A stretch of 64,000 bases of DNA. Origin: Verrucomicrobiota bacterium. Lineage in GTDB: Bacteria; Verrucomicrobiota; Lentisphaeria; JABSQK01; JAJFLO01. Numbering within the stretch: position 1 is the first letter of the stretch; every line of letters starts with the position of its first letter. The notes below the pieces were generated by a model. The model made no database searches. It saw nothing but the letters and a program-made list of their open reading frames with translations, and was not told where the DNA came from. The DNA is taken from positions 9,338-73,337 of the forward strand of contig JAJFLQ010000029.1 in the NCBI GenBank assembly GCA_021772615.1, read 5' to 3'. The position numbers and the translations under genes were made by a program. Below, piece after piece: positions 1 through 64,000 of the stretch.

Positions 1-7100: not shown

Positions 7101-9965
7101 GGTCATGTGCGTATAAACGGATTGGATGTGTCGGCAGATGACTTCGTCGGCGCGTTCGTCGGCGACGAAGCGCGCGGCTGTCGCGCAGTCGACGTCATCG
7201 ACGACATGGCTTATGTGAACATTAATATTTCCGCGGCGGGCGGTCCGGAAACCGTGCGATTTGAATTGTATCGCGCCCAAAATGCCCGATTCCATGACAT
7301 TGTCACAGACGCCCCTGTTGTCATCAATCCGGCAACGGCAATCGGAAGCATCGCGGAACCGCTGGAGCTGATCATTGATACGATTCCGCCGGTCATCACG
7401 GATTGTCCCGACCGAATCGAGGTGCCGACGGACGTCGATGCATGCCGGGCCCACGTATTTTGGACGGCCCCCTCCGCGACGGATGACAACGGAGTCGTCG
7501 AACTGACGGCATCACATCAACCGGGAGACGCATTCGCCCTCGGCAACGACATCGTCGTGTACCAGGCAACCGATCGCGCCGGCAACACCTCGACATGCGC
7601 CGTTGAGGTTTCAGTTCGCGACAACGAGGCGCCGGCAATCACCGGCTGCCCCGCCGGCATCACTGTTACCACGGATGCCGGCGAATGCTTCGCGACCGCT
7701 GTCTGGGACGAACCGACCGTTACAGACAACTGTACCGATACGGAGTATCGCGAATCTCATGCCCCTGGCGACCGTTTTGCCCGTGGCACGACCCCGGTCC
7801 TGATCACTGCCGCGGATGCGGCGGGAAATACCGCGGCCTGCGGTTTCAACATTACCGTCATCGACCGGGAATCACCAGAATTTCTCAGCTGTCCGGACGA
7901 CGTGATTGCTGCCACGGATTCGGGTTCATGCTCCGCAATGATTACCTGGCTGACACCGGAAGTCGTTGATCACTGCGGACCCGTCGTCATCGAGTCCTCG
8001 CACGACAACGGCGAACGGTTCGTACCGGGAACAACATCTATACGCATAACCGCTGCCGACGCAGCAGGCAACACGGCGGCTTGTGCCTTCAATGTGACGG
8101 TCGTCGATACGGAACCACCGACCGTATCGGGCTGTCCCGCCAACATGACAGTCGAAACCGAATCCGGCGCATGCACGGCGGTCGCGGACTGGCGGGCGCC
8201 GACAATCACCGACCAGTGCGGCGATATCGACGTCGCCGCGAATCCGGCGCCCGGAACCAGTTTGGCGATAGGTATGACCACTGTCGTCTACACCGCGACG
8301 GACAGCGCCGGAAACACCGCGACATGCCAATTCAATGTGACGATACACGATACGGCGCCGCCGGAGATTACCTTTGACCCGCCGGAAGTCACGCTGTTTA
8401 TCGGCGATCCGCCGGTTGACTTTGGCGACGGCGTTGCGGCGTCCGACGACTGCGACGGCGATGTGACCGGAAATATCGCATTCGACCCGTCAATGGTCGA
8501 TACCGCTGCACCGGGTCGCTATCCCGTGGAATACCAGGTTGGCGATCGATCCGGCAATGTCGGCATCGGCGTGCGCATATACCTTGTAACGGATGAAGTC
8601 GAACAAGTCATCGCAGTGCGTCAGGGCTGGAATCACATCTCATTCAATGTCCGCTCCGACGACATGTCGCCGCAGACGGTGCTCGCGGAAATCATGGACA
8701 ACGTTGAGCGTGTAATCGGCGCCGGCCGCAATTTCAACCCGAACAATCCCGGTCCGTTCAATACCTTAGGTGAATTCGAGATCGGCCAAGCCTATTGGAT
8801 TAAGGTGCTCGCGGATGCCGATATCGCGATAACAGGCCGCCCTGCGGCGCCGTCGGCTACGCCAATTTCACTGAAAACCGGCTGGAACGGTATTGGCTAC
8901 GTACCGCAGTCGCCAATGCCCATTGAAGTCGCCCTCTCGGGAATCGTCGCCTCCATCGAGCGCGTGATTGGGGACAACCGCAATTACGCACCGAATAATC
9001 CGTCGGCGTTCAATACGCTGCGGTCCATGCAACCGGGGCTCGGCTACTGGATCAACGTCCTGTCGCCCGCGCTGCTGATCTATCCGGAGGCCGACGCGGC
9101 CGAAGCCGCACAGACGTTTCGGACTTCGACCAGGTCTGCGGGCAATCCAGCTTCCCGCAAGTCGGCGTCACCTGCCGGCGCGACCGGGATGACTCCGGAA
9201 GAACGCACGGGATGGACACCGCAACACTATCCGACAATTCCATTCACACTCACTGGACGCGCCCTGATCGACGGAGTAGATGCATCGACTGGCGACGTCG
9301 TTGCCGCCTTCGTCGGCGACGAGGTACGCGGCATCGCGACGACATTCATGCATAACGATATGGCCTTCGTTGTCATAAACGTAGCGGTCGATGGGGACGA
9401 TGAAACAGCGGGATTCAAGCTCTACGACGTCGACAAGGATGCCTTCCATGACATTGACTTTACAACCGCGATCGCAGCGGCAGGTGAAATGGGTGAACGC
9501 GATAATCCGGTAGTCCTGGATACAATCGGCGGCGGTGTGGCGCCGCCGATTCCACCCGCAATGATGCATCTTACCAAAGGATGGAACCTCGTATCGCTCC
9601 ACGTCGCACCGCATTCAACCGATCCCGTCGACATCTTTGGCCGTCATGCGCTCAACGTGTGGGAATGGCATCGCGATGGGACGCATTCGCCATACTACCG
9701 CGCGCCGGAAGAACTGCGGCCGCGCGTCGGCTATTGGATATACGCGGAGCAACAAGCTGATGTCGTGATATCAGGCGAATCCGTAGACGGCGTTGGCGAA
9801 CCGCTTCATCGCGGCTGGAATCTGATCGGACCAACCGAAAACAAACCGGCGCCGGCGGGATCATCGTACTGGGGATTCCACGCCGACCGCTACTACAATG
9901 CCGAAACGCTTGAAATCCTCAGAGGATACTGGATATACGTGGATCCGGATGCAGCAACGGAATGA
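4194..9965 (+). CDS. Scaffoldin-like secreted protein: 3 cohesin-like domains, TSP3-like Ca-binding repeat, PEGA-like and ASH/choice-of-anchor-D domains, dockerin, 4 HYR, DUF5011-like Ig domains, GWN repeats
   Basis: 1,923-aa ORF with signal peptide. Cohesin patterns (GKPGQTATFSVDL..IAGFNFTL; VVVPIFLENVAALSTIGFDIVYD), DTDADSLPDAWE...DGVSNLDEF.AGTNP, dockerin pair GDVDGSGTVDALDAIFIFR / YNNDGALNALDAIDVFR, four DxxPPxIxxCP HYR repeats, and C-terminal LxxGWNL repeats. Confidence 0.9.
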   Translation: MTTKQLVRPISCAVYALAVFSATAVTQVQIAAVNGKPGQTATFSVDLSDSGRNIAGFNFTLVLPNDVRGTAVHDGALLDGTSFTLESRSYTEGGANKVSIVGYSLLEETIAGGGALATVTVDIAPTVTAGTHEIVFAEPPTVEGIYVNPQALSNEDGSVSLALTTVDGSITIEVDPDTDADSLPDAWELEHFSDLSQDGDGDFDDDGVSNLDEFNAGTNPSNPADPGGGITVTLSPAGAVDNGAQWRVTAGGFDSGPRNSGAQLLGVPPGTYVLTFTTVNDWLVPSSQSITIAADTTTTAVGIYREPTGELVIQPGALDFGTVAVGETRRRHVSITNAGDVTARINAIEINESGFTADLAGQDIDPGDTVLVPVDCSPSIAGAMETSVPVGDAVLGMTAEGKIDPVLLTIGNVQRLIGDTGTFTVGVDLDAAADLSTVAFTVHFPAAVVRATSLRKAGRSLTNPQSGSIDNTDGNVVVSIGQFDGATAIPAGNGTIVEIDFQLTNTADIGAFALVVDEINNVFKTDFSPLPVSAQHGELTVVDGVSGDVDGSGTVDALDAIFIFRTVTNLSAIPPEVNNPNLPPSAEIEANVRGGLGEYNNDGALNALDAIDVFRAVTNLPPRGSAGAATRSARLTKALLLDIPISTAVLQSGQAGGSAGDNGVVVPIFLENVAALSTIGFDIVYDTTVLDAVALRRAGRTIAGPQSGGINDAAGRVTVSIGNLDGSEAIPAGNGIIFELEFNIAEGAAAGTYALDIANINNVYSIHFTPVILLGVDGAFTVESGNQPPVAACTDVAVSINADGVATIGAQHIDAGSSDADGTIAERLVNGSSDPVAFTCSAIGENPVTLTVRDDAGGSDTCNAIVTVIDDGKPDLVVDPLLATIPLGSGTPDLSAGVTAFDNCDGDMTDSIQIDSDSLDTNSPGDYTVFYTVTDTSGNATQAGRTYRVSADCPFPSSVSFPTIDATLIGHVRINGLDVSADDFVGAFVGDEARGCRAVDVIDDMAYVNINISAAGGPETVRFELYRAQNARFHDIVTDAPVVINPATAIGSIAEPLELIIDTIPPVITDCPDRIEVPTDVDACRAHVFWTAPSATDDNGVVELTASHQPGDAFALGNDIVVYQATDRAGNTSTCAVEVSVRDNEAPAITGCPAGITVTTDAGECFATAVWDEPTVTDNCTDTEYRESHAPGDRFARGTTPVLITAADAAGNTAACGFNITVIDRESPEFLSCPDDVIAATDSGSCSAMITWLTPEVVDHCGPVVIESSHDNGERFVPGTTSIRITAADAAGNTAACAFNVTVVDTEPPTVSGCPANMTVETESGACTAVADWRAPTITDQCGDIDVAANPAPGTSLAIGMTTVVYTATDSAGNTATCQFNVTIHDTAPPEITFDPPEVTLFIGDPPVDFGDGVAASDDCDGDVTGNIAFDPSMVDTAAPGRYPVEYQVGDRSGNVGIGVRIYLVTDEVEQVIAVRQGWNHISFNVRSDDMSPQTVLAEIMDNVERVIGAGRNFNPNNPGPFNTLGEFEIGQAYWIKVLADADIAITGRPAAPSATPISLKTGWNGIGYVPQSPMPIEVALSGIVASIERVIGDNRNYAPNNPSAFNTLRSMQPGLGYWINVLSPALLIYPEADAAEAAQTFRTSTRSAGNPASRKSASPAGATGMTPEERTGWTPQHYPTIPFTLTGRALIDGVDASTGDVVAAFVGDEVRGIATTFMHNDMAFVVINVAVDGDDETAGFKLYDVDKDAFHDIDFTTAIAAAGEMGERDNPVVLDTIGGGVAPPIPPAMMHLTKGWNLVSLHVAPHSTDPVDIFGRHALNVWEWHRDGTHSPYYRAPEELRPRVGYWIYAEQQADVVISGESVDGVGEPLHRGWNLIGPTENKPAPAGSSYWGFHADRYYNAETLEILRGYWIYVDPDAATE

Positions 9966-10343
9966 GTACCAACCCGGAACACGAAGGGCACGGCTTTCAC
10001 GGTTCAGTTTTAACACCGTCCAGGGCAAATGCAACGTTGGTTGCACGATCTCGAATCGACGTGTCCAGGCCGTGGCATGGCCGGCACAGTAGTCCGCCAA
10101 CGGCTTTGCCGTGACAAAATCCGGCGGAATAAGTTTGACGCAGTTGACGGGCTTGGTATGGTAAGGCCGCTCGTGACGGCCGGCGCGCTGTATTCGCGAT
10201 GGTTTGCGTGGCATCAACAACATGGCGTTGCTTCCGTAACGTATGCTGGAGAGAACACCGCGTCGCGTGCGTCGTACCTTTGCGTGCCGTACCGCGAAAC
10301 AGGGGACAGGGGAGAATTTTCGGGTGAACATCGGGTTTCGTAA

Positions 10344-11519
10344 TTGCAGTCAAGCGTAAAAAATTTGATATCATTGACCGGATGGGGTGACGTGCGGACG
10401 ACGCGCCGGCGTTGCACCGGTTATCTTTTTTTCTTCGCGACGATTTGCGCAGTTCTCTCACATGATGTCCGCGGCAATCCCATTGACCTCAACCTGTTCG
10501 CAGCCGATTCCTCCGTCACCGTTGCTCCGACCGGCAACTCGGCCACACTCTCGGAAGATCCCGCCGCGCTCCTGGTTTTCCTGCAAAACGATCCTGCTTC
10601 GGGTCACGACGAGGTCATCACGGGCGATCCGAATACGCGCCTGGCATTCGACTATGTCTTTGACGAGACGATCGGCGAGAATGATGAATTCGGAGCCATA
10701 CTATTGGATGCCGACGGCCGGAGTCTTGGCGGCGATTTCGCGTTCTTTATCCAGACAAGCAGTGCGGGCCGCGTGAGTTTTGATTTGTCCACTTTCAGCG
10801 GCGAAAGAATCGGGCTCCGATTTCAGTTGGGCTCGCTCTTTGGCGATCTGGGAGTGGGGTCAAGCGTCACGATCTACAACCTGCAGCGCGTCTCGACCGA
10901 CACCGATCTGGTGGCCGTCGCATTCGACATCAACCCCGATCATACCCTTGGCGGACAAACTACCGCTACCTTCACGATTCGCAACAACGGCGCCGAGGCC
11001 GTAGGTCCGTTCAAAGTAGCCATTGAACATTCGGACGACAATGTCATCGGCAACGCCGATGATGTACGACTCACTGCGGTGACAATACCGGGGCTGGCCG
11101 GGAACACGGCGGTTGTGGAATCCGTAAATCTGGCACTGGACATACCGTCGCTATTCGATCGCGCATTAATGGAAGATCCCCCGAATTTACCTGACGACAC
11201 GGTGTCGACGAGTTTCGATGTTATGGGAATTATTGTCGATGTCGATGACACGATCGCCGAAGCCAACGAGGCAAACAATATCGATCTCGGGAAAGGTATG
11301 GACAAAGACGACTTTACCTTTTTTCCATGGGACGTAAACCCGACTGACGGGCAAGTTTCGCCGACCGACGCGATCTATGTGGTGAATCGGCTCGGCCAAA
11401 CCGTACAGCCGGATAATGCCCGGGCGGACCTGGATGGGAACGGCGCAATCACGCCGACCGACGCAATAACGGTGATTAATCGCCTGGGACGATTGATGAA
11501 CAGCGCCGTCGACGAATAA
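10344..11519 (+). CDS. Secreted protein: N-terminal beta-sandwich, CARDB-like domain, C-terminal dockerin (planctomycete-like)
   Basis: 391-aa ORF; the true start may be GTG 10392 (MRTTRRR + hydrophobic stretch). CARDB-like DLVAVAFD...FTIRNNG...VDVDDTIAEANEANN. Duplicated Ca-loop DVNPTDGQVSPTDAIYVVNRLG / DLDGNGAITPTDAITVINRLG. Confidence 0.85.
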   Translation: MQSSVKNLISLTGWGDVRTTRRRCTGYLFFFATICAVLSHDVRGNPIDLNLFAADSSVTVAPTGNSATLSEDPAALLVFLQNDPASGHDEVITGDPNTRLAFDYVFDETIGENDEFGAILLDADGRSLGGDFAFFIQTSSAGRVSFDLSTFSGERIGLRFQLGSLFGDLGVGSSVTIYNLQRVSTDTDLVAVAFDINPDHTLGGQTTATFTIRNNGAEAVGPFKVAIEHSDDNVIGNADDVRLTAVTIPGLAGNTAVVESVNLALDIPSLFDRALMEDPPNLPDDTVSTSFDVMGIIVDVDDTIAEANEANNIDLGKGMDKDDFTFFPWDVNPTDGQVSPTDAIYVVNRLGQTVQPDNARADLDGNGAITPTDAITVINRLGRLMNSAVDE

Positions 11520-11543
11520 CAGTCGACGCGCCGGCCGCCGTAT

Positions 11544-11570
11544 CGGAATGGACTGAGCCAGGTCATTCCG
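11544..11570. other. Imperfect intergenic hairpin without a U-tract
   Basis: cggaatg(g)ac-tgagccag-gtcattccg, between the stop at 11519 and the GGGAGG RBS before GTG 11632. Confidence 0.3.
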
Positions 11571-11631
11571 GCCGCGGACAATATTGATGCTTGTAACCGA
11601 TCGAACATAATTCAAAAAGGGAGGACAGATC

Positions 11632-14600
11632 GTGACGCTGCTACAGAGACGCTTACTCATCGGTCTATGTTTATTTCCGTTTCATGCCTGGTCCGCGCCG
11701 TTGGCGCCGTTCGGCGACGGCACGGACGGAGCACTAACCGTCAATGAAGGTGAATCATTCGAAACCGACGCGGTTCGCAGTGCGGTTACCGGCGACAACC
11801 TTGCCGGCGGCACGACCGTAGCCGTTGCCAACAGCTCGGGGTTTCTGGTCGGCGACGAGGTTCTGATCATCACGATGCAGGATCCCGAGCCCGAACTGAG
11901 TCTGAACCAGGCGGGCACGTACGAAACCGCGGCGATCGCGGCGATCGACGCCAATACATTGGAACTCACCGCGCCGCTGGCGCACACGTACCTGTCCTCA
12001 TCAGGTGCAAAGCACCAGGTCACTCGCGTACCGCAGTACACGACCGTTGACGTCAGCGGCACGCTGACCTGTGCCGACTGGAATGGTGAGACCGGCGGCG
12101 TGCTGTTTTTGCGTGCTGCGGAATCGGTCACAATGGACGAGACCGGCATCATCCACGCCGACGGCAAAGGCTACCGTGGCGGCCTGGGCAATGATCCCGA
12201 TGGTTCAGTTGGGCGCACCGGAGAGGGTATCACGGGAAATTTCCATATTCCGAGTGTCGATCCGGCCGCAAACGGCGCGGGCGCCGGTCCGGGCGGTGGC
12301 GGCGGTGGTTCGGGGTCCGCGGGCCGGCCGGGTGCATTGAATCCGTACAATTTCGGCCGGTCGGTTGGCGACCCAACGTTGCGCCGCCTGATCTGTGGCG
12401 GCGGTGGCGGAGGAGGCAACGACAACGACAACAATCACAACAACGTCAATGAAGGCCGCGGTGGCGACGGTGGCGGCATTATTGTGATCGCGGCGCCTGA
12501 GTTGACCGGATCGGAGATACGATCCAACGGCGGTGACGGCACCTCACCCGACGACTGGTATACGAACAGCGCCGATGGCGCCGGCGGCGGTGGCGCCGGC
12601 GGTGTGATTCACACCACGACATTGAATCTGGATATTGCAACGCTGTCGGCGGCCGGCGGCGGCGGTGGCTTCTCGTTTCAAACATCTGCCAATCGATATT
12701 TCAGCGGCGGCGACGGCGGTGACGGCAGAATTCGCGTCAACGCGAGTACTGTCGCAATCGGCGCAACCCGGCCGGAACCCTACTATGGTGAGTTGAGAAG
12801 CCTGTTGCACAATCCACTACCAAACCAGGCCGCGACCGACGCATCGTACCTCATTGCCGCACGTGCGACCGATGATACCGTCGCGCTCACCACCGCAACC
12901 GTCCACTACCAGGTCGACGGCGACGGTTTTAACGAGTTGGCAATGGTCAACGACGGCCAGGGAACATTTACGGCCGACATCCCTGCGCAGGCGCCGTTGT
13001 CCGTGGTCGACTACTACATCAGCGCGTCCGACGGTGCGACGACACATCACACCCCGACCGATGCACCGGCCGCCGTGCATGCGTTCACGATCACGGACTC
13101 GCCGCCGACATATCTCCACGCTGCCGCAACCGACAACGGCGAGGTCACGCTTACCTGGGGCGCGCCGGTATCGGCCGCGAATCTCGTGGACTACAGCATC
13201 TACCGCACCGAAGCATTGGATGAGAACCTCGCGGCCGAGCACCTGGTCGCGGACAACATCACCGACCTCACTTACGTCGATTCGGCGCCGGCGCTACAGG
13301 ACTTCCGTACCTATTACTACCATGTCCGGGCGAACTACGACTACGCCGCGGCAGCCGTGCGCAGCGCGTCGGTGATCGCCCAAAACGACGCGATCGGCGT
13401 GTCGGTGGTGAAGGGGTTCGTAAACCTCGAGGGACAGACGGACCACGGCGGCGTCACCGTTCAGTTCAATGACAACGGCAGCTCGAACTCCGCGGTCACC
13501 GTACATGCGACCACCGATGCAAGCGGGTACTTCGAACAGGCCGTAAATAACGGGAACTACGAGATCCGTATCGTGAAAGCCGGCTACCGCGATTACGTGC
13601 TGTCGTCCAACACCTTCATCGACAGCGACCGGGACGTCGGCACGCGCAACCTCTATGATCTGGGACTCACCGACGTCGCCGGCGACGTGTTCGGTGAGCT
13701 GAGCGGCATCATCTCGATCACCGGCGCCATCACCGTCCCGGCGGGCCGGCGGCTGGTGATCAAGCCCGGTTCGGAACTCCGGTTTCTCGGCAACGACCAC
13801 TTCATCGTCCACGGCTATCTTGTGGCTGAAGGCACAGCCGAGGCGCCGATACGCTTTACCTCGCTGCCGGAGAGCCAGTTGGTCGGAGAGCAGCAATGGC
13901 AGGGCATTGATTTTACAGACAGCTCCGATGATCGCAGCCGAATGTCGCATATCATCATCGAGAACTGCCAGGACGGCATCGAGTGGAACAGAGCGGACGC
14001 AACCGTTTCATCGGTCGAGGTGCATACATCGAACGTCGGCTTTCGAATCATCGAAAGCAGCAATCCGAGCATCAACGACGCGGACATCCACCAGAACACA
14101 TACGGTATCTTCATCGAGGAAAGCAGCCCGACGATAACGCATTCCAATATTTATGATCAGATATCGTACGGTTTCCACATCCGTAATTCCGCAAACCCGA
14201 TCCTCACCAATTGCGACGTCTTCGCGAACCGCACGTTGTCGAGCAGCGACTTCGGCATCAACATCGAGACCCGCTCAAGCCCGACCCTGATCGATTGCAA
14301 GATTCGCGACAACAACGACATCGGCCTGCGCGTGTACAGCCAATGCAATCCGGAGATCCGTGGATGTACCATCAGCGGCAACAACGGCGACGGCATGTAT
14401 GTGTATGATACGGATGAAACCCAATCCGACATGATCATCGAAGATTGTCTGATTGCTGAGAATTCGTCGGAAGGGATTTATCTGGATTACTATAACCAGG
14501 CGATTGGCATTTCGAACTGTGAGATTCGCAACAATTCCGCCGCAGGAATTTACTTGTACTATGACAACGACCCTCGTATTAGAAGCAACGTCATTGCCGA

Positions 14601-17600
14601 GAACGACTACGGCATCTACATCAGCAACAACTACAATGACCTGAACATTGAACGGAATATTGTCATATCGAACGCTAACGACGGCGTCTACAAGAGCGGC
14701 ACGAACGGTACGACCACCATCGCATACAACACGATTTATGGAAACGGCGGCGACGGCTACGAAAACAACGGAACCGGCACGGAAACGGTACTGAACAACA
14801 TCATCGTCAACAACACCGGCTACGGCCTGCGGTCGAACCAGAAGATCGACGATCTCCGGTTCAACTGCATTGCGATGAACGCGGCCGGCGACATCTCGAA
14901 TACCAGCTCCAGCTATATTCCCGCAGACGCGTGGTCGTTCATCACCGTCAACCCAAACGGTGTACCGGCCGATAAGTTCCTCAATATCTCGGAGGATCCG
15001 CTGTTCCGTTTGAACGACGCGCTCGACCTTCAGCTGCTCGCGGGCTCGCCATGTATCGATGCGGCCGACCCCGACGTCACCGATCCCGATCTGACGCGCT
15101 CGGACGTGGGTGCGCTGTACCACGACAGCGGTCATCCAATGAACATCGTCGCGACCACCGAAGATCAGACCGTGATCCTCACGTGGCCGCCGGTCACAAC
15201 CGACCTGCACGGCACGCTGCTCGGGTACAACGTCTACCGCCGCGACGCGGGCGCCGATGAATTCGAGCTCGCGGTATTTACATCCGAATCAACGCTCACA
15301 ATCAACGACCTGATCAATAACGCCGCCTACGAATTCGCCGTCACCGGCGTTTACGACAGCGGCCACGAATCCGTCCATTCCGCGATCATCACCGAACGTC
15401 CCGGCGTCGCGGTCATCGACCTCGACCGCGAGTCGCTGAATGTATCTCTGGAAGCTGAGATCGGCGATCTCGAACGATCGCTGGCGGTGAGCAATTCTGG
15501 AACGAAGGCACTCAGCGTCGAGTTCGAAAACATCAGTGCGGATTATGGTGCGGCGAAATTAGATGGGTCTGGAGATTACATCAATGTAGGTGACCATGAC
15601 AACCTAGAAGGCATGAGCGCCCTCACCCTTGAATGTTGGATTCGCAGTTGGAACAGCGGACCATTCGACTTCTTGAGTAAGGGGTACCGGCAGTACAATC
15701 TTTTCGTTGACGGAAACAGAAAATTCGGAATGACCAAAGGCTTCAGTAACACCTACGAGTATAGAACAAGTAACTACGAATTACCGCGAGGCGAGTGGCA
15801 TCACCTTGCAGTGAGTTGGCAGAAAAATGAGCTGGTTTTCTTCGTTGATGGTAACGAGGTATTCAAGTCCCAAGATGTTAACGCGTCACCAATATCATTA
15901 CGATCCGATAGTTTTCGTATTGGAGACGGTGACTGGCAGGGTCCGGAATTGAAAGGAGATATAACTGAGGTTCGAATATGGAAAACCGCAAGGACAGCGA
16001 AAGAAATTCGGGCTACAATATTGACTCCGCTCAGTGGAGATGAAGAGAATCTGGTCGGTTATTGGCCGCTGAGTCTTGATTTTACCGATCACTCAACCTT
16101 CCGCCGTCACGGGTCGAAAGTTGGACATGCAACGATTCTGCATGATATCGATGTACCTCGCGTAGTGTCCGTCGGATCCACCAGCTTCACGATTCTGCCT
16201 GGTACCACGGAAAACATCCCGTTCAACTTCCATAAAGGTTTCTTTACCGACTCCGCGCTGCTGACAATCCCGATCCTCACCAACGATCCGACCCGCGACG
16301 TAATCGACTTTGATGTCCACGCCAACTATCGGACGCCGGAACCGAGATCGACGTATTTTGATCCGGTCTATCCCACGGCCGGCGGTTACACCATTGTCAT
16401 CACGGAAGCAACGCTGAACGATCATCCGCTTGATGTCGGGGATGAGATCGGCGTGTTCGACGGAGATCTCTGCGTCGGCGGCGCCATCTTCGACGGCCGC
16501 TTCAACATGGTGATCCCGGTATGGGAAGCCGATGACGGCGCCGGTCTGCCGGGTTTCACCCTGGGCAACCCGATGCTCTTCCGGCTCTACGACGCCTCCG
16601 ACGACGTCGAAGGCGTGGTGACCGAGGTTGACCTCGTCGTTGGCGACGGCACATTCGGCTATCAGACGTTTTCGGCGCTGTCGTTGAATGGACACGCTGC
16701 GGCGGATGCAACGCATTTCGTCCCGGTCCCGGAAACCGGGCAGTTCTACCGCATCACGGTCACCGACGCCACGATCAACGGCGAGCCGCTGGAGGCCGGC
16801 GACGAGATCGCCGTAGTCGACGGTGACGTCACGGTCGGCGTCGGCATCTACGGCGGCGCCTTTCCGGTCGATATCATCGCGTGGCAGGCCGACACCGGGA
16901 GCGACCTGGCAGGCTTTACCGTCGGCAATTCGATATCGTATCGCGTTTTCGATCAATCGCGAAACAAAGAGGCGCTTGTCGCCTATGCCGACTATCTCTA
17001 CGGCGACGGTTCGTTTGGCAACGATGCGTCGACGTCGGTATCGCTCACAGCCATCAACAATCCGCCGACTACATTCTTCACGCCTGTCGCAGAGACAGGT
17101 GGGTTCGCGACCATCGTCGTCGCATCGGCCGTGATCGACGGCGAACCCGCGGCGCCAGGCGACGAAATCGGCATTTTCGACGGCGATACCTGCATCGGCG
17201 CCGGCATTGCAGATCAAGCCGGCGCTGCCGTGCTGCATGCGTGGCGGGCGGCGCCGCAACTCGGTCAACCGGGTTTTACGGAAGGCCACCTCATGCGCTT
17301 CCAAATATACCGTCGCGACGTCGATCGCGCGGTCGTCGTGACCGACGCCGTATACGACCAGGGCGACGGCAGCTTCGACAGCTCGGCATCGACGGTTGTG
17401 ACGCTCACCGGACACCGCGACATCCTCGATCACCACGACGGCACGGCGACGCTGACGTGGGAAGCGCCGGACGACACCACCGGGCTGCTCGCCTACGAGG
17501 TGCATCGCAGTCTCGACGATGTCTTCAGCCCCGGCGGCACCACCGTTCTGGCAAGCGATCTCACCGACACCACGTATACCGATGCCGACCTCGCCGACGC

Positions 17601-20600
17601 GGTGTATTACTATCGTGTCGTTGCGGTCTACGAGGACGGCGCGGAAACCGTAATTCCGTTACCCGAAATCCTGATCAACACCCACGACGACAGCACCGTT
17701 CGCGGCTTCGCCTTCCTCGAGGGCCGGAGCAACCACGCCGGCATCAAAATCACATACGAAGGCATTTCGACCTTGACCACGACCGAATTCGCGTTCACCG
17801 ACGCCCTCGGACGTTACGAGATCCCGTTGACCAAGGTCGGGCAATACGCAGTGACCTACGAGAAGGACGGGTTCCTGAGCTACACGCCGTACCGCGTCGG
17901 CGGCGCACTTCTCAATGTCACCGACGACATCGTCAGCGACGACGTCACGTTATTGACACTGGGCGTCAACGACGTCAGCGGCGAGGTGTCCGGGGTCTGG
18001 GACGGCATCTACACCATCACCGGCGATGTCTCGGTGCCGGAAAACAATGCGCTGGTGATCCGTCCCGGCTCACGGATCCAGTTTGTCGGCAAATACCAGT
18101 TCGATGTTTTCGGTTATCTCGAGGCGCGCGGCGAAGCAAACAGCAAAATCCTGTTCACCTTCGTCAACGAAACACGAACGCCCGGTCCCGGCAACTGGTG
18201 GGGGATCGATTTCAACGATTCATCGGACGACACCTCGATCATCAGCCACGCCGTCATCGAATTCGCCGACGACGGCGTCGAATGGGCTGATGCGAGCGCG
18301 GGACTCGAAAACGCCGAGGTACACCACCATGCCGATTACGGCCTGCACATCAGCCGCGCGGACAGCCGCCCGCACATCGTGAACGTCGACGTCTACAGCA
18401 ACCAGCGCGGGATTCGTGTCGATGCGGCGTCGCCGGTCCTGGACCAGGTGTCGTCAAGAAACAACCTGAATTCCAGCAACGGCTATGGGCTGTGGATGGA
18501 GAATATCCCGACGGTCGTCGCGACCAATTGCCGTTTCGACGACAACCGGCTTTACGGAATATATATGCAGGAAAGCAGCCGTTCCGTCTTCACCAATTGT
18601 TCATTCAACGACAATCAAAACACTGGTATCTATGTGAATCGCGGCGACGTCACGATTGAGAATTCGGAGGCATCTCGGAACACCGGTTACGGAATTTTGC
18701 TAAATAACGGCGGTCACAACGGACGATTCTCAAGAATCCTGAACTGTCAGATTGCCGACAATACATCCTGGGGAATGTATATCGCAACAAACAGCAATAC
18801 TGCGAACCAGAATGATGCGATCATCGTCGCCGATAACAACGTCCGGCGGAACATGAATTACGGAATCTACATCAGCAACAGCAACAAACTAATTGTTCGG
18901 GACAATGTTGTGTCGGACACTTATCGCGACAACACCTGTTGCGGACGCGGCTCAGGGATTTACATCGGAAGTTCGAGTAATCAGCTGGAATTCATACGCA
19001 ATGTCGTAATGCGCAACGCCAGCGACGGTGTGTACAACGCCAGTTCAAGCAACACCATCACATTCGACAACAACACGATACTCAATAATCGCGGCGACGG
19101 CTTTGAGACAACCAGCAGCCCCACAATTACGTCGATCAGCAACAATATAATCATCGACAACGACCACTACGCCGTCCGCACCAGCAGCACGATCCCGGTA
19201 TTCGGCTTCAACAATATCCGCAATAACGGATCAGGTCTGACCAACGACCTCAACCGGTTTCCGGTGAATACCTGGGACTTCACGGATGTGAACAACGGCT
19301 ATCCCGCCGACGTCCACGGCAATATCTCGATTGATCCGCTGTTTCGGCTCCCCATCATCGACGATTACTCCCTCCACGCGAATTCGCCGTGCATCGACGC
19401 CGGCGACCCCGCCGCTTCCGACCCCGACGGCACGCGACTGGACATCGGCGCGCTGTACTGGGACCAGGGTATTCCCCACAGCCTGACGGTCACCGGCTAC
19501 GGTGACGAATCCGTGGCCCTGACGTGGCAGGCCGCGACAGGCAATAATTTCGGACCCGTCGCTGGGTATAACGTCTACTATCGCGAGTCCGGTTCCGACG
19601 TCTGGCTGTTGTTCGATTCCACCGATCAGCCGGCGATCGCCGTCACCGGCCTTGTCAACAACGTCCTGTACGAATTCGCCGTGACCGGGCTGTATCCCGG
19701 AAATGTGGAATCTGACGTGTCGACAGCGATCGTTGAGAAAGCAGGCGTGCCAACTATCACAATAACTCCGGTCGGACTCAGCGTCGTCGTTGATCTGGAT
19801 GATGAGCCAATCGTGGAAGTGCTGACCGTGGCCAACGGGGGTACACGTGACCTAAACCTTCATTTTTCAAGTTTCGATGGCGGTGTCGCGACTTTTGACG
19901 GCAACGGCGACTTCATACAAGTCGGAACTCAGCCTCACCTCCAGGGCTTGGCCGCACTGACCATTGAATGCTGGGTACGTCGCGAAAACGCAACGTTCAC
20001 TGAACTGGTCAGCAGACACACACCGTGGAATTACCAGTACAGTCTATATATCGACGGCAACGATAAACCCGGTCTATACAAGGGATACCAATCTACGTAC
20101 CAAACCTTTCAGTCGGATTTTCAGATTCCGAGGGGTGAATGGCACCATCTCGCTGTGACTTGGACGGACAACGTTGTCAAATTCTATTACGATGGTGAAC
20201 TAGCAGACGAATTTGATAATGCCGTCGCCGAGCCGATCCCGAACCACAATTACCCACTGGATATTGGCCGGCGCGGCAATTATCCTGATCGCTACCTGCA
20301 CGGAGCGATGGCTGAGCTCAGAATCTGGAATCGCGTCCGAACAGGCGACCAGTTGAAGTCGGACATGCTCAAACCACTGGCGGACGAGGAAGCAGGACTT
20401 GTCGCCTACTGGCCGTTGCGACACGATTTCCTGGATCTATCTGGCTTCGATACGCCCGGCACTCCCAACGACGATGTCTTCATCGACGCAACTGAGTCGA
20501 TACCCGTCAGCCCGTTCTTCACGGTCGAATCCGAGTCGGTGATCGTACCGGCCGGCGGCGAGACCGACGTCATGTTGTCGTTTCCCTTCATTGATCTATT

Positions 20601-23163
20601 CAAACGCAAGACACTCAAGATCCCCATTTACACGGATATTCCCGATGTGCCGAAGGTTGACTATGACGTGCTCGTCACCTACGGCGACCATATCCAGGCG
20701 GAGACCGATATATTCAGCTCGGTCAATCCCAGCGACAGCTCGTATACCATTGTCATCGACTACGCGGAGATCGACGGCGAACCGCTCGAGCTCGGCGATG
20801 TGATCGCCGTGCTCGACGGCGACACGATCGTCGGTGTCGGGGTGTTCGACGGTTTCGCCTACAGCTTTCCAGCCTGGGAAGCGCATCCGGATCTCTCCCA
20901 GGACGGCTTTACCGCCGGCAACCCAATGACGTTCCGGCTCTACGACACATTCCTCGCCCTCGAAGCCACGGTTACGGACGTCGCGTTTGTTGTCGGCGAC
21001 GGTACGTTCGGCTACAACACATTCACCAGCGTCCAACTCTCAGCGACGGTTTTCCAGACGCAGACGGTCGACATCGTCGGCGGCCGCGTAAACCTGATCT
21101 CGTTCAACAAATGGCCGCGCATCACCGACGCCGGCGCGGTTTTCGGCCAGGTCGACGCACTCGAACTGGTCTACGACGATCAGGGGTTTTCGATGATCCC
21201 GCAGTTCCTGATCGACACCATCGTCGATATCGATTTCACCCGGGGCTACCACGTTTACAGCGAGTTTGACGACATCATCGAGTTCGAAGGGACGCTACTG
21301 AAGCCGACGCAAACGATGATGGTGTTGTATCCGCACCAGTGGAACTCGGTCGCGTTTCTCGGCGAGGACCTCCAGGACGTCGCCACGACCTTCGGCGCCG
21401 ACCCCGACGGCACGGCCCTGATTAACGATCAGATCATCGCCGTACAGGACGACAAAGGAAATATGTGGACGCCGACCGGTGAGGCCAACACACTGACGAA
21501 CCTCGCACCCGGCCGGGGCTATCAGATCGCGATCGCCGGCGACGACCCGATCGCGTTTTACTACCAGAACACCGGCGCCGCGGTCGGAAGCAGTTCGGTC
21601 GTGCGCAACGCCGGCGCGGCCGCGAAGCGCGGGGCGACGGCAGCGAACGCCGACGCCTTTGTTCCCGTGGCGGACACCGGCATTCCCTACAATATTCTGG
21701 TAGTGTATCCGGGGCGCAACACACCGCCCGGCGCGCAGCTCGGCGTGTTCGACGGCGACGTCTGTGTCGGCGCCGCCACTTTCGGCGGCGAAGACTACCT
21801 CCAGATCACCGCCTGGGGCAGCGACCCGTTTCTCGGGCTGCCCGGATTCACTGACGGCCACGATATCCGCCTGATGCTGCACACGCCCGACGACGGCGAC
21901 GTTCGTGAGATCGACGCTGACTACCTTCGCGGCGACGGCACGTTCGGCAGCGATCTCTTTGCCCTGGCACATATCGACACACCGATACCCGCCGTTGACC
22001 TCATCGCGGTCGCCGACGCCACCGAAACCGTGCCCGGCGTCACAAATGACCGGCGCGTATACCTGGCAATAGACGGTTATGGCGACGGCACCGCGCTCGA
22101 GTGGCTGGTCACGGAATCACCCGCGCAGCCACAGGCCGGCGACGGACGCTGGCAGGCCGACAGGCCAACCTACCACGACATCGCCGCGGACGAGGGCATG
22201 GTAACGCTGTACATCTGGGTAAAAAACGAACACGACGTCGTCAGCCTGCTGCACCAGGGGTCGTATCGTGAGATCATGCTCGACCTCGGTTTTGTATTCA
22301 CGATCACCTCATCACGCGTCGAATCGCAGCCGCTGCGCTTCGGCCAATGGCGCTGGGCCACGGCCGGCTACGACGACAACCTCGACGAACGCGTGGATGG
22401 CGCCGGCACACCGTACCACCCCTACCTGACCCGACGCAGCGTGACCTCCGACGCACCCGCGCGCTTCATGACCGACATCCGCCCGACGGAAGCCGTATCG
22501 CGCTGGCGCATGCACGTCGCCGGGCCGGCGGACAACCGAACGCTGTCCTTCGACATTCCGAGAATGCCGGCGGGCGCGCAACTGCTGATTCAGCGTCTGG
22601 CAGGCGAAGCCGCCGCTGAGGCGCCGTTCGAGCTGCACGATGCATCGTCGATTGCCGTACAGGCCGACGACGTCTACGAGATCGTACTCGGGCAACCGGA
22701 TGTCGCCGACCTGCCCCTGCGGCGGGGCTGGAACCTCATCGGCATCCGCCATATGACAGTAGAAACCGTGGGCGATCTGCTCGCGGAATATGGCCTGCCC
22801 CAGACGATCAGTGGAATGGTCTGGACATGGGACGGCCTCGGCTTCAAACTGGTGGCGTCCGATCACGTGCTGCGTTCGGAATGCGGCTACTGGGTGTTCA
22901 ACCGCGGCGACCCGTTTACGGCCCGCTATTCAGGTCTGCCGGCCGACGGCATCGTGACGGTGAAACGGGGCTGGAACGCCGTCGGCCCGACTGCAACCGG
23001 CGTCGTTCCCGAGGCGCTCGCCGGCGGCAATGAAATCTGGACCTGGGACGGCAGGTCGCAGGCGTTTCGCACACCCGATGGAAATACGCTGCAACACGAT
23101 GCCGGTTACCTGATCCGCGCCGACGAAGACACGGTCGTCGACCTCGGCAACGAAAGCGACTGA
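11632..23163 (+). CDS. Large secreted multidomain protein: AgmC-like Gly-rich N-terminal region, 2x [FN3 - carboxypeptidase-regulatory-like - right-handed beta-helix - FN3 - Ig with LamG insert], 5 unnamed GDEIGVFDG modules, GWN repeats
   Basis: 3,843-aa ORF with GGGAGG RBS, GTG start and signal peptide. GDEVLIITMQ...QVTRVPQY...WNGETGGV...GKGYRGG; Asn-rich beta-helix repeats ending SPCIDAxDP; LamG motifs TLECWI...WHHLAV...EVRIW...LVGYWPL twice. Confidence 0.9.
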   Translation: MTLLQRRLLIGLCLFPFHAWSAPLAPFGDGTDGALTVNEGESFETDAVRSAVTGDNLAGGTTVAVANSSGFLVGDEVLIITMQDPEPELSLNQAGTYETAAIAAIDANTLELTAPLAHTYLSSSGAKHQVTRVPQYTTVDVSGTLTCADWNGETGGVLFLRAAESVTMDETGIIHADGKGYRGGLGNDPDGSVGRTGEGITGNFHIPSVDPAANGAGAGPGGGGGGSGSAGRPGALNPYNFGRSVGDPTLRRLICGGGGGGGNDNDNNHNNVNEGRGGDGGGIIVIAAPELTGSEIRSNGGDGTSPDDWYTNSADGAGGGGAGGVIHTTTLNLDIATLSAAGGGGGFSFQTSANRYFSGGDGGDGRIRVNASTVAIGATRPEPYYGELRSLLHNPLPNQAATDASYLIAARATDDTVALTTATVHYQVDGDGFNELAMVNDGQGTFTADIPAQAPLSVVDYYISASDGATTHHTPTDAPAAVHAFTITDSPPTYLHAAATDNGEVTLTWGAPVSAANLVDYSIYRTEALDENLAAEHLVADNITDLTYVDSAPALQDFRTYYYHVRANYDYAAAAVRSASVIAQNDAIGVSVVKGFVNLEGQTDHGGVTVQFNDNGSSNSAVTVHATTDASGYFEQAVNNGNYEIRIVKAGYRDYVLSSNTFIDSDRDVGTRNLYDLGLTDVAGDVFGELSGIISITGAITVPAGRRLVIKPGSELRFLGNDHFIVHGYLVAEGTAEAPIRFTSLPESQLVGEQQWQGIDFTDSSDDRSRMSHIIIENCQDGIEWNRADATVSSVEVHTSNVGFRIIESSNPSINDADIHQNTYGIFIEESSPTITHSNIYDQISYGFHIRNSANPILTNCDVFANRTLSSSDFGINIETRSSPTLIDCKIRDNNDIGLRVYSQCNPEIRGCTISGNNGDGMYVYDTDETQSDMIIEDCLIAENSSEGIYLDYYNQAIGISNCEIRNNSAAGIYLYYDNDPRIRSNVIAENDYGIYISNNYNDLNIERNIVISNANDGVYKSGTNGTTTIAYNTIYGNGGDGYENNGTGTETVLNNIIVNNTGYGLRSNQKIDDLRFNCIAMNAAGDISNTSSSYIPADAWSFITVNPNGVPADKFLNISEDPLFRLNDALDLQLLAGSPCIDAADPDVTDPDLTRSDVGALYHDSGHPMNIVATTEDQTVILTWPPVTTDLHGTLLGYNVYRRDAGADEFELAVFTSESTLTINDLINNAAYEFAVTGVYDSGHESVHSAIITERPGVAVIDLDRESLNVSLEAEIGDLERSLAVSNSGTKALSVEFENISADYGAAKLDGSGDYINVGDHDNLEGMSALTLECWIRSWNSGPFDFLSKGYRQYNLFVDGNRKFGMTKGFSNTYEYRTSNYELPRGEWHHLAVSWQKNELVFFVDGNEVFKSQDVNASPISLRSDSFRIGDGDWQGPELKGDITEVRIWKTARTAKEIRATILTPLSGDEENLVGYWPLSLDFTDHSTFRRHGSKVGHATILHDIDVPRVVSVGSTSFTILPGTTENIPFNFHKGFFTDSALLTIPILTNDPTRDVIDFDVHANYRTPEPRSTYFDPVYPTAGGYTIVITEATLNDHPLDVGDEIGVFDGDLCVGGAIFDGRFNMVIPVWEADDGAGLPGFTLGNPMLFRLYDASDDVEGVVTEVDLVVGDGTFGYQTFSALSLNGHAAADATHFVPVPETGQFYRITVTDATINGEPLEAGDEIAVVDGDVTVGVGIYGGAFPVDIIAWQADTGSDLAGFTVGNSISYRVFDQSRNKEALVAYADYLYGDGSFGNDASTSVSLTAINNPPTTFFTPVAETGGFATIVVASAVIDGEPAAPGDEIGIFDGDTCIGAGIADQAGAAVLHAWRAAPQLGQPGFTEGHLMRFQIYRRDVDRAVVVTDAVYDQGDGSFDSSASTVVTLTGHRDILDHHDGTATLTWEAPDDTTGLLAYEVHRSLDDVFSPGGTTVLASDLTDTTYTDADLADAVYYYRVVAVYEDGAETVIPLPEILINTHDDSTVRGFAFLEGRSNHAGIKITYEGISTLTTTEFAFTDALGRYEIPLTKVGQYAVTYEKDGFLSYTPYRVGGALLNVTDDIVSDDVTLLTLGVNDVSGEVSGVWDGIYTITGDVSVPENNALVIRPGSRIQFVGKYQFDVFGYLEARGEANSKILFTFVNETRTPGPGNWWGIDFNDSSDDTSIISHAVIEFADDGVEWADASAGLENAEVHHHADYGLHISRADSRPHIVNVDVYSNQRGIRVDAASPVLDQVSSRNNLNSSNGYGLWMENIPTVVATNCRFDDNRLYGIYMQESSRSVFTNCSFNDNQNTGIYVNRGDVTIENSEASRNTGYGILLNNGGHNGRFSRILNCQIADNTSWGMYIATNSNTANQNDAIIVADNNVRRNMNYGIYISNSNKLIVRDNVVSDTYRDNTCCGRGSGIYIGSSSNQLEFIRNVVMRNASDGVYNASSSNTITFDNNTILNNRGDGFETTSSPTITSISNNIIIDNDHYAVRTSSTIPVFGFNNIRNNGSGLTNDLNRFPVNTWDFTDVNNGYPADVHGNISIDPLFRLPIIDDYSLHANSPCIDAGDPAASDPDGTRLDIGALYWDQGIPHSLTVTGYGDESVALTWQAATGNNFGPVAGYNVYYRESGSDVWLLFDSTDQPAIAVTGLVNNVLYEFAVTGLYPGNVESDVSTAIVEKAGVPTITITPVGLSVVVDLDDEPIVEVLTVANGGTRDLNLHFSSFDGGVATFDGNGDFIQVGTQPHLQGLAALTIECWVRRENATFTELVSRHTPWNYQYSLYIDGNDKPGLYKGYQSTYQTFQSDFQIPRGEWHHLAVTWTDNVVKFYYDGELADEFDNAVAEPIPNHNYPLDIGRRGNYPDRYLHGAMAELRIWNRVRTGDQLKSDMLKPLADEEAGLVAYWPLRHDFLDLSGFDTPGTPNDDVFIDATESIPVSPFFTVESESVIVPAGGETDVMLSFPFIDLFKRKTLKIPIYTDIPDVPKVDYDVLVTYGDHIQAETDIFSSVNPSDSSYTIVIDYAEIDGEPLELGDVIAVLDGDTIVGVGVFDGFAYSFPAWEAHPDLSQDGFTAGNPMTFRLYDTFLALEATVTDVAFVVGDGTFGYNTFTSVQLSATVFQTQTVDIVGGRVNLISFNKWPRITDAGAVFGQVDALELVYDDQGFSMIPQFLIDTIVDIDFTRGYHVYSEFDDIIEFEGTLLKPTQTMMVLYPHQWNSVAFLGEDLQDVATTFGADPDGTALINDQIIAVQDDKGNMWTPTGEANTLTNLAPGRGYQIAIAGDDPIAFYYQNTGAAVGSSSVVRNAGAAAKRGATAANADAFVPVADTGIPYNILVVYPGRNTPPGAQLGVFDGDVCVGAATFGGEDYLQITAWGSDPFLGLPGFTDGHDIRLMLHTPDDGDVREIDADYLRGDGTFGSDLFALAHIDTPIPAVDLIAVADATETVPGVTNDRRVYLAIDGYGDGTALEWLVTESPAQPQAGDGRWQADRPTYHDIAADEGMVTLYIWVKNEHDVVSLLHQGSYREIMLDLGFVFTITSSRVESQPLRFGQWRWATAGYDDNLDERVDGAGTPYHPYLTRRSVTSDAPARFMTDIRPTEAVSRWRMHVAGPADNRTLSFDIPRMPAGAQLLIQRLAGEAAAEAPFELHDASSIAVQADDVYEIVLGQPDVADLPLRRGWNLIGIRHMTVETVGDLLAEYGLPQTISGMVWTWDGLGFKLVASDHVLRSECGYWVFNRGDPFTARYSGLPADGIVTVKRGWNAVGPTATGVVPEALAGGNEIWTWDGRSQAFRTPDGNTLQHDAGYLIRADEDTVVDLGNESD

Positions 23164-23171
23164 GTTCCTTT

Positions 23172-26100
23172 ATGACACGACGTCTTCCCATATCGTGCTG
23201 GTGCACGCTGATGTCCATGCTGGTTGCGGTAGCAGCGCCGGCACAGAGCGTGCCGCCCGCGTTTACGCCGGTCGCGCCGACGGGCCTGCCCTACAGCGTG
23301 ATCGTGTCCGGCGTCACGCTAAATGATGAACCGCTCACGGCCGACGCGCAGATCGGCGTGTTCGACGGCGACCTCTGCGTCGGCGCGGCGACCATCGGGA
23401 ACGCCGGGCAGATCGTGATCACCACCTGGAAAGGCGACGATGCACTGGCGATTCCCGGCTTTGTTGCGGGCAATGCCATCGGCTTCAGGATCCGGACAAG
23501 CTGGTTCTCGGAAATCCAAACGTTCGAAGGCGCGGCAACGGTTCTGGAAGGCGGCGACAGTTTCGGCGACGGTCATTTCTCCCTGGTCGCCGTTGCCGTG
23601 ACCACGACACTGGCGCCTGAAGTCAGTGTGAACCCCGTCCGCCTGGAATTCGGGCAGACCGACCTCGGCATCGCGGTGACGAGGGAATTTACCGTTGCCA
23701 ACGACGGCGATGCCATACTCCAGGTCCCGGCGATCGTGACCGACCACTTGTATTACCTGGTCAGTCCGACATCGATGACACTCGCGCCCACCGAATCGCA
23801 AACGGTCACAGTGACCTTTAACCCGGCGGCGGCCGGTGGCTTTTCCGCGCATGTGACCGTGCACTCGGATGATCCCGGCACGCCCGCCGCGACCGTAGAT
23901 CTCGTCGGCATCGGGCTCCCGCCGCCGCGCCCGGAACTCGCGATCCTGAACGATACCGTCACATTCGGCCAGGTCGCGGCCGGCCGGTCACGCACCCGCG
24001 ATATTCGGCTGGCGAACCAGGGCAACGCGGACCTCGTGATTCACTCGATAACAAGCAACGGCAGCTCCTTCAGCGTCGGCGCCCCAACCAGCTTTACCAT
24101 GCCGTCGAAATCCAGCCGCTCGGCGCCGATCACCTACGCGCCGAGCGCAGCCGGCCAACATTCCGCGACGATCACCATCAACAGCAACGACGGCGCCGCC
24201 GCGATCGCGGTATCCGGGGAGGCCACGCCCGGGCATTTCGCCGACATACCGACCACCGGGATCGGCGGTTACTCCATCATCATCGACCGCGTCGACCTCA
24301 ACAAGAAGAGCTGGTTCGAGCCCGGCGACGAGATCGGCGTGTTCGACGGCGAGACCCTGGTCGGCGTCGGCGGCGTCGGCAATGCGCTCCAGCTTGACGG
24401 CATCGACGACCACGTGCAGGTCGCCGACAGCAACGCCTTCGATCTGCCGGGTGCGGTCACGATCGAGTGCCGCATTCGCGCCGGGTCCGTCGATGACGGG
24501 GTCGCCGGCATCATCGGCAAGGGCCGCAACTACGGGCTGTTCCTGCATCCCGACCGGCGTCTCGAACTGGTGTACCGGAACGGCGCCGGCCGCGAGGTCA
24601 GGATTGAATCGACCGCCGGCGCCCTGCCCGCGGACCAATGGCATCACATCGCCGGCGTGATTGACGTTGCCGCGAGCACGATGACGATCTATGTCGACGG
24701 CGCCCCGGTTGCATCAGGGGTCGCCCCCGAGAACATGACCACCAACAGCGACCCACTCACGATCGGAGCGGCCTCGAACAATGTGTCGCAGCAGTTTCTT
24801 CCCGGCCTTGTCGACGAGGTGCGGGTGTGGAACGTCGCCCGCAGCCAGGCCGATATCGACACAAACAAGGCAATGTCGATTCGACAGAATCAGTCCGGGC
24901 TCGTCGCATCCTGGACATTCGACGACGGGACCCTGCGCAGCTCGGTGTCGGGCCAGTACACCGGGACGTTTGCCGGCGGCGCGCGTCTGGCTGCGACCAA
25001 TGCGTTGCCGCACAACAACGTGATTTTTGTATGGCAACGGCATGAGGGGCTCGGGCTCGACGGCTACACCCCGGGCAACCCGATCAGCTTTCGGCTCTGG
25101 TCGAATCTCTTCGGCGTTTTCGAAGAACTGGACGCCGCGCCCGAGTTTATAATCGGCGACGGCCATTTCGGCACCGGCACCCTTTCAGTTGTACGGCTGT
25201 CCGCCGTGTCCGACAGCGAACCGAATATTGCAGTCGACATCGACTCGCTGTACCTGGGACAACTGCCGATCCATGAAAGCGTCACCAGCACGGTCAGCAT
25301 CACCAATTCCGGGAACACGCCGCTGACCATTTTATCGATCTCCGAGACATCGACCGTATTCAGCCTTACCCACCAGTCGGCAACCGTGCAGCCGGATGAA
25401 ACCCTCGACGTCATCGCGACCTTCTCGCCCGTCGTTCCCGGTACGCACGGGACGACCATGACGATCGTCTCGAACGATCCCGATGAACCGGTGATTGACG
25501 TCGACCTCAGCGGTTTCGGCCTGCCCGCCGGCCGCGCCGAGATCTCGTTGTCCACCGCCTCTGTCAATTTCGGCGGCGTCGTGATCGGCGAGTCGGAAAC
25601 AAAGATATTCCGGATCGCGAATACCGGCACGGCCCCGTTGACCGTCACCGGCATTTCCAGCGGCGATCCGTCGTTCGTCGCGACGCCGAACGCTTTTACA
25701 CTGACCAATACCAACGACGTACAGGACGTGAGCGTTGTCTTCAGTCCGGGACAACGACGGTCCTTTTCAGATATACTGTCGATCACGTCAAACGCCGACA
25801 CCCGATCGTTGGCCGTAACCGGTATCGGGTTCGACGGACATTTCCCGGCCGCGGTCGAGACCGGCTTGCCGTATCAAATCGTAATCGACAATACGACCCT
25901 GAACGAATTTCTCACGTCAGGCGATGAAATCGGAGTATACGACGGAGATCGGATTGTCGGCCGCGGCGTTGTCCCCCTATTCGGCAACTCTCTGTCGCTG
26001 GACGGTAACGGCGACCTGGTGGATGTCGCGGACGACAACGTTCTGGACGGCATGCTGCACCTCACCCTCGAGGCCTGGGTCTATCTGAACAACACCGGTC

Positions 26101-29100
26101 ACCAGGGAATTATCCGCAAACAGAACAGCTATGCCCTAAGTATCAGAAACGGAACTATACAATACGGACCCGGAACGCAGTGGACGTGGTTCAATACCGG
26201 GATTGTTCCGCCTACGGGACGCTGGTTTCACATAGCCGCGGTTTGGGACGGTCAGGTGGAGAAATTTTTTATCGACGGTAAAAAACGTGGCAGCACGTTA
26301 AATTTCACGGACGGCGCCATTCCCGATACAGCCGGTCCCGTACACATTGGCTTCGATGACAACGGCTGGTATCTGAACGGATTGATCGACGACGTGCGGG
26401 TCTGGAACGTCATCCGCTCCGAGGACGAAATCCACGACAACATGAACCGGGAACTCACGGGACTGGAAAGCGGGCTCGTTGGATACTGGAAATTCAACGG
26501 CGATGCCCTCGATCATACGCCGTTCCAGAATCACGGCGTTCAGGCCGACAATGCAATGCCGTTCGGGCCACCGGCGATTCAGGCATTCGAATCGCTTCAG
26601 GTGGTATCCTGGGAACGTATCGACGAGAGCGCCGACGACGGTTTCACGCCCGGCAATCCGATCGGCTTCAAGGTCTGGACGACGATCAACGGGTATCCGT
26701 CGGAATTCGATGCCGTTGGCCAATTCTCGGCCGGCGACGGCACGTTTGGCTACGGCCGGTACGCCGTCGCGCAGCTGACGGTCGCGACGCCTCAGCTGAC
26801 GGTGACGCCCACGGAGTTGTTCAACCCGATCGAGGAGCCGGCGTCGGTGGCACGCACACTGACGGTCGAAAATACCGGCGACGAAACGCTGGTGTACGAC
26901 ATCATTCTGCGCTTCACCGATCCCGCGTCGCCGCCGGCGACCTGGCTGGAGGTGTCGCAGACGTCGGGGACGCTCGAACCGGGAGTATCCGAAACCATTG
27001 ACGTCACGCTGTCAACCGCGGGACTCAATGACGGCCTGTACCAGGCGGAGCTGGAATTTACCGGCAACACCCCCACTCCAGAGCCGGTCGTCGTACCCGT
27101 GCGCATCAATGTCACCGGCAATCCGCAGATCGACGTTTCAGACGCTGCGATCGCGTTCGGCAGCGTTGAAGTGGGACAGTCCGCATCGCGGACGCTAACC
27201 ATTTCCAACATCGGCACCGATGCCCTCGACATCACGGCGATTGACGTGCAGGATGGCGCGATCCTGACGCTCGACCATCCCGGCGACCTGCCGATCGCGC
27301 TCGAGCCGGCCGCGACGCTCGCGGTCACGGTGGTCTTTGCACCGGCCGCCGCGGGCGATATCACCGATCGCATTGCGATTGCGTCGAACGCCGAAAACGC
27401 GCCGACCCTCGAGGTGCCGGTGACAGGCACGGGGTTGACGCCGCCGGATCTGACGATCGCGACAACGGCCTGGAGCGGCACCTACGACGCGGACACCGTG
27501 AACGCCGACAGCATCACCTTCTCGAACGAGGGGCAGTCGCCGGTTGACTTTACCATCAGCGGCGCCGTGCCGTGGCTGGCGGTGACGCCGACCGCAAGCA
27601 CCATGATCGCCGCCGGCGAATCGCTCGATGTCGCGTTGTCGATCAGCACAATCGGTCTCGTCACCGGCACGTACACGGGTTCGCTCACGGTTGCGTCAAA
27701 CGATCCCGACGAACCGGAGATCGCCCTCTCGTTTACCCTGACGGTTGTCGGCGCGCCGCGGCTGGCCGTCGCCGACAGCCTCGATTTTCCCGCGACCGCG
27801 GTCGGAGCGGAACGCGAGCTGCCGCTGACGCTGGCCAACACCGGCAGCGACACCCTGCTGGTGTCGTCGGTGACGGTTTCGCATCCGGTGTTTTCCGTTG
27901 ACTTCGAACCGACGCTGTCGATCGCACCCGGGACATCGTCGGCCGTGCCCGTTGTCTTCACGCCGGCCGCCGACGGGAACTTCCAGGGTATCCTCGAAAT
28001 TACCTCGAACTCGGCCGATGCGGCATCCCATCAGATTGCGCTGCGCGGCGCCGGCTTTCGCCCGCCGGATATCGCGGTATCGCCGGAGTCAATCGCGTTG
28101 ACGCTGCCGACCGGCACGCAGGACACCGTCGACCTCACGGTGTCCAACACCGGTTCGTTCCCGTTGACCTATGAAATCGCTCCGGAAGCGTCCGGGAAAA
28201 CGGCGCTGTCGCTCGATCGCGCCGGCGAGTTCGTAAAGGTCCGGCATCATCCCAGCCTCGACATCGAGGACGCGCTGACGCTCGAGGCGTGGATCAACCT
28301 GCGCACCGGCCAGGACCAGGTTATCGTCGCCAAGGAATCGGACGCGATCGGGCCCTGGCGTCTGTGGGTCAACGGCGGTGGAAACCTGGAGTTTCAGCTC
28401 AACGTCAATCGCAGGGTAACATCCGCGGAGGTCGTCCCGGTGGATCAATGGACGCATGTCGCCGCCACCTTTGACGGCGCCGCACTGCGGCTCTACATCG
28501 ACGGCGAACTCAGCAACGAAGCCGTCTACCCACTGTTCTCGATCAACCGCAACAACGACGATCTCCGGATCGGCCGGGCCCACGACGGCACGGCGTTCGA
28601 CGGACTTATCGACGAACTGCGCATCTGGAACCGGACGCGCGATCCGTCGGAAATTCAGGCGCTGCGCAATCAGTCGCTGAAGGGTACCGAGGACGGACTG
28701 GTGCTGTACTTCACCTTCGACAGCGACGGCGGAAACGCCGCCGTGGATACATCCCTGCAGGGCAACAACGGCACCTACTTCGGCGGCGCCGCGCGTACCG
28801 CGTCGACGGCGCCGATCAACGCTTTTCTGGTCGTGACCCCGCTCGGCGGCGCGGTCGAACCGGCGATGACCGCGACGATCACCGTCGAGATCGACAGCGC
28901 CGGTCTCGCGTCCAACCTGTATTCGACGTCGCTGTCGATCCTGTCGGACGACCCCGACGAATCCGTCGTGGCCGTACCGATATCGTTAACCGTCACCGGC
29001 CAGGGATTGGTCCGCACGGAGCCGACGCAGCTGGACTTCCCCGATACCGCCGCCGGAATTACCACGACGGCTTCGCTGACGGTGTTCAACGACGGATCGG

Positions 29101-32100
29101 ATGCGCTCAATATCTTTGACTGGGAACTCGACAGTGCGGCTTTCGCGACGTCCGCGTCGCCGCTGACGATTCTGCCGTTTTCGAGCCGGTCGCTAACGGT
29201 CTTTTTCACACCCACGGCGGCAGGGCTGCACGAAGACATCCTCACGATTGTCAGCGACGCATCGAATACCGACCGCCTGACCGTCGCGCTGTCCGGGACG
29301 GGAACGGAACCGGCCACGATTGCGGTTGCGCCGGCAAGCATCGATGCGGCGCTCGATTTCGATCAATCAACGATTGATACCCTCGACATCACCAATACCG
29401 GCGGCAGCGTTCTCGACTACAGCATTGTCGCCGGGCAAACCACAATCGGGGGCCGGGGACTTCGGTTTCTCGACGGCGTAGCGGAAGTCGCCAACCCCGG
29501 CGGCTTCGATGCGCAAACGCTGACGGTCGAGGCCTGGGTCCGCCCCGAGCATGCCGACAACGACGAGATTCCAGCGGTATTCGTCCGCGCCGATCGTTTT
29601 AATGCCCAGATCTTTGCGTTGCGCATGTGGACCGGCTCGATCGCCGGCAGCACCGCCGGCGCGGGGTACGAGGTCGTGGTCAATAATGTAGGCAGCGGCC
29701 CGATTCCGTTTCCGTTCGCAGCGGGACAGTGGGTGCACCTGGCCCTGGCGTTTTCCGTGGAAACGGCGGTGTTGTACGTCAACGGCTCGCCGGTGCTGTC
29801 GTTGCCGAAGACATTGTTGTCGTACGCTGATGCCGATGCCTTTATGATCGGAAACGACCCCACCGGCAACCGCGCGTTCACGGGCGCCGTCGACGAGGTT
29901 CGCATCTGGTCGGCAACCCGGAGCGCCGCCGAGCTGAACGCCGGCAGGACGGCGCCGCTCACCGGTGACGAGGACGGCCTCGTTGCGTACTACCCCTTCA
30001 CAGGCGGACTGGTCAATGATCGCTACGTCATCGATGCGTCGCCCCGCAACAATCTGCTCGCCGTAAGCGGCGACGTCGTCATCAGTACCCAGTCGCCGGC
30101 GCCCGTGGCGACGGCCGCCGGCGCCTGGCTCGGCGCCGACCCGTCGACCGGGGCCGTCGCCGCCGGCCTGTCGCAGTCGCAAAGCATCACGATCGACGCG
30201 ACGGGACTGCACTTCGGCAGCCACGCAGACCGGCTCATCGTGATCTCCAACGACGCGGCAAACGGCGTGATCGACATCCCGGTTACCCTGACGGTATCGG
30301 CGCCGCGGGTTGAGCTGTCGACGACCGGGATCGACTTCGGCGACATCGCCATCGGCGCACAAAACACGCGGACCCTGAACGTGTGGAACACCGGCAATCG
30401 CCCGCTCATCATTACCGGCTACACCCTGCTCGATGCCGCGGACTTCACCCACGACGGCGCCGCCGACGCCACCCTGGCCCCCGACGAGCAGCTGTCGCTG
30501 GCGATCGTCTTCGCGCCCGGCAGCCTGGGGACGTTCACGGACCGGCTCACGATTTCCACCAACATCGGCGATCATGACATCGCGCTGCTGGGGATCAGCC
30601 ACGTACCGCTGCCCGATATCCGGGTCGAGCCGACCGAACTGAACGTCGAGACGGCCGAAAACACCGTGCTCTCCAGGTTCATCACCATAACCAACGACGG
30701 CGAAGCCGATCTGACCGCGGACGTCGCAGCGGCACGAAGCTGGATTTCGATCGATCCCGCTTCCGCCGAGATCATGCCGACGCTGTCGCGGCTGGTGACC
30801 GTCGATATCGATACAACCGGCATCCTCCCGGGCGATTATGCCGAGACGCTCGAGATCACCAGCAACGATCTCGACGCACCAACGATCCTGGTGCCGATCA
30901 CAATCGATGTCGGCCCGGACCCCGAACTGCAGCTGGGGCAATCGGAGGTCGCCGTGACGCTGTCGTTCGGCGGCACGACCACCGTGCAGCTTGACATCAA
31001 CAACACCGGCGCGGGCTCGCTCGGTTATACATTGACGGAAAGCGTGGACTGGCTGTCGATCGGCGACCCGACCGGTATTGTGCCCGGCAATTCCTCCGCA
31101 TCGGTTGGTATCGCGGTGGCCGCGGGCGCCTTGCGCGGCGGCCACCACGACGCCGTCATCATCATTGATTCGAATGCCGGCAACGTCACCGTGCCGGTGC
31201 GACTGTCCGTGGCCGAACCCGCCCTTGCCGACAACCTGCCCCCGGCCGTAACCGTGAAGCTGTTTCCGGACGAAACCGATACCGCGACGATCGCTGTTTC
31301 GAACGAAGGCCTGGCGCCGCTGAACCTCGACCTCACCGGATTCGCGAGCACAGGATGGTTGACCATCGACACGCCCCAACGCGTCGTCGCACCAGGGGCG
31401 ACGGATTCCGTAATCCTGGAGTTCAATACCGAAGGACAGGAGGAAGGCAGCCGGCTCTCGGCCGTCGTCCAGATAACGCATGACGATCCGGGGCGCATCT
31501 CGCCGATTGCCCTGACGGCGAATCTCGACGTGTACCGGTTCGCCCGATTTTCCGCGGCCGACGTCAATCAGGATGTCGGCTACCAGCCCGGTGAAACGAT
31601 TACCCTGACGGCGGCGCTGACCGCGCCGAACGGTTCGCAGACCGTAACGGTGACCTCCGAACTGACCGATGCCGCCAATGCGTCGCTCGCCGTCGTCACC
31701 GACACGGTGAATCTCGCACCGGGCAGCGCGAACGGGTTGACGACGGCGCTGGCCATACCGGAATCCGGGGTCGCCCACGGCATCGCGCAGCTGGTCGTGG
31801 TTGCCTCGGACACGGATCGCGGCGTCGTCCAGGACACGCAAACCATCGACGTACCCGTCGGCGTGCCGGTACCCGAAGTATCTGAAGACACGATCGATTT
31901 CAGCGACATCCTTGCCGGCGCCGCGGCGTCCCGCGAACTGACCATTTCCAACACGGGCGACCTCACGCTTACTCCGGCGTTGTCGCCGTTGACGCCGCCG
32001 TATTCGGCGACGCTGTCATCGGACCGGGTCGCGCCCGGCGACACTGCCGCGGTGACCGTGACCTTCGCACCGACGGTCACCGGCGACTTCACGGCGCAGC

Positions 32101-33131
32101 TCGTGATCCGCACCAATGCGGGCGACGTGCCGGTGAGCCTCAGCGGCACCAGCGTTGAAAGCAATATCGCCGTGACCCCGAACAGTCTCTTCGAAGTCCT
32201 TGGATTCGGGCAGACATCGATCCGCGCTCTCAATATTTCGAATACGGGTAACGGCGCCCTGACCTGGACGTTTCCCGCGGTCGACGAGAACGCCGCCGCG
32301 AACGGACTGCGGCTGGACGAAACCGCCGGGCACTTCAGTGTCCCCGCGATGGACGGTGTCGCGTTCGACGCACTCACCGTCGAAGCGTGGATCTATCCGC
32401 AACCGCAGCAGGACGAGACGTTCATCGTATCCCAGGCGTCCTCGACCGCACTGGCCGACGGATTCGCGTTGCACGCAGACCATGCATCGGCAATGCTGCG
32501 GTTCACGGTGAGCGGCACGTTGCTCGAAACATCGCTTGCGTTCCCGGAACAACGCTGGTCGCACGTTGCCGGGACATTCGACGGCGCGGCGATCCGGCTA
32601 TACGTCAACGGCCTGCAGGTCGGCGGGCCGCTGGCCCGGAATCAACCGGTCGAAGCGGCGCCGGCGCCGCTTGTTGTCGGCGCCGGACCGGATCTTTCCG
32701 GGAATTGGCGGGGGATGATCGATCAGGTTCGAATCTGGCATACCGCCCGCACGCCGGAGCAGTTAGCGGCGACGATGCGAGTAGCTGCCGTCGGCGCTTC
32801 CGCTGAACTGGCCGGTTACTGGACATTTGACGAGAACGGCGACGACAGCTCCGGGCTCGCGCGACACGGCGTCTTCAGCGGCGGCGCCGCGATCCTCCCG
32901 TCGGCGGCGCCGCTGGGCAATCAGTGGTTCTCGGTGTCGAGCCGGGCCGGATCGGTGCCGCCCGGCGAGACCGTCGTCGTCCACGCCGTCTTCCGCACCC
33001 TCGGCAATACCATTCGATTTTCGCGGAGCCTGGTGATTCGTTCAAACGACCCGCAGACGCCGCAGCTGGTCATACCGGTTTCACTGGACGTCGAGAATCT
33101 CGATGCGATTTGCGAAGAACATTTTTTTTAA
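23172..33131 (+). CDS. Large secreted Ig-array protein (many ASH/choice-of-anchor-D and BACON-like domains) with 5 LamG domains and 3 GDEIGVFDG modules
   Basis: 3,319-aa ORF with signal peptide. Repeated xxFGxVxxG...TxxNxG..PL...SNDPD units. LamG-like domains at about 24380, 25985, 28200, 29455 and 32305 (T(L/V)EAW...W.H.A...DEVRIW). Confidence 0.9.
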   Translation: MTRRLPISCWCTLMSMLVAVAAPAQSVPPAFTPVAPTGLPYSVIVSGVTLNDEPLTADAQIGVFDGDLCVGAATIGNAGQIVITTWKGDDALAIPGFVAGNAIGFRIRTSWFSEIQTFEGAATVLEGGDSFGDGHFSLVAVAVTTTLAPEVSVNPVRLEFGQTDLGIAVTREFTVANDGDAILQVPAIVTDHLYYLVSPTSMTLAPTESQTVTVTFNPAAAGGFSAHVTVHSDDPGTPAATVDLVGIGLPPPRPELAILNDTVTFGQVAAGRSRTRDIRLANQGNADLVIHSITSNGSSFSVGAPTSFTMPSKSSRSAPITYAPSAAGQHSATITINSNDGAAAIAVSGEATPGHFADIPTTGIGGYSIIIDRVDLNKKSWFEPGDEIGVFDGETLVGVGGVGNALQLDGIDDHVQVADSNAFDLPGAVTIECRIRAGSVDDGVAGIIGKGRNYGLFLHPDRRLELVYRNGAGREVRIESTAGALPADQWHHIAGVIDVAASTMTIYVDGAPVASGVAPENMTTNSDPLTIGAASNNVSQQFLPGLVDEVRVWNVARSQADIDTNKAMSIRQNQSGLVASWTFDDGTLRSSVSGQYTGTFAGGARLAATNALPHNNVIFVWQRHEGLGLDGYTPGNPISFRLWSNLFGVFEELDAAPEFIIGDGHFGTGTLSVVRLSAVSDSEPNIAVDIDSLYLGQLPIHESVTSTVSITNSGNTPLTILSISETSTVFSLTHQSATVQPDETLDVIATFSPVVPGTHGTTMTIVSNDPDEPVIDVDLSGFGLPAGRAEISLSTASVNFGGVVIGESETKIFRIANTGTAPLTVTGISSGDPSFVATPNAFTLTNTNDVQDVSVVFSPGQRRSFSDILSITSNADTRSLAVTGIGFDGHFPAAVETGLPYQIVIDNTTLNEFLTSGDEIGVYDGDRIVGRGVVPLFGNSLSLDGNGDLVDVADDNVLDGMLHLTLEAWVYLNNTGHQGIIRKQNSYALSIRNGTIQYGPGTQWTWFNTGIVPPTGRWFHIAAVWDGQVEKFFIDGKKRGSTLNFTDGAIPDTAGPVHIGFDDNGWYLNGLIDDVRVWNVIRSEDEIHDNMNRELTGLESGLVGYWKFNGDALDHTPFQNHGVQADNAMPFGPPAIQAFESLQVVSWERIDESADDGFTPGNPIGFKVWTTINGYPSEFDAVGQFSAGDGTFGYGRYAVAQLTVATPQLTVTPTELFNPIEEPASVARTLTVENTGDETLVYDIILRFTDPASPPATWLEVSQTSGTLEPGVSETIDVTLSTAGLNDGLYQAELEFTGNTPTPEPVVVPVRINVTGNPQIDVSDAAIAFGSVEVGQSASRTLTISNIGTDALDITAIDVQDGAILTLDHPGDLPIALEPAATLAVTVVFAPAAAGDITDRIAIASNAENAPTLEVPVTGTGLTPPDLTIATTAWSGTYDADTVNADSITFSNEGQSPVDFTISGAVPWLAVTPTASTMIAAGESLDVALSISTIGLVTGTYTGSLTVASNDPDEPEIALSFTLTVVGAPRLAVADSLDFPATAVGAERELPLTLANTGSDTLLVSSVTVSHPVFSVDFEPTLSIAPGTSSAVPVVFTPAADGNFQGILEITSNSADAASHQIALRGAGFRPPDIAVSPESIALTLPTGTQDTVDLTVSNTGSFPLTYEIAPEASGKTALSLDRAGEFVKVRHHPSLDIEDALTLEAWINLRTGQDQVIVAKESDAIGPWRLWVNGGGNLEFQLNVNRRVTSAEVVPVDQWTHVAATFDGAALRLYIDGELSNEAVYPLFSINRNNDDLRIGRAHDGTAFDGLIDELRIWNRTRDPSEIQALRNQSLKGTEDGLVLYFTFDSDGGNAAVDTSLQGNNGTYFGGAARTASTAPINAFLVVTPLGGAVEPAMTATITVEIDSAGLASNLYSTSLSILSDDPDESVVAVPISLTVTGQGLVRTEPTQLDFPDTAAGITTTASLTVFNDGSDALNIFDWELDSAAFATSASPLTILPFSSRSLTVFFTPTAAGLHEDILTIVSDASNTDRLTVALSGTGTEPATIAVAPASIDAALDFDQSTIDTLDITNTGGSVLDYSIVAGQTTIGGRGLRFLDGVAEVANPGGFDAQTLTVEAWVRPEHADNDEIPAVFVRADRFNAQIFALRMWTGSIAGSTAGAGYEVVVNNVGSGPIPFPFAAGQWVHLALAFSVETAVLYVNGSPVLSLPKTLLSYADADAFMIGNDPTGNRAFTGAVDEVRIWSATRSAAELNAGRTAPLTGDEDGLVAYYPFTGGLVNDRYVIDASPRNNLLAVSGDVVISTQSPAPVATAAGAWLGADPSTGAVAAGLSQSQSITIDATGLHFGSHADRLIVISNDAANGVIDIPVTLTVSAPRVELSTTGIDFGDIAIGAQNTRTLNVWNTGNRPLIITGYTLLDAADFTHDGAADATLAPDEQLSLAIVFAPGSLGTFTDRLTISTNIGDHDIALLGISHVPLPDIRVEPTELNVETAENTVLSRFITITNDGEADLTADVAAARSWISIDPASAEIMPTLSRLVTVDIDTTGILPGDYAETLEITSNDLDAPTILVPITIDVGPDPELQLGQSEVAVTLSFGGTTTVQLDINNTGAGSLGYTLTESVDWLSIGDPTGIVPGNSSASVGIAVAAGALRGGHHDAVIIIDSNAGNVTVPVRLSVAEPALADNLPPAVTVKLFPDETDTATIAVSNEGLAPLNLDLTGFASTGWLTIDTPQRVVAPGATDSVILEFNTEGQEEGSRLSAVVQITHDDPGRISPIALTANLDVYRFARFSAADVNQDVGYQPGETITLTAALTAPNGSQTVTVTSELTDAANASLAVVTDTVNLAPGSANGLTTALAIPESGVAHGIAQLVVVASDTDRGVVQDTQTIDVPVGVPVPEVSEDTIDFSDILAGAAASRELTISNTGDLTLTPALSPLTPPYSATLSSDRVAPGDTAAVTVTFAPTVTGDFTAQLVIRTNAGDVPVSLSGTSVESNIAVTPNSLFEVLGFGQTSIRALNISNTGNGALTWTFPAVDENAAANGLRLDETAGHFSVPAMDGVAFDALTVEAWIYPQPQQDETFIVSQASSTALADGFALHADHASAMLRFTVSGTLLETSLAFPEQRWSHVAGTFDGAAIRLYVNGLQVGGPLARNQPVEAAPAPLVVGAGPDLSGNWRGMIDQVRIWHTARTPEQLAATMRVAAVGASAELAGYWTFDENGDDSSGLARHGVFSGGAAILPSAAPLGNQWFSVSSRAGSVPPGETVVVHAVFRTLGNTIRFSRSLVIRSNDPQTPQLVIPVSLDVENLDAICEEHFF

Positions 33132-36100
33132 CCCACACGTCAGGCACATATTGCGTATTGTACTCACATTTCTTATCGCCGCGCTGATTGCCGGCCACAC
33201 GGCGACAGCCACGATCAATCGAATTGACCTGCCCGCGGCGCCGCAGGCAGGCGACATCGATATCGATGTGTCGACCACCATGGCGCCGTCCGACACCGGC
33301 GAACTCGTCCAGACGCGCGTCACGGTCGCCGAACTCGACGCGTATCTGGCAACGGCGAACCGATCGACGGCGGCGGGATCGGATTTGGTCAACCGACAGG
33401 TGTTCGCCGCATTGCGGACGGCTATGCTGCACGCGGATGTGATCGAGCTGGAACACACCACCGACGCGACTTCCGACACGCTCGAATTCACGGCGCCGTT
33501 GACAACGCCGCTGACGGCGCGCTCGCTGATTCTGATCGAGACATCAACGGCCCCGGCGACCGATCCCGACGACGACTATGCCGAGGCCGCGCGTTTATTT
33601 ACCGTCGACCGAACCGCACCGTTCATTTCCGAGCTGTCCGTGTTTCGCGTCGCAACCGACTACAGCTTTGCCGCCACCGCCGAGATATCCGGCAACAGCG
33701 ATATTGCCTCGGTCTCGTTCCGGCTGATCGCGGCGCCGCCGTCGGTCCTGATCCGCGAGTCCGGCGTCCTGTCGACGCTCGACCACGTGTTCACCGGCCC
33801 GGAGGTTCAGCATATCACCGCGGCGGCGCCGGATCAGCGTACGTTTTCGACGGTTCACCACCTCCGCGACGACGCCCGGCTCGCACGCGAGGACATCCTC
33901 ATCCTGCTGACAACCGTTACCGATCAATTCGGCAATGTCCGGACCCAATCCGAACTGTTCCCGGCAAACGATCTCGTGCCCGTGGATATTTCCGGTATTA
34001 CCGTGATGCCGGCGTCGATTTCGCTTGGCGGCTTCGGGGACGACGTCGACCTTCACGTTTTCGGGTCACTCGACGATCAGGGTCAGGTCGAGCTGTCGAC
34101 GGACAACGGCCTGGTCCTGACCAGCCTGAATCACGACATCGCCCTGGTCGACGCAAACGGCACGGTGTCCGGCGTCCTCGCGGGCACGACCGCGATCCAC
34201 ATCGATTATGCAGGGTTCGAGCACACCGTCGATGTCATCGTCGACGGCGAGATCGAGCTGGACGCCGTTCGTGTCGGTGCGCCGGTAGTCGAACTCGACG
34301 CGGTGGGCGACCGGTTTCAGCTCAACGTGACTGGTGTGCTGTCGAACGGCAACGAGATCGACCTGGTTGCCGGCGGCTACCCACTGGCGTTCATCGCCGC
34401 GACACCGGATGTAGTGACGATCTCGAACGCCGGCCTCGTCACCGGCGCGCAACCCGGCGCAACCGAGGTCACGGTAAACTGTCCGTACTTCCCGGCTCTG
34501 TCGACGTCGTTCACCGTGCACGTCGCCGACGGCCCGCCCGAGATCGAACTGAGCGCAAACCGGCGCAGCGTCCCCGAAGACCAGGAGATCCGGGTCACTG
34601 CCGACGTCAGCGACGACATCGGCCCCGAAGGCATCGCCGCCGTGGTCTTCGTCGTCGACGACATTCCGATCTTCACCGACACCACGTTCCCGTACGACAT
34701 CACGATCCGCGCGCCCGAGCGCCGGGCCGGGACGCTGCTGCGCATTTCCGCGATTGTCACCGATCAGGCCGGCAACGCCGTTACCGCAACACCGCTGCGA
34801 ATCCCCGTGACAGCGCCGCTCGATACATCGACACACGCATCCGGCGCGTTGCGTTTCTACACCCCGGACGACGAAAACGCGTATCAGCAATTGCTGTCAC
34901 TCGAGGGCAAGTCAGGCTACACCATCGACGCCGACCCCGTGGTTCTCGGCGGCAACTTCGTCGCCGGCACGCTGCTCGATCTGCGCGTCATCGTCGATGC
35001 CGGCCAGTTTGATCGGATGGAGCTGCTGGTCAACGGCACGCGCGTCGCCAGTGAGACGCGCTCGAGACCGCTGATAGCGCGACCGCCCGGCACGACGCCG
35101 GGCGCTGCCGCGTTGGTCCTCGCCGAGGCGAGTTATTCCCTGTCCACCGTCATCCCGACGCGCGAAGTCGGGCGGACCATGATCGTGATCGCGCGCGGAT
35201 TCCGCAACGGCAAACACCTGGACTCACCAGCCGGCATCATCCAGGTCGTCGCCGACCGGCCGCCGCGCGTCGCGATCACGTCGCACCTCGACGGCGCCGC
35301 GGTGCGCGACGGCACGGATCACGTGATCACGGCCACGGTGACGGACGACCTGATGAACCACGGCGCCTTTGTCGAATTTTTTATCAACGAACAGTCGGTG
35401 CTCGTCACCGACGACCGCGTGTCGAGCGTCGCCAACGACAGCGCGCCCGAAGCGTTCGGGAGCCGGCCCTACCGCTACACGCTCACCATCCCCGAGAACT
35501 CGCTTGGCGAGACCTACGATATCCGTGCCGTCGCGATGGATAAGGCCGGCCACTTCGAGAGTTCCGAGACGGTGACGCTGATCGTTCAGCCGAACGCGCC
35601 GCCACAGCTTGAGATTGTCGCGCCGTTGCCCAACTCGGAATGGGTCGCGGGAAGTGTCCTGACCATCAACGCGAACGTCACTGACGACGGCCGCTTCGGC
35701 CCGGTCAGTTACTATGTGAACGACGAGCGCGTCGCGGTCAACACCGCCGGCGTACCGGCATCGTTCCGAATCGCCGCCGATCGGGCGGGCGACGACCTCG
35801 TGATTGCAGCCGAAGTGACCGATGACAACGGGTTGCAGGACCGCGACGAGGTGCTTGTGAGCGTGATCGGCGACGACATTCCGCCGGCTGTCGCGATTGC
35901 CGTTCCTCACGATCAATCAACCGTGGTCGAGACGCGGAACATTGCCTTTGTCGCAGGCGGTTTCGACAATCTGGGGATCGCACGTGTAGCATTCTTTGTC
36001 AATGGCGGTGATGAACCGTTTCATACCGCCACGGCCGATGAAATCATGCAGAATTCCGACAAGACCTTCATCGTCAATGCCGTCTACGACCACACCCGTT

Positions 36101-39100
36101 ACGTTGCCGGCGACCGGCTCGTATTTGCCGCCGTCGCGACAGACGTGTCGGGCAACACGTCGCGCAGCTCACAGGTCGTTGTCGACGTGGTCGCCGAAGA
36201 CATCGCGCCGGTGGCGATCGACATCGTTTTTCCGCGGGACGGTGCGTCGTACTACCACGGTCAGAGCGTCGATATCTTTACCAGTACGCCGCTTACCGCG
36301 CGAATCGTCCACGTGGATTTCTACTTCGACGCGAACCCGCCTGAAACCGAACCGGTCACGACCGACATGCAAAAGCCGTACCAGTTCGCACATGTGCTGC
36401 CGGATGCGGATGAAAACCGGAGTTACGCGATCACCGTTGTCGCCACCGATGTCGACGGCCGCACCGCGTCCGATACGATCACGGTCAACGCACTGGTCGA
36501 CGATATCATCCCCGAGGTCGCGATTCACCACCCGTTCGAATCGTCTCTGCTGATCGAGGGACGGCCGTTGGAAATCGTCGCGGTCGCCACGGACAACATC
36601 GGCGTTGACCGCGTCGCGTTTTTCGCCGACGGCGATCTGATCGGAACCGACGGGACAGGAGAATTGGAAGACGCGATTTTCACCCGATTTTCGATGGGAT
36701 GGACGTTGCCGCTCCTCAATGACGGAGAGAAAGCGCGTGATGTCGTCCTGACGGCACGGGCGTGGGACAGTAACGAAAATGTCAGCGTCGACTACGACAT
36801 CACCATAGCGGTCCGTGATGATTCACCGCCGGTTGTCGAGATTATTGAACCGTTTCCAAACCGCAGTTTTTTTATCGGCCAGACCTTCTCCGTGCAGGCG
36901 ATTGTGAGCGACGACGTCGGTGTGGACACGGTCACGTTTTATTCCGGCGGCGTCGAGATCGATTCACACGCGCTCGCCGGCGCGGTCCAGGAAACCGTCG
37001 GCATCGGCAATGTCCCAACACCGGCCGCGGACAATGCAATCATCCGGGTCGAGGTGACGGACACGACGGGACAGACGGCCTTCACCGAGATCCCCGTAAA
37101 CGTCGTACCCGATATCGAACCACCGACGTGCCGCATCACACGGCCGATCAGCGGTCTCGAGGTGCTCGATACCGATCGTATCCAGATCACCGTCGCCACA
37201 AGTGACAATCAGGCCGTGGCCGACATTGAGTTACTCGTGGACGGCGCCTCGCTTGACCCGCCGCTCTTCCTGACGCGGTCCCCGAAATTTCATACCGAGA
37301 CCGTGCTCGTGCCGAATTCCGAGACCTTCGGGCAATTGGTCCAGGAAGTCATTCGTTACGAAACATTCACCGGATCGTTCGCGATCCCGGACGACGCCGT
37401 GAATACCGATCTGGAAATTTCCGCGGCTGCCCGGGACTTCGGCGCGAACCGAACGGTTTCCATCCCGATCATCATTCACGTGGTGCCCGACCTTGTACCG
37501 CCATTCGTCCGTATTACCGCACCGAAGAGCAGCGATCGCATCTTCGCGACACATCCCGATGCAGAGGATCCGCGGGTGTTGACAATTGGCGTGGCGGCCA
37601 CGGACAACGTCCACGTACAGGAGGTCTTTGCAACGGTGCGATTTGGAGATGATGAGCCAATCGAGCTGAACCAGACCCGGTCCATCGAATTGCCGGTGCT
37701 CGAATCGGCCACGACCGTTACGATTACGGCGTCGGCAACGGACGACAACGGCAATCTCGGCATAGCCATACCGGTGGCCGTGACCGTGCTGCCCGCACCC
37801 GAATCAGATCCCGGAGGAGGAGGAGGAGGTAACGGCGGCGGAGGAAGTGAGCCGGTCGATCAACCGCCGACCGTGTCGATCGCGTCGCCTGCGGACGACC
37901 GAATATTCTACGAAACCGAGACCTACGGATTCACGGTGAACGCCCGGGACGACCTGGGGGTCGCTGCGCTCAACGCCTTTCAGTCCGATCTGGAACCGGC
38001 AACGCCGGATCCGGTCGGGCACGCGGCGTCCTGGTACTTGCCGGATTACTTCGTGCTGCAATATCTCGAGGCGCTGACGGTTAATCAGGCCGACGGCGCA
38101 CGGGAACTGACGGTGTCGCACGGCCTGTCCGCCTTCGGCAAAAACGTGGTAACAACCGCACTGACGCCGGGCGGCCTCGATGCCGACTCCCGCGACTTTG
38201 ACCTCGTGTTCGACATGTATGCGGGCGCTGTCGGCGCGACCCTCGATTACACCATCGATGCGACCATGGAAGATGGATCCGTGGTCGAAGTCGTGACCGA
38301 TACATTCACGTTTACGACCGACGAACTCAGCGCCGCGACGACGATCGCCCTCCCCTACGACACCGTGCAGTTCGCTGTCATTGCCACGCTGCACAAAGGC
38401 GGACAGGTGCTGCCCATGCCTGTCGCCGAACTGATCGTTCATCTGGATAACGCGGACGGCGCCGACATCGACATCGTCACCGATCCGACACATGCCGTTC
38501 GGATCATGCCGCAACGTCGAACAGTCACGAACACCGTCCTCGTCCCCGGCGGGCACGTGACCGACGCGTTCGACTTTCCCGACGAAATCGTGCCGACGAG
38601 CGGCCTTCCCAAACGCCGCTATTATCTTGCCGAAGCCACCGATACGGCCGATACACCGCATAGTGTATTCACCGAACCGGTTGCCGTGGTCTGGAAAAAG
38701 GACTTCGAGGCGCCGCGTATCGCGATCGACCATCCGCCGCGACACACGCTGATCGAGGGCACGTCGTTGCCGCTGACGCTGACGATGTCCGATCAGATGG
38801 GACTGGCGTCGGCCGTGCTGTTCTTTAACGGGCGACGCCATCAGTCGTATGAGCTGAGCGGTCTCAGCGCGACGTTGCAGGAGGTGATTCCGATTCCCGA
38901 AGACGCGGCGGACGACATCTGGCAGTTTCAGGTTGTGGTTTCCGATATTTTCGGCAATACAACGCAGTCGCCGCTGCTCGAGTTCGTAATACTTGACGAC
39001 CAACCGCCGTCGATCAATATCAACCGGGTATCAAACATCTGGTCCGGAGCTACGGCGATCAATGCATACAACGCGGTCTCCGGGATCGAGGTGCTGGAGG

Positions 39101-42100
39101 GCACCCGTGTTTCATTGGCCATATCCGCGTCCGACGACGTCAATCCCTCGCCCGACGTTCGCGTGTACATGGGCGATTCCGAGCTGATCCCATCCGGCGG
39201 CAGCAGTTATCACTGGGATGTGCCGATCGGCTCGGCGGGCCGGGATTTCACGATCGTGGCAACCGCGACCGACGACCGCGGTCAGACCGCCGAGTCGTTT
39301 GCGTTTCTGCGTGCGGTCAATGACCTTGCACCGTTCGTCACCATGGTGGCGCCGGGAATTGACCAACCACTGACGGCAGGGCGGCTGCTGGTTCGCATGC
39401 GCGCCGTTGCGGTCGACAACATTGATGTCAGCACGATCCGCTTCTACATCAACGATCAGGAATTCGCCCGACGGACCAACCTGGCGACGGTGCAGGTCAA
39501 CGTCGAACAGGCGCCGGTGCCGTTCGACCAGGCGACCACCCTGGGTATCGCCGAGTTCCCCGAGGAATACCAGTCGGTTGCCGCCGACGGCTATCGTGTC
39601 GTCAGTGCGTCATCCGACATCCGCATCCCGGTAGGGCTTCTCGACGACGTGACCGAGGTGAAGATGGGCGTTCGCGTCGAGGACAATTTCGGCAACGCAT
39701 ATTACGATTTTCGCATGGTCCAGGTGACCCCGGACAATTTGCGGCCGCGGATCCGTTTTATCGCGCCGGCGCTTGATCGCGATTTTATCGAAGGCACGGC
39801 GATGAACATGGCAATGTCCGCAGGTGACGACAGCTATGTACGCGAGGTGAGGATCTGGAATCATGTTGTGGTCCCGGACCTGGAATCCCAGGACTTCATC
39901 GCCGACGGCGCCGAGTTGTTGTATTCAAATTCGCGATTTCCGCTGAATGATCATGCAATCGCCTCGACGAACCTGGTGGATATACCGGAAATCGAATTCG
40001 AGGTGCGCCTGCCGACCCTGGCGGAATTGGGCATTACCGATGTCGAGCGCGTCCCGTTTAACCAGTTTACCGGGGGCACCCGGGAACGGGTGTACTACGG
40101 TGCCGAGGTCACTGATGCATCGGGCAACGTCACGCGAGGGTGGTCGTTCTACAGTATCATCACCGACAACGCCCCGATAATCGACCTGCTTACGCCGCTT
40201 CCGAATTCCTATTACCCCGAGGGCTCGCTGGTGCCGATTCATGCGCAGGTAGCCGACGATGTCTTTGTCGACTCGGTCGACTTTATCATCAACGGTGAGA
40301 TCCGGCACACGGATACAACAGCGCCGTTCAACTGGGCATACCAGGTTCCCGCCGAGATCGGCGACGACACGTTCACCGTAGCCGCGCGTGCGGTCGACAG
40401 TTTCGGCAACGTCAGCAATGAGCCGGAGATCATCGTTCATACCCGCAATGACTATCCGCCGACCGTGTCGATCAGTAACCCGACCAACGGCCGGCAACTC
40501 TACGAAGGTCGCGACCTGCTGATCCAGGCATCGGCGGGCGACGACATCGCCGTGACGTCGGTCACGTTTATGATCGACGGCGTGCCTGTGCTGACCGACC
40601 TGTCGTACCCGTATGAAATGTCGTGGAACGTGCCCTTTGATCGCGTCGGCACGTCCGTGATCATCGGTGCGTCCGCGGTCGATACCGCCGGGCAGGTCAC
40701 ACTGTCCGATCAGAACCGTGTCCACATCATACGCGACGACGAGGCGCCAACCGTTGCCATTGAGGAACCAGCGGATTTCTCGGGAATCATTGCCGGCAAT
40801 TCGGTTGAGGTGCGCGCCACTGCGCTTGATAACGTCTTCGTGTCATCGGTAGCCTTCTATCTCAACAACAGCCCGGCGCCGTTTCACGTGAATCTGGCGG
40901 CGCCGTACGCCTTTACATTGCCGATTCCGCCGGAGGCCGAAGGGCAGGCGTGGACCATCACCGCGATCGCGACCGATACCGCCGGGAACGACTCCGAACC
41001 GCGTACGGTCACGGTTAACGTGGTGCGCGACCTGCCGCCGGTGGTATCGCTGTTGGCGCCGCCGGAGACGGGTGCGTCCGTCGTCGAGGGCGAGATCTAC
41101 GTGGTATCCGCGATTGCCGACGACGACATCGACGTGGTCTATACCGAATTCTTCATCGACGACCGCTCGGTTGCGGTCGATTACGTGTTGCCGTATAATT
41201 TCCCCTTCGAGGTTCCGCTCGACGCGGACGGCAATGTGTATCGCATCCACGCCGTAGCTGTGGACACGTCGGGACAGGAAACGGCCACCCCGATCCACGA
41301 GCTGTCGGTCGTTGCCGATCAGCCGCCAAGCGTGGAACTCGACCTGCCGTTCCCGGGCACACTGGTATTTGACGGCGATGTCGTGCCGCTCCAGGCCCAC
41401 GCCGTCGACGACATCGGGATCGAGCGCGTGGCATTCTACGTCAACGGCCGGCCGACGGACGTCACGTTCAACAGCGGCGGCCAACTGGGTGAGTTCGATG
41501 CCGACGCCGTGTTCCGCGGCGAATTCATCGCGCCGGTCGGGTCCGAGGGAAATCTGTTCGAAATCTATGCGGTCGCGTACGACACACGCGGGCATGTCGC
41601 CCGATCGGAGAGCGTACGAATCGGAAAAATCCGGGACACGACGCCGCCGGAGATTACGTTGTTCTACCCCGCCGACGGTGAGATCGTGACCGAGGGCGTC
41701 GATATCGAGGTCAAGGCCAACGTCGTCGACCTCACCGGTGTCGATGAAGTGACGTTCTTCGTCGACGATGAGCCCGTGTTCACCGACTACGCACCTGCGC
41801 CCGACGATACCGTCACGCCCTACGGCATGCGCTTCAAGGTGCCGGTCGGCCGCGCCGGTGAGTTTGTCCGATTCCGCGCCCAGGCCGTCGATCCGTCGGG
41901 TAATATCGGGTTTTCACAGGAGGTCGAGATTGAACTCGGCATGGCCACTTTGGGTTCACTGGTCCAAACCAGTCAAGCGCGAAAACCTATTCCGACAATC
42001 GATGTTCAGCAGCGTGGGAGCCTGACCTATACCGTGACCAACACCACGATCGGCGGCAAGAAGGCGTGGCTTCTGGACATTGTCGATACCGTGTCCAGGC

Positions 42101-45100
42101 CGGCCGTGCCCCGGATTCTCGGGACTGCGACGCAGATCGGGTTTGGTCACGCTGCAGGCATGCATATCGACGAGAATGAAAAGGCATATGTGCTTGGCGT
42201 TGCCAACAACGACACGTCCTACATCGGCATCGTCGATATCGCCGATCCATTTCGTCCGGCCGTCGTGAGCACCACATCAATTCCGTTGCAGGAAGGCCGC
42301 GATATCGCCGCGGCCGATTCCATGGTAGTAGTCGCCAACGGCGCGGCAGGTCTCGAGATTCTTGACGCCCGCGATCCGCTCAACGTGCTGCGGATCCAGT
42401 CGGTGTTCCTGGACGGTGACGCCAATGCGGTCGAGATTCGTGGCGGCCTGGCCTATGTTGCCGCCGGTCGCGAGGGCATACATATCATCGACATTACGCG
42501 CCCGTTCATGCCGGCAATCGGCAACATCGACACGTTCGGGATCGCCGTCGACATCGACCTGCGCGGCGACTTTCTGTACGTGGCCGGGGAATCCATCGAG
42601 ACCTTCGCGACACCTGGATCGGCGCTCACGGTCATCGACGTGTCGGCGCCCGACGATCCGTTGATTGTCGCGCGAATGGATGCGGGCATACAACGACGCG
42701 ATCACAAGAGCGGCGGCGCCCAGGCGATTCACGTCCTGGACACGATCGGCCTGTTGACGACCGAAGTACGCGACCAGGACGGTGAATATGTGAAGGGTCT
42801 GCTGCGCGTCGTTGACCTGAGCGATCCCAGTCAGCCCACCGTGATGATGAGCGCCAATCTGCCATACAACGGTGCGGCGATTTCGATGGCGGCCGGCAAC
42901 GTACTCATTGCCGACGGCGCCGGCGGCCTGCGAGTCATCCCGCAGCAGTACTTCGGTATCGTCGCCGTGGCTCCGGATAACGGTGCGGAATTGCCGCGTC
43001 CCGGCGATCCGGTAACAGTGACCTTCAGCAATGTCATCCACCCCGATGCGCTGTTTGGGCCGGTCATGAACACCGCACCGGATGTCCTGCGGGTGAGCAA
43101 GGTTGACGCCGGCGGTCTCGCTCCGGTCGCGGGAGAATGGATCCGCGACGGCCTCCGCGTTCACTTTCTGAGCGCCGACGCATTCAGTCCGCACGCTCTC
43201 TACCAGATCGACGTTGCCGCCGATATACGCGACCTTGGAGGTCACACACTTGGCGTCCCGTTTATCAGCCGTTTCTTTACCGGCAGCGGCGTACCGGAGG
43301 CCGTACCGCGCATCGACACATTCGACAATCATTATATACAAATCGATGAGAATGCACCGATAACGATTACAGGAAGACATTTCGACGTCATCGATCAGGT
43401 GCTGATCGGCGGAGAAGTGGCGGAGATTCTCCGCCGCAGCAGCACCGAGCTGAAAATTGTGCCGCCGCTGAATTTTCCGGGCATGGCCGCCATTGAATTC
43501 ATTACGTTGGGTGAACGTCGGCATATTGTACATAACGCCTTTGTGTATCTGGAAGAAGTCGACGTGTCGTTCCTGACCCCGGCGATCGGGCGCCTGGCCG
43601 GGTTCGACCGCATCGAGGTCGTCGGCGCCGGATTCCACCCCGGAATCGACTGCACCATCGACGGCGTTCCCGTCTCGGACATCAAACTGATCAGTCCGGT
43701 TCGATTCGAATGCACGACGCCGCCGGGTGATTTCGGTCTGGCCGACGTCATCGTCTTCGACGACACGCGGGCGGCGGCGCTCGACGACGGATTCCTGTAC
43801 AGCCGTCTCGACGTCAAATTTGTGATGGAACACCTGACCTCTCCGGATCCGGGCGATACCACGCGGCTGTCGCCGGTGTATACGGCCGATTTCGCAATCC
43901 ACGACGACCTGCTCTACGCCGCGATCAGCGGCGCCTTCGGCGCACTCGCGATCGTCGACCTGCCGACCGGCGCGATCACCAACGACAACGCCCCGATCAT
44001 TCTCAAACAGGTCGACCTGCCCGGCGACCTGAGGCCGGAAACGATTGACATCACCACCATCGACGACCGGCTTTTCGCCGTGATCGGCGTCAGCACGTCG
44101 GCGTCGTCAGATCCCGGCGCGCCGCTGTCGGACAAGGGCGGGCTGATCCTGGTCGACGTGACCGATCCGACCAACCCCGAAATCTTCGAAGACGGCGCGC
44201 CGCAGAATGAAGGCAAGGGCCGCGCCTACCTCGACGGAATCCCGACGGCGATGGCGTTTATCGGATCCTTCGCCCTCGTCGGCACCGAGGCCGACGGTCT
44301 CTACGGCGTCGACGTCTCGACGCCGGAGACGCCGCTGGTCGTGAATCATCAGGCTCAGTTTATCCTCAACGGCCAGGCGCGGACGCCGCATATCCATGCC
44401 ATCACCCGCCGCGACGGGCTGGTGTGGCTGGCGACCGCGAGCGGGTTGATCGTCGTCGACCCGCGAACCGCCGCATTCACGCCGGTGCACTATCATCCGT
44501 CGCTCCGCGGTGATCTCGATGTCCGCGGCGAACTCGGATTCTTCGCACCCGGCGGGGGCCCCGTCATTTTTGCGGATATCCATCCAGTGCACGCGGCGAG
44601 GTCCCTGAGTCATATCGACCCCAATGTTTTCACCAATGATGCCGCGACGAATCCGCTGCTCGTCGGCAACCTCGGCCTTGCCGGTTACGGCGGTGCGCTC
44701 GGCGTGATCAACGCGGCGGACCCGGGATTTCCACGACTGTTTGATGCCGTGTCGGTGGCTACTCCGGACGGCGAATTTTCGGCCAACGCGATCTACGATA
44801 TCGCGATCCACGGTCATACCGCCATCGTCAGCGCCGTGAGGGAAAAACCGCTGCCGAACAATCAGGTTGTTATCGAAGCCGCCGCTCTGGCCTTTGTGCC
44901 GCTCCCGATTCCCAACGTCATCGAGATCCTGCCCGAACGCCTCACAACCGCGGCGCCGCTGGATACCCACGTCGAGATCACCGTGTCCGAACCGGTGGTC
45001 GCGGCAACGGTCACGCCGGAGTCGTTCCAGTTGTACAGCCCGGTGGGATCGGGAACGGGAATGTACATCGACGGAACGATTACGGTCCTCGACCCGCACG

Positions 45101-48100
45101 TCATAGAGGACGAGCTGAGCGGCATGCCGCTCGCGGCAGGTACCCGATTCCGCTTTGATCCGGTCGACGACCTGAGCGCGGGCAAGGAGTATCGGGTCAT
45201 ATTGACCGACGCGATTATCAGCGCGATATCCGAATTTCCGTTGGTCGCGCCCGTAGAATCGACATTCGTTACCACACTCGGCGATACCCGAAGGCCGGTG
45301 ATAACAGAGATCGCACCGAATTCAGGACTGGTCACCGGAGGCGTGATGGTCACCATCAACGGAACAGACTTTGATGCCAGTGCCCAGGTGCTGCTGGGCG
45401 GCGTCGGCGTCGATGACGAAATGGTGAACGGCGACGGCAGTTCGATCACGTTCGTATTGCCCCCGAATAACGCCGGCCAGGTTGCCGTAGAAGTCGTCAA
45501 CAGCAATGGCCTCGGCGCCATAGTCTTCAGCGGTTTCCTCTACCAGGAGCCCTTTCGCCTGCTGAGTGTGTCGCCGAATTTCGGACCGACCGACGGTGGT
45601 ACCGAAGTCATCATCGACGGCACGGGATTTGACGTCAGCGGGGATATCGATGTGTACTTCGACGCGGAACCGGTGACCTTCCTGCAGGTTCTATCGGCGA
45701 ACAAAATCAAGGTATCGACGCCCGACGGTCTTCTCGGCGAAGCGGATATCCGCGTCGTGAACCACGCCGGCGATCCCGACGCGGAGACGCTGGTTCTCGA
45801 AGACGCCTTTCTCTACGCACAGAACACCGACGTCACCATCGCCGCGGGATTCAATCACGACTGGGCGATCGAGCCGTTACTGAACGTCGCTTTCATGCCC
45901 GGGCTGGTAAAGCGTTGTCTTGAGTGCCCGCTGGAATTTGCCCTGCGGGTGATCGACCTCAATCTGCCCTCGGAACTAAACTTCGACCGGCGCACGAATC
46001 TCGACCAGACGATCAGCCAGCTGATCTTCGATGTGGCCGGGCAGAAGAAGCTGGGCGGCATCACGTTGCTGCCGCGACGCGACCTGGTGCTGATATCGAG
46101 CAACACGACACTGTACATCATCGACGCCGGCGATCTCAACAACATGCGCCTGCTCGCCAAGCATCCGCTGGAGAGCGATCAGGGCGGCGGCATCGCGGCC
46201 GCCGGGAATACGGTGTACGTAGCCGCCGGCAGCGACGGAGTGAAGATCTTCAACATCCACTTCCCGACCCGCCCGTTTCTCATGGACAGTTTTCAGACCC
46301 ATCGCCCGGCGCTCGACGTGACCCTGGTCGACAACCAGGCGCTGCTCGTCCGTGAGGGCGTGATCGCCAATGGGTTTTATCCCTATCGCACCGGAATCCA
46401 GCCCAATACCGGCTATGTCGAGATCGTCGACGTGGTCAGCTCGGAGCACGAGCCCTTGAGCGGGTTCCCAATCAATTTCGAGCGGACACGGATTGTCGAC
46501 AACGACGTGTACTTTATCTCGGCCGCGGAAGGCATCACGAAATATTCGCTTGCCGATCTAAGTCAACCGCAACTCCTCGGCGCGGCGCCGCAGCTTGCAC
46601 CAGTCAGCGATTTCGACATCGCCCATGACGTCGGCTACCTCGGCGGGGGCGCGCGCGGCATCACCTACGTCGACATGGCCGATGTCGACTCGGCGCAGAT
46701 CTTCGCCACCGCGCTGAATCCGACCACCGCCGGGATGACGCTGATCGAGCAGAGCGGCGGCACCGTGTACGCACTCTTCGGCGGCACGATTCAGGTGCTG
46801 CGAACACAGCGTTTCGGCGTTCATTCCAACTACCCGGTTCAGAGTCAATTGGTCCGCGTGGATATCGACCAAATCAAAGTCGACTTTACGCAGAACCTGG
46901 ACACCGCAGCGTTTACCGGGTCGTCCTTCCGCCTGGTCAACGCATCGAACGGCGACGACGCGTTCACGGATTATGCCATCGACGCCGTCGGCAATACGGT
47001 CATTGCGACGCTGCATTCACCGCTCGATGTGGATAGTCAATACCGTGTTGACGTCGCCGCCGACATTGTCGACATCTTCGGCATGACGTTACTCGACGAC
47101 GTCTCGTGGACATTTCGAACCGCCACGCTGATTGACGCCGTGAAGCCCGAGATCCTGGATATCTATCCCGGGTTTGCGCCGATGGCCGGCGGCACTCGCC
47201 TGACCATCGTCGGCAACTTCTTCGAGCAGGGCATGGCTGTGGATATCGGCGGCGTACGCTCGCCGATCTTCGAACTGCGCGGCCGGGTGACCGACAACAA
47301 CCAAAACTTCTTCACCGTGGCCAAGGTCGTCGTTCCGGGGTCCGCACGGGGGATGGCCGAAGTGCGCGTGATCAATCCCGGCGGTCTGTGGGATGCGTGG
47401 CTCGGCGGCGTGCAGTACTTCGCGCCGCTTCGCATCGATTCGGTAATGCCGGTGTTCGCGAACCCAAGAGGCGGTACCGAGATCACGGTTCTCGGCGACG
47501 GCTTTATTCCCGGCAACACGGTAGAACCCGGTACGGTAATCGACATCGACGGCATACCGGTGTCGAATCTCAAGGTGCACACGCCGTTCCGGGTGACGGC
47601 GACGCTACCGGGCGGACCGTTCGGGCCCGCGAACCTGATCGTCACCAATCCCGGTTTTGAAACGCCGGGCTTCGATCGCGTGGTGTTATTCGATGCGATC
47701 CGTTACGGACTGCGGCATATCGGCGCGGCGCAATTCACACACGCGAAACCGAAGTTCATGGTTCGCGACGAGCTGAACTTTGGCAAACTGCTGTACGCGG
47801 CCGGCGGACATTACAACGACGGCAACTCCTTCAGCTACCCGACCAACCTCCCGGAACCGTACGAGGAATTGCTCGCGAGTTATTACGCGGTTGGTTTCGA
47901 CGTCTCCGACCCGACCGACCCGATACCGGCCGTCGGCCGCACGTCGGTGCTGTCGCAGAACGAGCTGAACCGGATCCGCGATCGTCTCGATAACGGTCAA
48001 TCCGTTGGCGATCCGCGTAAGGCTCCGGACTCCCGCGCCCTCGCGGTTGCCGAGGTCACCGACATCCACGGCGCCGCACGGCGACTGCTGCTCGTGGCCA

Positions 48101-51100
48101 ACGGCAAGCTCGGCCTGACCGTGATGGATATTGACGATCCCCAGGCGATGACGGTACTCGCCAGCCAACGCGGCAGCGGCCTCGGCGCCAACGTCACGGC
48201 ACTGGACAATCTCGCCCTGGTCTCCTCGAGCGGCGACGGCGGTCAGGGGATCGATGTGTTCGATCTCTCCGATCCCGACGATCCGGTGTACCTCGAAACC
48301 CTGGCGTTCGGCGGCGGCGGCGCGCAGGTGCACCGCGGCAAGCTCTACGTCATGACGACCAGGGTGAATGAGCCCAATTATGGCTGTCCGCAGGAAATGC
48401 GTCACCCGGCGCCGCGATTCGTCGGGACCTTTGGAGATTTCGCCCGTTGTGATGGGCCTCTCGCGTCATGCTGCAATCCCCCGGAGTACGGCGGGGGCAC
48501 AATCTCCGTAGTTGACCTCGAACACCCCGGTCGCCCGGTGTTGACCACTCTAAACACCGCGGGCGCGGCGCACGACTTCAGCATCAGCGGCGATCTCCTG
48601 GCGGTAGCCGCGGACACCGCCGGATTTTATCTTTTCGACATCAGCGATCCGGAGCTGCCGCGGATGCTCTCGCATACGCCGCTGCCGGACGATCGCGTCG
48701 CGGCGGTGCCGGGAAATTACTACCGCATTGAGATCCGCGGTTCCCTGGTGTTTATCGCGGCGCAAGAAGGCGGGATTCAAATCTACGACATCAACGATCC
48801 CACCGCGCCCGTCCTCGTCAGTGCCGGCAACGAGGAGATGGCGCTTGACGTCGAACTGGTCGAGGACTCCGTGGTATCGACAGCGGACAACGGCATCGAC
48901 GTATTCGCCACGCCGTTTACGTCGGTCATCAACGTGTTTCCGGGACGTGATGCCGAGCGGGCGCCGCCGGATTCCGTCGTGACCATCCATTTTTCGCGCA
49001 ACATCCATGCGCCGAACCTCAGGCTCGGCGACAACATTCGGGTGCTCGACCGGGACGGCGAGGTTGTCGCCGGCACGCTGCTTTACCCCGACACGGGCAC
49101 CGGAACGTTTATCGTGCAGTTCGCACCCGACGGCCCGTTGGCATTCAGCGTCGACACATTGACCGAGTCCGATTTTGACCAGCTCGACGCCGGCGACGCG
49201 ATCCCGGACGTGGTGTCGCACGCCCTGGCGTCGCACGGCGTCGCGACCGGCGACACGACGAGACTGGTAACCGGCGAGTCCGGCGACAAGTGGTTGATCG
49301 TGGTCGGCGACGACATCGTGCCGGACGACATCGTCGTGCTGCGTCGCGACGGCGGCATCCTCGATGTCTTCGCGAGTGCGTTCGTCCCGGGTGAACAATA
49401 CCGGATCGAGCTGACCACGGGCATCACCGACGAAGAAGGCGGACGCCTGCCGGCGCCGGTAAGCCAGACATTCTCGGTCGCGCCGGCAGGCTCGATGCAG
49501 CCCGATGTCGAGCGGCTGTCGTCACGCTATCTCGCGATGGCGGGCGGCGAAACCGTTACCGTTTTCGGCAGCGGCTTCGAACCCGGCCTGTCCGTCACGA
49601 TCGCGGGCGCGGACGCCGACATCGTTGACAACACCGTGACGCCGACGTCGTTCGAGATCGTGACGCCGACGTTCGCCACGACCGGGCTGTCGACGCTGGA
49701 CGTACTCAATCCCAGCGGCCTGCGCGACATACGTTTCGGCAAATTCATCGTGATCGCGTCGCTGGAGCACGTCGACCTGGCAATGAGCCGCGACGCCGGC
49801 GCGGTCGAGGGCGGCGAAGAATTCTCGATCACCACGTCGGACCTGGCGCTCGTGCCGGGCACGCGCGTCGAGTTCCGCGGCGACGCCTTTTTCCGCCTCG
49901 GCGGTACCGGCGTCGGCGGCGCCGCGGACCTGGTTGATCTTGATATCACCTCGCTGAAGCATCTTTCGGGCTTCGTGCCCCGGGCCGATTTCCCGGGTTT
50001 CGTCGATGTCGTCGTGATTTCACCGAACGGCATTGAACGCGTCGTCGGGTCGTATTCGTACGTGCTGCGTCAGGACCCGGATATCGCGATCGGCGTATCC
50101 GGACAGTCGATGCGGATCGTGGACGACCGGGTCATGCTGGTCGGTTCGGAATTAAACCTGGTCGATATCAGCATTCCGGTGCGGCCGATCCGGGAGACGC
50201 GCGTGCCGCTGGACGACGACGGCCGGGACGTCTTCGTGCTCGACGACATGGCGATCGTGGCGGCCGGCAGCCGCGGTCTCGAGATCATTGACATTCATGA
50301 TCGCGACAACGGTTTCCTCGTCGACAGCGCCGCCGTCTTCGGCGAAGCGGTCGGCACCGATTTCTTCGACGACCGGCTGTACGTCGCGGTCGCCAATCGC
50401 TTCAGCCCGGACGATTCGCTGGTCCAGGTGATTGACCCGCGGACACCGCGTCTGCGGACCGTCCGCGATCTTGGCGTCAGCGGCGCGCCGTTGGACATCT
50501 ACCAGGCGAATGGTCTGCTGCATCTCGCGGTAAACCGGGATGCGCAGCTGTGGCTGATTGCGATCGACCCGTTCACGGGCGACGAGATCTCGGGCTTTGC
50601 CCTCGACCCGTCGCATTACGACGCTGTCCCGGATCACATGTCGCTGGTCGTGCGCGGCGGTCTCGCGTTGATCAATATCGGCTCGCGAATCCTGGTCGTC
50701 GATCTGGCGGCCGAGCGCGTTCGGTTCTATGCCGAGATCGCCGGTTCGGTGTCCGCATTCGACTACTATCGCGGCGTGCTGTACGTGCATCACGGCGGCG
50801 TCCTGACGCCGTTCTCGATTCCGATTCTGAACATCGAAGGATTCAGCCCCGGCGCCGGCGAGATCGCGTTGCGCGATCAGGCGATCCGGATCGACTTCTC
50901 CCGGCCGGTCAACCCGTACACCGTCACCGAAGACGTCAACGGCAACGGCGTCCTCGATCTCGCCGAGGACCTCAACGGCAACAACATGATCGATCCCGGC
51001 GAGGACCGGAACGGCAACGGCACGCTCGACCTGACCGAAGACATCAACGGCAACGGCATCCTCGACACGCCGAACGTGCGTGTCTACCTCGATCAAAACG

Positions 51101-54100
51101 GCAACGGCGCGGTCGACGACGACGAGCGCAGCAACCGCGTGACCGGCATCCTAACGACCACGTTCACGGCCACCGCGTCGTATGTCGAATTCGTACCCGA
51201 GGAGTTGTTCGAGCCCGCCGCGCCGTATCTTGTCGAAGTCATTTCACCGCCGGCGCATCAGAAGCGGCCGCTGGATCCGTGGAATCCGGAAACCGTGACC
51301 GGCATCCGTGATCTCGAAACGTACGCCCTGACATCCGACGGACTCCTGGCATTCACGACATCGGCGCTCGCGGACGAGTCGCGGTTTCAAATCACCTCGG
51401 TTGCGCCCCGTTTTCTTCCGGGGAGCCGCAGCAATCTCTTCCGCGTGACCGGCCGCGGCTTCACACCCGGCATCCAGGTAACCGTCGGCAATCGCGTGCC
51501 CGACAGCGTCACCGTGCTGAATGCGGAAACACTCGAAATCAGCGTCCCGCCCCTGAACAGCCGCGACTTCGGCATGGCGGCCGTCACGTTATCGAATCCC
51601 GGCGGGATCCGCGACACATACTACGGCGCCGTGGTCTACATCCCGGCGGTCCAGGTATTTTCGATCTCGCGCGACACCGGCCGGCCCGACGGCGGTTTCC
51701 GCGTCACGATGGCGGGTACGGGATTTATTCCCGGCGGGACCGAGGTGTTCTTCGATGAAACGGTCCCTGCCGAGGACGTCCGGGTTCAGGCACTGGACCG
51801 GCTTTCGTTCATTGTGCCGTCGGGCAATTTCGGAACGGTTGACGTCAGCGTGGTTGTCCACGGTGTGGTCGATGTGCTGCCGGGTGCGTTTACCTACACA
51901 CTGCCGGCCCTGCCCTCCCCCGGACATACGTTTGGCCTCGGTGCGATTCGATCGTTGATCCTCAACGATCAATGGGGCATCCTGTCAGAGTCGAAAGGCA
52001 CCGTCCGCACCATCGACATCAGCGATCCGCTGGATATCACGACGCTCGACACACTGGGGTATCCGGCGAAGTCGATCGTGTACCAAGCGCCGATCCTCTA
52101 TATTGGCAACGGCGCGCGGGTGACGCGCGTCGACGCAACCCGTCCCGCGGCGCTGGACGTCATTGATCACACCGGCGTGACGGGGATCGTGAACGACGTG
52201 ATCGTCAAAGACAACCTCCTGATCGCCGCGACCGGATCCGGCCTCGATATCTTTGCACTGTCGCCCTTCAACACCTACCAGCGGGTAACGACGATCCCGG
52301 TTGCCGGCGGTGTGTCGGTGATGGCGTCGCGAGGGGCGCTGCTGCTTCACGACCACGTCGTCGACGGCGAGCCGCAACTGTGCATCCGCGATCTCAACGC
52401 CGACGGCATGCCGGTCCTCGGCAGCACCGTGCTGGCGTCGGCGCCCGCGCGGATCCAGATCGTCGACAACCTCGTGTACGCCGCGTGCCCGGCGGCGGGC
52501 GTGGCGCAGGTCATCGACTACACCGCCCGCGACCTGCCGATTACACTCGCGTACATCAATCCGGTCGACGACTTCGCCGCCGGCGAGGCGCCGGTCAACG
52601 ATCTGCAGGTGGACGGGACGATCATGTACATCGCCTGTGCCGACGCCGATCTCCAGATCTTCGACATCACCGATCTCGATGCGCCGGAACTGCTGCAATA
52701 CGGAACGATCAGCGGCGCCGCATCGGCCGTACGTTATCAGGACGAATTCGTATATGTGGGCACCACGGGCGGGCAGCTGCATGTGTTCCCGTTCCTGGCG
52801 CCGGCGGTCCGCGGCGTGACGCCGGCCTATGGCGATATCGCACCGGTTGAAACGCCGGTTCGGCTCGCGTTCAATACGATCCTGCGCACCCCGGTGAACG
52901 CCGGGCGTTTCGAACTCACCGACGACACCGGGGCCGCCGTGACCGGGAGGCTGCTGCATTCGATCGCGGACAACCACTCGCTGCTCACGTTTCGACCGGA
53001 CCAGCCGCTGGCAACCGATTCCGAGTACACCGTCACCGTCACGCCCGGAATCGAAGACCTGGCAGGCCGGTTACTGACACACACGTATCGCAGCCGTTTT
53101 TTCACCGCCGGCGTCACGGCCGCCCGCCGGCCCGGCATCACACGGGTCTCGCCGGTCTACGGCCTGATCTCAGGCGGCGATACCGTCGACCTCTTCGGCA
53201 GCGGATTCTCCGACGACATGGTGATTCTGTTCGGCGACCGCCCGGTGTCCGACTTCCGCGTTGAAGACAACGGCACCCGCGTGACGCTCGAAACGCCGGC
53301 GGCCGCCGGCGCGCATTCGGCATCCATCACCGTACGCGATCACAGCGGTCTCGCCGACACCCATTACGCGGCATTCACCTACATCGATTTCCCACGGATC
53401 GATACCGTTCAACCGGCCTCGGGGCAGACCGGCGGCGGGAATGTGGTGACCGTGCGCGGCCGCGGCTTTTATCCCGGCATCCGGGTGGCGGTATCGGGAC
53501 GTGAGTCCGACAGCGTCGCGGTTTCCGGACACGAGACACTGACGTTTACAGCGCCGGACGGCATCGTCGGGTTCGGCGACGTCACGGTCATATCGGAGTT
53601 GGGTACGACGGCGACCGCCGGGCAACCGGACGGATATCTGTTTACATTGCCGCAGCGCTACGCGTCGGCGCCCCTGCGGCACCCGGACTTTGTGCTGACC
53701 GACGGCAACCTGCCGCGGATGATTCTGGGCGCGGACGGCAATGCGTTCCAGGTGTTCACCGCGTTCACCCCATTGACGCCGGAACCTGCCGGCGCGGTGG
53801 CTGTTGACGGGCCGCCAATCACGCACGTCTCACACCGGGATCGCCTTGCCGTCGCGTCGATGGGCGACCGGGTGGCGGTGATTGACTTTACCGATTTCCA
53901 ATTCCCCGAGATCACGGCGGTCAAGACATTCATACCGCCAACGCGTGTGAAAAAAGCGTTTTTTGCAGGCGACCTGATCCTCGCCTGGGACGAGCAGCGC
54001 AACGTGATTTACGGCCTCGACCACAGTGACAACGGCCTTGCGATTGTCGCCGAGATCCAGCCGCGGGACGGCTCCCAAATCGTAGACATTCTTGCGGTAT

Positions 54101-57100
54101 CCGACACCGACAACACCATGACGATGGTGACGTCCCGCGACAACCGGCGCCATCTTGAACGCCGGCTGCTGCATACCGAGGCGTTGCCGCTCGAGGACGG
54201 CGTGGAGCTGCCGGCCGGATATCGCTCGCTGTCGTTCTACAGCCGGCTGCTGGCCGCACCGGGTCCGGCCGGAATCTCGGTGATCCCCCTGGATCACCCG
54301 GAGGACACGGTCACCATCGCCGGCGATTACACCGCTGTAGCCGTACGGACGGGAATTCTGTTTGCGGCGCGATCGAACCGCATCGACGTTTGGGATCTCG
54401 GCGATATCGGGAATCCCGAATTCAAGACCGAGATCCGGCTCACGGACCACATCGTCGAACTCCATGAATTCGACGGGCTGATTTATGCCGGCAGCGGGTC
54501 CCGAATCATCACCGCGGAGACGCCGTTCACGTATATTTCCGGTAAGACGCCGGTGCACGCCGCCGCAACCGCTCCGGAAACGACGCCGTTGGTATTCGGT
54601 TTCCCGGCGTTGTCACCGGCGGAACATCGAATCGCGTCCGCATTCTCGATGCGCCTCAACGACGCCGACATCGGCTTCTCGCGGTCCGCGACCGACCACC
54701 AGGTCCAACTCACGCCCGCCCCGTCGTTAATACCCGGCGACCGGCTGGTCGTTGAACTGCAATCCGCGGACGGCGCACTCATCGGCGACGAACTCAGAGC
54801 GACGGTGGTCACGGACGTGATCGTAGCCGAGACGCCTGCCGCCTCGGCGCTGACCGTCACCGGCATTGCACCACGATCGCTGGTCGATAACGGCGAGCCC
54901 GCCGCCATCGTCATCAGCGGCAGCGGATTCGCGACCGTCGAGAGCATTCTGGTCGGCGGGATTGAGGCCATTGTCGACTTCCGCGACGACACGGAATTCC
55001 AGATTACCGTTCTCCCAACAACCACGTTGGCCGGCATTACCCTGATCGATCGGGTCGACGGTCAGGATGTGCCGGTGCACGCCGGCTACCTGAACGTTGT
55101 CGAATCACTGGAAATTTCATCGTTGGCGCCGACGACCATCGGCTACACCGGCGGCATCTCCGGTTTCATCGCCGGCGCCGGTTTCAGTCGGGACATGCGC
55201 CTGTTCCTGAACGATGTCGCAACCTCGATCGAAGGTTTTGCCGGTACGGACGCCGTGCGATTCGTCATACCGGCCGGGGAATCGGACATCACCCTGCGCC
55301 TCGAGAAGCCCGGCGCGACGCCGGTCGTGCTGGAGGACGCGATTGTGCGCGTGGACAATGTGCCGCCGCGAATCGTCGGCGATATCGAGCCGGCGGATCG
55401 TATCGGCATCCCGGTCAGCGCGACCTTCGCCGTGACGTTTTCCGAACCGATTGACATCAACGATTTCGACCTGTTTCGTCCGCTGCGACTCACGGACGCG
55501 TCCGGCAATGAGATTCCGACCGAGCCGTATTTCTGGGATTTCAATGATACCCGAGTTGAACTGGTGCCGATGGACCTGCTGAGTTCGGCGACGCTGATCG
55601 ATCTTCATTTTGACGGGGCCGTCGATCTCGCAGGCAACGTCCTCGGTGGGATCGCGGCGCGACGATACAGCACGGTGGATGACGGCGATCCGACGATCGC
55701 GTTGATCGCCCCGCAGGACCAGATGCCGGTGCAATCGGAAAGCGTCATTCTGCTTCAGGCCACCGTTGCCGACAACCTCCAGGACGTACATGTCGGCAGC
55801 ACTCACCTCGGCGTGTCGGCACACAACATTCAATTCTTTGTGAACAACATCCTCGTCGACGAAACGGTCCGCATCACCGACGGCGTTGCCGAGGCGCCGT
55901 ATACCACGCCGGCGGTGGCTTTCGAAACGATGCTGACCATCCACGCCGTCGCTGAAGACGCCGCCCGCAATACCGCGGAAACGACACCGGTCGAGATCAC
56001 CGTGCTGCCGATCCAGGCCCCGACACTTGCATTCATTGCGCCGACTCCCGACGACAACAGTGTCATCGGTGAATTCGGCCGGTTTACCGTCGCGGTCGAC
56101 GCGCACTCCGACCGGGGCATTGACCGTGTCGCGCTGTACATCGACGCTGTGCTTGCGGCCACATCGAACGCGGCATCAGCGGTGTTCTCCGGGCTGTCGG
56201 CGCCGCCGAACGGGCCGGGTCACGTTTTCAACGTGGACGCGATTGCCTATGACCGGAACGGTCTGGCGTCGGCCCCAATTCGACGCACCTACACGATCGG
56301 GCCGGAGATGGAACCGCCGACGCTGGTGATGCTGACGCCGGAGGAAGACGGCGGCGTGCTCGAAGGCTTGCCGTTGCGGATCGAACTCGACGCAAGTGAT
56401 AACAAGGGGATCGCTCAGGTCGCCATCTACGAGATCCTTGACGGACAGGAGACACTGATTCGACAGCTGACTGGAACGCCGTGGACGGCGTCGATAGCGA
56501 CGCCGCTGGTCGACCATGACGAGACACGGACCATCCGGGCAGTCGCCGTAGACGTGACGGGCCTGGAGACATCCGTCGTCCGTAATGTACTCACCTGGAA
56601 CGATACCACTGCGCCGACGGTCGCGATCACGGCGCCGGACCACGGAAGCCGCTACGACGAAGACCAGCTCGTGAACGTGACGGTCGAAGCTGCCGACAAC
56701 GGCGCTGTACAACAGGTCACGCTGACGACGCCGTCGGGGGAATTGACCGATGACCGGCCGCCGTACCGGTTCTCATTCGCCATGCCGCTCACCAGCATTT
56801 CCGCGAGGACCATCGAAATTTCGGCCGTTGCCGCGGACCGCGCCGGGAACCTGTCGCGACAGGCATCGATCGACCTCGTCTCCCTGGACAGGACCGGTGC
56901 GGTGGTGTCCACGCCGATTGCCGTGACGCCTGCGCGCGATCCCCAACCGAGTGGAGCGTTCATTACCGTTGATGCCTCGATCGACACGTTTTATCACTTC
57001 AATCCGCTGTTCGACGACGACGTCGCATGGCAGGATTCCACGGTCACACTGGTCCACGACGGCAATGTGGTTCGTTCCGCACGGTACGGCAGTGTGCTTT

Positions 57101-60100
57101 CATGGCAGCTCCCCGCGGTCAACGTTGCGACGACGATGTCGATCCATACGATGCTGGTCACGAGCGACGGCAATGCCATTGAGAACGAACTCGCGTTGAC
57201 CGTTGCACCGCTCGCAATTGTGATGACGACGGCGGAACCGCACACGGTCGCCCCGGACACACGCAAACGACTGCACGTTACCGGGGTCTGGAACGCCCCG
57301 GCAACGGTCAACATCCTGGTCGACGGGACAGTGATTGCAACGCTCGAAGACGAGCCGTTTGTGTACGACTTTCCCGTACCGGACATGGATGCGGGCCAAC
57401 AAATCACACTGTCCGCTCGGCTCCTCGACGGCGGCGGCGCGCAGATCGACGGGGATCCGTTGATATTGACGATCGGTGACGACACAACCCCGCCGCAGAT
57501 CGTCGCGCTCGACGCTCCGGCGTCCGCGATCGAGGGAACGCCCGTTACCGTGCGGATCACTGCCGCGGACGATGTTGCGATCGATCATGTCAGGCTCACG
57601 ATCAACGGCGACGCGCTGGTGCTGCCGGCGGATGACGCGACGCCGGTCGACAGCCCGGACACGGAGGCCGCGGCGCTTGCGTTCACGACAACCTATGATC
57701 TGCCGGCGCTTACGGACATCGCCGACGGGGCGGTCGGGTTCGACGCGGTCGCCGTTGACACCGGCGGCAACGAGTCGGCGATCGCGAACGGCGCCATATC
57801 GGTCCTGGTGGATCCGTCGCCGCTCGCCCCGTCGATTGTATCAATCGAACAGCCGCTCCCGGGAACATCGTTTATCGAAGGTACGACCATCGCCGTGCGC
57901 GGCGCCGCCGAAGACACGGACGGGACGGTCGCCGCCGTCGTCATCGCGTTGGCGTCCGGGCAATCGCATCAAGCCGGCGTCGTCGCCGGCGCCTTTTCGT
58001 ACGACCTTCCGCTGCCGGTTGCCGATGGGTTTACGCCGCTGCTGCTGACCGTCACGGCGATTGACAACGGAGGGAACCTGTCGGCGCCGGTGGAGGTGTC
58101 GATCAATCTGGTCGACGACGTCGAAAAGCCGGCGGCATCGCTGATTGTCAGTCCGTCGCCTGCCGTGGCTGCCGGCACGCGTCTGCAACTCGACGCGCAG
58201 ATTACCGACAACGTCGCGGTTCAGCAGCTTGAACTGCGCGTGGTCGATGGAAACGGCGTGGTGTTTGCTGAAATGCCGGACCTGGCGGAGCAGCGATTGG
58301 CGGCATTCGCGTACAGCCGCGACGTTGCCGTACCGGCTGCAGCCGCAGGCGACGCGTTGGAAATAACGTTGACGGTAACGGATGTCGCAGGAAACTCGAC
58401 GCGGACGACCCGGCGCCTTGACGTGATGCCCGGACTGCACCTGGCCGGGCACACGTGGAAGCTGCAGCAGACCGAGTCGCTGCGTGCGTTAATGCGGGAC
58501 CGCGGTACGGTCTATGGTGTTTATGACGTACAGCGCCCGGACCGGCCGGACGAATCGTTCGTGGTTGCCTTTGATGACGCTGCGCCGGTACGCGATATTC
58601 GGTCGATCATCGGCGTGCCCGCACCGGTAACCGCGCTGGCTGCGGCATGCGATCACCTCTATGCCTTCACGGCAACCGGTGAAGTCTTCATCTACGACGG
58701 CTCGGCGCCGGATACGCTGAGTCCGCGGACCTCCGTGGACATCGGGACGGTGTTCACCGGAGTCGCGACGGCGGGCGGCGCCGGACTTGTTGCGTACAAT
58801 CGAGACCAGGTCTGCCGGATCGATCTTGGAGACTGTCTGGATCCGGTCATCGAACGGACCGCGGCGGTCACCGGCGTCGACCGTGTCGAAGTCGTCGGCG
58901 ACACCGTATATGTAGCGGCCGGCAGTGTGTTGAAACTGCTTGATTACCTGACGCTGTCACCGGTGCGCCAGATCCCGGTTTCCGCGACGGCGGGACTGGT
59001 TTTCAACCGGACCGGATTCTGGGCGGCGGGCGATCGCGCCATCCGATTTGTCGCTGACGGATTTCCCTACGGCGCCGTCGATGATCCGATACGGTATCCG
59101 GGCCCGGCACTCAACCTGCCGACGCCGGTTGTTGCCGTGCTGCCGATTGCGCCGACGTTGGTCGGCGTGGTGCTCGACGATCGTGTCGTTGTGGTCGGCT
59201 TCGGCGATCGTTACACGTTGCGTTCGTACGGAACCATAATGTTGGAAAAAACGGCCGCGTCAGCGATCCTCACCGGAGACGGCGACATCCTGATCGCCCT
59301 GCCCGACGGCGAGATGACGCGGATCGACATCGCGTTGCCCGATATCGACGCCGCGCCTGACGTGGACCTCGAGTTGACCGGACTGGCGCAGGACATCGCC
59401 ATCATCAATTCAACCGCCGTCGTGGCGCAGGGATTGTTCGGGATGTCGGTTATCGATCTGTCGCTGCCGCAATTTCCGGAGGTGATCGGGACGTTTCAAT
59501 CCGACGGTCTCGTGCTCTCCCTCGATGTTCTCGGCGACGCGATTTACGTTGCGAACGGCTTTGCCGGCGTCACCCGGACACGCCTGTCCAACGGCGGCGG
59601 CACGCTGACCGGACCCGCGGCACGGGTGCAGGGCGGTGCGCGCAAGGTGGCGGCGGGAACCCGCTGCGTGACCGTGCTCGGCGCCGGCATTACCGTCCTC
59701 GATCCGGTGTCGCTGGACGTGCAATCAACGGTTGCGGTCGGCGGCACGCCAATCGACATCTCCATGAGCGGCGACATCCTGGCAATCGCTATGGCCGGCG
59801 GCAACTGCCTGATCTATTCCGTGGAGGCACCGGCGACACCGACATTGCTCGCATCCTTCGCTGCGGGAGTCGATGTTTCATCCGTGTACCTGGCCGGCTC
59901 GCAACTGTACCTCGGGATCCTCAATCCGGATCTCGTCAGCTGGGACATCGACGTATATGATCTGGACGATCCGCCGGCGCCGCGGTTCTCGCACATGCTG
60001 AATGCGGCGCCGTTGCCGTCACCGATTGAATCGATGCGCGTGTTGGGTAACGAGCTGTACGCCTTCGCGGGCGCCGGCGGCGTGCTGAGATTCGACCGCG

Positions 60101-63100
60101 CCACCGGCGACGTGCGCGAATTGCCGTCTCGAGACTTTGCTTTTTCCGGTGCATTTCTGGGACAATTTCTCTATGTCGCCGATGGCTACGGCGGTCTCAA
60201 CGGCATCGCGATCGATCGCTCAGACACGGCGGCGGGCCTGTTCGTGTCAGCGCCGGCCCAGACATTCACGCTGCCGCAGGGCGGCGAGCGTGTGGTGGCG
60301 ATCGATGCCGGCGATCACTTCGGAATTGCCGGGGTCGCATTTTATCTCGACGACCAGTTGCAGTTCGAGGACACATCGTATCCGTACACCTTCGACCTTG
60401 CCGCGGCCGTGGACGATGCACCTGGCGTTGCCTACGAAGTACGGGCGGAGGTACGCAGCCGGCGCGGCGGCCACGCGACCATGGCGGGCCCGGTGACGGC
60501 ATTCGTTGCGCCGCAAATCGATGCGCAACCGCCCACGCTGGCGGAGGTCTCGGCGCCGGCAACGGTTAGCGAAGGCGACGTCATCGAGATATCCGTCGAC
60601 GCAACGGATAACCTCGGGAACCCGCTGGTTGAACTTTACGTCAACGGCTTTCTCGTCGCCGTCGATGCGACGCCGCCTTATGAATTCGCGTACCTTGCAC
60701 CGCAGGTGCATCAGGACGCCGACCTGACCGTGCTTGTCACGGCCGCCGACGCCGCGGGCAATACCGCGCGTGATTCATCCGTCGTCCGCGTGATCAATCA
60801 GCTGCTGCCGCCGGCGGCGCCGGTTTTCACCGCGCCGATCGACGGCGCCGACGTCGTCCAGGGCGCCCCGATACGGATCGCAATCGCGACGCCCGGGAAT
60901 CAACCGGCAGCTGCGGCCCGATTCTACATCAACAATGTTCTTGCCGCGGAGGACCGTCAGGCGCCCTACCAATTTTTCTACGCACCGCCGGAGACCACAA
61001 CGGCTGATATCATGATCTCCGCCGGTTTCGTGAATTTCGCAGGCCAGGCCGGGCAAATTTCGACCATCACGGTGCATCCCGTCAGCGATCGCCGGCCGAC
61101 GGTTGCCTTTACCCATCCGACCCCGAGCAGTGCGTTTGTGGGCGGCGCCGGTATCCCGGTTTCGATTGACGCGACCGATGATATCGCGGTGGAAAGCATC
61201 CGGATTTCACTGGACGGCCGTCACATCAGGACGTTGGACGGAACGGTATCGACGTTTGATCTGCAGCTTGCCCCGGTGGATACGCCGGAATCGCATACCC
61301 TGACCGCGGTCGCCGCGGACAACCGCGGCCAGACGGCATCGGCACAGGTTACGTTCGACGTCGTGCCCGACCAGCCGCCCGTCATTGCCAATGCCGTTCC
61401 CGCCGACCGCAGCGAACGTCTGCGCGGACTTGACATCGTCGTCGAGGCCGACGTGACGGACGATGTCGCGGTGGAGCGGGTCGAGTTCTATCGCGACAAC
61501 ACCCTGGTCGCCACCGTTCCGGCGCCCGCCGTCGATGATCGATACACCGCGATCATGACGATTCCATTTGATCACGCCGCCGACGCGCTTGATCTCACGC
61601 TGGTCGCCTACGACCAGGTCGGCAATCACAGCACGCTGCAGCACACCATCTTCCTGGCAACCGGTGCGGCGCCGGCGGTTGATATTCTGTCGGCGACATC
61701 GGCAACGGCGTTCATCGAAAACACCGCGGTGAGCCTCCTGATCCGGGCCGCGTCGCCGTACCCGATCGACGACATCACCCTGTTTCTGGATGGTGCGCCG
61801 GTCGCAACAACGTCGAACCCGCTCGGCGACGGTACCTTCTCGACGTCCCTGTTGCTCCCGGCGATCACCGGCGCCGAACAATCCATCGCGATCGACGCCG
61901 GGGCCCGCGACGCCCACGGGCAGACGGGGGTTTCTTCAACAACCACGATTGTGGTCGTGGCGGATCAGCCGCCGAGCGGGTCCGTGTCGGTTATCCCACC
62001 GCATGGCGCCGGGATTGTCGAAGGCGATGCCGTGACCATTCGGGTTGCGGCGCAGGACGACCTGGCCGTCGCGGAAATCGTCGTGTTCGCCGAAGATGCG
62101 GAAGTGAATCGTCGCCAGGTGAGCGGAACCGGATCATTCGACTTCACGTGGACGGCGCCGGGTGTTCCGGAAGACGAGGATACGACGGCACTGACGATCT
62201 ACGCCGGGATCACAGACTCGGCCGGGCAATCGGCGACAACGGACTTGCTGTCGGTGACGATCCACCGCGACCAGCCGCCGAGTGCGGCGCTGCTCAGTCC
62301 GCTGCCGGGCGCCGAGGTGGTTGGCGGATCATTGCTGCCGGTCGTGGTTCAGGTCGACGACGACAAGGCGGTCGCGGGCGTTGAGGTTTTCTTTGACGGC
62401 ATCGGCATTGGCGCGCTCAGCAGCATCGGCGACTCCCTGTACACGGGCAACGTCCGAATTCCCGGCGCACCGGCCGGACATGAGGGCGTATTGCTGGTGC
62501 GGGCCGTTGATCAGAAGGATCAGATTGGCGTATCGGGCGGCGTTCCCGTGCGCATTGTGTTTTCCGCGGGCGTCGCTGCGGAGATTCCGGGCAACGAGGC
62601 GGCGCGAATCGTTGCGATCGGTGATGACGTCCTGCTTGCCGGCCGCGGCGGTGGGCGCGTTATCGGTATCGATTATGATAACGGCCTGACGCCGGCCGGC
62701 GACACGGTCACTCTCAACCGGCCATCACACGAATCCATCGTCGTCATCGGTGTCGATCCCGTGGTGACCGAGGGCGTCAGACTGGACGTTCTGGAATCCT
62801 TCGCGGCGGATACGGATTACCTGCTGGCGGAGATTGCGTTCATCGATGCAGCCGGGTCGGTGGTCCGTCCACAGCTCCTGGGCGCGTCGTCACAGGATCC
62901 CGAAAATCCCGTTGCGATGCTCACCGACGGCGTCCCGGATCCCGGGACGGCGGCGCCGTACGGCACGTACGACAGTCTGCTGACGGCGAACGGCTTCAGT
63001 CCTTCGGAGCCGGGGGCGTCGTTTATCACCTTTATTTTCGCCGAGCCGGTGGAGATTGCCGAAATTCGCCTGTTCCAATTCGCTCATGACCGCCGCCGTG

Positions 63101-64000: not shown

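Follow-up and report, generated by a model that had tools for sequence, protein, structure and literature searches.

We uncovered in an uncultured Lentisphaeria genome a genuine, intact and complete single bacterial gene for a protein of 11,996 aa. We consider it fairly probable that this protein is exported through Sec and forms an extended adhesin of a non-RTX type or a fiber of the matrix; if expressed and located as we presume, it would serve in a biofilm as a tether at the cell surface or in the matrix. The window, i.e., the entire 64,000-nt stretch analyzed, corresponds to positions 9338-73337 of contig C127 (100,695 bp, without N), and the gene occupies 42440-78430 of that contig (35,991 nt). 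When ORFs are listed with open ends, frame 1 of the plus strand runs from the ATG at 33103 to the end of the window (33103..63999; 10,299 aa) without a stop, as an earlier note on this DNA had read it. The in-frame stop between 33103 and 64000 that the note allowed it might have overlooked is absent from frame 1, and following the frame past the window, as it had proposed, leads to a stop codon at contig positions 78428-78430 (window-equivalent 69091-69093, about 5 kb beyond the window), which completes the ORF. Its description of the gene as hidden from the ORF track reflects an artifact, because the default list applies a closed-ends rule and drops any ORF that leaves the window. Given the gene's own base composition, a stop-free run of 11,996 codons would arise by chance with P ~10^-147. 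The coding signal is uniform, with a GC3 of 0.73-0.82 and a GC2 of 0.42-0.48 across the gene in all 12 of its 3-kb bins, and the longest ORF in the other frames of its in-window part reaches 541 aa. The encoded protein has a mass of 1.27 MDa and a pI of 4.3 (D+E 1629 vs K+R 691), being very acidic and poor in lysine. Its parts and its upstream neighbor are the following:

23172..33131, plus strand: upstream gene for a 3319-aa protein with nine ASH/HYDIN-like Ig and five Laminin_G_3 domains (ORF list, Pfam).
33103..64000, plus strand: in-window part of the giant ORF, aa 1-10,299 of 11,996 (ORF listing; uniform GC3).
33103..33210, plus strand: signal-peptide-like N-terminus, aa 1-36 (Kyte-Doolittle scan, inspection by eye, paralog alignment).
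33211..34539, plus strand: N-terminal region, aa 37-479, 38% identical to the paralog (profile searches, alignment).
34540..41784, plus strand: Big_7 array I, aa 480-2894, 18 Big_7-like domains (Pfam and self-trained HMMs).
41788..43755, plus strand: supermodule 1, aa 2896-3551, predicted 7-bladed LVIVD propeller, Big_5, TIG and TIG (profiles, AF2 model, fold matches).
43756..45756, plus strand: supermodule 2, aa 3552-4218 (profile matches).
45757..47643, plus strand: supermodule 3, aa 4219-4847 (profile matches).
47644..49704, plus strand: supermodule 4, aa 4848-5534, with a single TIG only (profile matches).
49705..51852, plus strand: supermodule 5, aa 5535-6250 (profile matches).
51853..53589, plus strand: supermodule 6, aa 6251-6829 (profile matches).
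53590..55296, plus strand: supermodule 7, aa 6830-7398 (profile matches).
55354..55653, plus strand: eighth Big_5 domain, aa 7418-7517, outside the supermodules (Pfam).
55690..58266, plus strand: Big_7 array II, aa 7530-8388, seven Big_7-like domains (Pfam and self-trained HMMs).
58384..60096, plus strand: propeller-like region, aa 8428-8998, two partial matches (propeller HMM).
60247..62415, plus strand: Big_7 array III, aa 9049-9771, eight Big_7-like domains (self-trained HMMs).
63328..64000, plus strand: weak propeller-like region, aa 10076-10322, of which only the start lies in the window (propeller HMM).
Beyond the window, plus strand: Big_7 array IV, aa 10388-11143, six domains (profiles).
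Beyond the window, plus strand: two Laminin_G_3 stretches, the best at aa 11525-11676 (Pfam).
Beyond the window, plus strand: short right-handed β-helix of the pectate-lyase type, to aa 11996 (relatives).

Pfam families score above cut-off along the whole length of the protein, and Big_7, TIG, Big_5 and LVIVD all pass their curated gathering cut-offs: Big_7 with 368, 243 and 118 bits in three parts of the protein (cut-off 24.1), TIG with 154 and 122 bits (20.9), Big_5 with 68 and 83 bits (23.6) and LVIVD with 36-40 bits (20.2). At E<=0.01 there are 13, 10 and 6 Big_7 stretches over the three parts, and the union with self-trained HMMs yields 39 Big_7-like domains in four arrays (about 37 in the earlier note), with a period of ~96 aa in the regular part of array I. 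The domain census of the note holds for the remaining families too: the union gives its 14 IPT/TIG domains, its approximately eight Big_5 domains are located as seven within supermodules and the one at aa 7418-7517, its two Big_2-like domains find an echo in a weak Big_2 signal (30 bits on the N-terminal piece), and its nine or more propeller regions correspond to seven full LVIVD propellers and about three partial ones (propeller HMM matches at aa 8428-8650, 8707-8998 and 10076-10322). Near aa 337-402, the N-terminal region has a domain with a weak likeness to Big_2/TIG, and Atlas leads for this region, with scores of at most 0.83, are to Ig-like folds. Domain searches left aa 1385-1870 (within array I), ~7400-7417, 9772-10075 and 11144-11380 without an assigned family, and NCBIfam profiles on five segments lacking a domain assignment found nothing near any cut-off. 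As the note had maintained, no NRPS/PKS or RTX family is matched at Pfam E<=0.01 over the whole protein; a megasynthase was rejected in the absence of condensation, adenylation, KS, AT or carrier domains in the whole-length search.

The core of the protein is made up of seven diverged supermodules with the order propeller, Big_5, TIG, TIG. In the AF2 model of the first (pLDDT 75.9, pTM 0.76), residues 70-395 form 28 strands, and this supermodule is modeled as a 7-bladed propeller with Ig domains after it. The fold matches of the model comprise propellers and the ectodomains of plexin and MET; in the latter, which are the top Foldseek matches, a Sema propeller is likewise followed by IPT/TIG domains (E 5e-12 to 4e-10); however, sequence identity is 9-11% and the global TM is low (0.17-0.28). 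Moreover, the Sema propeller and PSI of plexin/MET contrast with a propeller that is LVIVD-type by Pfam and a Big_5 in the place of PSI. We therefore rejected membership in the plexin/semaphorin/MET family, the matches being at the level of the fold and the resemblance one of architecture rather than kinship. Full-text searches of the literature brought up no description of the propeller-Big_5-TIG-TIG architecture; such proteins may be listed in supplements to the papers on giant genes.

Could so long an ORF be something other than one functional gene, i.e., an assembly chimera, a silent relic or the source of several products from internal starts? We judge this highly improbable. The genome is a short-read MAG of 205 contigs, the single matching run is probably its source and the C-terminal domain is shortened, all of which give the idea some footing; against it stand the negligible probability of a stop-free frame, the uniform coding signal, the lack of DNA repeats that could mislead an assembler, the agreement of a separately assembled contig over 20 kb, and a paralog and distant homologs that retain the same order of parts. 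Misassembly of the locus is unlikely, because the longest exact internal repeat in the gene is 18 nt and a Logan contig of 47,503 bp, assembled from run X1, spans window positions 33001-53000 (20 kb) with 0 differences. Tiled BLAST queries gave no non-self DNA match within the gene with an HSP above 41 nt, and the domains of the protein are mutually 19-33% identical. Run X1, a biofilm metagenome, is probably the source sample of the MAG, and hence the Logan contig is an independent assembly rather than independent data. No RNA run is listed among those containing the sequence; run X2 has ~0.01 of the sequence words, and only pieces of 22-26 nt or 151 nt from it match the giant stretch, neither of which bears on expression either way.

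The protein is probably secreted, judging by its sequence. Its N-terminus has a basic stretch, a hydrophobic core at aa 19-31 and A-T-A before a conserved T/S-I-N; aa 13-38 form the sole strongly hydrophobic region (19-aa window) with the shape of a signal peptide. The signal peptide that the earlier note placed at ATG 33103 is thus signal-like by Kyte-Doolittle scan and by eye, and its position is kept in the alignment with the paralog. A low-confidence AF2 model of the N-terminal 480 aa from a two-row alignment (pLDDT 37, pTM 0.27) has a helix at 11-30, and all seven ORFs of at least 1,900 aa on the contig open with a similar hydrophobic segment by eye. At the other end, the note had looked to an anchor past the window; the completed C-terminus, ending in RTVLQRLLEE without a PEP motif or a hydrophobic tail, carries no recognized anchor or sorting signal, and LPxTG, PEP-CTERM and Por_Secre_tail are lacking from the whole protein in motif and Pfam searches. 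A halophile “acidic proteome” as the cause of the low pI was rejected by comparing net charge across ORF sizes, the median per residue being -0.010 for ORFs of 300-999 aa vs -0.078 for those of at least 2,000 aa.

A paralog in the same genome is collinear with the giant at 31-60% identity, has an open frame of no less than 12,551 aa and is preceded by a homolog of the 3319-aa partner, the giant genes that flank our gene on both sides having homologs there. That a frame has stayed open over such a length with the same flanks suggests that selection has acted to keep it. The ends of the two contigs carrying the paralog (C41 and C3) share no exact overlap of at least 15 nt, so we infer that it is one gene from collinearity only. 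The C-terminal β-helix of the giant is ~235 aa shorter than that of the paralog, and because of this its C-terminal end may be decaying; a tblastn search with the last 700 aa of the paralog against contig positions 76000-80000 found only the in-frame match, with no frameshifted remnant of the missing coils.

The end of the upstream 3319-aa gene overlaps the start of the giant by 29 nt, and the downstream neighbor, 9 nt away, encodes a 3467-aa Ig protein. Other neighbors encode a 1923-aa protein with three cohesins, a 391-aa protein with a dockerin and a 3843-aa protein with Beta_helix/NosD, a GH16-like stretch, LamG and fn3. This company raises the question of whether the cluster specifies an extracellular glycan-binding or -degrading assembly akin to a cellulosome, capturing polysaccharides with the giant as its lectin-rich backbone. 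The two LamG stretches and the pectate-lyase-type β-helix with which the giant terminates would suit this, as would Atlas leads to clusters with LamG and β-helix (with scores of at most 0.88, and so taken as leads only). However, the giant itself has no cohesin or dockerin match at E<=0.01 and no glycoside hydrolase or lyase family above cut-off, and its β-helix is truncated relative to the paralog; accordingly, we deem such an assembly unlikely. An identification of the giant as a cellulosome scaffoldin was rejected, with cohesin and dockerin present in the neighbors only.

Among known systems, the nearest in working principle to the extended fiber that we favor are the giant RTX adhesins, likewise single acidic polypeptides of more than 1 MDa acting as surface tethers (a role presumed here for the giant), with a long tandem Ig-like β-sandwich extender and ligand-binding domains toward one end. 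The giant has an extender of this kind in its 39 Big_7-like domains in four arrays, with LamG and β-helix at the C-terminus. It differs in that RTX adhesins have a C-terminal tandem block of GGxGxDxUx, whereas the giant has three scattered GGxGxD motifs (aa 309, 4099 and 5046), none near its C-terminus, and no Pfam match to HemolysinCabind. Further, RTX adhesins have a C-terminal T1SS signal and an N-terminal retention module with no cleavable Sec signal, in contrast to an N-terminus that appears Sec-type by hydropathy and by eye; and their repeats are near-identical, unlike those of the giant, which are highly diverged (19-33% identity) and interposed with seven propeller supermodules. Hence, RTX/T1SS adhesin membership was rejected for want of an RTX block or family and in view of the signal-like N-terminus. 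The likeness to a pilus drawn in the earlier note is a poor analogy; single-chain giant adhesins are the closest working analogs, and the concept is already known.

According to one preprint (West-Roberts et al. bioRxiv 10.1101/2023.11.21.568195), Verrucomicrobiota and Planctomycetota are among the groups in which proteins of at least 10,000 aa are “frequently detected”, and another paper (PMC11573180) lists Lentisphaerae among the bacterial phyla enriched in proteins >5,000 aa. At 11,996 aa and from a PVC-group genome, the giant exceeds the thresholds of both (at least 10,000 and at least 5,000 aa, respectively). Going by these two sources and PMC12057145, the huge PVC proteins share with it their length class, extracellular nature (predicted for the giant), multi-domain make-up and uncharacterized function, but the papers center on giants of Omnitrophota, whose features are lytic or transmembrane or whose sets of domains are different.

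Relatives with the same Pfam set (Big_5, TIG, Big_7, Big_2 and LVIVD), named as “IPT/TIG” or “Ig-like domain-containing protein, partial”, occur in Myxococcota, with 6-11 matches each to the supermodule profile; examples are Corallococcus sicarius RKH40976.1 (P0016), C. exiguus WP_172817642.1 (P0073), Myxococcus sp. AB025B (P0001) and M. virescens GEL71664.1 (P0025). Five of the 19 database relatives examined (P0016, P0018, P0073, P0001 and P0067) show collinearity with the giant along its first ~7,000-7,900 aa, whereas P0025 has its parts in another order. The Myxococcota proteins belong to a different phylum and are only 22-35% identical to the giant; most of their records are cut by contig ends, and none is characterized going by name. 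A search with the N-terminus of the giant found an ortholog in 0 of 30 relatives, and a propeller-plus-Big_5 query yielded no giant matches in 150 genomes of the class Lentisphaeria.

These named homologs come from predators (P0001 from a Myxococcus sp., and four of the ten relative clusters looked up bearing Corallococcus, Myxococcus or Myxococcota names), the contig also carries a 2185-aa ORF of the SpvB/TcdB_mid/RHS type, and bioRxiv 10.1101/2023.11.21.568195 and PMC12057145 propose a predatory role for the giants of Omnitrophota and of further lineages in the PVC group. The giant fiber and its neighbors might then serve contact-dependent predation or antagonism as a prey-contact or attack apparatus. 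We rate this as improbable, since the giant has no peptidase, lysozyme, lipase or toxin family at Pfam E<=0.01 and, with six of the clusters lacking an organism name, the link to Myxococcota may stem from how database entries are named. A bolder and quite unlikely proposal is that a three-gene cassette (a 3.3k-aa Ig/LamG protein, the 12k-aa propeller-Ig fiber and a 3.5k-aa Ig protein), present twice in the genome, shared with predatory Myxococcota and not found in the 150 sampled Lentisphaeria genomes, was gained by lateral transfer between phyla. It would build an undescribed Sec-dependent, non-RTX, multi-megadalton fiber with seven plexin-like propeller-IPT units as serial receptors for cells or polymer particles.

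Returning to the preferred adhesin or matrix fiber, the N-terminal signal-like segment would take the chain through Sec, and outside the cytoplasm it would form a long, mostly β-sandwich fiber, with the four Big_7 arrays (39 domains) as spacers. Candidate sites for ligands, probably glycans, are the seven supermodules, the further regions resembling propellers, the two LamG stretches and the short β-helix. By usual Ig-domain dimensions, ~62 Ig-like domains and 7-10 propellers would measure ~0.3 μm when fully extended, which makes the chain of hundreds of nm suggested in the earlier note plausible. The overlapping upstream gene (3319-aa Ig/LamG protein) and the downstream one (3467-aa Ig protein) may be expressed together with the giant, which by analogy to known single-chain giant adhesins could act as a biofilm tether. 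Export is favored by the signal-like stretch being confined to the N-terminus, the acidic pI, the LamG/β-helix relatives of the C-terminus and the origin of the sample from a biofilm.

The interpretation offered in the earlier note thus stands as regards a single uninterrupted gene with a signal-like start, the census and the exclusion of NRPS/PKS and RTX, and lacks support in its wording of “hidden” and “pilus”; the size class was already reported for Lentisphaerae and the PVC group. Giant surface proteins rich in Ig domains, and their enrichment in PVC bacteria, are in print, and the protein opens no new category; striking as its size is, such proteins are familiar from this bacterial group. 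It adds to the bacterial proteins of at least 10,000 aa a complete case from a little-studied class, which is well supported because of the independent contig, the lack of a repeat-driven assembly risk and the conserved paralog. Its diverged domains and duplicated cassette make it tractable for asking how such genes persist and what propeller-Ig supermodules bind. The giant is also one among many giant genes of its genome, in which ORFs of at least 2,000 aa hold 10.4% of the bases and those of at least 1,000 aa 19.9%; an RpoB fragment of this genome shares 65-80% identity with MAG records of Lentisphaerales/Lentisphaeria.

The open reading frame that starts with the ATG at window position 33103 is a real giant gene, which the earlier note described well: it had claimed more than 10,000 codons, and an ORF list that allows open ends indeed gives a frame (33103..63999, + strand, 10,299 aa) that is open to the window end. 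That note had suggested looking for the stop further along the carrying contig, C127 (100,695 bp, without N; the window being G000:C127:9338-73337), where the same frame closes at 78428-78430; the complete ORF (C127 42440-78430) thus encodes 11,996 aa, with a computed mass of 1,272 kDa and pI of 4.3. Several features mark it as coding: the probability of meeting no stop across 11,996 codons, from the gene's own base composition, is ~10^-147; GC3 is 0.73-0.82 in 12/12 bins of 3 kb; and the longest ORF in the competing frames of its in-window part does not exceed 541 aa. The supposed miss by the ORF track has a simpler cause. The default list leaves out ORFs that run off the window, and the giant is absent from it because it extends past the window end; hence, its absence reflects a listing rule, not biology.

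Exact repeats within the gene reach 18 nt at most, its only off-diagonal DNA match spans 41 nt, and its repeats at the protein level are 25-33% identical; the assembly is thus not at risk from collapsed or expanded repeats. A single public run contains the stretch, namely X1, a biofilm metagenome that is probably the source sample of the MAG. A Logan contig from this run (47,503 bp, depth ~9) shows 0 differences and 0 gaps against window 33001-53000, a comparison that covers 20 of the 36 kb of the gene; the assembly is independent, but the data behind it are the same.

The chain is organized as follows:

aa 1-36: signal-peptide-like segment
aa 37-479: conserved N-terminal region
aa 480-2894: Big_7 array I
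aa 2896-7398: seven supermodules (propeller, Big_5, TIG, TIG), with a single TIG in module 4
aa 7418-7517: eighth Big_5, C-terminal to the supermodules
thereafter, in order: Big_7 array II, propeller-like region, Big_7 array III, weak propeller-like region
final parts, in order: Big_7 array IV, two LamG domains, short right-handed beta-helix

Pfam supports Big_7 (13+10+6 stretches at E<=0.01), TIG (6+4 stretches), Big_5 (3+2 stretches) and LVIVD (36-40 bits versus a cut-off of 20.2), matches Big_2 weakly, and places two Laminin_G_3 stretches near the C-terminus, past the window end. HMMs trained on the giant's own sequence recover 39 Big_7-like and 14 TIG domains (each count the union of two seeds), seven Big_5 domains within the supermodules plus the one at aa 7418-7517, and seven full propellers, with partial propeller matches at aa 8428-8650, 8707-8998 and 10076-10322. 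The earlier tally of ~37 Big_7, 14 TIG, ~8 Big_5 and at least 9 propellers was thus essentially right (39, 14, 8, and 7 full plus 3 partial). The supermodules share 19-26% identity with one another. The AlphaFold model of module 1 (aa 2896-3551; pLDDT 75.9, pTM 0.76) has 28 strands in residues 70-395, which may be read as seven blades of four strands each; three beta-sandwich domains come after them. Foldseek aligns it to 7- and 8-bladed propellers with target-normalised TM of 0.56-0.65, and gives the best E-values to the plexin and MET ectodomains (identity 9-11%), in which, like in module 1, a propeller precedes IPT/TIG domains.

The same genome encodes a collinear paralog, which is interrupted by two contig ends and amounts to at least 12,551 aa: C41:10946-34081 (7,711 aa, cut by the end of the contig) parallels aa 1-7430 of the giant at 35-60% identity, and C3:3-14525 (4,840 aa, beginning at the contig end) parallels aa 7501-11800 at 31-44%. 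The two contig ends do not overlap by as much as 15 nt. The paralog likewise has seven supermodules, and is flanked both upstream and downstream by homologs of the giant's neighbour genes. That two copies keep ~12,000 codons open despite their divergence argues for function.

Among sampled Lentisphaeria, the giant's N-terminal 480 aa matched 0/30 relatives' genomes, and a propeller+Big_5 query matched four of 150 further genomes from the class (E<=1e-10), each match lying in an open frame 559-681 aa long; both sets are samples, and the negatives hold for these queries. A word-seeded search of public proteins of 5,500-17,500 aa gave 2 matches among 446 scored candidates. Searched against 1.84 billion representatives, the supermodule profile has 92,401 matches (E<=0.001), mostly TIG arrays, with 15 near-whole-module matches among the best 150. 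Five of the 19 relatives examined, P0016 (Corallococcus sicarius RKH40976.1), P0073 (C. exiguus WP_172817642.1), P0001 (Myxococcus sp. AB025B), P0018 and P0067, are collinear with the giant's first ~7,000-7,900 aa at 22-35% identity; the named relatives belong to Corallococcus, Myxococcus or Myxococcota, and their records are mostly marked partial. Relatives of the C-terminal 317 aa (6 matches among 8,000 scored candidates) carry Beta_helix, NosD and Pel9A-like families. This beta-helix (aa 11680-11996; locus L002 7477-8427) is ~235 aa shorter than in the paralog and outside homologs; the missing part includes a closing motif conserved in both, and no remnant of it was found, frameshifted or in other frames. 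What most deserves to be followed up is the three-gene cassette in its two copies, together with the homologs in another phylum.

ORFs of at least 1,900 aa, seven in number and 7/7 on the + strand, occupy ~90% of C127 (30,276 codons over 100,695 bp). They are given here with a smaller ORF that adjoins one of them:

locus L004 2307-8864 (on C127, upstream of the window), +: 2185 aa; SpvB, TcdB_toxin_midN (TcdB_mid), RHS repeat, FG-GAP, DUF6443
window 4194-9965, +: 1923 aa; 3 cohesin and 4 HYR stretches
window 10344-11519, adjoining the preceding: 391 aa; type I dockerin and CARDB domain
3843 aa, +: Beta_helix/NosD, LamG, fn3, GH16-like stretch
window 23172-33131, +: 3319 aa; ASH/HYDIN-like Ig, 5 Laminin_G_3 stretches, BACON_2
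11,996 aa, +: the giant
3467 aa, +: Glucodextran_B, Big_5, Big_6
3543 aa, +: no Pfam family in the first 297 aa, the part scanned

The last 29 nt of the 3319-aa gene are shared with the start of the giant, and 9 nt separate the giant's stop from the next gene's start; the giant may be co-expressed with both flanking giants. The 3319-aa protein, a bacterial Ig array of PapD/MSP-like type, matches many Ig families with eukaryotic names (ASH, HYDIN/CFA65/VesB-like, Cep192, TMEM131-like, MSP). The 2185-aa product can be described as an Rhs/Tc-type polymorphic-toxin-like protein, and the 1923-aa and 391-aa proteins are a possible cohesin-dockerin pair within the cluster. Separately, the C-terminal 200 aa of a 503-aa ORF (window 790-2301) score 37.8 bits (cut-off 25) against Gp38, a family of phage tail-fibre adhesins.

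The ORF of the giant is complete, conserved and filled with domains; it begins with a signal-like segment, and its product would be exported via Sec. Ig-like domains measure 4-5 nm each; with ~62 of them and its propellers, the protein would form an extended fibre about 0.3 um long, in which the Big_7 arrays would be spacers, and the propellers, LamG and beta-helix candidate binding sites. It does not qualify as an RTX adhesin and carries none of the known anchor signals, which suggests that it acts in the manner of the giant adhesins without belonging to their family. Giant single-chain Ig adhesins are established, such as the 1.5-MDa protein of Marinomonas. Predatory-weapon and cellulosome-like hypotheses are summarised in passages of PMC12057145; here, deployment in predation or as a polysaccharide scaffold would be variants of the adhesin-like view, which the data do not separate from it.

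The RpoB fragment of G000 is 65-80% identical to Lentisphaerales/Lentisphaeria MAG records. Lentisphaerae are listed among the bacterial phyla enriched in proteins >5,000 aa (PMC11573180), and proteins of at least 10,000 aa are described as a frequent find in PVC phyla, Verrucomicrobiota among them (West-Roberts et al., bioRxiv 10.1101/2023.11.21.568195). The size class and general kind of giant are thus already known; a literature search, with supplements outside its reach, found no papers describing this particular architecture. Within G000, 229 ORFs of at least 1,000 aa take up 19.9% of bases, 60 of at least 2,000 aa take up 10.4%, and five reach at least 10,000 aa (3/5 cut by contig ends). 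As a class, those of at least 2,000 aa have an acidic, lysine-poor composition (median K of 1.0% in the giants versus 3.2% in ORFs of 300-999 aa). Two further ORFs, of 15,171 aa (C163, cut) and 12,587 aa (C10, cut), match none of the other ORFs that reach 4,800 aa (E<=1e-20). A second giant family, unrelated to the 11,996-aa protein, is also present in two copies, ~46-47% identical: a complete 13,373-aa ORF (C100:3278-43399), and one divided between C200:18574-33105 (3' open) and C178:1-31416 (5' open).
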